From Macrostomum lignano (Eukaryota): 64,000 nucleotides of DNA. Every line of letters begins with the position of its first letter. Position 1 is the first letter of the stretch. The stretch spans positions 1 to 64,000 of the forward strand of contig NIVC01001511.1 of the NCBI GenBank assembly GCA_002269645.1, read 5' to 3'. Below, piece by piece: positions 1-64,000 of this stretch. Made by a program: the position numbers and the translations under genes. A model generated the notes under the pieces. The model made no database searches and was not told the DNA's origin. It saw only the letters and a program-made list of their open reading frames with translations.

Positions 1-3000
1 TTTAATACACTCGTTTTGTTGCCAAAAAAAGTGAACTTTTAAAAGTTTGTTTTTTGTTTAAAAGCAATCATTTAAACAAAAAATAACTGTTTTAATGATA
101 CAAACAACTATATTTAGAACCTTTTTTTGACATTTTAAGAAGAATTTTTTCTCCCTATTTGGATAGTATAAAAAAATAAAAGTTGAATAAAAATCGTGCC
201 TGTATTTCCGAAGCCTTAGTAAAACCTGGAAATGAAGGCTACTCCATAATGTGATTACATTAAAAAAAACTGTACATGTCTATCTACATCCACCAAAAAG
301 TTATTGAGGCCTGTTTTTTGCCTATCTTTTCAGTGTAAAATAGACAGATAAAACAGAAAATTTCAATTTTTTTCTAGCAGTAATTTTCGAAGACTATTCT
401 TCTATTGCATTTAATAGAGGAAATTAAAGGAATTCTTCACAATGCTTTTATTTCTTTCCACATATATCTGCCGAGGAGCAACAGCAATGTTAGCTTTTTA
501 GTAGCGATTCTACTTACATACTACTTATAGAAAAAGTGGCTCATTATGGCTTTTCTTAACCAAAGAGAAGATATTTTACCACTGCAAATTAGTTTCCAAG
601 GTAAAATAATACAAATAAATGTATGCTTTAACTTATTGAGCTATACCAGTTGTAATCCCAATAAGTGACCCCTTGAATGCATGTAACCTTGGTCTGCAAT
701 GCAAAGTCTCATAAAAATGAACTGAATTTCATACGAAATTATGTTTATTTCATTTGTAAGTTTAACAAGTAAATTCACAATATACAATTTTAAGTACAAT
801 ATATTTTTAAATACTTCTTTACACTTGTTTACAGATATAAATGTTCATTGGTAACTTTATTCACAATATACAATTTTACAATAAGGATAGGCTCAATCAA
901 AATATATATAAGACAATAGTATCAACAATTATTTACCTATATGTTTTACAGTTAAAAAGCAAAGCAGACAATATAAATTATGTATCTAAAGACAATAAGC
1001 ATTAAATATATGCTAACTTCAGTCTTCAGTTGCAGCTACTCAACAAGCAATAATATTGGGAAAAAATGAAAATGAGCTTTTAAATAAACCAAAGTACACA
1101 AAAAACCTTTTATACTTTTTTCATTAGAAAAACAAATCAAACTTTATATATATTCATTAGTCTAAAAATTATAATCATTCAAAGTTGAAAAAATGTGCAA
1201 TTTTAAGATATGCTATCAAGTTCCAGTAGCAAAAAAGTCACAAAATTGGTGAATTTTTTAACCTTTGTCAATATATAGGCAAAAAGGGTATAAAAACATA
1301 TACATTTATGTGTTGTGGAATAAACAAATAAAAAAGATTTCAGAAAAAGCATTAAACTTTTAAATAATAGTCATTTGAAATTTTAATATTGCTCTATTTT
1401 TAATGTGTATTTTTCACTTTTTAAAAAATTCAAATGCAAACCCCAAAAAAGATACATTAGAAAGAATAAGAAAAAATTGTTTATCTTATGTAGAACTGCT
1501 TGGTCTTTAAAATAATACTAGACTCAACATTATATGTTGAATAGCAAAAAAGATATGACAACAAAAAGTGAAAAATTTTGTTTTCGTACATCTAATGGCA
1601 ACAATCTATAATGTATTTTTCCTATCTGAAAAACGTAATTTTTTGGGGACAAAAAATGTTATAAATTTTTTATTACTCAACCAAATTTAATAAGTGAAGC
1701 CATTTTGTGATGCTGTTATTGATCTCTATCAGATACATATCTGAAAAATATAAATTTTAAAGTGATTTAAAATCCCTACCTATAGTTTAAATTGTATAAT
1801 AGTATATGCTAGGTTTAATGCTAGAAAAAATGATAAGACCTCATTTGTATGCCAGGTTTATGCACCAATACAAAAATTTGTCATTTGACACAATGTATCT
1901 GCTATGTCATATACACCAAGATATAATTCAAATGTTACACTGAAAAATGGTAGGACTCTTTTTAGTTATTGTATACTAGGAAATTGTCACTTTCCAAACT
2001 ATGGATATTACTATATTCCTATAGACATAGCTATAGCCATAGTTTTGACAGAAATTCTTAAAAACAAAGTATTTTGATTCAGGAAAATATAAACATAGTA
2101 CTTAAACAACTACAAAAGTTGTTTAAGACTGCAAATAAAAATTACAAAACAAATCATTAAACTAGCAATGTCAAACATAAGAGTGTTGTTATTAACATTG
2201 CAAAAACACGTATAAAAGTAGAGCAAACATTAAGAAATCATTTATTGGCTATATTTATTTATTTGCACTGTAAAAATCCTAATTTTAAATTATATAACTT
2301 TAATCTAATGAAATTTTTTTTAATAAAAATTTAAAAAAAATTTAATTTTTATTAATTTAAAGATACAATACAATAAAAGCAAACAAACATAGTGAGTAGT
2401 GACCTTTTCTACAGTAAAGTATAGTGTATTTATTAATAGAAATGTTCAAAGTTCATTACACTGAATAATTTTAACTTCTAAAATGGAAAATATATAGTAA
2501 AATTTGTTTTATATGCTAATTGCATATGTAAATAGGCCAATTGATTTTCTTATTTATGCAGGATTCTATCCACATTCTCATTCATTCCAATAGGGCTGTA
2601 ATTGACTAGCAATCATTGTAATTTCATGTAATGCATTTGGTTAGATTGAGTAAATAGAGAAATAGACTAGGTTTGCTTTTTGTGCAATAGGGATGCTATA
2701 TCCTATTGCAATTAAAGTTTTAACTGCTAGAAGCCCCCATTTCCTATGCCAGACTGTGCTTACAACCTGCTGAAGGCCAACCTGTTAGATGCTATTCACA
2801 ATAAGGGCCATTGGCTGTAATAGGGAATCGCTATAGCATCTTATCAGAATTGCATCCTCAAATTCAAACCTTGGATGCAATTTTGCATCTTGATACTAGC
2901 AAAAAACCTAGGAAGCAGATCATATAAGTATTATACAAATTACTCAAATGTAAAGCTCATTTATTGATATCTAATTCAGAGGCTTGGCTGAGCTGCTGAG

Positions 3001-3002
3001 AA

Positions 3003-5619
3003 ATGCGCGAGGCTCCGCCACCTGCAAGGCGACAGCCTGTGCCAGCCACCACTGTGGCTCCAGTTGCTCCAGTTGCAGGCGCCTGTTTCACTGGCACTGG
3101 CAGCTACAGGCAGTTCCAGCCAAAAGTGGCGCAGCCAGTCTACCCAGCCCAGACCGCCTCTCTGCTGCTTAAGCGCCAACCATCGTCTGCTCATTCGTCC
3201 AGGGGCCCTGTGGCCACTTTATCTACCAACTATTCTTTTAATTATCATAGTGAAAGTCACAGGGGTGGATCTAATTGTCCACTGTCAAACGTGCTGGGCT
3301 CATTGTGCTGCGGAATTCGGTGGTCAGAGGCTGGCAGGTTCTACCTGCTGATTGGCGGGATTCTTTGTGGAGTGGGCATTGTGACCCTGTTAGCAACTGG
3401 CTTCGGGCACCACGGCCCCGTGTGGATTGGGCCGATTATCGTGTGCGCAGGCGTCATCCTGATTGGCAAAGGCGCGTTTGACTATGTGCGGCATAGGGTG
3501 AGGGAGCTGTGTGTACTGTGTGCCAGCTAGCACATATTGAACTGTTGTTTTTATCGATTTCTGTGCTTCATCTTGTTGGATTCTTGCGTACACTCGCTTC
3601 ATTATTTAGCTAGGAATCTGCCTCTTTCTCACGTTAGACCCTCAGTTGTCGGGCCAGCGTCCCAGATCCTCATTTGCTGGGCCAGCCTTCCAGATCCCCA
3701 TTTTCTGGGCCAGTCTCGCAGATCCTCAGTTGCTGGACCAGCCTTCCAGATCCCCATTTGCTGGGCTAGCCTCCCAGATCCTCAGTTGCTGGGCCTGCCT
3801 CCCAGGACCTCAGTTGCTGGGCCAGCCTCTCACACCAGTTGGCATCGCAGCAGCGGTCTGACCCCAGCTTCGCTCTCGCTTGCCAGGTGAAAGCCAGTGC
3901 GGAGCGGCCGGACTCAATCGAAGGCGACGCCGTGGCCAGTGATGGCGCCAGGCGCCAGCGCCGCCGCATGCGCCTAGTTGGAGCGCTGCCATTTGGTGCC
4001 GCGTCGGCAGAGCGGCGCCGAAGGAAGCAGTTGGCGGCCAACCTGCGCTACATCCACGGCGCTGGGGCTACTGGCTCCGGCAACACGGCAGCGTCATGGG
4101 CCACCGACTACAGCCAGCAGGGCAGTCTGCGACCGCCTCCGTTAGTTTTACTACGGTTTAATCGGTTTAACGATTGATTTTGTAAGAAATTGAGAGTCAA
4201 AAATTAGGCTAGATCGTGAGCGTTTCAGTAACAAGCAGTTGGAATAATTGTCAAAACTTTGTAAGTTCAATTGTGTCTGGGTAAAGTTATACAATGAGAC
4301 GGGATTTCGAATTGAGATTTTGATCTATGGGATTTCGAATAGGGATTTTTAACTATGCATGGGATTTCGAATTGGGATTTTGGACTATGGGATTTCGAAT
4401 TGGGATTTTGGACTACGGGATTTCGAATTGGGATTTTGGACTATGGGATTTCGAATTGGGATTTTGACCTACGGGATTTCGAATTGGGATTTTGGACTAC
4501 GGGATTTCGAATTGGGATTTTGGACTACGGGATTTCGAATTGGGATTTTGGACTATGGGATTTCGAATTGGGATTTTGGACTACGGGATTTCGAATTGGG
4601 GTTTTGGACTATGGGATTTCGAATTGGGGTTTTGGACTATGGGATTTCGAATTGAGATTTTGGACTATAGGATTTCGAATTGGGATTTTGACCTATGGGA
4701 TTTAGAAAGAAATTTAGACGAGAATCAAAAATGAGGCTAGAGCGTTTTAGTAACAAGCTGTTAGAATAATGGTCCAAATTATGTAATTGCAATTGTGTCT
4801 GGGTAAAGTGATACAATGGGACTCTTAGTAGAAGTTTTTTACAGCCCGACAAGAAAAGACTGATATACCTCAGTTACTTATGTATTCAGTTCTGGGCTCA
4901 GCCAACTAGCCCTCATATTCCATATAGAATTGCTATGCTAAAGCATTAATTTTTATTGTACACTGCTTGATTCATTGTTTAGATTGCGGGCTAGGAAAGA
5001 GCGAGGGCGGGTGAAGAGTTCAGTGTGATTATGCATATTATAGGGCGTACTGGGACTTGCTGGGCGGCAAAGCACCTTTTTTGTATGTGTAATGCTAAAA
5101 ATAGACACAGGCAGTAGATCGGTCTCGCTTGCGACTCATTGCAGCCGGGAGCTCGTTCAGAATGCGTCCCTGCTCCTGTCCGGTGGCTCGCCCGCCGCCT
5201 ACAAGCAGCGTCAGATTGACTGCTCGGCGATGCTGCTGACTGGAGGCTCCATGGCCAGCAGTTTGACCAGCGGGCCGCCTCGCGAGCCCGTCTATTTTCC
5301 CGTCATGTCGTCGACGTCTCGGCTGCCGACGCCGCAGGAGACTCCGTTCCCGTCTGTGTTCTCTTTGCAGGCTGTGGCCGCTCCAAGCAATGCTGCTGGC
5401 ACTACTGCCGCTGGCGCCAGGGACCGCCTGCTGTCCACCAGGCGATCGTCGGGCGCGTCAGCGCCAAGCATCTTCCACACGCTGCGCGCGTCTCCGTCGG
5501 CTGCGTCGTCTGCAACTCGCAACGGCGGCGGCGGCGTTGTTGGCAGGTCGCGGACTCGACTCCCGTTGATGCCGAGTAAAGGTGCTACTAGACTCACGTC
5601 GCATAAGGAAGAAGTTTGA
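3003..5619 (+). CDS. Gene A: two-pass membrane protein (~407 aa) with low-complexity Ser/Ala/Gly-rich C-tail; exons 3003-3497, 3887-4140, 5145-5619
   Basis: ATG 3003 is preceded by in-frame TGA 2997. Donor AGG|GTGAGG at 3497 joins acceptor ccag|3887 in phase 0 (YVRHR-VKASAERP). Donor CC|GTTAGT at 4140 joins gcag|5145 in phase 2 (LRPP-P-RELVQ). Stop TGA at 5617-5619. Two hydrophobic helices, FYLLIGGILCGVGIVTLLATGF and VWIGPIIVCAGVILIG, are separated by GHHGP. Confidence 0.75.
3633..3830. repeat. 28-bp minisatellite (GATCCTCAGTTGCTGGGCCAGCCTCCCA family), ~7 degenerate units, intron 1 of gene A
   Basis: Units are visible directly; same family as the array at 46530-47325. Confidence 0.9.
4300..4700. 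repeat. 28-bp minisatellite (GGACTATGGGATTTCGAATTGGGATTTT), ~14 units, intron 2 of gene A
   Basis: Tandem units are visible; this array generates the repetitive GISNWDF/WDFELG ORFs. Confidence 0.95.
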
Positions 5620-5865
5620 GACGTTTTGAGTTGATGATTTGTTTTTTAGCAAGTTGGCATTGCAAGTATGCAATGTACATTGATGAAGCTAGAGATTAAA
5701 TCTGTACTGCAGAACAATTGTATATATTATTACAGAAGATTAGATGTCCGTGACCCATTGTAAATGATGCCCTTCACAATTCTGATTCTATTGCAACTAA
5801 GGCATTCTGTGTCTTAGTAGTTATGAATGCTATTTATTGTCAGCTAACATTCCTTTAGTTTATTA

Positions 5866-7182
5866 CGAGGGGTGATCAAAAAGTTCTGCAACCTTTTGTT
5901 ATAACTTTTAGTTATAGAATCGGCAAAAGCCAAAAACTTACACATATGTGGCTATATCTATTTGCTATATTTATGTGCATTTTTGGCTTCCAAATATGCC
6001 CCAGTCAAATTTCACAGCCATATATTTTCCATGTGTTTTCAGTAGCTGATGGAAACATCAAAAGACAGTGTTCGCTTCTATATCTTTATGTGCATGCAAC
6101 TTGGTTGCAAAGTGACTGAGATTCACACCGATCTGGTGAATGTTTTAGCTGACTCTGCTCCATCATTTGACACGGTTGCCCGCTGGCTGCGCCATTTCTT
6201 GGAATGCTGGGACAGCTTCAACGATGAACCGAGGTCTGGCCGACCCCGGACATCCGTGACCGAAGATGTCGTGGCCCATGCCGATGCAATAATTCGTGAG
6301 GATTGGAGCATTATGCTGAGATTCATTGCCTATGAGCTTGGTGTCAGCTATGGAAGTGCTCATAACATCATGCATGAGCAACTAGGCCGCACAAAGACCT
6401 GCGCTCGGTGGGTACCCCATCTTCTCACTCCGGAGCAGCAAGCAGAGAGGGTGCGCATCTGTCGCTTGTAGGTGCAAATGTTTGAGCCCACGGCCCACGA
6501 CGACTGTCGGATGTCATCACAGGAGACGAATGTTGGATCTCCTTCTTTTACCATGAAGGATAAGCAGTCCAACATGGTCTGGCTGGCAGAAGATGAGCCA
6601 AGGTCTGAGGTGCTGCAGACCGGATTCCGCAGTCGGAAGCGGATGTTCACCATTTTTTCAACTCTCAGGGTGTTGTATCGGTGAACATCCTTCCAGCGGG
6701 TGCCACAGTGACTGCCAGGTACTACACAGACACTGTTCTGCCAGGCGTGCTGCAGGAGCGGCAGGAACGTGTGCGAACCAGGCATGGACCTCGACTCCTG
6801 CTGCACCATGACAATGCGGCACCGCACAGAGCGGCCTGAACCATGGCGTACCTGGAGCAGCAGGGGGTCCGGCTGCTGCCCCATCCACCCTACTCTCTAG
6901 ACCTAGCACCGTGCGACTTTTGGCTGTTCCCAAGGATCAAATCCGTCATTTCTGGGAGGCCGTTTTCACACATACAAAACCTTGCCCAAGCGGTACATTC
7001 AGCTCTACAGGGTATACCAACTTCAGAGTACCATGACTGCTTTCAGACATGGTGCACACGCATGCGACGGTGCATAGATAGTGGTGGAAAGTACTTTGAA
7101 GGAATGTGACACTGATTAGACGCCTCGGCTGCTGTAGCACTGAGTTTTGAGGTCACTTGCAGAACTTTTTGATCACCCCTCG
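5866..7182 (+). mobile_element. Full-length (1317 bp) mariner DNA transposon, irritans/Hsmar2-like termini
   Basis: Perfect 26-bp TIRs CGAGGGGTGATCAAAAAGTTCTGCAA (5866-5891 and 7157-7182), each flanked by TA (5864-65, 7183-84), with an internal transposase remnant. Confidence 0.97.
6049..7109 (+). pseudogene. Disrupted mariner DD34D transposase
   Basis: Contains HTH region, RSGRP, WVPHLL, ITGDECWI (~6516-6539), HHDNAAPH (D at 6810) and YSLDLAPCDF; exactly 34 residues separate the 2nd and 3rd D. Lesions are stops TAG 6469 and TGA 6837 plus frameshifts. Confidence 0.95.
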
Positions 7183-8044
7183 TAATTAACTGCTTAGCAT
7201 TTTTATAGGCCTTTTCCCGCAAATTCTAAACACAACTTCAAGGGCAATATGATTATTCCTATGCATGTGTTTGCGTATTCATTTTATAATTTCATGTTTT
7301 TTGTATGGCTGTGAGCTGATCTTGTATTTACAATTATTTATTCCATTACATTATTGAGTTTTAGTGCTAGCTTCACTGTTATAACAAGAATATATAATTT
7401 ATGACTATGGCCAAATGTGCCAACAACCTTATTGACATGGGCTTCCAGTGTGCGTATTGTGTATTATAAACTGCGATTCGTACATGTATTCAGCAGAGCA
7501 CACTGTTAGATTTTGTGCATTTTAATAGCTGGATCACTGATGCACACAGTTATCGCTCATTGTTTATTTGACAACTTCTTTTATTTGATCGGTTCTTGAT
7601 GCAGTTTTTTTTTTTCGCAACGTTTCTGCTGAAATATTTGTTCAAAAGTGTGCTTTGTAGCGTTTTTGCTTGTTTTGTGGTTCTTTCTTTTTTACAGGAA
7701 AATAAAGTATTGCTTGTTGTAGGTCCTGGACTCGTGTTTTCTGATTGCTTTCTGCTTTGAAGTTTGTAACTGTTATAAATAATTAGGGCGCTGATAGCTA
7801 ACTATTAGGAGCCTGAGTAACTTCAGTCATGTTTTGGTTTAGTAATATCATTTTTGCATTTCTCAATAGTACGAGAGGTGTTCCATAGGTCCTTTCCCTT
7901 TCGAGTCTAGCTCAGGCTGTTTATGCTTTTATCTATGTTTCTTTTTTGATAGTAGAAATATTTTAGAAAACTTTTTTGCCACCAAAGCCGCGTGTTTTGC
8001 TGTGGAAGTTCAACAAGAGATTTACAGAAACAATATTTGTTGGT

Positions 8045-8760
8045 TCCCTCTAGTCCATGGTTGGGATAGCGCAATCTGTATTGAGTATTGCTCCCTTTAG
8101 TCTATGGTTGGGATAGCGCAATCTGTATTGAGTATTGCTCCCTTTAGTCCATGGTTGGGATAGCGCAATCTGTATTGAGTATTGCTCCCTTTAGTCTATG
8201 GTTGGGATAGCGCAATCTGTATTGAGTATTGCTCCCTTTAGTCTATGGTTGGGATAGCGCAATCTGTATTGAGTATTGCTCCCTTTAGTCTATGGTTGGG
8301 ATAGCGCAATCTGTATTGAGCATTGCTCCCTTTAGTCTATGGTTGGGATAGCGCAATCTGTATTGAGTATTGTTCCCTTTAGTCTATGGTTGGGATAGCG
8401 CAATCTCTATTGAGTATTGCTCCCTTTAGTCTATGGTTGGGATAGCGCAATCTGTATTGAGCATTGTTCCCTTTAGTCTATGGTTGGGATAGCGCAATCT
8501 GTATTGAGTATTGCTCCCTTTAGTCTATGGTTGGGATAGCGCAATCTGTATTGAGTATTGCTCCCTTTAGTCTATGGTTGGGATAGCGCAATCTGTATTG
8601 AGTATTGCTCCCTTTAGTCTATGGTTGGGATAGCGCAATCTGTATTGAGTATTTCTCCCTTTAGTCTATGGTTGGGATAGCGCAATCTGTATTGAGTATT
8701 GCTCCATTTAGTCTATGGTTGGGATAACGCAATCTGTATTGAGTATTGCTCCCTTTACTC
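8045..8760. repeat. 47-bp minisatellite (CTCCCTTTAGTCTATGGTTGGGATAGCGCAATCTGTATTGAGTATTG), ~15 near-identical units
   Basis: Period 47 (unit starts at 8091, 8138 and onward). Confidence 0.97.
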
Positions 8761-9047
8761 TCTGGTTTAATTTAAGAATTTCCCGGTAGCAAATTTATTA
8801 GCTTAAAGCCAAAAGCAAAAGCCTTAACAGCCGGTAAACAATATAATTGCTGCTGGGAAATTCTTGCCTAGAACCAGGGTGTCAGTTGCCGTGTTGAATT
8901 CCGAATTTTGGGTGCAGCAATCTCGTAGTATGCTTATCACCTGCACACCGATGCTTGATTCGTTTGTCCACTGCTGCCATTGTTTCTGAATTTGCTTTCG
9001 TCTAACTTTAAAATAGACAATAGAGTTATAGTTAATCTATTGGCAGA

Positions 9048-9797
9048 ATGACTGACAACATGCTGATGATGGCTCGGCAGGCCAGCACCAACGCGCGCAG
9101 TCGCCAGTCGGACACGATCCGCAGCCGGATGCAGAACGCCCGGCCAGCCGCCTCGCCAAGGGCATTTCCTCCCCAGCAGCTGTTCAAAGCGCAGCAGACT
9201 GTGCGCCCTCGCCAGGTTGGCAAATCGGCCATTTCGATTGCTACCAGCCTGCCGAAACCGCCGTCTGCTCTGGGCAGCCGCCTGCCAACTGCTCCGCCGC
9301 TCATTGAGCACTGCGGCCAGGTTAATCTAGAAAAGCAGAAAAAGCAGGAACAAGTCCTGCCAGAGAGGGTGGAGAAGCAGCAGCGTGAAGTTGAGCCAGT
9401 ATCCCCAGAGCTGCCATCGGATGACCAGAATCTGTCCGCAATGGCGCAGAGTCGCTTGATTCTCACTGACCAACCTGCTGATTCTGCTCAACTGCAATTC
9501 AAATCTGAGCCTAGTGCTAGGTGCCTGGCTGTGACTGCTCAAGCAGACCGGCACAAGCGTGGCGGAGTTAATCCTGTACTGTGCCATCAGCTAGCTGTGC
9601 ACCTGGCCGAGTGCTTAGTGCCTGCCCAATCGCAGCAGGGATTGTACCATCCCAAGCGGGCGGCGCCTGTGTCCCGCTTCCAGTTTGACACTCCCTCGCC
9701 AGACGATCGGGTGCTGCAGGCGGTGGCTAACCGGCCAAAACTGCAATTGCACGTTGCTAGCGCAGCGTCACAGTCAGCAGCTGTTGCACAGACATAG
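9048..9797 (+). CDS. Orphan 249-aa Gln/Pro/Ala/Ser-rich ORF (probable coding exon, no recognisable domain)
   Basis: GC-rich island in AT-rich DNA; acceptor-like ttggcag| at 9046 immediately before ATG 9048; ends TAG 9795-9797. Confidence 0.45.
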   Translation: MTDNMLMMARQASTNARSRQSDTIRSRMQNARPAASPRAFPPQQLFKAQQTVRPRQVGKSAISIATSLPKPPSALGSRLPTAPPLIEHCGQVNLEKQKKQEQVLPERVEKQQREVEPVSPELPSDDQNLSAMAQSRLILTDQPADSAQLQFKSEPSARCLAVTAQADRHKRGGVNPVLCHQLAVHLAECLVPAQSQQGLYHPKRAAPVSRFQFDTPSPDDRVLQAVANRPKLQLHVASAASQSAAVAQT

Positions 9798-11443
9798 CAG
9801 TTCTGAAGGCTGATGCGACTGTGTAAATTGTTAGTGTTCGTGCGTGTGTGTGTGCTGATTGCTGTGATATGAATATGTGCTGTCTATACAGTGTCAACTG
9901 CCGACTCTGCACTCTGCAGTCTTCAGTGGGCTACTTACTCAAGACTTTGGCAGTTAAAATAGTGTTAGATAATTGCGTGTACCAAAGCCACAAACTCAAA
10001 ATGATTGCTGTTACACAAGAATGAGTTTTACAGATCTTAACCTCCAATTTTGTCTCATACCACACCTAACGAGCACTCACTATTTACTCACTGATCTTAT
10101 CTATATTTAAGTTTTGTTATTTTTCACATCATCTCTGTGTGTGTTTTGTTTATCAATCTTATAGCAAGCGTGTCAGTTGATTCTAGAAGACGTTTGGTTA
10201 TAAAGAAATTATTGTATATTTCTACAATATATCTCCGTTTCTATGGCTGCAGAGACTGCAGAGTGCAGAGTCTGCTGTCGTTGGATGTAAAGTTCTGTCT
10301 GTAACGTCTGTCTGAGTGTTAGAGACTAACTTACCAATTATAACCGTTAGGTATGTATATAATAGTAATAATACAGAGTGTACTTTTATTATCTAGCATA
10401 AGTCTTAACTTCACTTTGACTTATGCAGTACATCTGTAAGATTTGATGTTTAGATTTGTCATGTCCAATTGTAAGCCGCCTAAAATACCCTTAAAAACAT
10501 TTTCGTGATGTGTGCACATCTGTTTTCTTTTATTCATATTTCCCTTTGATTTAAGTTAATCTTCAGATTTAGAATGCGTAAATCCATCGGGTATTTGTAC
10601 TTTGAAATTGTTACATAACACAAAAATCACACTTAATAATTAGTTAAATCAGTTATAATTTCTATTTAAGTTAAAGCTGTTTCCAATCCAGAGTACTGTA
10701 GGTGAAATGACTTATTATTCGATTAGTAAAGGTGGTCTCTAAAGATTCGTATTGTAGTACGAGTCATCATCAGCTTCACTAAAATTTTCATTTTTCCTGT
10801 CTCTGTCTGCCTGCCTGACCGTGTGCCTGTCTTTTCCTAAACAATAATCGGTAAACAACGTGAGTAGAAAAAAATTGGAAAACTTTTATTTAATTTGATT
10901 TGCCTCCAAGTGTGTGAATTCGACAACACTGAAGCAAAATATAAGTGCGGGTGAACCGAGAAAGACGCAATGTGTTTTTAATATAAATTGCCGCCTGGGA
11001 AATTTTAAGTTTACTAAAGAAATTTATGTTGGCTTATTAGTCTTATTGGATAGTGTTTTATGCTTTCCACTTTGTAGTAAAAATTTTACTTTAAAATTTT
11101 AGTATTATTGCTGCATTACTAATTCTGTAAGATGAATCTTTTAAGCTAAAATCGCTAGAATTTTTTACAAGTACAAGTACTAATGCGAGAAGTTTCGATT
11201 TGTGTTGCGTTTCATCCAACACAACCTTGTGCAACACACTGCATGAACACTATACTACTTCATCGCAGGACTCCTGTAGCTATTTTTAGAAATTTTTAAT
11301 GTCGCTATTTTTAGAACTCTGCTATTACTAACGAATAGGAAAAACAAAAAAAAGTTAGGTACCTAATATAGCGGTACTGTGCTGTGGGAACTTCACTATT
11401 ACTAATGTACTGTTATATCGGCGTTGCAACCATGCAGGTAGGG

Positions 11444-12307
11444 GATCGATTTATTACATGTAGGCTCTGCGTTTGGAAAATTACACAATGCAGACTAACA
11501 CACTCACTGGACGCAACATCTTAGTAAGCCTGAACTTCTAAACGGTTTATCGATCGATTATTGCATGTCCGATGTACAAGTTACGTATGCAATGTGCATG
11601 GATTTAACGGGTATTGTGTATCGAATATTGTAAATATGTAAACTTTCATGTACATGAACGTAAGAAGTATTTAAGAAGCACAACGTACAATACATTTTAA
11701 AATGTAACCGAAGGACATGATATGCATGTGTCGTAATGTGTGAACACATGCGATATTTCAAGGACAACTTTTACTCTACTTTAAAATTTACGCTCATATT
11801 TGCATAGTCAAGATATGAAACAAAATTTATATGTCCATACACGAAATTATATGCATGTATATTGCTGTGTAGTATGTGTACTATCAACCAATAACTTTGT
11901 ATTAGGTATATACAGCAGTGGTACTTGACATGCAGTAGGAAAAGTATGCTCGTAAATAGTGGAAGCACGACCGATGCCAATTGAACTTGTGCTACAAATT
12001 CCGGAAATTCAAGACAGTCGATGTTTTAGTTTGATTGTTAGACTATAACTCGTTTTTAAGCAATGAAAAGAGTTCTTAAAAGTATTGCTATGCTCTGCTC
12101 TACTCTATGGTGTATTATTATTAAGTTTATTTGTTAATGTGAGCTACCGCGCCAATACAAACTTAGTACAAAATTTAAATTAAATTAAATTAATCGATCG
12201 ATAAACCGTTTAGAAGTTCAGGCTTACTAAGATGTTGCGTCCAGTGAGTGTGTTAGTCTGCATTGTGTAATTTTCCAAACGCAGAGCCTACATGTAATAA
12301 ATCGATC
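11444..12307. repeat. Perfect 117-bp inverted repeat (arms 11444-11560 and 12191-12307, 630-bp spacer)
   Basis: GATCGATTTATTACATG...TTTATCGATCGATTA is the exact reverse complement of TAATCGATCGATAAA...CATGTAATAAATCGATC. Confidence 0.95.
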
Positions 12308-14893
12308 TTTGGAACTTATTAAAAACACCAAATCCCTCAAACAACAGAGTAACAATTGATGAAAAATTTGTCATACACTTTCAAAATCTTGTAACTGAAC
12401 AAGACAGCAGCATTAGACTATCATACGATCTTCACCTTGACAACCCTATTCTGGCTGATTTAGAGGATTTCAATGCCCCATTCACCAAAGAAGAAGTTAT
12501 AAAACATATTAAAAAGCTCAAAACCGACAAAGCACCTGGGCACGATAAAGTATATGTAGAAACACTCAAATACCTCGAGAACGAACTTGCTGACCTCCTA
12601 TGCTCACTTTTCAACGAAGCACTCAAACAAGGAACCTTCCCAACTAGTTGGATAACAAATACACTTCATCCGATTTATAAAAACAAAGGCAGCAGTGCCG
12701 ACCCCAACAATTACAGAGGAATCTGCATTCAACCAATTCTTGGCAAGCTCTTTTGCCAAATTATTAAATCCAGACTCGAAAACCTAGCATACGCAAACAA
12801 TCTTATATCAAAATACCAATACGGTTTCAAGCCCAATCACAGCACAATCGACCAATGTTTTAATCTTTACAACATTATAAACCAATCCATCTACAACAAA
12901 GAAGAACTCTTTATTGGATTTGTTGACTATGAAAAAGCCTTCGATAGCTTAAATCAACCGACCCTTTGGTGCAAAACGGATAATCAGGGTATTAAAGGTC
13001 AAATGATGGAACTTATCAAGAACATGCATAAAAATGCCTGCTTCATTCTAAAAAAAGATGATGATGATGATGAAACCCAGCCAATCCCAATATCTAAAGG
13101 TGTTCTTCAAGGCAACCCTCTCTCTACCATTCTTTTTGAACTATATATTGACGACATTGTTGAATATCTTGAACTCTCTAGCGCTAGGCGCTCTCTTACG
13201 AGATCTGCTTTCCCACTCATCCTACTCTTTGCAGACGATCAAGCCATTCTAGCTAATAAAACAAAGACGAACTTCAAGACACATTTACGACTATGGAAAA
13301 TTACTGCAAACAAAATTACTTGAAAGTAAACGCAAGCAAAACAAAGTTTATGCAGGGCAATACCAGACAAAAAAACGACACAGAAAGCATTGCTACAAAA
13401 ATATACTACGACAATCAAGAAATAGAAGAAGTAAATGAATTTAAATACCTGGGAATTATTTTTGAACCAAAAAACAGCTTTAAAAATGTATTGAACACCA
13501 AACTAAGCAGGGATATACAGCCATGTTTTCCCTACTCCATAGGGTAAAGAATACGTCCCTAGACATCACACTCATTCGCAGACTATTCAACGCGCTTGTT
13601 ATCCCCGTTATCACTTACGGTTGTGAGCTCTGGGGCCCTCTGGCTACCATGTCTGATACAAAAGCTATTGATAATATTCAGCTGAAATTCTACAAATATC
13701 TCCTCAATCTACCAAAATTTGCTAGCAACAGTGTGATATCATCAGAACTTGAGCTTACTCCAATCTCTCAACGAATCGCTAAAACCTACCTCATCTACTG
13801 GCTGAAGATTAGACACAAAAAACTCTGCCAAACGACTCTAGAAATTTTCTACTCAAGCACCGGCCAAAAAAATCCATGGAAAATGAATGTACTAAAGAAA
13901 CTAGAAAGTATAGACCTAAAAGCACTAACTGAAGATAAACTTTCCCAAAGCTTTAATAACGAGAAATACCTAGTGAAAAAGCACCTCAAGATACACAGAG
14001 AAAGAGAACTTAGCCAAAAGCTAGAGAATCAGCAACATATTAAACTCTACAAAAATGCCTATCTCTACAAAAAAAATCTGCAGGCCCGACCTTTCAGATT
14101 ACTTTCCATGTACATTTAGAAACAAAAAATTCTTAACAACCCTCCTAAAACTGAAATGCGAGATTACACCCAACTTTTTTTCTCAAGAACCATGTAAAAT
14201 ATGTGGAGAGCGAAATGGTTCTGACATTCTACACTACTTGACCGAATGTCCACAAACTGAAGAGATCAGGAAAAAATACTTCTGTCAATACCTCTTAAAT
14301 AGCAATCAAATACACAAGATAGGATATGCTACAAATGAAAAAAGAATCAGAAAAGAACTCACTGGTGTAGCTAAAATATATGAAGTCATGAATAGCTAAA
14401 ACAGTTAAACAAACTGAATCAGATACATTAGCAGTGTAACAAATCCGCTTTTCAGTTGTTTATTCATTTACTGTCTTTTAATTCCCTATTTAAATCGTCG
14501 TTATTCGTAAAGTTCTTTCGAAGTATTGTTTATGTTCGTTTTTCACGCTTTGAAATATCACGCGCTTTCAAAAATACTACATCTTTTTTTTTTACAAACT
14601 CGCTTACCAAAGTAATCTCGCAATTAAAGCTATACCTCGTAATTTGTACTCATTTTTGTATTAATATTTATACTCGTTGTTAGTTGTTAGTCGTCACTTT
14701 TCGTCCAAAAATACCGTAAAAATTCTGGCGCGCTTTCAAATACTTTATCTTTTACAATAACTCGTCTTTAACTCGTCTCGGCAAATCGTCTTTAATAAAC
14801 TTCTATTTCGAAATTTTTTCCAAATACATAGCTCTATAATATATTGGCCAAACAGGCTAATTGCCTGAGCCAAATTCTCTTACTACTACTACT
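12308..14893 (+). mobile_element. 5'-truncated non-LTR retrotransposon (RTEX-like ORF2: RT + C-terminal CCHC-type motif), frameshifted
   Basis: Frame open 12310-13323 with KAPGHD, DPNNYRGI, QYGFKPNHST, FVDYEKAFDS, GVLQGNPLS and LLFADD. Then FKYLGI, PVITYGCELWG and CKICGERNGSDILHYLTECP follow in shifted frames. There is a 3' stem-loop CAGGC-TAATT-GCCTG (14853-14867) and a (TAC)n tail at 14881-14893. No endonuclease part is present. Clade call is from motif recall. Confidence 0.9.
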
Positions 14894-15465
14894 TAAATAT
14901 TTACACTATATTTCCAAGATACCTTCAAGTTTTCATTGACATGGATAAATTAATGACCATTTCATTTTATTATTTATTAAACCTATTCCAACCCTTTTTA
15001 TTCAATATTATATGTTATAATTCATCCTAGTCAATCACACAATTTTTATACTCATTGAATCGGCTAGCAAGTATCTACATAAACTCAAGCATCAGATTAA
15101 TAGTACAGAGTTTTTACTTTTGAGTCAATGAGTCTTAGTCACGAAGCTGAGGCCTATTCCGAGCATAGAAATTAAGTTGCGTTGCTGTTTTTCAAAATTT
15201 TGAAGGAAAAAATTTAGCACGAAGCACTACATATACTCCTTTTTAATATGTAATTAGTAAAAATTAATTTTCTAGATTAGGCCTACGCTATGGTATATGT
15301 AATGCAACTAGCAATCAGCACCCCCTGTTGTGTACCAACAAAGAATAAAGTAATTTTTCTGAATAAGCTACATGTAGTTTTTGACCTCTCAAACTCGACA
15401 TCTTACTGAGATGTTACTCAGATGTTATGTTACTAAGATTCTCAGCAATTCCCCTCTAGGCTCTA

Positions 15466-15532
15466 GCCTACTAATATGTCAAGTTAGAAGGGGCTAGAGT
15501 GTAGCCCCTTCTAGCTTGACATATTAGTAGGC
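15466..15532. repeat. 67-nt palindrome: 31-bp stem (one G.T pair) with 5-nt loop GAGTG
   Basis: GCCTACTAATATGTCAAGTTAGAAGGGGCTA pairs with TAGCCCCTTCTAGCTTGACATATTAGTAGGC. Confidence 0.9.
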
Positions 15533-15857
15533 CTAAATCCCCCTATAAGCCTTGACATCTCAACAGTTCTTGCTAGAATTTATGACATTATAATAGGCCT
15601 AGCTACTCCCCCAAGCCTTGACATTGTTCTGTTTTGAACCCATTTGTAAAGCAGTATTGCCTAAAATCTATAAGACTATAGAAGAGGGTGACTTGATTTA
15701 GTAGGTAGACTGGTAGTCGGCAATTGTGCAGTTTCCTGCTCTAAATTATTTTCACCTTTTTTTGAACTTTTCAGATATTAAACAAGTGTAACAACACAAG
15801 TTCGCAAGTTCAAAGCAAGTTCATGTCCACACGTTTGCACTACACAGGGAGCAGTTC

Positions 15858-15995
15858 AGGTGACTCTCTTCAAAAAAGGAGTCCTTCCTAATTGAGCAGT
15901 GCCGCTTACACTCCTTACAGGACCACCGCCAGCCATCAATGCAGTCCATGCCGGCACAGCATTGGAGTGACATAGGAATGTTGCACGCTTCACAC
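15858..15995 (-). mobile_element. Fragment of Merlin (IS1595/ISXO2-like) transposase N-terminal zinc-ribbon region
   Basis: Minus-strand peptide CEACNIPMSL...DGWRWSCKECKRHCSIRKDSFFEESHL matches the DG..W.C..C...SIR..S.F..S.L motif typical of eukaryotic Merlin transposases; no DDE core or TIRs identified. Confidence 0.65.
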
Positions 15996-17277
15996 GACGA
16001 AAGTTCGAAAAAAGGGTAAAAATAATTTAGAGCGGGAAACTGCATAATCGCCTGGTAGTCTACCATAGAAAATATTTTTTGTTAATTTTTATTTAGTAAA
16101 TACAAGTAAATTATTAGTCTTATCTAAAACCTGATTGCAGCGCATGGGCATTTTGGTAGACGGCGTCCGGCGCGGATCTAATATGGCGCGGCGCGGCGCG
16201 TATGGCGCGCGGCGATTAGTACGGCGCGGCGCGGTACTAATTAGATGCCGAGGCATTTAGGCTGGATAAGACAGTCATAGTTACTCCTGCCGTTTACCCA
16301 AAACTGCGTTAATTTTGCTTTAGGGTTTCTTTCACAGGTGAGTCATTTCACAGCGTGGCGCAGGTTGTGTAGGCGTCTGGCGTACTTAAGCCATGCGCTG
16401 CAATAGGGATCTAAAATTCATTGAATTTTAATGTCTTAGAAGCAATATTTAACTAAAAATGTATTATAGTTCTATAGTAGTTTGATAGCTTTATAAGAGC
16501 CTTAAAGTATAAAATTTTGAAGAAAAAAGGCTTACTATTTCTATTAAAAATAGCAATCTATTTAGATTTACATCATTTATGGAATTTTACAATCTTAAAA
16601 AGAATAGACTAATAAATGCTTCTAAATGTTTAAGAATAGCTTATATAGGACAATATACTTGTTTATATATAATATTTAAGTTTGTACTAGCTATAAAAGT
16701 TATTCTCAACAAAAATGGAACTTTGTTAGCTCTAGTAAAACTTCTTTGCTTCAATTTATTTTTTTTGATTTTACATTTCTCTTGCTTCCTTTATTTATAT
16801 TTCCTATTATACAGTGAGAGCCTGAAGTTAGTACTATTAAAATCAGTGTTATATTATAATCATTGTCCATTCATTGCTTGTTCTTTAGTCTCGTTATCAT
16901 TAGCAAAGGCATTGCTTTTTCAGTTTATTGTCTATCCCTCAATCTGGTATATCCCTGTAAACCTTGAACCTATCCCCATTGTTCTAAAATAATTCTAGTT
17001 GCCTTGAGCTAAAAGATTCAAACTTCTACATTTTCTTATTCTAACAAAATTTTATTGACAGCATTTCAAATTCATTACATTTGCCTTGCTCCATAGTCCA
17101 TAGTTTATTATTTCTTGGGGGTTAATTTTATTAACTTTGTTGTCTATGTTGGCCAGCGTTTATATATGCAATTAGGGCAAATGCTTTTAGGCCTATATTG
17201 CTAGTCATGATTGAATTTTGACAAACTATTTAACTATATATCATATATCATACAACTTTTAAATTCATAACTTTCAG

Positions 17278-17594
17278 ATGAAAAATGAGAGACCAGTTGA
17301 TGCCAATCTGCCACTATTTTCAAGCATAATTATTCTGCTCAGTCTCACCAGCATCTCTATCATGAGTGGCCTATGTTTTTGCATCAAGATTCGCTCATTG
17401 TTTCACAAAGTCAAGAGTCCAGACACAACTACTGCCAGTGGAAAAAGTAGCAACAGAGCTGCTAAAAGACGCAGCACTGCTTCTGCCGATGGTAGCTTTG
17501 CTGGCAGTCACTGCTGCGCTGAGGAGGTCAATGCCAGTGGCTCAATAGATAGCAATGTTAGGCTTGTGGGCAGTTCAGAGGATCCAGATGATGT
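17278..17594 (+). CDS. Gene B coding exon 1: short N-terminus, TM helix, juxtamembrane CFC, basic stop-transfer
   Basis: tttcag|ATG at 17278; MKNERPVDAN-LPLFSSIIILLSLTSISIMSGLCFCI-KIRSLFHKVK; donor GT|GTAAGT at 17594 (phase 2). Confidence 0.75.
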
Positions 17595-17724
17595 GTAAGT
17601 TTTAAGTTCTTGACCATCTTGGCTTGAATGAATTTTATCTTATTGACCTTTTCCTAGACAGTAAATTGTAATAGAGAATTCTATTTTAAAAGTACAATGG
17701 GAACTTCCTAGAGACTTTTTTATC

Positions 17725-18070
17725 TAACCAATTCCCCCTGGACCCTTTAATTATCTGAGGAATTCTCCTGGACCTCTTAATTATCTGAGGACTTCCCCTG
17801 GACCCTTGGATATTTGAGGAATTCCACTGGTCCCTTTGATTATCTAAGGAATTCCCCCTGGACCCCTTAACTATCTGAGGAATTCCCGTGGACCTCTAAA
17901 TTATCTGAGGAATTCCCCTCGACTTCTTAATTATATGAGGAATTCCCCTGGACCTCTTAATTATACGAGGAATTCCTCGAGACCCCTTATTTATCTTATG
18001 GATAATTTTAGGAAGTTTAGGAATTCCTAAACCCTTAATTACAATATTTGAAGAATTCCACTGGTCTCTT
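17725..18070. repeat. Degenerate ~30-bp minisatellite (GAATTCCCCTGGACCTCTTAATTATCTGAG)
   Basis: Repeated aattcccc...ttatctgag units. Confidence 0.85.
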
Positions 18071-18289
18071 TAGTTATCTCAGAAACTCCCCTTAGCCTTT
18101 GGCCTTATCGATCTGGAAATTCCACGAAAGCATTTTCCATCTAGGGACATACAATCGGTTTTGTACGTCATAATTGCTACCTGTAGAAAACATTAGCTAT
18201 AGTAAGCTTTATTAATTCAGCCAAGATATTGATATTGAGCCAATGAGCGTCTGAAGATTCTCCTTGAGCTCTTACTAGTAATCTTAAAA

Positions 18290-18540
18290 AATCCCCTTTG
18301 ATCCCCTGCTAATCAGAGAAATTCCCCTTTGATCCCCTGCTAATCAGAGAAATTCCCCTTTGATCCCCTGCTAATCAGAGAAATTCCCCTTTGATCCCCT
18401 GCTAATCAGAGAAATTCCCCTTTGATCCCCTGTTTACCAGAGAAATTCCCCTTTGATTCCCTACTAATCAGAGAAATTCCCCTTTGATCCCCTGCTAATC
18501 AGAGAAATTCCCCTTTGATCCCCTGTTTACCTGAGAAATT
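18290..18540. repeat. 31-bp minisatellite (TTGATCCCCTGCTAATCAGAGAAATTCCCCT), ~8 units, ending at the exon-2 acceptor
   Basis: Period 31 (18301, 18332 and onward). Confidence 0.95.
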
Positions 18541-18562
18541 CCTCGGCCTCCCGCATCCGCAG

Positions 18563-18907
18563 GGACGCTAGCGCGGGAATCTACGAGACCACCGCCAGTC
18601 TGGACGGCCTGGACCATCGCTGCACCGTCGTGTCTGTCGGCGTCCATCACGGCTGCGCAACCAAAGCCGCAGACAACGGCATCAGTGCGGACTTGAGCAG
18701 TGTGGACTGTCGGGATCGTCACAGCGCTCTCGCTAGCAGCGGCGAGCCTCATAAATGGGTCAGCCTCCGAGAGAGCTTCATAGCCAGGCTTAGCGGACTG
18801 TCAGCGAGTGTGCAGCTGGGCCACCGCGGTCAGCGACAGTCCAACAACGGTGCTCACGCTGCGGTGCTGGATCCCGACGACTCCAATGAGCAGCTCGTTA
18901 GGCCGAG
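18563..18907 (+). CDS. Gene B exon 2
   Basis: Acceptor ccgcag|18563 completes V codon (DDV-DASAGIYETT...); donor AG|GTGCGT (phase 2). Confidence 0.75.
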
Positions 18908-18977
18908 GTGCGTTTCTTTGTAGCCGCTGGTTGAGTTGACTAGCGATCCTAAATTTGGGGATTTGGACCTACAGTTT

Positions 18978-19270
18978 TGAAAGGGATTTCGACCCACGGG
19001 ATTTCGATTTGGGATTTTGACGCGCGGGATTTCGATTTGGGATTTTGACGCGCGGGATTTCAATTTGGGATTTTGACCCAAAAGATTTCGATTTGGGATT
19101 TTGACCCACGGGATTTCGATTTGGGATTTTGACCCACGGGATTTCGATTTGGGATTTTGACGCGCGGGATTTCGCCTTGGGATTTTGACCCACGGGATTT
19201 CAATTTGGGATTTTGACCCACGGGATTTTGATTTGGGATTTTGACCCACGGGATTTCGATTTGTAATTTT
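18978..19270. repeat. 28-bp minisatellite (GGGATTTCGATTTGGGATTTTGACCCAC), related to the 4300-4700 array
   Basis: Shared GGGATTTCGA.TTGGGATTTTG core. Confidence 0.93.
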
Positions 19271-19794
19271 GACCTACAGTTTGGTTATGATATTAGGGAG
19301 CTTTCGTACTTACAGGACACAAATCTTTATCAAGATTTCCCATACGCATTGTATTCAAATCTGCATTTATAATGCCATATAAAAGTCCTGTTTAGCACAG
19401 CCAGGCCTCATAGGCCGCATAGATTCATATCTGCTGGATGTCTGTCCAAGCCGTCATAGGGGGCTTTACTAGCTTCAATGCTGTGTTTGCCGCACTTAAT
19501 GGGATATTTTGTGCATTTCAAATCCCAAAGGCTGGTTAGGCGGGGGGAGGGCTTGAATGCAGAATTTTCTTATCTACAGCTGACTGTACCGCCAGTTATG
19601 CGGGGGACTGGGAGGCGCAATAAAACGGCTGTTGGAGACACTTCAGGATAAATAAACATGAATTTTGCTTCCACTGTTTGGGATATGCGGCTTCGGATTA
19701 TAGCGACTCTGACGGGTGGCTGCGCTGTCTTTGCATCCGTACTGGCTTGTGCACTTTTATTTCGCAGTGTGGCTCGCTTGCATTTTATAGCGAT

Positions 19795-20420
19795 TTCAGA
19801 ATCGCCCCTCACCAACTCTGAATAATCGCCGTCTCACTAACTCTGAAGAATCGACCCTCACCAACTCTGAAGAATCGCCCCTCACCAACTCTGAAGAATC
19901 GCCCCTCACCAACTCTGAAGAATCGCCCCTCACCAACTCTGAAGAATCGCCCCTCACCAACTCTGAAGAATCGCCCCTCACCAACTCTGAAGAATCGCCC
20001 CTCACCAACTCTGAAGAATCGCCCCTCACCAACTCTGAATAATCGCCGTCTCACCAACTCTGAAGAATCGCCCCTCACCAACTCTGAATAATCGCCGTCT
20101 CACCAACTCTGAAGAATCGACCCTCACCAACTCTGAAGAATCGCCCCTCACCAACTCTGAAGAATCGCCCCTCACTAACTCTGAAGAATCGTCCCTCACC
20201 AACTCTGAAGAATCGCCCCTCACCAACTCTGAAGAATCGCCCCTCACCAACTCTGAATAATCGCCGTCTCACCAACTCTGAATAATCGCCGTCTCACCAA
20301 CTCAAGAATCTCCTCTCAGCAACTTAAGAATCGCCCCTCAGCAACTCAAGAATCGCCCCTCACCAACTCAAGAATCGCCCCTCACCAACTCAAGAATCGC
20401 CCCTCACCAACTCAAGAATC
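19795..20420. repeat. 24-bp minisatellite (TCACCAACTCTGAAGAATCGCCCC), shifting to 22-bp units near the exon-3 acceptor
   Basis: Tandem units are visible; source of the VRGDSSEL ORFs. Confidence 0.96.
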
Positions 20421-20442
20421 GCCCCGCCGCCCCCACCCGCAG

Positions 20443-21230
20443 CCTGGACACCCAGAAGTCGGTGCTGTCCACCAGAAGCCAGACAGACCGCGAGCTGCCC
20501 CCAGTGCCCGCCGCTGAAGCCGTGGACCTGCCACCCTCTGCCGCTTCGTCCTCGCCTCGCCTTCCGCCGCCGCCTCCCCCTCCCCCAGACTCCAGGGGCG
20601 CGCCATCATCCTGCGGACTGCTTCGCAGGCATCTGACCGACATCCCTTTGCCAGCTTTTGCCCAGCGCCTCGCCAACGGCTCGCTTCGCAAGCAGGCTCG
20701 AAACCCGAAGTCCGCCCAGCCCGTCCAGCCGCCTGTGGCGCCTCCTCTGTCGGCAGCATCGCCGCCAGCGCCCGCTGATGCTGCTGAAGCTTGCGCAGCT
20801 GACGCCCCGGTCACTGCGGAGGGCTTGCCGACTGCGGTGTCGGTGTACACCATCGACAGCGATCTGACCAGCGAGGCCGACCCACTGTACACCTCGCTGG
20901 GACCGGGACAGCAGCAGCAGCAGCAGGCTCAGCGAACTCAGCACCATAGCAACAGTGCAGCTGCTGGCCATCATCATCACCATGAACATATTTACGCCAG
21001 CATCAGCAGGGCTACCCCGCATCAGTACGACTCTGCGGCATCCGATTCCGACGGCTTGGGGACTGCCGCTGGATCCACCATCAATGCTGCTGCTGCTGCT
21101 CCCCCTCCGCTACCGCCGTTGCCAAGGCGTAACTATGGCCGCGAAGAGGTGGATAGGATTCTGCAGATGCAGCAACAGCAGCTGCAGCAGGGACCGACTT
21201 ACTATTCGAGTATCGAGTTGGATGCTAGTG
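20443..21230 (+). CDS. Gene B exon 3 (Pro/Gln/His-rich; LYTSL, IYASI, YYSSI motifs)
   Basis: Acceptor cccgcag|20443 phase 2 (RP-S-LDTQK); open frame throughout; donor G|GTAAAT (phase 1). Confidence 0.75.
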
Positions 21231-21299
21231 GTAAATTGCTCTATTGTGCATATATTTTGTCTGTTAGTTTCATATTTATAGAGTTAAAAGTAGATTAAG

Positions 21300-22080
21300 G
21301 GGATATAGATTGAATGAGTGGTAGATTGAAAGACAGGCAGATTGAGAGGTAGAGTGAGTGAGAGGTAGAGTGAGTGAGAGGAAGAGTGAGTGAGAGGAAG
21401 AGTGAGTGAGAGGAAGAGTGAGTGAGAGGAAGAGTGAGTGAGAGGAAGAGTGAGTGAGAGAGGTAGAGTGTGAGATAGGGAGAGTAATTGAAAGGCAGAG
21501 AGTTACTAACTCTCTATAGAGAGGTAGAGTGGGAGAGATGTAGAGTGGGAGAGAGGTAGAGTTTGAGAGAGATAGAGAGGGAGAGATGTAGATTGGGAGA
21601 GAGGTAGAGTGGGAGAGAGGTAGAGTGGGAGAGAGGTAGAGTGGGAGAGATGTAGAGTGGGAGAGAGGTAGAGCTTGAGAGAGGTAGAGAGGAAGAGATG
21701 TAGATTGGGAGAGAGGTAGAGTGGGAGAGATGTAGAGAGGAAGAGATGTAGATTGGGAGAGAGGTAGAGTGGGAGAGATGTAGAGTGGGAGAGAGGTAGA
21801 GTTTGAGAGAGGTAGAGAGGAAGAGATGTAGATTGGGAGAGAGGTATAGTGGGAGAGATGTAGAGTGAGAGAGAGGTAGAGTGAGGGAGACGTAGATTAA
21901 GTGAGAGGTAGAGTGGGGGAGATGTAGAGTGGGAGAGAGGTAGAGTGAGGGAGACGTAGATTGAGTGAGAGGTAGAGTGGGGGAGATATAGAGTGGGAGT
22001 TAGGTAGAGTGGGAGAGATGTAGAGTGGGAGAGAGGTAGAGTGAGGGAGACGTAGATTAAGTGAGAGGTAGTGTGAGGGT
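21300..22080. repeat. Purine-rich ~16-bp repeat (GAGAGGTAGAGTGGGA-like)
   Basis: GA-rich low-complexity tandem tract after the exon-3 donor. Confidence 0.9.
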
Positions 22081-22789
22081 CATGTTTCTCCTGAATCCAG
22101 GTCTGCAGTTTCCAATGCCTATTTTTATTGGCCACAGCGCGCATTGCAGTTGGTAACGCAGCTCAAATGTGCTCGAATATACTGAACTGCGGAGAAGTGA
22201 ATTCACTGAATTGAGTAAAATTTATTTTTCTGTTAAAAAGGCCTTTTCTTCCTGTGCCTTCTTCCTGTGCCTTCCTTATTGAAGCTGGCAATTTGCTCCG
22301 GAAAGTTCAAATTCTAATAAATTATCGGGGGTGGGAAATTAGAGTGAGCACATAATGATAGAAGCTTCTCTTATCACATATGCATATGTGTATTTGATTT
22401 AGTTCCGCCCTTATGAATTTCTGAGATTTATCAATTTTCTTTCTGGCAATTCCTCGCCCTAGCCAAGGGGAGGCTGCATGCTTTATATTTTCTTCAATCT
22501 CTTTCACAAGAGGAGTCTGTGATTAATTATTTTTTCTCCCGAGGATAGGCGATAGGCTGGTTGCGCTGGTTCCGGGATGAACTGTTGACTGTGCCACTGC
22601 TCTCACCCAGTGTGCACTCCGTGCCGTGTTGCTCCAGTCGCTTCGTCAACTTAGTTTGACCTCGCTAAGGTTCTCAGGCTCTTAGAGACTGAAGCTCTAA
22701 TGTACTCAAGCTCTCAGATACTCAAATACTCTTAGATACTTAGACTCTAAGATACTCAGACTCTAAAATCTCTGACACTCAGTCAGTAA

Positions 22790-25365
22790 GACACTCGGAA
22801 ACCATAGACTAAGACACTCGGACACTAAGAAAGCCATATAATAAGCCACTCGGACACTAGGAAACCCATAAACTAAGACACTCGGACACCAGGAAACCCA
22901 TAGAATAAGCCACTCGGACACTAGGAAACCCATAGACTAAGACACTCGGACACTATGAAACCCATAGAATAAGCCACTCGGACACTATGAAACCCATAGA
23001 CTAAGACACTCGGACACTAAGAAAGCCATATAATAAGCCAGTCGGACACTAGGAAACCCATAGACTAAGACACTCGGACACTAGGAAACCCATAAACTAA
23101 GACACTCGGACACTAAGAAACCCATAGACTAAGCCTATAGGACACTAGGAAACCCATAGACTAAGCCTATCGGACACTATGAAACCCATAGACTAGGACA
23201 CTCGGACACTAGGAAACCCATAGACTAAGACACTCGGACACTAAGAAAGCCATATAATAAGCCACTCGGACACTACGAAACCCATAGACTAAGACACTCG
23301 GACACTAGGAAACCCATAAACTAAGACACTCGGACCCCAGGAAACCCATAGACTAAGACACTCGGACACTAGGAAACCCATAAGACTAAGACACTCGGAC
23401 ACTAGGAAACCCATAGACTAAGACACTCGGACACTAGGAAACCCATAGACTAAGACACTCGGACACTAAGAAAGCCATATAATAAGCCACTCGGACACTA
23501 GGAAACCCATAAACTAAGACACTCGGACACCAGGAAACCCATAGAATAAGCCACTCGGACACTAGGAAACCCATAGACTAAGACACTCGGACACTAAGAA
23601 AGCCATATAATAAGCCACTCGGACACTACGAAACCCATAGACTAAGACACTCGGACACTAGGAAACCCATAAACTAAGTCACTCGGACACCAGGAAACCC
23701 ATAGACTAAGACACTCGGACACTAGGAAACCCATAAGACTAAGACACTCGGACACTAGGAAACCCATAGACTAAGACACTCGGACACTAGGAAACCCATA
23801 GACTAAGACACTCGGACACTAAGAAAGCCATATAATAAGCCACTCGGACACTAGGAAACCCATAAACTAAGACACTCGGACACCAGGAAACCCATAGAAT
23901 AAGCCACTCGGACACTAGGAAACCCATAGACTAAGACACTCGGACACTATGAAACCCATAGAATAAGCCACTCGGACACTATGAAACCCATAGACTAAGA
24001 CACTCGGACACTAAGAAAGCCATATAATAAGCCACTCGGACACTAGGAAACCCATAGACTAAGACACTCGGACACTAGGAAACCCATAAACTAAGACACT
24101 CGGACACTAAGAAACCCATAGACTAAGCCTATAGGACACTAGGAAACCCATAGACTAAGCCTATCGGACACTATGAAACCCATAGACTAGGACACTCGGA
24201 CACTAGGAAACCCATAGACTAAGACACTCGGACACTAAGAAAGCCATATAATAAGCCACTCGGACACTACGAAACCCATAGACTAAGACACTCGGACACT
24301 AGGAAACCCATAAACTAAGACACTCGGACACCAGGAAACCCATAGACTAAGACACTCGGACACTAGGAAACCCATAAGACTAAGACACTCGGACACTAGG
24401 AAACCCATAGACTAAGACACTCGGACACTAGGAAACCCATAGACTAAGACACTCGGACACTAAGAAAGCCATATAATAAGCCACTCGGACACTAGGAAAC
24501 CCATAAACTAAGACACTCGGACACCAGGAAACCCATAGAATAAGCCACTTGGACACTAGGAAACCCATAGACTAAGACACTCGGACACTATGAAACCCAT
24601 AGAATAAGCCACTCGGACACTATGAAACCCATAGACTAAGACACTCGGACACTAAGAAAGCCATATAATAAGCCACTCGGACACTAGGAAACCCATAGAC
24701 TAAGACACTCGGACACTAGGAAACCCATAAACTAAGACACTCGGACACCAGGAAACCCATAGACTAAGACACTCGGACACTAGGAAACCCATAAGACTAA
24801 GACACTCGGACACTAGGAAACCCATAGACTAAGACACTCGGACACTAAGAAAGCCATATAATAAGCCACTCGGACACTAGGAAACCCATAAACTAAGACA
24901 CTCGGACACCAGGAAACCCATAGAATAAGCCACTCGGACACTAGGAAACCCATAGACTAAGACACTCGGACACTATGAAACCCATAGAATAAGCCACTCG
25001 GACACTATGAAACCCATAGACTAAGACACTCGGACACTAGGAAACCCATAAGACTAAGACACTCGGACACTAGGAAACCCATAGACTAAGACACTTGGAC
25101 ACTAGGAAACCCATAGACTAAGACACTCGGACACTAGGAAACCCATAAACTAAGACACTCGGACACCAGGAAACCCATAGAATAAGCCACTCGGACACTA
25201 GGAAACCCATAGACTAAGACACTCGGACACTAGGAAACCTATAGACTAAGACACTCGGACACTAGGAAACCCATAGACTAAGACACTCGGACACTAGGAA
25301 ACCCATAGACTAAGACACTCGGACACTAGGAAACACATAGACTAAGACACTCGGACACTAAAAGA
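22790..25365. repeat. 32-bp satellite (GGACACTAGGAAACCCATAGACTAAGACACTC), ~80 units with higher-order structure
   Basis: Unit variants recur; the rare AAGCCTATAG block sits at 23131 and 24125. Confidence 0.97.
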
Positions 25366-25612
25366 CAGACGGCCCGGACAGACTATAATCCTCTCAATTT
25401 TGTAAGCCAGTCACCCAGTTTTATAGTTAGCCACAAAAGTGCGTTTCTCTTCTGTGTCTGGTTTAGACTTTATGCCTAAAGCTGTAAAGGATGAGCTGAC
25501 GCAAGCTGACTGGTAGATGAATCGATTTTCTCCGTTCGCGGTCACAGCTGTGATGTTAGGGAGCGGCTCTGGTTTATCACGAATGTTTGGACCGAGGAGA
25601 TTTTGAAATATA

Positions 25613-28281
25613 TCTTTCTCTTCTCTCTTATATCTAAAGCTGAGTGGGTCGATCGACCGGCCGGGTTTAACGCGTATCTCCTCCTAGACGGCTGGCAACT
25701 CAAATGCGGGACTTACATATATCAATTCAAAATTTTCCTACGCAACAAATAGGCTATTTTAATGTTGAAAAATTAAAAGTCAAGTCCGTTAAAAAAGCAA
25801 AAAACTGTTTTCTTAACCTTCTTTGGCCACTTTGCCTCTCCAGTGGCATTATTGTAAAAACAACCACCCCAACCTCCCCCCGCAGGTCGCTGTGTATTGG
25901 AGGGGTGGTTGATGCGTGTTCTGGGTTCAATGCTAATAAAACCCCCGCGTGTTGGGGGGTTCAGTTAAATTTAATGCTTCCCTCCAGAACGGAGGGTTGG
26001 GTTTGGGCTGAGTGTACATAGCAATGTACATTGTAAACAGATAGATAGGACTGTGTCGAGATTCAATTGGTTTTACTATCGGCGCCTTTCAAAAGGCAGC
26101 CTGTCTGTATATTAGCTGGGCAGTGAAATTCAATGAATAAACAGCAGGCAGGTGAATGTACACTCGATACTTAATGCTTTGAACCGGGAAGTTCAGACGT
26201 TAACTGTTCCTTTTTTTTAACTTTGAGAGGAGAGACTTATATTGCTGGAAGGATCTTGCAACGCTGAATTCGGGGATTTAAGTTATTTGCTTTAAATATG
26301 AAAACAAAAAGCACAGCATTGAAAAAACGATTCCATACTTTTAAAATTTCTGCCAAGATTGTAGTTGGGGGGGGGGGGTTGAGTACACAAATTCAGGCCA
26401 GCTATCATTTGAGTAAATTCAGTAATGGAGGAGGCTGGTAACAAATTTCAATTGGTTTGATTATCGGCGCTTTCAGTCCGTCAGATAAGAGAGTAAAGAG
26501 AAGAGAGATTTCAAGGAGAAGAGAGGATAGAAAGATGATAGAAAGACAGTAGATATGAGAGATAAGAGATTAAAGACGACAGAGCCAGAGGGGAGAGAAG
26601 AGGGGAGTGAGGCGGGAATGATGAAGAGGGAGAGCGAAGAGAAGAGAAAGTAGAGGGAAGAAAGGAGGGGAGAGAGGAAAATGAGAGAGCAAAGGAGGGA
26701 GGAAAGATGGGAGGAGAGAGGAGGGATAAGATAGTACAGAGGAGAGAGAAGAGAGAGGGGAGATGAGACAGGAGACGGTAGAGAGAAGAGGGGAAAGATG
26801 AGAGATGAAGAGGGAGAGGGTAAGAGAGAAAATAGGAGTATGAGAATTGAGAGCAGAGAGGAGATACGAGAGAGAAAAAAGAGGAGAGAGAGAGGACAGG
26901 GTAGAGGAGAGGCGATAGATAAGCGAGTAGAGATGAGAGATGAGAGAGAAGAGGAGAGATAGAGAGAATTGAGAGAAGACAGGAGAGAAGAGATAGAGAG
27001 AAGAGGGGAGAGAGCGAAGCGAGAAGAGAAGGGAGAGAAGAGAGAGATGAAAAAACAAATGAGAGAGCAAAAGGGGAAAGATGAGAGAATAGAGATGAGA
27101 AAATAGAGATGAGAGCGTAGAGGGGAGAGATGAGAGATGGGAGGTGATTGATAAGAAAGTAAGAGTAGAGATGAGAGAGGAGATGGAGAGCAGGAAGCAG
27201 AAAGAAGAGATTAGATAAAGGAGCAAAGAGGAGAGAGGCGACAGGAGAGAGTCTCAGTCTGGACGATGGCAGTCAATTTTTGTAAACAGGGAAAACATGC
27301 TATGATATTTCAGAGGTTTTATGGAGGATTTGGAAGATTTGGAAGATTTTTTGACGTATACCCAGACAAGTAAAAATCATATTTTTATAGACTTCAGTTT
27401 CATAGTCTTGATTGACTGAAATTTGATAGAGATAGTATTTTTTTAAATCGATGGATTGTAGCTTGAAGGAGGATGATACAAGCTAGATTGCAGTTTAACG
27501 GAGAGGATTTTGATGATAGCTGTTTCATGGAGAGGATGAAATGGTTAAATTGAAAGGGAATAGAGAAAAGAGAAAAGGCTAGAGTAGATAAAAGATTAGA
27601 TGAAAGAGAACATGAAAAGAGAGAATTAAAAGGGACAGATTAGAGAAAAGAAAAAAAGAGAATAAAGGCGAGAGAAGAGATGAAGGAATTGAGAGGAGAG
27701 AGGAGAGGGGTAAGAGAGGAGAAAGAGGAGACAGAGGGAGTAGAGCCAAAAGACGAGAGAGAAGAGATAAATTAGTAGAGATGAGGGGAGAGAGAGGAGA
27801 GAGAAGCAAGAGGATAAGGGAGAGAGGAGAGGGGAGAAAGTAGAGAGATGAGAGAGCAGAGAGGAGATAAAGGAGAGGAGAGAGAAGAGATAAAAGAGGA
27901 GAGAGGAAAAAGTTGAGAGGAGAAAGTAGTGAGGAGAGATAAGAGAGTAGACATGAGAAATGATAGATAAGCGAGGAGATGAGAGCAGAGAGGAGATAGG
28001 AGAGATTAGAGATGAGAGAGCAGAGAGGAGATAGGAGAGATTAGAGATGAGAGAGCAAAGAGGAGAGAGGAGACAGACGAGAGTCTCAGTCTGGACGATG
28101 GCAGGCAGTCAATTTTTGCACACAGGTAAAACAACATGGTTTTTGGGAGGTTAATATAGGATTTGGAGAGGATTTGGACGATGGGATTCGTGTCATTGGA
28201 TTCAGCTGATGGTTTCGGGGAATGAAATTCTGGCGATGGGAGTTCTATCCCCTCACTCCGCCAACGGAGGAGTTGGCCTCG
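25613..28281 (+). mobile_element. Non-autonomous Helitron-like element, copy 1 of a head-to-tail trimer
   Basis: 5' A|TC at 25612/25613, head TATATCTAAAGCTGAG...AACGCGTATCTC, internal GA-rich tracts, 3' hairpin CTCCG-CCAA-CGGAG + 8 nt + CTCG|T. No TSD or TIR. Confidence 0.65.
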
Positions 28282-30658
28282 TTATATCTAAAGCTGAGTG
28301 GGTCGATCGACCGGCCGGGTTTAACGCGTATCTCCTCCTAGACGGCTGGCAACTCAAATGCGGGACTTATATATATCAATGCAGAATTTTCCTACGCAAC
28401 AAATAGGCTATTTTAATGTTAAAAAATTAAAAGTTAAGTCCGTTAAAAAAGCAGAAAACTGTTTTCTTAACCTTCTTTGGCCACTTTGCCTCTTCAGTGG
28501 AGGGGTAGTGGCATAATTGTAAAAACAACCACCCCAACCTCCCCCCGCAGGTCGCTGTGTATTGGAGGGGTGGGTGACGCGTGTTCTGGGTTCAATGCTA
28601 ATAAAACCCCGCGTGTTGGGGGTGCAGTAAAATTTTATGATTCCCCCGGAATAGGGGGGGTTGGTTTGGGCTGAGTGTACATAGCAAAGTACATTGTAAG
28701 CAGATAGATATGACTGTGTCGAGATCGGCGTCTTTCAAAAGGCAGCCCTGTGTATTAGCTGGGCAGTGAAATTCAATGAATAAACTTGCGAGCCTCTTAC
28801 TGTAGGAGGCAGTGACTGTACACTCGATACTTCAATGCTTTAAATCAGGAAGTTCAAAGGCTAACTGTTCCTTGAGTTTTAAGCTTTAAGAGGAGAGAAT
28901 TATATTGCTGGAAAGATCTTGCAACGCTGAGTTTGGGGATATAAGTTATTTGCTTTAAATATGAAAACAAAAAGCACAGCATTGAAAAAACGATTTCCAT
29001 ACTTTTAAACTTTCTGCCAAGATTGTAGTTGGGGGGGGGGTTGCGTACAGAAATTCAAGCCAGCTATCATTTGTGTAATTTCCGTAATGGAGGAGGCGGG
29101 TGACAAATTTCAATTGGTTTGATTATCGGCGCTTTCAGTCCGTCAGATAAGAGAGTAGAGAGAAGAGAGATTTCAAGGAGAAGAGAGGATAGAAACATGA
29201 TAGAAAAGACAGTAGATATGAGAGATGAAAGATTAAAGACGACAGAGGGGAGTGAGGCGGGAATGATGAAGAGGGAGAGAGAAGAGAAGAGAATTTAGAG
29301 GGGGGAGAGAGGAAAAATGAGAGAGCAGAGGAGGGAGGAAAGATGGGAGGAGAGAGGAGGGATAAGAGAGTACAGAGGAGAGAGAAGAGAGAGGAGAGAT
29401 GAGACAGGAAACGGTAGAGAGGAGAGGGGAAAGATGACAGATGAAAAAGGAGAGGGTAAGAGAGAAAATAGGAGTATGAGAAATGAGAGCAGAGAGGAGA
29501 GACGATAGAGAAAAGAGAAGAGAGAGAGAGGACAGGGTAGAGGAGAGGCGATAGATAAGCGACTAGAGATAAGAGATGAGAGAGAAGAGGAGAGATAAGA
29601 GAGAATTGAGAGAAGACAGGAGAGAAGAGATAAGAGAGAAGAATGGAGAGAGAGAGAGAAGCGAGAAGAGAAAACTTGCTATGATATTTCAGAGGTTTTA
29701 TGGAGGATTTAGAAGATTTGGAAGACTTTTTGACGTATACCCAGACAAGTAAAAAGCATATTTTTATAAACTTCAGTTTCATAGTCTTGATTGACTGAAA
29801 TTTGATAGAGATAATATTTTTTAAATTGATGGATTGCAGTTTAACGGAGAGGATTTTGATGATATCTGTTTCATGGAGAGGATGAAATGGCTAAATGAAA
29901 TGGAATAGAGAAAAGAGAAAAGGAAAGAGAAGATAAAAGATTAGATGAAAGAGAACATAAACAGAGAGAATTAAAAGGGACAGATTAGAGAAAAGAAAAA
30001 AAGAGAATAAAGGCGAGAGAAGAGATGAGGGAATTAGGAGGAGAGAGGAGAGGGGGTAAGAGAGGAGAAAGAGGAGACAGGAGGGAGTAGAGCCGAAAGA
30101 CGAGAGAGAAGAGATAAATGAGTAGAGATGAGGGGAGAGAGAGGAGAGAGAAGCGAGATTATAAGGGAGAGAGGAGAGGGGAGAAAGTAGAGAGATGAGT
30201 GAGCAGAGAGGAGATAAAGGAGAGAAGAGAGAAGAGAGAAGAGAGAAGAGATAAAAGAGGAGAGAGGAAAAAGTAGAGAGGAGAAAGTAGTGAGGAGAAA
30301 GAAGAGAGTAAATATGAGAACGCAGAGAGGAGAGATAAGAGAGTAGAGATGAGAGATGAGAGATGAGATGAGAAATGATAGATAAGCGAGGAGATGAGAG
30401 CAGAGAGGAGATAGGAGAGATTAGAGATGATAGAGCAAAGAGGAGAGAGGAGACAGGCGAGAGTCAGTCTGGATGATGGCAGGCAGTCAGTTTTGCAAAC
30501 AGGTAAAACAACATGGTTTTTGGGAGCTTAATAGAGGATTTGGAGAGGATTTGGACGATGGGATTCGTGTCATTGGATTCAGCTGATGGATTTCAGAAAA
30601 TGAAATTCTGGCGATGGGAGTTCTTCCCCTTACTCCGCCAACGGAGGAGTTGGCCTCG
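28282..30658 (+). mobile_element. Helitron-like element copy 2 (2377 bp, internal deletion)
   Basis: Junction GGCCTCG|TTATATCTAAAGC; same modules as copy 1. Confidence 0.65.
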
Positions 30659-33291
30659 TTATATCTAAAGCTGAGTGGATCGATCGACCGGCCGGGTTTA
30701 ACGCGTATCTCCTCCTAAACGGCTGGCAACTCAAATGCGGGACTTATATATATCAATGCAGAATTTTCCTACGCAACAAATAGGCTATTTTAATGTTGAA
30801 ATTTTCAAAATTAAGTCTGTTAAAAAAGCAGAAAACTGTTTTCTTAACCTTCTTTGGCCACATTGCCTCTCCAGTGGAGGGGTAGTGGCATAATTGTAAA
30901 AACAACTACCCCAACCTCCTCCCGCGGGTCGCTGTGTTTTGGAGGGGTGGGTGACGCGTGTTCTGGGTTCAATGCTAATAAAACCCCGCGTGTTGGGGGT
31001 GCCGTAAAATTTAATGATTCCCCCGGAATAGGGGGGGGGGTTGGTTTGGGCTGAGTGTACATAGCAATGTACTGTGTAAACAGATAGAAAAGGACTGTGT
31101 CGAGATTCAATTGGTTTTATTATCGGCGTCTTTCAAAAGGCTGTGTATTAGCTGGGCAGCTAAATTCAATGAATAAACTTGCGAGCGGGAAGTTCAAACG
31201 CAAACTGTTCCTTGAGTTTTAAGCTTTGAGAGGAGAGAATTTGTATTGCTGGAAAGATCTTGCAACGCTGAGTTTGGGGATATAAGTTATTTGTTTTAAA
31301 TATGAAAACAAAAAGCACAGCATTGAAAAAACGATTTCCATACTTTTAAACTTTCTGCCAAGATTGTAGTTGGGGGGGAAGGTTGCGTACACAAATTCAA
31401 GCCAGCTATCATTTGAGTAATTTTAGTAATGGAGGAGGCGGGTGATAAATTTCAATTGTTTTGATTATCGGCGCTTTCAGTCCGTCAGATAAGAGAGTAG
31501 AGAGAAGAGAGTAGAGAGAAGAGAGTTTTCAAGGAGAAGAGAGGATAGAAAGATGATAGAAAAGACAGTAGATATGAGAGCTGAGAGATTAAAGACGAGT
31601 CGACGACAGAGGGGAGAGAAGAGTGGAGTAAGGCAAGAATGATGAAGAGGGAAAGTGAAGAGAAGAGAATGTGGAGGGAAGATAGGGGGGGGAAGGAAAA
31701 ATGAGAGATCAAAGGAGGGAGGAAAGATGGGGAGGAGAGAGGAGGGATAAGAGAGTACAGAGGAGATAGAAGAGAGAGGAGAGATGAGACAGGAGACGGT
31801 AGAGAGGAGAGGGGAAAGATGAGAGATGAAAAAGAAGAGGGTAAGAGAGAAAATAGGAGTATGAGAAATGAGAGCAGAGAGAAGAGACGAGAGAGAAAAG
31901 AGAAGAGAGAGAGGGCAGGGTAGAGGAGAGGCGATAGATAAGCGAGTAGAGATGAGAGATGGAAGAGAAGAGGAGAGATAAGAGAGAATTGAGAGAAGAC
32001 AGGAGAGAAGACGGGAGAGAGAGAAGCGAGAAGAGAAGAGAGAGAGGACTCAGGAGAGAGATGAGAAAAGAAATGAGAGAGCAAAGGGGAAAGATGAGAG
32101 AATAGAGATAAGAAAAAAGAGATAAGAGCGCAGAGAGGAGAGATGAGAGATGGGAGGTGATTGATAAGAAAGTAAGAGTAGAGATGAGAGAGGAGATGAG
32201 AGCAGAGAGAAGAGATTAGATAAAGGAGCAAAGAGGAGAGAGGAGACAGGAGAGAGTCTCAGTCTGGACCTTGCAGTCAATTTTTGCAAACAGGGAAAAC
32301 ATGCTATGATATTTCAGAGGTTTTATGGAGGATTTTTTAATTTTTTTGACGTATACCCAGACAAGTAAAAAGCATATTTTATAGACTTCAGTTTCATAGT
32401 CTTGAGTGACTGAAATTTGATAGAGATAATATTTTTTTAATTGATGGATTGTAGCTTGAAGGAGATGATACACGCTGGATTGCAGTTTAACGGAGATGAT
32501 TTTGATGATATCTGTTTCATAGAGAGGATGAAATGGCTAAATGAAAGGGAATAGAGAAAAGAGAAAAGGAAAGAGTGGATAAAATATTAGATGAAAGAGA
32601 ACATGAAAAGAGAGAATCAAAAGGGACAGATTAGAGAAAAGAAAAAGAGAATAAAGGCGAGAGAAGAAATGAGGGAATTGAGAGGAGAGAGGAGAGGGGG
32701 TAAGAGAGGAGAAAGAGGAGACAGGAGGGAGTAGAGCCAAAAGACGAGAGAGAAGAGATAAAAGAGTAAAGATGAGGGGAGAGAGAGGAGAGAGAAGCGA
32801 GAGGATAAGGGAGAGAGGAGAGGGGAGAAAGTAGAAAGATGAGAGAGCAGAGAGGAGATAAAGGAGAGGAGAGTGAAGAGATAAAAGAGAAGAGAGGAAA
32901 AAGTAGAGGAGAAAGTAGTGAGGAGAAAGAAGAGAGTAGATATGAGAGTGCAGAAAGGAGAGATAAGAGAGTAGAGATGAGAGATAAGAGATGAGATGAG
33001 AAATGATTGATAAACGAGCAGATAAGAGCAGAGAGGAGATAGGAGAGATTAGAGATGAGAGAGCAAAGAGGAGAGAGGGACAGACGAGAGTCTCAATCTG
33101 GACAATGGCAGGCAGTCAATTTTTGCAAACAGGTATAAAACAACATGATTTTTGGGGGGTTAATAGAGGATTTGGAGAGGATTTGGACGATGGGATTCGT
33201 GTCATTGGATTCAGCTGATGGATTTCAGGGAATGAAATTCTGGCGATGGGAGTTCTATCCCCTTACTCCGCCAACGGAGGAGTTGGCCTCG
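30659..33291 (+). mobile_element. Helitron-like element copy 3 (2633 bp)
   Basis: Same head; ends GGAGTTGGCCTCG|TACAG where homology stops. Confidence 0.65.
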
Positions 33292-33804
33292 TACAGTATA
33301 TTGCTGACTTCCAATCCACTATTTTTTTTCGCTGGCTAATAGCAGAATTCTCAAATGATTTCCCAGGAGATTTATATTGACGAAATCTTTAGTGGCCAGT
33401 CAGTTTTATGAATAATGCTCTGAATTATGCTGTTTTGTTTTACTTGTAGTTTCTATAGAAATAGGGTAGCTTGGCAAATCTGAAAGCAGCCAACTAGCTG
33501 CTTCTATGCAGGCAAATGAGGACTAATGGAGCGTTGCTTTTGTAGCCCCTCCCCTCCGCTGCTCAGGTAATGAGCGACTGGGATGTGAGGAGAGGAGAGA
33601 GAGAGAAACGCTGGACAAAACTGTTTCGGCTATGCAGGAAGAGCAAATCTTGAAATGCTAGTTAGGAATAAACTTTGGAGGAAGGAAAAGTCCCACAGCA
33701 CGTATGTAAGCTGTGGTTCTTATTTCTGTGCAAGAAATTGACTCAAACATGCGAGATTCGGATGCACAACAGAGCTCGTGACCGAAATAGATGGAATACG
33801 ATAG

Positions 33805-34108
33805 CAACAACAATAATGATTGATTACACCTGCCCCAATTGAGCCAGATGTGCAACCGACAGCTCAGCCGCAGCTGTTGCGCGCCGCATCTGAAGGCTGC
33901 GTACGGCTGTTCAGTCCAAGGACTGGGGGGGGGGTCGCCACACACAGCCTCAATTACCCCAGCTAATGCTGGCACCCATTTTACAGCTGGGTGAACTGAA
34001 GCAATGCAGAGTTAAGTGTCTTTTGCTCAAGGACACAAATTGTTCCGAGTGGGTCGAGAATCGAACCCCCGACCTTTCAGTCGTGAGTCCGACGCTCACG
34101 ACTACAAC
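33805..34108 (-). mobile_element. tRNA-derived CORE-SINE, copy 1
   Basis: Minus strand: B box GGTTCGATTC, CORE-like TGTGTCCTTGAGCAA..GACACTTAACTC...CAGCTGTAAAATGGG (compare MIR core TGTGACCTTGGGCAAGTCACTTAAC...CTGTAAAATGGG), and (ATT/GTT)n tail. Confidence 0.88.
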
Positions 34109-36239
34109 GATACAACGATAGTAAGCAAGCATAAACGCGAAGGCACAATTCTACTAGCAATACACATGCATATAAGGTTTGCTTTGCTGGTAGTGGGAAA
34201 AATGGACGGGAAATATTGAAGAAACTGGAGTCGGATACGGTGCGAGCTGAAAAAGTGCAGATCGCAGATCAGCAGGCAGATGGTTTCGCGTGTTCGACCA
34301 CAAGGCCTGCGTAGACAGATGCTGGAATCGGATGAATAATAGTATCAGTATCGTGCGAATATGGATCACATATTCCCGCGAGGGGGGATTTCAAAATGCA
34401 AGCAGAAGGTTTTAACTTGGAGCTGCCTCTTTGACGAAAAAAGCCTTATGTATAGTGTAAGCTCTTTTCTGTCCAGCATGCCTAGCAAACCTCATCACAG
34501 AATAACCACCAGAGCAACTGCAGCCAGCGAGGATAGGCCTGTTTGCTAACTGTTACAAGTAACGCCATATAATAACCAATGACTACAGGCTGTTGTAATT
34601 TTTGCTACAGCCTGTCAATCTAGCTAGTTATACAATCTACAGTCTAATGTACAGCCATTCAGCTGGTTGGATCTTTTGAATTGCAGAGGCGCGCTGCTGA
34701 ACTGGCAGTTATAGTCTATGGCCTGCCCTCTTGACCGCGCTAGCAGTAAATATGTATAAGATATTCTGCTCGAGGGATTTAACTGAAATACTGACCTCAA
34801 ACCCATGGAATATCTTATTTAAACTACTTTAATTTTGCGGGATGTATTCAGATAAATCCCGGAGCCATACTTGTATGTCTATGGTTGAAGTTGGGGATGG
34901 GGTGTGGGGCGAAGCCCCCACATTCTTACCATAGACAAAATTTCATTAAGAAATTTCTCGAGTCACGAAGGAAGAGAAGAGAGAAGCTCGCTTATTTAGT
35001 TACATACAATAATCCTTGCAATATATCCGGGAAAGTGATCGATTAAATCCCGCAAAATAAAATCTATGCCAATAACCTCCCTGAAAGTGAGCTTTAAAGT
35101 GGTTTAAATTTTTATAATTATTGCGTTTCATGAAGACGAATTTGTCAAGTCGTTTTTGCCGTTTTTTGGCCATAGACAACACAAGTTTAGCTTCAGCATT
35201 ATCGAAGGGTCCCACTTGTCAATGACAAGTCTAAAAAATTCAAAATTCTATGTTTCATAGCCAAGGTTATAGCCTTGGAAGAAGGACTGTAGGGCCTAGG
35301 TTGACCCATACACTGCGCAACTATAGGGTGGGAACTACACGCCAACCGCCCGGCCAATTTTCGTGCGCGAGCCCCAAATGAATAAATGAGTTTTAGAGTG
35401 CACTGAATCCTGCAAATTTATGGACACGAAACGTTTTATAGACGATTTGTGCGAAGTAAAATCCAACTTTTATCCCAGCTAGCGCTGGACATTCCAGTCT
35501 TGGCGTTGCACCAGGAATTTGGGTTAAAATCCTGCCGCATTTCTTTATAAACGAAAGTATTTGCCGCAAGGATTTACAGTCAGGCATTTTGCTTCCATCA
35601 TTCCGGCATTTCACGTGCCTTGGCTCACTGCCAGTGGATGGGGAGCGGCTTCTGCGCCCACAACCGCCGCCCCACTCCTAACCAAGGATGCCTCCTGTGA
35701 ACTAGGTAGTGCATAGTATCCAGGCCACGCGGCATTCTCCAAGCTAGTAGATTTCGACAAGTTAAGCTGAAGAGTGAAGCGAAGACGAAATTTCCGGCTC
35801 TAAGAAGAAATGTCAAAACTGGACCATGCGCCTCACCCTGCTGAAGAATGCATGGAGACAGGGAGAGAAATATAATTATAATTCTACTAAAGTGCAGTTC
35901 CGATATTGATTATGATTATATATTGACGGCCACGGAGTTTGGCCTATCTATCATCAATGCATCGATTGATTGATTAATTGTTTTTGCATGCAAGCTGCAG
36001 AAAAGAGTGACAACTCAGCGCTAAACAAACAAGAAAAAAATTTCCCTTGTTGAAATTCTGTTCCTGTTGCATAAGCAGCAAGTTATAACAGATTTTTTGA
36101 ACCAATGAATTTTTAGGCTAGTAGATTTTGCTAAGTTCATTAGCGTTTTATGACTAATATTTTCTGAAACTGTCCCTCTTCTCTGCATTCTCTTCTCCCC
36201 CTCAAAATCTCCTCCATTTCTGGCATTTCACTGAGCCCT

Positions 36240-36850
36240 CTACCCCTCTGCCCTCTCTCTATCATCTGACCTTCTCCCCTCTGCCTTCCCTCTCCCCTCT
36301 GCCTCCCTCTACCCTCTGCCTCCCTCTCCCCTCTGCCACCCTCTCCCCTCTGCCTCCGTCTCTCCTCTTCCCTCCCTCTCCCCTCTTCCCTCCCTCTCCC
36401 CTCTGCCTTCCCTATCCCCCTCTGCCCTCCCTCTCCCCCTCTGCCCTCCCTCTCCCCTCTGCCCTCCCTCTCCCCCTCTGCCTTCCCTCTCCCCTCTGCC
36501 CTCCCTCTCCCCTCTGCCTTCCCTATCCCCCTCTGCCCTCCCTCTCCCCTCTGCCCTCCCTCTCCCTCTGCCCTCCCTCTCCCTCTGCCCTCCCTCTCCC
36601 CTCGTCCCTCCCTCTCCCCTCTGCCTTCCCTATCCCCCTCTGCCCTCCCTCTCCCCTCTGCCCTCCCTCTCCCCTCTGCCCTCCCTCTCCCTCTGCCCTC
36701 CCTCTCCCCCTCTGCCCTCCCTCTCCCCCTCTGCCCTCCCTCTCCCCTCTGCCCTCCCTCTCCCCCTCTGCCTTCCCTCTCCCCTCTGCCCTCCCTCTCC
36801 CCTCGTCCCTCCTCCTCTCTGCCCTCCCTCTGCCCCTCTGCTCGGCCTCT
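36240..36850. repeat. Pyrimidine-rich ~18-20-bp repeat (CTCTGCCCTCCCTCTCCC)
   Basis: Tandem TC-rich units. Confidence 0.93.
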
Positions 36851-37752
36851 TTCCCTCTACTTTCCCGCTGCGTATCTCTCGCATCTGCAGTCTCGTATTC
36901 TGCAAGGTTACAGTTATTTGGCTAACTTTTTAGCCATGAAAACTTCCAGATTTTAGAATAATTTCAACTTTCTGGCCAAATCTTTCTGGTCTGCATTAAC
37001 GTTAAAATTTCTGGTTAATCTGTAAGCTTCGACGCAGTGCCTTCTTAATTGCTGAACTGATTAAAAAAGTTTTGCTACATTTTTATAAGAAAAGCTTTTA
37101 TTCAATTAATTGGTCTCTTAATGATGTTAAAAGTTGAAAAAATCGCAGAAAATCTGGATCTGCAACAGCTAAACTTATTTCAACTATAGTTAAACTGATG
37201 AGGTGAATCAACAGAGAGAGAGGCAATAACCTTTCACTCGGGCATTTGGGTCTCGCAAAAGCTGCCACCTTCATAAATACTGAATAGAGTGGATGAGGCA
37301 TTCTCGCCCCATAAACTCTGGCCTGACAGTGAAAGCAGAATGCGTGCGAGAGCGAGAAAAAGTCAATCAAGGACACGGCCCAGCTGACTACGCTAAACTA
37401 TGCGCAGAGAAATGATGCCTTTAACTTGCTAGTCTAGCTGACTGTTCTGAAATATAATTATGAGGAAATTGATCCAGGGAGAGAGTGGAGTGAAGCCGAA
37501 GATGATGGAGCATATATGAAACATCTATGCTGTCCAGCATCCTGACTTCGCTGATGTAAAAAATCGCAAATTCACTTAGGATTCTACTTTAACTTGAAGC
37601 TGTTCGTGGTATGCTGTAAGGAGCACTTCTAGACTAATGTCTGAGTGAATTCCTTCTACTAATTAGACCCTAAGAATCACGTTCTTGATTTATATAGCAG
37701 CTGCATAACGGACAGGTGACGTTATAGAACAGAGTTGGAGAGTGGGAGATGG

Positions 37753-37846
37753 GACTGACTGACTGACTGACTGACTGACTGACTGACTGACTGACTGACT
37801 GACTGACTGACTGACTGACTGACTGACTGACTGACTGACTGACTGA
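37753..37846. repeat. (GACT)n microsatellite
   Basis: Seen directly. Confidence 0.98.
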
Positions 37847-38359
37847 CAAGACAACAAACATATACAGAAAAGTCTGTCAGCTTGTTATTATAAACATACT
37901 TAACAAACCGGCAGCACTGAAAGCACCAGCATATGTTGGGATACTACAAGTATAAACTGTATAGTGCAAGTCTACGCTTATCATCCGTGACTCATCAATC
38001 GATTTGGACATCTGCCTGGCTAGTGCAGCTATCTCTGCTGCCCATCTCCAATGTTGAAGCCGCATGATATGCATTCTGGGGCCCATTCTGTCTCGCCCAG
38101 CGCCTTCCTGATCCCTGTTTGCCAATGCTTGTGCGAGGCGGGGTTCTGCCGGCTTCATTTCAACGCTTGTTCCTCATCGGTTACTCTAGCTGACTATAGT
38201 GTACGTCTATTTCTTAGCAAGCAGTCAGCGTGTTCCATGCCAGTCCTGCTGCGTCGTCGCTTCTCTCTTTCTTGTTTTCTGTAACAGTTTTGTTCACTAT
38301 TCTCTGATAGTTCCTTGAGGGCATGTTACTAAGCCGCCCAGCGCTAAAGCCGCAGATAA

Positions 38360-38600
38360 TGCTACTAGCAGTAATGGTGTATTTGTAATTGTAATTTCAG
38401 CACAAATAACTAGCAATCAGCGCCCCTTGTTGGGGAGCAAAAAAATGCAGTACAAGTTTTTTTAATAAACTATGAGTATCTTCTCATTGCAATAACCTCA
38501 GCAATCCCTTATTAAGCCTTGGCATCACCGCAATCCCCCCCACGAGCCTTAACATATCAACTTCCCCCCTTAACATCTCAGCGATGACCCCAATAAGCCT
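38360..38600. repeat. Unclassified interspersed repeat related to 15290-15640 (and a short match near 55285-55310)
   Basis: Shared AACTAGCAATCAGC.CCCC.TGTTG and AGCCTT.ACAT.TCAAC blocks. Confidence 0.55.
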
Positions 38601-38615
38601 TGGGCCTTGAGCCTT

Positions 38616-38670
38616 GTAGTAGTAGTAGTAATAGTAGTAGTAGTGGTAGTAGTAGTAGTAGTAGTAGTAA

Positions 38671-38723
<53 letters not shown>

Positions 38724-38724
38724 A

Positions 38725-38755
<31 letters not shown>

Positions 38756-38790
38756 CGTAGTAGTTGTAGTAGTAGTAAAAGTAGTAGTAA

Positions 38791-38837
<47 letters not shown>

Positions 38838-38949
38838 ATAGTAATAGTAGTAGTAGTAGTAGTAGTAGAAGTAGTAGTAGTAGTAATAGTAATAGTAGTA
38901 GTAGTAGTAGAAGTAGTAGTAATAGTAATAGTAGTAGTAGTAGTAGTAG
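38616..38949. repeat. (TAG)n microsatellite with TAA variants
   Basis: Seen directly; source of the poly-L/S/V ORFs. Confidence 0.98.
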
Positions 38950-39904
38950 TTTTGACAAACGGCAGAGAGAATCGCTAATCATGTACGGGGAATCGGGGAT
39001 AGAGTCAGACCAGGCTACTGTCCTGTGCCCTCAGAGGTCAGTATTATTCATAATATGTACTACCGGCACAGACAGGCAGCAGCTGGCTCAGGCCCGCCTC
39101 CGTGACCTTCGCGCCAACAAGCCAGCACGTTTTGCTTATCTTATCTTCTATTTTTCTTATCGTCTACATGTAGTTTTGCCGCACAGACAGGCAGGCAGAC
39201 CGAGGCAGACTCATGGGTGAATGAAAAATGAAGCCACGGGAGTCAGAGAAACACATCGATTGGCTGCTTCAATTATATTTCTTTTTCTGTCTGTCTGTCT
39301 TCTCTCTGCACTGAATTGCCAAAATGTGTTAGCGCGGACCAAGGAGTTCATAGAGGAAGAATCCGGAGCCATTCCAGATTCTCTTTTTAGTATACCATGG
39401 ACGGTGCTGGCATTTTAGGGACGGCTGCCTCCTTACGTCTAGCTTTTAGACTCTTTAGCTAGTTAAATAGTTTCAAAGGCAATGGTGCTCATTAAAACTG
39501 CGTAAAGACTCTATTTGTTTGATCATAGAGCTAAGCCTGTTTTATTGATCCATTTCATTTCCCTATCAAGTTGGTTTTACGTTACCTTTGACCTCATCGA
39601 ACAAGGCTTTCTTTGCCATTACTTTGTTGTTTACACTGCAATTAGTCAGCTTCTTGGTGTGTCCCGCTAGCTGGATTTCAGAAAACTTATTAATGTTGTT
39701 CTAAGTAGAGTTGGCTGATTATCAGTTATACCCGCTCCATTAACTACCATGAACTAAGAAAGTTTGTTTATATTTTGCTATGGCCGAAGCTAAAATGCAG
39801 TATTGCTACTAGAAGTAGGATAAAAATTATTTATTATATAAGCGCCTCTGACTGGTTTTGTCATGTCACATAGTGATGTCTAAATAAAATTCTTAGTGGA
39901 ACCA

Positions 39905-40022
39905 ACAATTAGTTAGCTAGTTACTTAGTTAGTTAGTTAGTTGGTTAGTTAGTTAGTTGGTTAGTTAGTTAAGTTAGTTAGTTGGTTAGTTGGTTAGTTA
40001 GTTAGTTAGTTAGTTGGTTAGT

Positions 40023-40067
<45 letters not shown>

Positions 40068-40074
40068 GGTTAGT

Positions 40075-40143
<69 letters not shown>

Positions 40144-40390
40144 GGTTAGTTAGTTAGTTAGTTAGTTGGTTAGTTAGTTAGTTAGTTAGTTGGTTAGTTA
40201 GTTAGTTAGTTAGTTAGTTGGTTAGTTAGTTAGTTGGTTAGTTAGTTGGTTAGTTAGTTAGTTGGTTAGTTAGTTGGTTAGTTGGTTAGTTGGTTAGTTA
40301 GTTAGTTGGTTAGTTGGTTAGTTAGTTGGTTAGTTGGTTAGTTAGTTAGTTGGTTAGTTAGTTGGTTAGTTGGTTAGTTACTTATTTAGC
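39905..40390. repeat. (GTTA/GTTG)n microsatellite
   Basis: Seen directly. Confidence 0.98.
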
Positions 40391-40495
40391 TAGGTAATTA
40401 TTCTCGTAGTTAACAGATTTTATTGAGTTGATAACAATCGTAGACATAATTTAAAAGTAAAAACACCCGCCTCCTCCCTGCTGAAACTCTCCCAG

Positions 40496-40903
40496 ACGCT
40501 TCAACAGCCGAACCTCATCATCAGCCTCCGCCCGCCGCCGCCCAGCCGCCTCGGTTGCCGCTGATGGAGGCGGCCGAAGCCGCGACACCGGCCGAGTACC
40601 AGCGAGTGACGGTGCGCGAGAGCCTCGCCAGCCTCCGGGCTCGCAACGCCCTGCCGATGCCGCTGTCTGAGCGGCTGGCACAGCTGGGGCAGCAGCAGCA
40701 GCGACTCCCAAGCTCATCCCGCAGCGCCTCCAACCGACCGCTGCAGCTGGCCTCTCACGGCTCCGAGGCCGCTGTCGCCGAGTCCGACTCGCTGTACGAA
40801 GACATCTACTTCAACGATGTGCCAAGCGTGCCGGCTGCTTCCGCCGCTTCTGCGACTGCTGCCGACTCCTACTCTGATCTGTACTCTGAGTTCAACATGG
40901 ACG
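40496..40903 (+). CDS. Gene B exon 4 (EYQRV, SLYEDI, SYSDLYSEF)
   Basis: Acceptor ctcccag|40496 phase 1 matches exon 3; donor G|GTGAGA (phase 1). An alternative phase-2 acceptor at 40457 is possible. Confidence 0.65.
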
Positions 40904-41039
40904 GTGAGAGAGGAGAGGCGAGAGAGCGGGGATGCAAGCTGAATGGGTGGGGGAGAAGGGCAAGCTGGTTGGGGTGGGCGATATGAAATATACAGCTGTA
41001 GACTGGACACTCCTATATACGTACTAGACATCTCAGAAA

Positions 41040-42590
41040 CCAAAGATACCTCTAACAGTAAAGACACCCCTAGCACTAAGACACTGAAGACACCCCAGAC
41101 ACTGAAGACACCCCAGATACTAAAGACATCCCAGACACTGAAGACACCCCAGACACTGAAGACACCCCAGACACTAAAGACACCCCAGACACTGAAGACA
41201 CCCCAGATACTAAAGACATCCCAGACACTGAAGACACCCCAGATACTAAAGACATCCCAGACACTAAAGACACCCCAGACACTGAAGACACCCCAGACAC
41301 TAAAGGCACCCCAGACACTGAAGACACCCCAGATACTAAAGACATTCCAGACACTGAAGACACCCCAGATACTAAAGACATCCCAGACACTAAAGACACC
41401 CCAGACACTGAAGACACCCCAGACACTAAAGACACCCCAAGATACTAAAGACATCCCAAGATACTAAAGACACCCCAATATACTAAAGACATCCCAGATA
41501 CTAAAGACACCCCAGACACTGAAGACACCCCCAGACACTGAAGACACCCCAGATACTAAAGACATCCCAGACACTGAAGACACCCCAAGATCTAAAGACA
41601 CCCCAAGATACTAAAGACACCCCAGACACTAAACACATCCCAGACACTGAGGACACCCCAAGATACTAAAGACACCCCAGACACTGAAGACATCCCAAAT
41701 ACTAAAGACACCCCAGACACTGAAGACACCCCAGACACTGAAGACACCCCAAGATACTAAAGACATCCCAAGATACTAAAGACATCCCAAGATACTAAAG
41801 ACATCCCAAGATACTAAAGACACCCCAGACACTGAAGACACCCAAGATACTAAAGACATCCCAAGATACTAAAGACATCCCAAGATACTAAAGACATCCC
41901 AAGATACTAAAGACATCCCAAGATACTAAAGACACCCCAGACACTAAAGACACCCCAGACACTGAAGACATCCCAAAATACTAAAGACACCCCAGACACT
42001 GAAGACACCCCAAGATACTAAAGACACCCCAAGATACTAAAGACACCCCAGACACTGAAGACACCCCAAGATACTAAAGACACCCCAAGATACTAAAGAC
42101 ACCCCAAGATACTAAAGACACCCCAAGATACTAAAGACATCCCAAGATACTAAAGACATCCCAAGATACTAAAGACATCCCAAGATACTAAAGACACCCC
42201 AGACACTAAAGACACCCCAGACACTGAAGACACCCCAAGATACTAAAGACACCCCAGAACTGAAGACATCCCAAAATACTAAAGACACCCCAGACACTGA
42301 AGACACCCCAAGATACTAAAGACACCCCAAGATACTAAAGACACCCCAGACACTGAAGACACCCCAAGATACTAAAGACACCCCAGACACTGAAGACACC
42401 CCAGACACTGAAGACACCCCAGACACTGAAGACACCCCATATACTAAAGACACCCCAAGATACTAAAGACACCCCAGACACTGAAGACACCCCAGACACT
42501 GAAGACACCCCAGACACTGAAGACACCCCAGATACTAAAGACACCCCAAAATACTAAAGACACCCCAGACACTGAAGACACCCCAAAACC
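41040..42590. repeat. 18-20-bp minisatellite (GACACCCCAGACACTGAA / GACATCCCAAGATACTAAA) filling intron 4 of gene B
   Basis: Tandem units; source of the TLKTPQ ORFs. Confidence 0.97.
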
Positions 42591-42664
42591 TCAGACACGT
42601 CAAATCACAAGCTACTAAGATCTCCAAGTCCAAAGTCAGGGCTTCCTCCTCCTCCCCTCGCCAG

Positions 42665-42955
42665 GCGTCTCCGAGTCCATCGCCAGCTCGCTTTCATCGC
42701 TTCACCGCCTGCCCGGCGCCCGGCGGCCTCCTCCGCGGCCTCCGCCGCCGCCGCCGCCGCCTCCGCCGTCATCCAGCAGGGGAGGCCCGGCCGCCGCGTC
42801 TTCGGCAGCAAGCGACGGCAGCCGCCGGTTCAGCTACCACGGTGGCGGCCGCGGCGGCGCCGCTGCTACTTCCAGCACAAGTGCGAGGCAACCGCAATAC
42901 GCCAATGTCTGCATGCTGAATGAGATTAATAGCTTTCGGCATATGGATAGCGATG
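42665..42955 (+). CDS. Gene B exon 5 (poly-Pro, QYANV)
   Basis: cgccag|42665 phase 1: G-VSESIASSLSSLHRLPGARRPPPRPPPPPPPPP...PQYANVCMLNEINSFRHMDSD; donor G|GTAAGT. This exon is absent from the ORF track because it has no start codon. Confidence 0.7.
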
Positions 42956-42969
42956 GTAAGTTTGTCTCG

Positions 42970-43420
42970 GGATTGGGATGAATCATGAAGGAGTCTTAGG
43001 ATTGGGATAAATCATGAAGGAGTCCCAGAATTGGGATAAATCATGAGGGAGTCTTAGGATTGGGATAAATCATGAAGGAGCCTTGAACTTGGGATAAATC
43101 ATGAAGGAGCCTTGAACTTGGGATAAATCATGAAGAAGTCTTGAACTTGGGATAAATAATTAAGGAACCTTGAAATTGGGATAAATCATGAGGGAGTCTT
43201 AGGATTGGGATAAATCATGAAGGAGTCTTGAAATTGGGATAAATCATGAAGGAGCCTTGAACTTGGGATAAATCATGAAGGAGCCTTGAACTTGGGATAA
43301 ATCATGAAGGAGTCTTGAACTTGGGATAAATAATTAAGGAACCTTGAAATTGGGATAAATCATGAGGGGGTCTCAGGATTGGGATAAATCATGAGGGGGT
43401 CTCAGGATTGAGATAAACCA
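42970..43420. repeat. 29-bp minisatellite (TTGGGATAAATCATGAAGGAGTCTTAGGA)
   Basis: Period 29 (42973, 43002); starts ~15 nt after the exon-5 donor. Confidence 0.95.
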
Positions 43421-43886
43421 TGTGGCTTCATGGATCGCTCATGTTGATATTCGACTGCTATTGTCTGCTAGCAGTAGTCGTATGCAAACATAAAAATATC
43501 TGAAGCCGTACCCGCTATCTGTATTCATTCAAACGCTGGTAGATGACAGCTGCAGTTCGTTGGCAGCGCAACTGACGGCGAATCTGCAGTTCGCCCGGAC
43601 CTCTTCGCAATGCCGCTTTAAAATGCGACCGCATTCGACTGTGGCGGTTTTCACTTTTTATTGACAAGCTGTCATCATTCAGATATGTTCAATATTGAAC
43701 CACACTTTTCTCTGTTGGTGATTCAAAATCAGTTGGCTGTGCTTCATTCAACTACTTGAATATATTTTCTTACGTTGTCAATCGTTACGCACTTTTATTA
43801 CGGTGGTGGAGATATCACCATATTCTTATTTATTGTCACAATTGAATTCCTTCTGTTATTGAATCAGGTGCTACCAAGTGAGTCAA

Positions 43887-44360
43887 GTGCTTATCGGGTG
43901 AGGGAGTGGGGTGGGTGCTTATCGGGTGAGGGAGTGGGGTGGGTGCTTATCGGGTGAGGGAGTGGGGTGGGTGCTTATCGGGTGAGGGAGTGGGGTGGGT
44001 GCTTATCGGGTGAGGGAGTGGGGTGGGTGCTTATCGGGTGAGGGAGTGGGGTGGGTGCTTATCGGGTGAGGGAGTGGGGTGGGTGCTTATCGGGTGAGGG
44101 AGTGGGGTGGGTGCTTATCGGTGAGGGAGTGGGGTGGGTGCTTATCGGGTGAGGGAGTGGGGTGGGTGCTTATCGGGTGAGGGAGTGGGGTGGGTGCTTA
44201 TCGGGTGAGGGAGTGGGGTGGGTGCTTATCGGGTGAGGGAGTGAAGTGGGTGCTTATCGGGTGTGGGAGTGGGTGGGTGCTTATCGGGTGAGGGAATGGG
44301 GTGGGTGCTTATCGGGTGAGGGAGTGAAGTGGGTGCTTATCGGGTGAGGGAGTGGGTGGG
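43887..44360. repeat. 28-bp G-rich minisatellite (GTGCTTATCGGGTGAGGGAGTGGGGTGG), ~17 units
   Basis: Period 28; four GGG tracts per unit. Confidence 0.97.
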
Positions 44361-44395
44361 CGCATGCCACTGACGCCCTCCGATCCGCCCCGCAG

Positions 44396-44631
44396 TGGAC
44401 CTGGCGACAGCCTCGGCAGCGGAGCAGCTGCACCAGCAGCTCGGCCAGCCCGGCGCCTCCTCAGCCCGCCAGTCGGTGCCGCACTCCCGCTCAGCCAATC
44501 ATCTGCAGTTGACGCCGCGTCATGCCGTCATGACTCCGCTGATGGAGCGTTCGATCGAGGGCTCACTATTTGAGTCCGGTTTCGGTGGCAATGGCGGCTC
44601 CTCAGACTACGAGCGGCTGTCAGTGCTGTAG
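44396..44631 (+). CDS. Gene B exon 6 (terminal SDYERL; stop TAG, or splice at 44618)
   Basis: cgcag|44396 phase 1 (DSD-V-DLATASAAEQ); reads to TAG 44629-44631. CT|GTCAGT at 44618 is an alternative donor. The six exons total 2385 nt = 795 codons. Confidence 0.65.
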
Positions 44632-44818
44632 CTGTCAGTGCTGTAGCTGTCAGTGCTGTAGCTGTCAGTGCTGTAGCTGTCAGTGCTGTAGCTGTCAGTG
44701 CTGTAGCTGTCAGTGCTGTAGCTGTCAGTGCTGTAGCTGTCAGTGCTGTAGCTGTCAGTGCTGTAGCTGTCAGTGCTGTAGCTGTCAGTGCTGTAGCTGT
44801 CGGTGCTGTAGCTGTCAC
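44616..44818. repeat. 15-bp minisatellite (GCTGTCAGTGCTGTA), ~13 units starting inside the end of exon 6
   Basis: Seen directly. Confidence 0.97.
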
Positions 44819-45254
44819 TCTCTAACTCTTTGCTTTCAGTTCGTGCGCCAATGCTGAGCTTGAGTTCTCGGAAAACATTAGGATTTGAAGTAAACATTTT
44901 TAAGTGAAAATCATACTTCTAGTATTTTATACACATACACTCGTATTGTTTATTTAATATTAATAAATTAATTTATTGTAAACTACAAGTATTTCATGTA
45001 CTTTTTTCTTTTCCATTCAGGTATTTTACATATATTAATTAGAGCACATGTGAAAATGCAATCAATTTCTATAACTTTTTTATTCAATAAAAATTTTCAT
45101 GAGGCAATCAATTTAACTCCAATCTCAGTCAATTGGGTATTTCGCCTTTTATTATTCGTTTTCACTTCATAATTAAATCTTCAAATTTGTTTTTGTTAAA
45201 AACTGATAACAGCTTGGAGCTTTGCAGCTTAATCCTTCTGCTGTAACAGTTTTG

Positions 45255-45291
45255 TCTGGTCTCTGTCTGTCTGTCTGTCTGTCTGTCTGCC

Positions 45292-45360
<69 letters not shown>

Positions 45361-45497
45361 GTCTGTCTGTTTGTCTATCTGTCTGTCTGTTTGTCTGTCT
45401 GTCTGCCCTTCTGTCTGTCTGCCCCTCTGTCTGTCTGTCTGTCTGTCTGTCTGCCTGTCTGTCTGCCTGTCTGTCTTTCTGTCTGTCTGTCTACCCC

Positions 45498-45544
<47 letters not shown>

Positions 45545-45561
45545 GCCCTTCTGTCTGCCCC

Positions 45562-45600
<39 letters not shown>

Positions 45601-45747
45601 GCCTGTCTGTCTGCCTGTCTGTCTGCCCCTCTGTCTTCCTATCTGTCTGTCTATCTGTCTGTCTGTCTGTCTGTCTGCCCCTCTGTCTTTCTATCTGTCT
45701 GTCTGCCTGTCTATCTGTCTGTCTGTCTGTCTGTCTCTCTATCTGCC

Positions 45748-45804
<57 letters not shown>

Positions 45805-45900
45805 TAGTGTCTGTCTGTCCATCTTTCTATCTGTATGTTTGTTTGCCTTAGTGTCTGTGTGTCTCCATCTGTCTGTGTCTCCGTGTGTCTGTCTGTCTAC
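45255..45900. repeat. Degenerate (TCTG)n microsatellite
   Basis: Seen directly (SVCL ORFs). Confidence 0.98.
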
Positions 45901-46529
45901 TCTTTCAGCTGTATTTGTACGAATTCTGTGCTTTAAATTTAACTTCATTTCATTTTGAATCTGTTTTTTTTTTCAATTTAAACTCCTGTGCAATCTTTTC
46001 TAACATGCAGTTTTTGTTTTCAGAACTTTTCTGATCCATCAGTTAAACAATGTTGAAAAGATTTCTCAATAGATACTGCCAGTCAGACTGCTTTTGTTAA
46101 TTATAATTTACTTGAACTTCATTAGTTTGCCTAAAGCAGCTTTTCAGATGATCAGTGCTAGGCTTGCGTGTACTTTAAAACGCAACTTGTGTACTTTACA
46201 AAGCCGATTCTGTACATTTGCAATGTGCATTGTGTATGGATTTTTCTACTCGCTCATTTACCTGTATACATTTAGCAAATCTCTGATACTGTCTACTCTG
46301 CTTGTGTTTGTGTGTAAGTTTTTCGAGTTCGCATTGTGTTTGCGCTCTGTTCATAGACTATAGTTGCTGGAGAAATAATATAAGGTGTTTATTCTCTTTA
46401 TCAGTTTTTTACATTCTGCTCTTATGGTTATTTATAGCTGCCATTTGCTAAACAATCATTTTTAACATTGGATTTCGGACCTTGTTGTACTTCTTCTTTT
46501 CGCGCTTAAAGACAATTCGTTGATTCACC

Positions 46530-47325
46530 AGATCCTCAGTTGCTGGGCCAGCCTCTCAGATCCCCAGTTGCTGAGCCAGCCTCTCAGATCCTCAGTTGCT
46601 GGGCCAGCCTCTCAGATCCCCAGTTGCTGAGCCAGCCTCTCAGATCCCCAGTTGCTGAGCCAGCCTCCCAGATCCTCAGTTGCTGGGCCAGCCTCTCAGA
46701 TCCCCAGTTGCTGAGCCAGCCTCTCAGATCCTCAGTTGCTGGGCCAGCCTCTCAGATCCCCAGTTGCTGAGCCAGCCTCTCAGATCCCCAGTTGCTGAGC
46801 CAGCCTCCCAGATCCTCAGTTACTGGGCCAGCCTCTCAGATCCCCAGTTGCTGAGCCAGCCTCTCAGATCCCCAGTTGCTGAGCCAGCCTCCCAGATCCT
46901 CAGTTACTGGGCCAGCCTCTCAGATCCCCAGTTGCTGGGCCAGCCTCCCAGATCCTCAGTTACTGGGCCAGCCTCCCAGATCCTCAGTTGCTGAGCCAGC
47001 CTCCCAGATCCTCAGTTACTGGGCCAGCCTCTCAGATCCCCAGTTGCTGAGCCAGCCTCCCAGATCCTCAGTTGCTGGGCCAGCCTCTCAGATCCTCAGT
47101 TGCTGGGCCAGCCTCTCAGATCTTCAGTTGCTGGTCCAGCCTCTCAGATCCTCAGCTGCTGGGCCAGCCTCTCAGATCCTCAGTTGCTGGGCCAGCCTCC
47201 CAGATCTTCAGTTACTGGGCCAGCCTCCCAGATCCTCAGTTGCTGGGCCAGCCTCCCAGATCCTCAGTAGCTGGGCCAGCCTCTCAGATCCTCAATTGCT
47301 GGTCCAGCCTCCCAGATCCTCAGTT
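46530..47325. repeat. 28-bp minisatellite (GATCCTCAGTTGCTGGGCCAGCCTCTCA), ~28 units
   Basis: Period 28 (46531, 46559). Confidence 0.97.
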
Positions 47326-47583
47326 TTCCGAAGGTCTATAGGCTTGGTTGGAACGCTTTCTACATGTATGTTTTTGAAATAAGTAAAATCGAGTCCAGTT
47401 GTCTCAAGCTTTCATTCAACAGAAAATAATTCTTCACTTTTTCAAGGCTGCCCAGCAAAATCCTTGCAAAGCATCGCGTTTTAATTGCGAAAGAAAACAA
47501 TACCCGCCCCCGAACAGCATCCTGTGACGGTCTTTTGTGCTTTTCTTTCTACGAAAGAAGAAGTCTTTGTTGATCCTTGTCAG

Positions 47584-48198
47584 TCAGGCTCGCCTGTGCG
47601 GACAGCGACCGAGATCTGCGGCGAGGCTGCACAGGGACTCGAGCGCCTGCCACTTGGTGGGCTTCTCGCCTGGCAGAAACTGGTGCAGCTGCTGCAGCTG
47701 CTGCAGGTGCGGGTGGTGCTGCTGACTGCGCATGCCGCCAGACTGGTCAGAAGGCGCCCCGCTGCTGGCCACGGCGTCGGCCACTCGCTTGATGGCGAAG
47801 GCCTCCTCCAGTTCGGCGAACGCCGTCGACCAGCAGGCGCTGACGAGGCCGCTGCGATGCAGGCTGCGCATCAGGCAGGACAGGCAGGGCGGCTCCGGCT
47901 GCGCTGGCTGTTGCTGAATCTGCTGCAGCTGGTGACCGCCGCCGCTGTGTCTGTAGCGAACTTCGTTGCTGTTGCAGCTGTCTGTTGTTGCTTCTGCTGA
48001 AGCGGTTTGTCCAGCCTCGCGACGAGCGCCGGGCTTCTCGCCAAGACTCTCCCGTTCAAGGCGCTGTCGCAAGCTGAGCACCAGGCTGTCGCGTTCTTCA
48101 GCATCCTTGTCATAGGTGCTGTTGCGTTCGCTCATGTCTGCTGGCCGCTCTAAACTGCTGACGGGTCTGAGGCTTTTAATCAAAGTTGAGCTGTCTTC
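47584..48198 (-). CDS. Probable coding exon of unknown ~190-200-aa Gln/Ala-rich protein
   Basis: GC-rich island, open minus frame (MSERNSTYDKDAEERDSLVLSLRQRLERE...), acceptor-like ctag| at 48199, stop at 47584. Confidence 0.5.
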   Translation of the reverse strand, partial: EDSSTLIKSLRPVSSLERPADMSERNSTYDKDAEERDSLVLSLRQRLERESLGEKPGARREAGQTASAEATTDSCNSNEVRYRHSGGGHQLQQIQQQPAQPEPPCLSCLMRSLHRSGLVSACWSTAFAELEEAFAIKRVADAVASSGAPSDQSGGMRSQQHHPHLQQLQQLHQFLPGEKPTKWQALESLCSLAADLGRCPHRRA

Positions 48199-48439
48199 CT
48201 AGACTTAAGAATCTTGTCAGCTTCTGTTAAATCAAGTTGAGTCAAAGGCCGACTTCTTATGTCTATGGCTGGGCCCAGCTTGAAGTTCAGGTTTTCACTG
48301 CATCGACTATTATGAAAGCTTTTTCGCGCGTAGATCTTATTATATAGTTTTTAGCACAGCATAGATATGCGATTTCATATTTGGGTAATGCTTTTGCACA
48401 GCAACCAAATAGCTATAAGCAGTACTTGTCAGTTAGGTA

Positions 48440-48915
48440 GTTAGTTAGTTAGTTAGTTAGTCCGTCAGTCAGTCAGTCACTCAGTCACTCAGTCAGTCAC
48501 TCAGTCAGTCAGTCAGTCAGTTAATCAGTCAGTCACTCAGTCACTCAGTCACTCAGTCAGTCAGTCACTCAGTCAGTCAGTCAGTCAGTCAGTCACTCAG
48601 TCAGTCAGTCAGTCAGTCAGTCAGTCAGTCAGTCAGTCAGTCAGTCAGTCAGTCAGTCAGTCAGTCAGTCAGTCAGTCAGTCAGTCAGTCAGTCAGTCAG
48701 TCAGTCAGTCAGTCAGTCAGTCAGTCAGTCAGTCAGTCAGTCAATCAGTCAGTCAGTCAGTCAGTCAGTCAGTCAGTCAGTCAGTCAGTCAGTCAGTCAG
48801 TCAGTCAGTCAGTCAGTCAGTCAGTCAGTCAGTCAGTCAGTCAGTCAGTCAGTCAGTCAGTCAGTCAGTCAGTCAGTCAGTCAGTCAGTCAGTCAGTCAG
48901 TCAGTCAGTCAGTCA
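48440..48915. repeat. (CAGT)n microsatellite
   Basis: Seen directly. Confidence 0.98.
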
Positions 48916-49472
48916 ATTGCTCTATCGGAGACGTTTCTTAGACTGACTTCAGTGAGTGGGTGACTGACTGACTGACAAAAAGTGTTCGATATTGTATTAC
49001 CGATAGACAAAATATACTACTACATTTATTTCTACTAATCGAGCCCAAGGACTCTCCTATTGATTGAGGACATCAAGGAAATCATGGACTGGACGAATGA
49101 CCAGCAAGCACACGCCCTCCATTAACTCTCTTCTACCTCGTATGTAGTCTCATTATTGGGTCATTGTTTGTGCCCATGCCCAGCCTTCAGTCTGGAAATG
49201 GGAGTTTGCCACCGTAGGCACAAATCAGATCTCTTTAGACTCGTCATTACTCTCTGTAGGCTGCACAACTCTTTCTTTCTACTTTTTACCACATCAGCAG
49301 AGCAGGTGAAGCTGATTCTGATTGGATTATGGTTTCAGACTTAACCATGCAAGAACCACAGAATAAGCCAATAAGTATACAACCAACCTGTTTGGTAGTG
49401 AGCTAAATACATTTACATAACGCGTTCATAGCGCTGTGGTCTCGTCATCCTTAATACTCAACCGCATTGCCT

Positions 49473-50259
49473 ATGTATAGGACAAGTGCATCTATAGCCA
49501 CTCTGGCTGCTGTATGCTGCTCAGTTGCACTGCTCCTGAGTGCGGCAGAAGCCTTTAGACCGGTTGTCCAGTTCACCGCGGCCAGGGCGGGCAGCGCTGT
49601 CGCTCCTCCGGAGTTTCTCTCGCAGCCCGAACTCAGCGAGCGCAGCTGCAGCTTCATGTGCAGCCTGAGACCGAACTGCTTCGGCTTCTACTGGCTGCTC
49701 GGAGCGTGTCGGCTGTTCGACTTGCAGGCGTTTCTCAATGCCAGCGCCTGGGTCAGCACCGGCAGGTGCGACGTCTTCATTCTTGGTGAGCTGAAAACAA
49801 TTTGTCTCGAAAAAATTTTTATCGTTTAATTTATTCAATATATTTTCTTCAGATTACAAGAAACTGCAGACTGCTGGCTGTGCGCAAAGCTCCAATTATC
49901 ATGGTAGCTTTTGTAGCCAGGCAGTCGATGGCAACACAAATCCGTCATTCCATTCTTACTCTTGCGCGACTACTCAGTTCAATGCTAGCGAGTGGTGGGA
50001 GGCGGGCCTCGCCGCCCCGTCTCTCGTGTCCTTCGTCACCATCCACAACAGGCAGGACTGCTGCGCTGAGAGGCTCAACAAGTTCGACCTGCTGGTTGAC
50101 GGGTCCGTGTGCAACCAGGTGAGGCTCAGCGCTCCGTTCTCCGTGGCCAACTTCACCTGTGGCGCTTTCGGCTCTCGGGTTCGAGTTGTGGCTCGCAGCG
50201 ACCCGCCACAGGCTCTGACAATCTGCGAGTTCATGGCCTACGGCTTCAAGTTTATGTGA
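49473..50259 (+). CDS. Gene C: secreted PAN/Apple + F-type lectin (fucolectin-like) protein; exons 49473-49785, 49853-50259
   Basis: Signal peptide (LAAVCCSVALLLSAAEA), PAN-type C-x3-C-x5-C-x8-C (SCSFMCSLRPNCFGFYWLLGACRLF), 67-bp phase-1 GT-AG intron, then QSSNY..AVDGNT..SC..WW..NRQDCCAERL..LTICE FTLD signature and stop TGA. Confidence 0.9.
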
Positions 50260-50286
50260 TTTTTATTAGTAGATTGGTTTTGCAAT

Positions 50287-50546
50287 TAATAATAATAAAT
50301 AACAATTAATAACCGAGAGCTCAGCCGCTGCTATTGCGCGGCGCATCTGAAGTCAAGGACTGGGGGTCGCCACACACTCACCCTCAATTACCCCAGATAA
50401 TGCTGGCACCCATTTTACAGCTGGGTGAACTGAAGCAATGCAGAGTTAAGTGTCTTGCTTAAGGACACAAATTGTTCCGAGTTCGGTCGAGAATCGAACT
50501 CCCGACCTACTCAGTCTTTAGTCTGACGCTCGAACCACTACAACCC
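50287..50546 (-). mobile_element. CORE-SINE copy 2 (internally deleted), immediately 3' of gene C
   Basis: Homologous to 33805-34108. Confidence 0.88.
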
Positions 50547-51062
50547 CTTGATTCAGAGCATTCAGACTTGCTGCAACTTTTTATTCAAGCAGCACTGGAA
50601 ACCCCGTTGAGATAAGTGGAGCTTTTTCTCATCTCTTTCACTTCCTGAAAAAATGCCACCTGTTGTTATTTTGCCTTGGTCTGTATAGCGTTGAAAAACA
50701 ATGATTTTATAAAGAGAATTCGCTGCAAAACTGTGTATCCACTCAAACGGTTACTGACTGGATGATTGACACCTGTGAATATCACTAATCAAGTGAGTTT
50801 GCTTGTCTCTAATAGTTGAATTAAGATCTATTTTGACACAGTTTAATGCTGACTGGATTAAAACTGTCAATTGATTTTTATTTTCCAACGTCAATTATTC
50901 TTGATGCAAACTGGCAACTTTTACTGTCAATGCGACTTTTTTAAATCAATTTTCCTTCATCTGTCAATAAAATGACGGAAGCTTACCGCCTTCATAATAT
51001 TGTGTCATTTAGTACATTTTTATTCAAATGATGGTCTGATTTCTATAGACACCATATATAAA

Positions 51063-52060
51063 CCATAGACACAGCTGCACTGAGTGTCTTTGAGGGACCA
51101 TAGACACAGCTGCACTGAGTGTCTTTGAGGGACCATAGACACAACTGCACTGAGTGTCTTAGAGGGACCATAGACACAACTGCACTGAGTGTCTTAGAGG
51201 GACCATAGACACAACTGCACTGAGTGTCTTAGAGGGACCATAGACACAGCTGCACTGAGTGTCTTTGAGGGACCATAGACACAACTGCACTGAGTGTCTT
51301 AGAGGGACCATAGACACAGCTGCACTGAGTGTCTTTGAGGGACCATAGACACAACTGCACTGAGTGTCTTAGAGGGACCATAGACACAACTGCACTGAGT
51401 GTCTTAGAGGGACCATAGACACAACTGCACTGAGTGTCTTAGAGGGACCATAGACACAGCTGCACTGAGTGTCTTTGAGGGACCATAGACACAACTGCAC
51501 TGAGTGTCTTAGAGGGACCATAGACACAACTGCACTGAGTGTCTTAGAGGGACCATAGACACAACTGCACTGAGTGTCTTAGAGGGACCATAGACACAGC
51601 TGCACTGAGTGTCTTTGAGGGACCATAGACACAACTGCACTGAGTGTCTTAGAGGGACCATAGACACAACTGCACTGAGTGTCTTTGAGGGACCATAGAC
51701 ACAGCTGCACTGAGTGTCTTTGAGGGACCATAGACACAACTGCACTGAGTGTCTTAGAGGGACCATAGACACAACTGCACTGAGTGTCTTAGAGGGACCA
51801 TAGACACAACTGCACTGAGTGTCTTAGAGGGACCATAGACACAACTGCACTGAGTGTCTTAGAGGGACCATAGACACAACTGCACTGAGTGTCTTAGAGG
51901 GACCATAGACACAACTGCACTGAGTGTCTTAGAGGGACCATAGACACAACTGCATTGACTGTAATTGAAGGACCATAGACAAAACTGCATTGACTAATTG
52001 AGACCATGGACACAACTGCATTGACTAATTGAGGGACCTTAGACACAACTGCATTGAGTG
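51063..52060. repeat. 35-bp minisatellite (GGGACCATAGACACAACTGCACTGAGTGTCTTAGA), ~28 units
   Basis: Period 35 (51063, 51098); internal AGACAC/GTGTCT inverted repeat. Confidence 0.97.
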
Positions 52061-53136
52061 CATTTGAGGCTTTTTTATACCATAGACGTTTTTTCCCAAG
52101 CCATTTTCTCCCTCCCTTCCACTACTCAGTAGTTTTTTTTTTCTATCTGTCTCTCCTCTCAGAGAGAAGCCCAATACACTAGAGAAATCCCACCCAATGA
52201 AAAAAGTCACATGAGTGAGGCAAAAATGGGACAAAGATATCTTTATGGCCGAAACCTCATAGCAGGTAGATAATTTAATTAGCGGGTGGTTACGAGAGCT
52301 TGGATTTAAAGAGCACCATTATCTGCCCAAAACACCCCAAACGGCGCCCTCTAATTTTTCATAAACGCTCTTTAAGCATGGGTATTAATGGTATAATAAC
52401 ATATCTCTCGTGTTAGTCTACAAAGTTTCTCTTAGTTTTGCTGGCTTATTCTTTCACTCACTACAACGCACACAAATAGCAAGCATGTTGGGATTTTTTC
52501 AAGAAAATTCCCATACATTATAGCTACAGTGAACAGGACTAAAATAAAAATGAGTGTCTATCTCGTAACGTTGAACCTGTGTCCCATTTAGCATTCGTTT
52601 TTTAATTCGAAATTCAAGCAAAAACTGAATTCAGACACACTGAATTTATTCAATAGTAATCAGGCTGATCAGGAATAGCGATTTAAATTTCCCGATCGGG
52701 TGTCTTCTGCCTCTCCTTTGTCACTAGCTCACCGACGCGAGTATCTCGATCATCTCCGCTCGGATTCCATTTCTATGATATCAGCGGATTCAATCTGGTG
52801 AACAGGCTGAGACAAGCGGGCTGCTGCATAGAGGCGCCCTGTGTTGACTCCGTCGTCAAGGCAGCTTTCTGGGGTATTTATTCAATGACTGCAACCTGGA
52901 ATTTTCAATTCTTCGAAACTATTTTATGCAGAAAACAAGTCAGGAAATTCTATAATGCAGTCTCATCCGCAACAGATTTTCGGTGAGTTTTGCTCAGATT
53001 TTTATTACTCGTAATCGAATAAGAACATATTTGTCCGTCCGTCATGATGAAGGTCGAATGTATTTTTTACTATGCAACATCAAGCCTAAAGAATCAGTAG
53101 CTTTATATTAAGGTACAACGATTCTGTATGTCCTCA

Positions 53137-53442
53137 TAATAATAACAATATTAAATAATTGATTGCACCTGCCGTAATGGGCAGATGTGCAACCGACAGC
53201 TCAGCCGTAGATATTGCGCGGCGCATCTGAAGGCTGCGTACGGCTGTTCAGTCCAAGGACTGGGGGGTCACCACGCACCCTCAATTACCCCAGCTAATGC
53301 TGGCACCCATTTTACAGCTGGCTGAACTGAAGCAATGCAGAGTTAAGTGCCTTACTCAAGGACACAGATTGTTCCAGTATCAGGAATCGAACCTCCGACC
53401 TTCAAGTCGTAAGTCCGACCTCTAACCACTAAGCTACAGCCC
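53137..53442 (-). mobile_element. CORE-SINE copy 3 (best-preserved tRNA head)
   Basis: Minus strand GGGCTGTAGCTTAGTGGTTAGAG (A box)...GGTTCGATTCC (B box), CORE and tail. Confidence 0.9.
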
Positions 53443-53493
53443 TACTACCGGTACTCATACTATCAGTGTAGTCCTTAGCTTGGAATATCTCAG

Positions 53494-56309
53494 AATGGAT
53501 CAATCCCTGCAGATTTCCGACCTTCGTTCCTGCGCCTCTTAAGACTGCTTCTGCTGTCTCTGGTCGCTACCGAAAGTCTAGCTGTGGCGGACCAGTCTGA
53601 AGGGACCTTCAAGCTTTCCGGTCCAGTCGAGCTGAACAGCTCGAGCAGCAGCGAGTTGCTCAGCGTCGCCAAGCCCAGCATGTCGGGAATGCACTGCGTT
53701 GGCCACTGCAGCAGGTTGGAGGGCTGCGCAGCGGCCATCCTCAGCGGCAACCGCAGCCTCTGCCGGCTGCTGCGGCTGATGCAGTCGCCGGGGCCCGATG
53801 ACAGTCACGTGACTAGGCAGCTGGGATTCGAGCCCGGAGACAAGCTATGGCTAGCAAATGACTTTAGTGAGACTCTGGAACGACTGCTCAGGCCACTGCG
53901 TAAGTCTGTTCTGTCCACGAAAGACATGCAATAAGCTGAGTTACTTTGAGTGCTGCTCCCATTGGTTCGAATTGCAGCTGGCGCCGCTGGTCTGTCCACC
54001 GACTCTCCGTATGCCTCTGTGATTGGTTCGGAGATGAAGTTTACTGGTGAGATTGATCACATTTGTGATGTGCTAAATTTATAGCGTCGACATGAGGTAT
54101 TGCATGAGTTGGATTTCAGGAGACTACACCTTATAAAAAATTTCATTTTCAATAATTTTGAGGGAGTTCACAAAGCCAGAGAAAGAACCAAAGGTCCATG
54201 CCACAGAAATTACAGTATACTCTGCGGTCCATGCAGTGAATTCAGTAGGCTATTGTAATCAGCTCTGATGCAATTGATGGGTTTATGCAGAGATGAACTC
54301 TGAACGCGTTAAGGGCCAGCCAGATGCATGTACAGCTACCATCTGCCTTTTTGTTTGTTGTCGATGACGATTCACCATTCATCAATCCGCGGACAAGCTG
54401 AATAGCGCTGTCCCTGGACACGTTTTTGTGGCGGAAGTGGTTGATAGGATGCTTCACAAACATTAAAATGCTTTGACGGATCTCCGCTCTCCGTGACAAC
54501 AATGATTACTTTTTTATAATATGCACTATAGAAAAGTTTTGTGTTAAATATGAAGCAAAATTCAGCAAACGCAATGCATTGAATTTCAGCCAGCGGATCG
54601 GGCAGGAACGGCCTCGTGCAGCAGGCCCAGGTGACGGTCACGGGCTGCTTCCGCATCGAGGCTACTGGCGGCAGGGGCGGCTCCGCTGAGCTCTCCGATT
54701 CGGTCACGGAGTCGCCGTGCGGAGCTACGATGGCCGGCAACTTCAGCCTCGCAGCCGGCACGTTGCTGTCCATTGTTGTCGGTCAGGCAGGCACAAGGGG
54801 AGCCTTGACGCGTGGCGGAGGCGGCGGGGGCGGTTCTTTTGTGTACAGAACTACCGACAACTTTCTGTACCTGGCTGCCGGAGGTAGCGGCGGAGCTTCG
54901 CATCCTTACTCTTGTGAGTGCTCGGAATCAAATGTTACAGTACTCTGTACGGCTGTGCATTGGGCGGCAGAGTTGTTCAGTGATTAACGCGTCTGATTCT
55001 CGCGCTAAGGACTTCGGGTTTCGTTTGGGCATGAAACTTTGCCCGTATGGGGCGATTGGCCAACTCGCAATGCCTCCATTTCTCTTAGGGCTCCTTTGTC
55101 AGCCTGGAGTGAAATGGGTGTTAGCCATCCACTTCACCTCGCGCTGTACTTTGTGCCACCTTTGTGCGCCGTCCTCTCTACCCCTCCGTGGGTTGGGGGT
55201 TAATTGCTCACCCGCTTATTTATCTGCGCGCCGCCTTCTGTGCCACATCGCTCGCTCTGGCTTTGCAGCTACAAGCACCAGAGCCTTGAGCCTTGACATC
55301 TCAACAGTCACCCGTAAGCCTTTCCCCACTTCTCGCGCTGCTTCGGCCATAGGCATTGCCTGCCTGCTGTTCGTCTCCTTTGCTGTTGGGGTGTGATTGG
55401 TTAATGTATTTTGTGTACAGGCCCGACAATGAGAAGTCAGAGCAGACGATAAGAGAGTCGTCGCAAGTTTGGCATTCTACTCTGTCCCCTTGATTTGCGG
55501 GAGCGACCAAGACCCCTGCAAACGAACTAAGGTTGTCTCGTGCCAAAAAGCATTCGAGACACATTAAGACTAACATAGGAATCAAATATGGACTTTCGAG
55601 GTTAAAATCTCTCCTAAATAAGTGCAATCAGTGGGAGCCAACCTGCGTGTCCGTTGCTGAGATCTCGCTTGCTCAGCTCCATGACATGGCTAATTTTTTA
55701 AATCTTGTCCTACCCCGGTAAATATGTGACGGCACCTTTGTACATCAGCTGTTATCATTGTTGTCGAAGCAATTTTGACATTGTGTTGGTTTCCCGTGAC
55801 TTATTGATTCTCCAACGCCCCTGGCCACCACCGCAGCACTTGGCGCACAAACTGGCGAGAACGGCACCTGGCCGCACCCGAGCCATTCTCCTCGAGGAGG
55901 CGTCAGCGGCCAGCCTGGCACCTCCAACACGGGAAAATCCGGAAAGTTCGGCGGTCCCGGAGCCGGTTGGCTGAACGGCTCCGACTCAACGGGTAGCACA
56001 ACTTGCTGCGGCAACGGCGGCGGTGGCCTCGCAGAGGGCTGGATCGGCGGCACCGGCAGTGCCAGTATCGACGGCGGCTTCGGCGGTGGAGGCGGTGCCG
56101 CGGCGCCTGAAGGTCCTTCGAGCTGCGGAGCGGGCGGCGGTGGCGGCGGCTACAGCGGTGGCGCGGCTGCCACTGAGTCCACAAACGCTGGTGGAAGCGG
56201 CGGCTCCTTCTGCTCTGGCAGCGGCTGCGTTGGCGTCAACGGCGACTTCTGCGGTACCGACAACGGCTTGGTGGTCACCCGGCTGCTGGGTTCCGGCGGC
56301 TGCGGCTGA
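53494..56309 (+). CDS. Gene D: secreted PAN/Apple-like + ALK/LTK-type glycine-rich domain protein; exons 53494-53899, 53978-54046, 54590-54913, 55837-56309
   Basis: Signal-like FLRLLRLLLLSLVATESLA; C-x3-C-x5-C-x11-C module; three phase-1 GT-AG introns join in frame. FRIEATGGRGG...GNFSL...SIVVGQAG...GGGGGGGSFV...LAAGGSGG and GGFGGGGG...GGGGGGYSGG are typical of the ALK/LTK Gly-rich domain. Stop TGA 56307. No in-frame ATG in the first exon. Confidence 0.85.
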
Positions 56310-57451
56310 GGTGAAAGTAAATAACGTTTACATTGGTTTAATGCACCAATCTTGAGAGTATAGTCCGAGTGATGTAAGTGCTCAATCGTGTTCTTAAATA
56401 GCGAGGGTCATTGACCATAGGCGAGAGTTTGGGCTGAAGTTTCACAATGCCCTCGCAGACAGAAATCTCTGTGACAGTCCAAAGGTTCCTTAAAATTCGG
56501 AATATTCTCCCAATGAATTGCAATGGTTTTTGAAGTTTATATATGTTTGCTTTTAATCCTCAATTCTTTCTCTCTTAAAAAAATTATTTTAAAACAAATC
56601 TTTTACTAACTATTTCATCTGATCCATCCATATTGTGTCTTTTTTCAAGAAAGTCCACTGATAATTGAGTGCCGTGTTTGAAGCAACAACTACCGCCATC
56701 CACAATGTTGCTACCTGTAGTATGTTTCTTCTGCATAATGTTTTTACCTGTAGCCGTATTGCTTTCGCTTTGGCAATAAAATTTTAATTATTTTTTTGTA
56801 GTTTCAATAACCGCGTCCTTTATACAAAACTGTCGTGATCCATAGCTACATGGAGAAGCTTCACGTAAAACTATTTATTTATTTATTTTGCCTAGTTTGC
56901 CTTTCCACTTTATATCTGCGTAGGTTTCCTTTATTGACTTATTCTACGCTTTTTTGTTTGTCTTTGAAACTGATTACTACGATTTATAATTGCTAAAACT
57001 AGCTAATTAAAAGGATATATTAGATCGCTTTACTCTTAATGATGCATGTGTTACATCGTTTAACATACTGTAAATCGTTGCGTGGTTTATTTTATTTATA
57101 TTTAATTTTTATATTTTATATTTTTACTCATGTATAATATATTTTTTTATTTTTTTTATTTTTTTTATTTTTTTATATTTTATATTTTTACTCATGTACT
57201 TTTTTAAATGCGAGCGTAATTGTCTCTACCTTTTAGTTTAGATGTACTTAAGACTACAAGTAAACCATCTCGTTCAATTTTTATTAAAAAGCAGATACTT
57301 TTGTTTTAAATGCATGTATTTAGGTGACTAGAAATTCAAAACCATACCAATTTGTCTAATGCTCGATGCATACTACTGTCAAGAAACAAATAAGTATAGA
57401 TCAGCTAACATGAGCAGATGAGCAGATGACATTAAGAATCGATGAGAATTG

Positions 57452-60021
57452 CTCCGGAGTTTCTCTCGCAGCCTGGACCCAGCGAGATCAGCTGTGGCTT
57501 CCTGTGCAGCCTGAGACCGGACTGCTTCGGCTTCTACTGGCTGCTCGGAGCGTGTCGGCTGTTCGACTTGCAGGCGTTTCTCAATGCCAACGCCTGGGTC
57601 AGCACCGGCTCGTGCGACGTCTTTAGGGTCGGTAGGAACTATAAAATTTGCCATGTTGTTCTGACGGTATGAATGTTAACTACATCAGCAACCAAGAACT
57701 TCAGCGCGGCGCCTCGGTGAACATGCAGCGGCCCAGGCTCGATTCCAAGTGCAGTCGCATCAACTTGAGGCTAAATTGGAATCTCGGCTTAGCTTTGCTC
57801 GCGCAATTAACGCCCTTGAGAGCCAACCCCCAAGGAACAGTGAAGTGTACATGCCTAACGATAAATAAAGTTAGGGCCGCTGTACACTCCTGTGAGTGTG
57901 TGCCTGCGTATGACTGCGTACGTATCCGCGCGCTTGCCTCTTGCCGGTTGTGTGACAATGTCGCTTAAAGTGCGCCAGGGTGCACACAACCCACACTGCC
58001 TATAATAAAAAATTAGTTATACGCTCGCAGAAGACTTGGGTAAGGTTTATTCATGAAGCTTCGAACTCTCCTTTAAATACCTAACAGCACACACCTCTGC
58101 GAATACCTGCTCAAATCTCTTTGAAGTTGAAGTCGCTTTAAAGAACAGAGAGTTTCTGCCTTCAGATCACACTAAAGTTGTTGAACCTACTTTAACGTTT
58201 AACCACGATGAGACTGATGGCACGATTTCGTGCCAAGCCAGCAAAACCGCCCCGACTGACGCCTGGCTCAGACCGGTGGATTAGAGCAGTCAAACCCTTT
58301 TCCTGACTAGCCTACTATGCCAACACATCCGTTCCCGACGGCTTGGTTCGATATCGTGCCATAGAATTTTTTTAGCTCAAGTTTTTAAGCTCGTATACAA
58401 ACCCCTTCCAGACTGAAGCAACTTTTCACGCAGTCTTTGCCAAGTAGATTTTGAGACACAGCCCTAGTGTTTCCACCGGTGCAGTCAAACTTGCTTAAGT
58501 TCTTTGTTTAAGTTTTATAACATTGTATTGCTAGCAGCGTTGTTCTTGGACGAGCGTACGAGTAGTATAAATTACGAGATCATGAGCGCTGAGTCTGATT
58601 GGGAGACCGACGACGCGACGGAGTCCCCAATAGTTACCGATGACGAGTCTCTGAGCGACTATGAAGAGCTGAATCCAGACGTACTTGACTTGATGGAAGG
58701 AGACTTGCTTGCCTGCAAGTTTGTCGACAGGAAGCAGAGTGGCACGAAGGTTTTGTACCTGTTGGACACCGCAGGCACTGCTGTCTGCAATCAAGTCCAG
58801 CGCACTCGTCGCGGCGGTGAAGTCCAGATGATCTCGCTGGACATTAACATTTCGTTAATGACTTTCTGAATATTCTAAAAGCTTACTGCTCGAATTCAAG
58901 TAAGATGTTGTTGACTTTAATTAACAGGTTTAGACTTTAAGTTTTGTGCTTTACTACCCGTCTGCAAGTTAGCTTGTTATTGTTGACTGTGTTCAACCTT
59001 TACACTTTCGTTAATGACTTTCTGAATATTCTAAAAGCTTACTGTTAGAAGTCAGTTAAGGTGCCGTTGTAATGCTTATGTTCCTGAATCTTTTGTAAGC
59101 TTTTTCTGTATTTTTCAGGATAATGTGCATAGCTTATATTATGGTTCGCGGGTTGTTTTTATAGTTGTTATTTCTTTCATTAGTTTCACAAACTTTATTG
59201 CATTCTTTCGAACTCTCGAACAGTAATACCGTTACAACACCGGTATATCAGGTCCATCAACGCACGTTCACATCAGTCCACATGTTCTTTTTATCAAATA
59301 TATACACAATTCCCAATTATGTTCTGCTCTATCTGTTAAAAAAAGATTTTTGTCTTTCAACAAAAGCCATGGCACGAAAACGGTCCATATCAGTCTGCAA
59401 TGGCTGTGCTATCTACGCGAAAGGTGATGCAAACATCAACTAAATAATCATCAGTCGGGTGCGGTTTTGCTGGCTTGGCACGAAACCGTGCCATTAGTCT
59501 CGTCGTGGAGCGCAAAAATGTCTATGGCACGATTTCGGTCCAAGCCGTCGGGAACGGATATGTTGGCATAGTAGACTAGTCAAGTAAAGGTTAAATTAAA
59601 GTGATTAAAAGTTTCCTATAACATCCCTTATAGTTTTAGAAACTAAGAAGCTCTCCTTCATTGGCTGCAACCAAAGCTCAACTTTGCCTGACCTCGGTTG
59701 CCACCTGGCGATGGATGGAAATTTAGCACAGAACTTTCATGACGGGTTTTGCTCTGGCACTGGCAAAGATCCTGACAGTGGTGGGAGGCCGTTCTGTCCA
59801 CCCCGTCTCTCGTGTCGTTCGTCACCATCCACAACAGGCAGGACTGCTGCGCTGAGAGGCTCAACAAGTTCGATATTATAGTGGACGGGTCCGTGTGCAA
59901 CGGGCTGAACGTCAGCGTGCCCTTCTCCGTGGCCAACTTCACCTGCGGCGCTTTCGGCTCTCGCATCCGGATTGTGGGTCGCAGCGAGACTCACCTCATC
60001 ACCTGCGAGGCCATCGCGTAG
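57452..60021 (+). pseudogene. Gene E: pseudogenised paralogue of gene C (PAN + FTLD); exons ~57452-57631, 59640-60021
   Basis: High similarity to gene C starts abruptly at 57452 (signal peptide lost). There is a 1-nt deletion at ~59772 before WWE and a TAG at 60019 where gene C has TAC. The intron is expanded to 2 kb by a piggyBac-like insert. Confidence 0.85.
58203..59590. mobile_element. piggyBac-like composite element flanked by TTAA, containing an internally deleted transposase remnant
   Basis: TTAA|CC at 58199-58203 and GG|TTAA at 59590-59594. Terminal blocks are inverted-duplicated (58203-58258 vs 59451-59510; 58294-58350 vs 59521-59590). Internal acidic N-terminus (MSAESDWETDD) and KVLYLLDT...VQRTRRGGEV resemble piggyBac transposase segments. 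Confidence 0.75.
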
Positions 60022-60057
60022 GGCTTCGAGTATCCGTGGCATCCGTGATAGCAGAAA

Positions 60058-60069
60058 GACGTAGTAGTT

Positions 60070-60151
<82 letters not shown>

Positions 60152-60156
60152 AAGTT

Positions 60157-60194
<38 letters not shown>

Positions 60195-60204
60195 AGTAGT
60201 CGAT

Positions 60205-60249
<45 letters not shown>

Positions 60250-60256
60250 TAGTTGA
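60058..60256. repeat. (TAG)n microsatellite directly after the pseudogene end
   Basis: Seen directly. Confidence 0.97.
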
Positions 60257-61289
60257 GTAGTTTTGGACTTTCTTAAACCATTTTTTGAACTCCATATATT
60301 GACTGCCCAGAGGCTGCAAACGCAATGTAATCGTTTTGCCATAGGATAAGCAATACTTAATTAGATATCGCGAAGAAAATAATTTAGGGTATTAATTAAA
60401 TTTTTATCTAGTCAAAAGTACGAATTGAATTTATCAAGATAAAAGCAGTGAATGAATAAGTTTGGGATTTCATGTGAGCCATCAATGCCGATTCCGTAAC
60501 CCCTGTCGACAACGGGGCAGCTGATGCTGCGTAAGACCTTGACAGTCTTTCGAAATTATATTGAATAGTTTTTACTTTTTACTACCGGCAAATTGAAAGA
60601 AAGTCCCTTTATCCCACTGTTTGTCTCTGGCCAAGCTTTAATTTTGCATGGTCTGGACTTGAACCAGTACAATGTACACAGAACTCCATTAGTCTGGTGA
60701 AAGCTTTTTATCGATTTGTCGTTTAATGATTCGGTCGATCGCTAGTCGACAGAATGTCGACATTCTTTTCTATCCAAACCATCATTGTATCGGTATAAAT
60801 GGTCTCAATACAAGACATTATCACAACTCTTTACTTGTAGTAGCATGGGCAAAATTTGCTATGGGTAATAAACGTGCACTCGTGTGAAAAATATCAAAAG
60901 CAGAAACCCAGGCTTTTAAAAAATAACTGGACCCTTGACAGCGTATCGCTGCTTGCCGGTGCTGTTTTTGCTGTTTTCGACTTCAACTCTGCACCATTGA
61001 ATATTGCAGACTCTTACGAGGCAGCTGTTGAACAGGAAATTCTGAGCTCAATGCGCATGAAAGACCAGAGAAAGCTGATCTTATCTTATCCAAACCCACC
61101 TGGCATAATAGTTGCCGTTTGCCTGCCTGCTGGCTGTCTCTCTTTTTAAGCAAATCTCTGATCACCTGCTTGCCAAAGCTGAAAGCTAATAATTTCTGAG
61201 TTTTCTGAGAAGTACTGAAAAATACTGCGGCTAAAACACCGAAATTTTACTTAATTGGTCTTAACAGCTACAAGGTTGGTTTCTGCTTG

Positions 61290-62073
<784 letters not shown>

Positions 62074-62175
62074 TGTAGTTATGCCTTATTCTCCCAAACA
62101 TCTATCGTTTGTTGTTCTATCTGAATAACACAGTGATTTGAGTCACTTCTTCACTCGCTCAATCTGTCCACCCAG

Positions 62176-63761
62176 ACGGCTCCCTGGACCCGGCCACGCC
62201 GCTCGGAAGCCACGCACGCCTGGGAATGTTCGTCAGTCCAAGTGCCGAGTTTCGGTGAGTCCCACAGCTGCGAAATCAAATCCCACAGCGCTGGTTGTGC
62301 GAGGATTAACTCGATTCAATAAAGTTCAGAAAGTTTTGTCGTTAAGAGCAGATATTAGCTCGTAGTTCCGGCGAGATGAATTTCCATTTTCAGTTACTTC
62401 CGCCTTCACCCCGCTCTGGCCGCCTGTTTCGACGCCCTGATTGAATCTGTGTCGAACAAAGTGCGACAGAGCGCGGCTCCCGTGCTGGTGCAGCGGGCCT
62501 ACCTCACCGAGTTCGAGGAGCGCGCCATGCTTGAGCCGGCCAGCGACGCCCGGGTCGGCGGTCACCCGGAGGGCGTCGCGATGCAGGTGGCTTTTGACTC
62601 GGCCAGCCCGCTGTACCGGGCGGACCGGCACTCCGTCTGGAGACTGGCCGAGGCCGCCGCCACCATCTGCGCGCCGAGGTTTCACGAGCACCGCAGCCTG
62701 TTCGGCGTCGGGGTGTACAATGACAGCGTGTACATCGACATGAGACCGGTGGCCAAGGTGAGGGGGTCACACAAGGTGAATCAGTTGGGGTCATCTCAGG
62801 TGAATCAATTAGGGCCATCTACGGTGAATCAATTGGGGTCATCTACGATGAATCAATTGGGGTCATCTCCAGTGAATCAATTAGGGTCATCTCCAGTGAA
62901 TCAATCGGGGTCATCTCCAGTAAATCAAGTGGGGTCATCTCCAGTGAATCAAGTGGGGCCATCTCCAGTGAATCAAGTGGGGTCATCTCCAGTGAATCAA
63001 TTGGGTTCATCTCCAGTGAATCAATCGGGGTCATCTAAGGTGAATCAATCGGGGTCATCTCCAGTGAATCAATCGGGGTCATCTAAGGTGAATCAATCCG
63101 GGTCATCTCCAGTGAATCAATTGGTGTCATCTCAGGTGAATCAAAAATGGGTTAAAAAAGTGAATCAATTGGGGTAATCGCATGTGAGTCAACTGGGGAT
63201 TATCTAAAGGTGAATCAATTGGGGTCATACAAGGTGAACCAATTGGGGTCATACAAGGTGAATCAATTGGGGTCATACAAGGTGAACCAATTAGGGTCAT
63301 ACAAGGTGAACCAATTGGGGTCATACAAGGTGAACCAATTGGGGTCATACAAGGTGAACCAATTGGGGTCATACAAGGTGAACCAATTGGGGTCATCTTG
63401 GCGATTATCTAAAGTTGAATCAAAGTGAATTTCAAGCCTTTATGTGAATTCAGTCCCCAACTGTCTTTTATCCAGGTGTGGCTGCAGTGCTCACCGGAGA
63501 CCTCTCACTTCACCGTCTGCCCGCTGAAGCCGCCTCCGTCAGCAGTCACCGTGGGCGCCAGTCGCAGCTCCGGCTCGGCCTCCGAGGACTTCAAAACCTA
63601 CTTGCTGGAGAAAGCGCTGCAGGCCATTCACGGCAGAGTTGTGGAGCCTTTGGCTGGAGATGAGAACTGCGAGTTCGACCAGCCGCCGCAAGGCCAGAGC
63701 CCCGACTTTCTGTACAGGTCGCCTCCCCCTCGGCCTCAGCCTGAGGGCGATGAAGCTTTCG
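62176..63761 (+). CDS. Gene F (partial): protein with Hedgehog-N/peptidase M15 (DD-peptidase)-like domain; exons 62176-62254, 62394-62757, 63476-63761
   Basis: Phase-consistent splicing (EF-R-YFRLHPALAACFDAL; VAK|VWLQC). Motifs VLVQRAY, GGHPEGVAMQV, RLAEAA and GVGVYNDSVYIDMR parallel M15A H..G.A.D / G.G.Y...VHID.R. Upstream and downstream exons were not resolved. Confidence 0.7.
62760..63400. repeat. 24-bp minisatellite (GGTGAATCAATTGGGGTCATCTCC / ...ATACAA), two sub-arrays filling an intron of gene F
   Basis: Period 24; source of the VNQLGSSP/KVNQLGSY ORFs. Confidence 0.95.
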
Positions 63762-63769
63762 GTGCGTCC

Positions 63770-64000
63770 GCGGAGCCATAAACCCCCACTCTGTCCCATG
63801 CGGAGCCATAACCCCCCACTCTGTCCCATGCGGAGCCATACACCCCCACTCTGTCCCATGCGGAGCCATAACCCCCCACTCTGTCCCATGCGGAGCCATA
63901 CACCCCCACTCTGTCCCATGCGGAGCCATACACCCCCACTCTGTCCCATGCGGAGCCATAAACCCCCACTCTGTCCCATGCCGAGCCATAAACCCCCACT
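63770..64000. repeat. 30-bp minisatellite (CGGAGCCATAAACCCCCACTCTGTCCCATG), runs off the window end
   Basis: Period 30. Confidence 0.96.

What the first reader, a model, noticed from the sequence alone, without database searches (positions are those of the whole stretch)
17278..44631. Candidate invertebrate transmembrane adaptor (LAT/PAG-like architecture) spread over 27 kb
Seen: six phase-compatible exons give ~794 aa with a ~10-aa N-terminus, one TM helix ending in GLCFC followed by basic residues, then a domain-free Pro/Ala/Gln-rich tail. The tail has about nine YxxPhi motifs (LYTSL, IYASI, YYSSI, EYQRV, LYEDI, SYSDL, LYSEF, QYANV, DYERL); two (SLYEDI, SDYERL) fit the ITIM consensus (S/I/V/L)xYxx(I/V/L). 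Poly-Pro SH3/WW-type ligands are also present. Known: this layout (minimal ectodomain, palmitoylatable juxtamembrane Cys pair, many SH2-docking tyrosines) defines vertebrate lymphocyte TRAPs (LAT, NTAL, PAG/Cbp, LIME). Inference: a convergent or ancient tyrosine-kinase scaffold in an invertebrate, invisible to domain-based annotation and to the ORF track.
Basis: partly seen in the sequence, partly recalled or inferred. Interest (0 to 1): 0.75.

Follow-up and report, generated by a model that had tools for sequence, protein, structure and literature searches.

The report
Flatworm membrane-anchored tyrosine-motif scaffold gene
The six exons are a real gene of the flatworm Macrostomum lignano. 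It encodes a membrane-anchored, otherwise unstructured protein whose conserved tyrosine and proline motifs make it look like a docking platform for Src-type kinases, a kind of protein so far known only from vertebrates.

Summary
The window is Macrostomum lignano.

- **Architecture:** a 10-aa N-terminus, the only hydrophobic helix, a CFC pair plus basic residues, then a tail predicted to be about 82% disordered. No Pfam domain matches.
- **Refutation tests, none met:**
  - A paralog has the same six-exon layout.
  - Orthologues in cestodes and trematodes all start 4-16 aa before the helix. An Echinococcus transcript has an in-frame stop upstream of its ATG.
  - Tyrosine is the best-conserved residue type (75% against 36% overall). 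The tyrosine and proline motifs are nearly collinear across the phylum.
- **Family:** flatworm-only as far as HMMER sees, and unnamed in the databases.
- **Motif content:** it resembles PAG/Cbp (YSSV/I-type, YEx[VI]-type, SH3 ligands), not LAT. No sequence homology to any vertebrate adaptor was found.
- **ITIM reading:** at chance level and not conserved.

The function as a kinase scaffold is inferred, not shown.

The parts
17272..17277 (+). TTTCAG acceptor directly in front of the ATG; candidate spliced-leader trans-splice (or 5'UTR-intron) acceptor
   Evidence: Sequence read. It fits the M. lignano trans-splice acceptor motif [T/C]TNCAG (PMC8629364). The paralog has CTTCAG 11 nt before its ATG. 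An in-frame TAA lies 5 codons upstream of the ATG. Not confirmed by reads.
17278..17594 (+). Exon 1: start codon, 10-aa N-terminus, transmembrane helix (aa 11-36, nt 17308-17385), Cys33/Cys35 (17374-17382), basic stretch KIRSLFHKVK
   Evidence: 100% identical to P0001 residues 1-106. AlphaFold2 gives helix 11-43 at pLDDT 88-96.
18563..18907 (+). Exon 2: GIYETT (18576-18593) and predicted helix LRESFIARL (18765-18791)
   Evidence: Matches P0001. LR[EA]SF[IL]ARL is conserved in the paralog.
20443..21230 (+). Exon 3: RELPPVP (20489-20509), LLRRHLTDIPLP, SVYTIDSDLTSEADPLYTSL (20840-20899), HIYASI (20987-21004), PPLPRRNYGREEVDRIL (21113-21163), YYSSI (21200-21214)
   Evidence: Motifs conserved in the paralog and across flatworms.
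40496..40903 (+). Exon 4: EYQRVTVRESLASLRARNALP (40594-40656, the most conserved motif of the family), SLYEDIY (40789-40809), DSYSDLYSEF (40864-40893)
   Evidence: The invariant columns of the 9-species alignment lie here. Predicted helix 523-534 has pLDDT about 87.
42665..42955 (+). Exon 5: poly-Pro run, RRFS (42823-42834), QYANV (42895-42909), MLNEINSFRHMDSD
   Evidence: P0012 matches it. The phase-1 intron after FRHMDSD is shared with Echinococcus.
44396..44631 (+). Exon 6: MTPLMERSIEGSL (44530-44568), DYERLSVL (44605-44628), stop TAG 44629-44631 inside the first unit of a 15-bp minisatellite

Best explanation
The six exons encode a real, conserved, flatworm-specific membrane protein with the N-terminus outside and the C-terminus inside.

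**Inferred mechanism**
1. The single N-terminal helix anchors the protein in the membrane. The Cys pair at its cytoplasmic end (CFC here) is probably palmitoylated.
2. The 750-aa cytoplasmic tail is unstructured. It works as a string of short docking motifs.
3. Two proline motifs have the form of SH3 ligands: RELPPVP (class I form) and PP[LVI]PxR (class II form).
4. At least seven conserved tyrosine motifs are phosphorylated by Src-family or related kinases and then bind SH2 proteins. They come in two flavours:
   - Y[AS][SQ][VI] (LYTSL/LYASV, YYSSI/V, [IV]YA[SQ][IV]) resembles the Csk-SH2 site YSSV of PAG/Cbp.
   - [DE]YEx[VIL] (SLYEDIY, DYEGVY, DYERIY) resembles the Src-SH2 motif YEEI/V.
5. 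Three predicted or candidate helical motifs without tyrosine chemistry bind further, unknown partners: VRESLASLRARNALP, L.E[MI]..FR[HY][MV]DS[DE] and MTPLMERS.

**Status of each step.** Gene structure, architecture, disorder, motif conservation and phyletic range are shown. Membrane orientation, palmitoylation, tyrosine phosphorylation and SH2/SH3 recruitment are inferred. In function it is closest to PAG/Cbp among vertebrate transmembrane adaptors. It is not a detectable sequence relative of them.
For: - **Gene model:**. Existing models and the paralog support it. The paralog locus has the same six exons.
- **Phyletic range:** the exhaustive HMMER search found 18 hits. The family-profile search again returned only named flatworms plus two unnamed MetaClust entries, P0010 and P0038.
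- **N-terminus:** short N-terminus, helix, then C.C/CC and basic residues in Macrostomum, Heterobilharzia, Clonorchis, Opisthorchis, Paragonimus, Hymenolepis and Spirometra; Echinococcus has only a single Cys before KKRKK (SCFKKRKK, no Cys pair).
- **Transcript evidence in an orthologue:** the Echinococcus contig L004 aligns to the genome in 13 blocks and has an in-frame TAG 5 codons before its ATG.
- **Neighbourhood:** no gene is called within 10 kb upstream in three orthologous or paralogous loci.
- **Tyrosine conservation:** 12 of 16 tyrosines are identical in the paralog against 36% overall, hypergeometric P=0.0015.
- **Motif order:** the motif table is nearly collinear over 12 sequences.
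- **YxxPhi enrichment:**
- **Disorder:** only helices 11-43, 170-184, 454-469, 523-534 and 540-550 are predicted, and 652 of 794 residues have pLDDT below 50.
- **Literature:** PAG/Cbp is described with an N-terminal helix, two palmitoyl sites, YEEI/V Src-SH2 motifs and a YSSV Csk-SH2 site (PMC3492796). Schistosoma mansoni has 6 Src, 1 Csk, 2 Syk and 2 Abl kinases (PMC3135232).
Against: - No experimental or transcript data exist for this locus itself.
- Phosphorylation, palmitoylation and SH2/SH3 binding are untested.
- YxxPhi is also the AP-2 sorting signal.
- Acidic residues before the tyrosines are not significantly enriched in most orthologues.
- In Macrostomum YYSSI lies after the PPLPxRxY motif; in parasitic flatworms it lies before it.
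- In cestodes the hydrophobic stretch is only about 14-16 aa and is followed by a polar insert that is retained in the mRNA. Membrane topology there is less clear.
- The most conserved motifs (VRESLASLRARNALP, FRHMDSD, MTPLMERS) do not depend on tyrosine chemistry, so the core function may lie elsewhere.
Confidence: 0.55

Rival explanations
1. Trafficking protein. The YxxPhi motifs and acidic clusters are clathrin-adaptor (AP-2/AP-1) sorting signals. The protein is an endocytic or endosomal cargo or cargo adaptor rather than a phosphotyrosine scaffold.
For: YxxPhi is enriched and conserved, and that consensus is shared with mu-subunit sorting signals (established knowledge). The short-ectodomain, single-pass layout also fits.
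Against: Seven or more conserved tyrosine motifs far exceed what sorting needs. The motifs fall into SH2-class flavours (YEx[VI], Y[AS]S[VI]). They sit beside two conserved SH3-type ligands.
Confidence: 0.15
2. Scaffold that works mainly through its non-tyrosine helical motifs (VRESLASLRARNALP, FRHMDSD, MTPLMERS, LRESFIARL). It would tether a cytoskeletal, junctional or Ser/Thr-kinase complex to the membrane. The tyrosines would be hydrophobic contact residues, not phosphosites.
For: The invariant columns of the family alignment lie in Yxx[IV][TS]VRESLASLRARNALP and in the Y-E of the YEx[VI] motif. The predicted helices have pLDDT 80-87. An RRFS basophilic-kinase site is shared by both Macrostomum paralogs and the unnamed P0010.
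Against: It does not explain why tyrosine is the best-conserved residue type in disordered stretches. It does not explain the SH3-ligand forms either. No known partner motif matches these helices. UniProt's 'Cadherin_C' label for two fragments is not reproduced by Pfam.
Confidence: 0.17
3. The hydrophobic N-terminus is a cleaved signal peptide and the Pro/Ala/Ser-rich tail is secreted.
For: The hydrophobic segment is N-terminal. No signal-peptide predictor could be run.
Against: The segment is about 26 residues long and AlphaFold2 models it as one helix, 11-43. It is followed by Cys residues and a +3 basic cluster. Its sequence SIM[ST]GLC[FL]C is conserved between paralogs that are 36% identical overall. 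The tail carries cytoplasmic-type motifs.
Confidence: 0.05
4. It is the cytoplasmic part of an ordinary receptor whose ectodomain exons lie further upstream and were missed.
For: An AG acceptor sits directly before the ATG. Sequence alone cannot exclude an upstream coding exon.
Against: - An in-frame TAA lies 5 codons upstream of the ATG.
- Only transposon remnants lie upstream.
- The models of seven genera start within 16 aa of the helix.
- The Echinococcus transcript has an upstream in-frame stop.
- The acceptor fits the trans-splice motif.
Confidence: 0.03

Closest known systems
PAG/Cbp (PAG1), the vertebrate Csk-binding transmembrane adaptor
   Same: Both have a very short ectodomain, an N-terminal helix, juxtamembrane cysteines and a long domain-free tail. 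The tail carries about 9-16 tyrosines, including YEx[VI]-type (Src-SH2-like) and YSS[VI]-type (Csk-SH2-like) motifs plus proline-rich SH3-type ligands. The features of PAG are taken from PMC3492796.
   Different: No sequence similarity is detectable: no Pfam family, PAG included, matched 23 family sequences at E<=10. The Cys spacing is CxC/CC rather than CxxC (own knowledge). Conserved helical motifs (VRESLASLRARNALP, FRHMDSD, MTPLMERS) have no counterpart in PAG. The family is restricted to flatworms. Function is untested.
LAT / NTAL (LAT2) / LIME, lymphocyte transmembrane adaptors
   Same: They share the same general layout of short ectodomain, helix, palmitoylatable cysteines and tyrosine motifs.
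   Different: LAT-type signalling rests on several YxN (Grb2/Gads) sites (own knowledge). Here there is a single YxN (QYANV), absent from the paralog and not conserved. The tail is 3-4 times longer. No sequence match was found.
Uncharacterised flatworm proteins ('Expressed conserved protein', Echinococcus granulosus CDS24149.1; Clonorchis CSKR_101251; Opisthorchis T265_04818; Hymenolepis VUZ39864.1; Heterobilharzia CAH8626054.1; Macrostomum BOX15_Mlig002805g1)
   Same: These are true homologues, with E-values from 1e-6 to 1e-248. They have nearly collinear motifs, the same N-terminal layout and a shared phase-1 intron after FR[HY][MV]DS[DE].
   Different: None has a described function. Region lengths between motifs and low-complexity content differ. 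The Macrostomum copy ends early, in a minisatellite.

Membership tests
PAG/Cbp family (Pfam PAG) | Sequence match to the family profile | tested here: not met
   hmmscan against Pfam-A at E<=10 found no adaptor family in the window protein or in 22 other family sequences, full-length or fragmentary. A PDB profile search found nothing relevant.
Transmembrane adaptor proteins (functional class: PAG, LAT, NTAL, LIME) | Very short ectodomain and a single N-terminal membrane helix without a signal peptide | tested here: met
   10 aa precede the only hydrophobic segment. Orthologue models of seven genera have 4-16 aa. The Echinococcus transcript has an in-frame stop upstream of its ATG. Absence of signal-peptide cleavage could not be tested.
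Transmembrane adaptor proteins (functional class) | Juxtamembrane cysteines that are palmitoylated | tested here: inconclusive
   Cysteines at the cytoplasmic end of the helix, followed by basic residues, occur as CFC, CLC, CFCC, CLYC or CC in all examined genera but Echinococcus, which has a single Cys (SCF). Palmitoylation itself is not testable here.
Transmembrane adaptor proteins (functional class) | Domain-free cytoplasmic tail with several conserved tyrosine-based motifs | tested here: met
   No Pfam domain. 82% of residues have pLDDT below 50. 75% of tyrosines are conserved against 36% overall. Seven nearly collinear tyrosine motifs occur across flatworms. YxxPhi numbers 9 against 2.67 expected.
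Transmembrane adaptor proteins (functional class) | Tyrosine phosphorylation by Src/Syk kinases and recruitment of SH2 proteins | not testable with these tools
   Only motif resemblance (YEx[VI], Y[AS]S[VI]) and the presence of Src, Csk and Syk kinases in flatworms (PMC3135232).
LAT/NTAL type | Several conserved YxN (Grb2/Gads) sites | tested here: not met
   One YxN (QYANV, aa 698), not aligned to any tyrosine in the paralog and absent from the family motif table.
ITIM-bearing inhibitory molecules | Conserved (S/I/V/L)xYxx(I/V/L) | tested here: not met
   2 matches against 0.68 expected, p about 0.15. The -2 residue of the SLYEDI site is T, A, A, S, S, P or H in orthologues. The SDYERL site is AGYDRL in the paralog.
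Classical cadherin cytoplasmic domain (Pfam Cadherin_C), suggested by UniProt names of P0004 and P0011 | Match to the Cadherin_C profile | tested here: not met
   No hit at E<=10 for P0004, P0011 or the window protein. The ASSLSSL-like stretch occurs only in Macrostomum.

The most novel reading that the evidence does not exclude
Flatworms have their own raft-type transmembrane adaptor that brings Src-family kinases and Csk together at the membrane, as PAG/Cbp does in vertebrates. It would be the first such adaptor outside vertebrates. It would have arisen independently or diverged beyond recognition, and it would fill the open question of how Csk is recruited to membranes in invertebrates.
Probability: 0.3. 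Interest if true: 0.8.

Novelty: new variant of a known kind. Interest (0 to 1): 0.6.

Why it matters
Transmembrane adaptors of the LAT/PAG type are treated as a vertebrate, largely immune-cell, invention.

A phylum-wide flatworm protein with the same architecture and a PAG-like motif set would show that this signalling solution arose at least twice, or is much older than thought. It would also offer a candidate membrane anchor for Csk/Src regulation in invertebrates.

The family is present in major parasites (Echinococcus, Clonorchis, Opisthorchis, Paragonimus, schistosomatids, Hymenolepis) and has no detectable host homologue. It is therefore also of interest for parasite signalling biology.

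It illustrates that conserved short-motif proteins escape domain-based annotation. Every database entry for this family is 'hypothetical' or carries a spurious automatic name.

Tried and rejected
- **Spliced model look-up.** I did not pursue it by other means.
- **Source of P0010.** The contig of this unnamed homologue is not on record.
- **Solved structures.** The PDB profile search gave only chance hits with E above 0.6.
- **Pfam.** No domain was found in any family member.
- **Cadherin tail.** The 'Cadherin_C' lead came from UniProt names and from a resemblance of DSYSDLYSEFNMDGVSESIASSLSSL to the catenin-binding core of cadherins (recalled, not tested). I rejected it: there is no profile match and the stretch occurs only in Macrostomum.
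- **Other automatic names.** 'SH2', 'Protein kinase', 'RING-type', 'PUM-HD' and 'Velvet' for fragments are not reproduced by Pfam.
- **ITIM reading.** Rejected.
- **LAT-like YxN reading.** Rejected.
- **Missing C-terminal exon.** A search for one matching the paralog's last 66 aa found nothing.
- **Fold search.** Not run, because the model is disordered and its matches would be meaningless.
- **Homology beyond flatworms.** One exhaustive HMMER search and two profile word-index searches found none.
- **Literature.** No top-ranked paper combined 'transmembrane adaptor protein' with a flatworm term.


Full report
**1. What is in the sequence**

Extending each to its open stretch and reading the DNA at the ends gives six exons with canonical sites:

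| Exon | Window coordinates |
|---|---|
| 1 | 17278-17594 |
| 2 | 18563-18907 |
| 3 | 20443-21230 |
| 4 | 40496-40903 |
| 5 | 42665-42955 |
| 6 | 44396-44631 |

Every acceptor ends in CAG. The donors are GTAAGT, GTGCGT, GTAAAT, GTGAGA and GTAAGT. The introns are 968, 1535, 19265, 1761 and 1440 nt. They are largely minisatellites and a 2.4-2.6 kb unit repeated three times.

**2. Whose gene it is**

A search with the concatenated exons identifies the window as Macrostomum lignano, a free-living flatworm.
- P0001 (UniRef A0A1I8HGS9, 466 aa) reproduces exons 1-3, including both junctions.
- P0012 reproduces exons 5-6.
- P0002 and P0006 are a second, about 84-91% identical copy.
- P0003 (NCBI BOX15_Mlig002805g1, 770 aa) and its fragments are a paralog about 36% identical that covers the whole length.
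- The paralog's locus has the same six exons in the same order over 13.9 kb.

The exons therefore belong to one transcript unit.

**3. The N-terminus**

The ATG at 17278 follows directly on TTTCAG, and an in-frame TAA lies five codons upstream. The paralog has CTTCAG 11 nt before its ATG.

About 30% of M. lignano genes receive a spliced leader at an acceptor with the motif [T/C]TNCAG, and the leader ends in ATG (PMC8629364). Both acceptors fit that motif. This is an inference, not a read-based result.

Stronger evidence comes from relatives. Gene models in Heterobilharzia, Clonorchis, Opisthorchis, Hymenolepis, Echinococcus and Spirometra start with a methionine 7-16 residues before the hydrophobic helix, and Paragonimus has an internal methionine 4 residues before it.

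For Echinococcus granulosus a 2175-nt contig (L004) encodes the whole 635-aa protein without interruption. It aligns to the genome in 13 blocks, so it is a spliced transcript. It has an in-frame TAG five codons before the ATG.

No gene is called within 10 kb upstream in the Macrostomum paralog, Clonorchis or Echinococcus loci. In the window the upstream DNA holds only a reverse-transcriptase remnant and a mariner-type remnant. A large ectodomain is therefore very unlikely.

**4. Architecture**
- There is a single hydrophobic segment, residues 11-36. The flanking charge is 0 on the N side and +3 on the C side, which by the positive-inside rule puts the tail in the cytoplasm.
- AlphaFold2, run with the 9-sequence family alignment, gives one confident long helix (11-43, pLDDT 88-96). 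It also gives short helices at 170-184, 454-469, 523-534 and 540-550. For 652 of 794 residues pLDDT is below 50.
- No Pfam family matches at E<=10.
- The end of the helix, SIM[ST]GLC[FL]C, is conserved between the paralogs. That argues against a mere signal peptide.
- Cysteines followed by basic residues recur in all genera: CFCWNKK, CFCCKR, CLYCVRFK, FCCFKKQKK, ACCIRR; Echinococcus has only a single Cys, SCFKKRKK.

**5. Is the motif content more than chance, and is it conserved?**
- Nine of 16 tyrosines are YxxPhi against 2.67 expected. None of 2000 shuffles reached nine.
- In a global alignment with the paralog, tyrosine is the best-conserved residue type: 12 of 16, or 75%, against 36% overall (hypergeometric P=0.0015).
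- An exhaustive HMMER search of 1.84 billion representatives with a three-sequence profile found 18 proteins at E<=0.001. Every hit that carries an organism name is a flatworm, and four (P0010, P0018, P0021, P0022) are unnamed.
- A nine-sequence profile search added Clonorchis and Paragonimus. No hit carried a non-flatworm name; two (P0010, P0038) are unnamed MetaClust entries.

Across these species the same motifs recur in nearly the same order:

| Motif | Note |
|---|---|
| ELPPVP | proline motif |
| [DE]x[DES][PGA]LY[AST][SAC][VLI] | tyrosine motif |
| PYYS[SNQ][ILV] | tyrosine motif |
| [VLI]YA[QSRG][VI] | tyrosine motif |
| PP[VLI]PxRxY | proline plus tyrosine |
| Yxx[IV][TS]VRES[LI]A[SN]LRARNALP | nearly invariant |
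| [DE]YEx[VIL] | tyrosine motif |
| SDxYxE[IL] | tyrosine motif |
| L.E[MI]..FR[HY][MV]DS[DE] | no tyrosine chemistry |
| MTPLMERS | no tyrosine chemistry |

One order difference exists. YYSSI lies after the PPLPxRxY motif in Macrostomum and before it in parasitic flatworms.

The phase-1 intron directly after FR[HY][MV]DS[DE] is shared by both Macrostomum paralogs and Echinococcus. The Opisthorchis model P0036 and the unnamed P0010 break off at the same place.

**6. How it most likely works**

The anatomy is that of a membrane-anchored docking strip.
- RELPPVP has the class I SH3-ligand form (+xPhiPxPhiP). PP[LVI]PxR has the class II form (PxPhiPxR). Both assignments rest on established consensus knowledge.
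- The tyrosine motifs fall into two flavours:
  - Y[AS][SQ][VI] is literally YSSV in the opisthorchiids and Paragonimus and YSSI in Macrostomum and cestodes.
  - [DE]YEx[VIL] is the other.
- PAG/Cbp is described as having an N-terminal helix, two juxtamembrane palmitoyl sites and nine tyrosines, with YEEI/V motifs for Src SH2 domains and YSSV for the Csk SH2 domain (PMC3492796).
- Flatworms have the needed enzymes. Schistosoma mansoni has 6 Src, 1 Csk, 2 Syk, 2 Abl and 1 Tec kinases (PMC3135232).

I therefore consider a PAG/Cbp-like scaffold for Src-family kinases and SH2/SH3 partners the best explanation (confidence about 0.55). Nothing beyond motif form and conservation supports phosphorylation or binding.

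The most conserved motifs of all (VRESLASLRARNALP, FRHMDSD, MTPLMERS) have no known counterpart and point to additional, unknown partners.

**7. What is not supported**
- **ITIM reading:** two matches against 0.68 expected, and the -2 residue varies among orthologues.
- **LAT-like reading:** the single YxN site is not conserved.
- **Homology to vertebrate adaptors:** none is detectable.
- **UniProt automatic names** for fragments of this family (Cadherin_C, RING-type, SH2, Protein kinase, PUM-HD, Velvet, Pecanex-like): not reproduced by Pfam.

**8. Novelty and verdict**

The family exists in databases only as 'hypothetical', 'unnamed' or 'expressed conserved' proteins. No top-ranked paper in the held library combined 'transmembrane adaptor protein' with a flatworm term.

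The gene and its architecture are real and conserved. The functional class, transmembrane adaptor, is known, but this is a new and unrelated family of it, restricted to flatworms as far as can be seen. Interest is moderate to high and depends on experimental proof of tyrosine phosphorylation and SH2 recruitment.

Noticed in passing
window 44616-44817: The gene's stop codon (44629-44631) and its last four codons (LSVL) lie in the first unit of a 15-bp minisatellite (GCTGTCAGTGCTGTA, 13.5 copies). Every unit carries the in-frame TAG. The paralog continues for 66 more residues after the homologous GYDRL, and no counterpart exists downstream in the window. Both Macrostomum paralogs still end in S-x-L, a class I PDZ-ligand form.
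   Followed up: partly
window 17595-44395 (introns): The introns are mostly tandem arrays: 32 bp x80 (22790-25360), 18 bp x82 (41079-42585), 24 bp x26 (19798-20425, ending 17 nt before exon 3) and 28 bp x17 (43887-44360, ending 35 nt before exon 6). A 2.35-2.65 kb unit is repeated three times at about 25.6-33 kb and shows strong G-over-C skew.
   Followed up: partly
window 12301-14396: Degraded retrotransposon on the + strand. It matches the reverse-transcriptase domain (Pfam RVT_1, E=3.9e-22) and is spread over several reading frames.
   Followed up: partly
window 6049-7109: Remnant of a Mos1/mariner-type transposase (HTH_48 and HTH_32 matches), split over two ORFs.
   Followed up: partly
window 49795-50256: A separate downstream exon or ORF encodes an F5/8 type C (NedA-like galactose-binding) domain. 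It probably belongs to a lectin-like gene together with the ORF at 49467-49829.
   Followed up: partly
L003 10102-10135 and L004 187-190 (Echinococcus granulosus orthologue): A 34-bp mini-intron interrupts the region coding for the membrane helix. The mature mRNA keeps a polar insert (RNDNGKSSS) between a 14-16-aa hydrophobic stretch and the single Cys and basic cluster, as in Hymenolepis. Cestode topology may therefore differ from Macrostomum and trematodes.
   Followed up: partly
L003 19125-27835; proteins P0015, P0029: In Echinococcus the next gene downstream is an L1/neurofascin-like molecule (weak Bravo_FIGEY match). Some database models fuse it to the adaptor-like gene, giving 1270-1482-aa chimeras.
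   Followed up: no
window 3003-3530: ORF of 175 aa with a Pro/Ala-rich N-terminus and two hydrophobic segments. It has no Pfam match and may be the first exon of an unrelated upstream gene.
   Followed up: no
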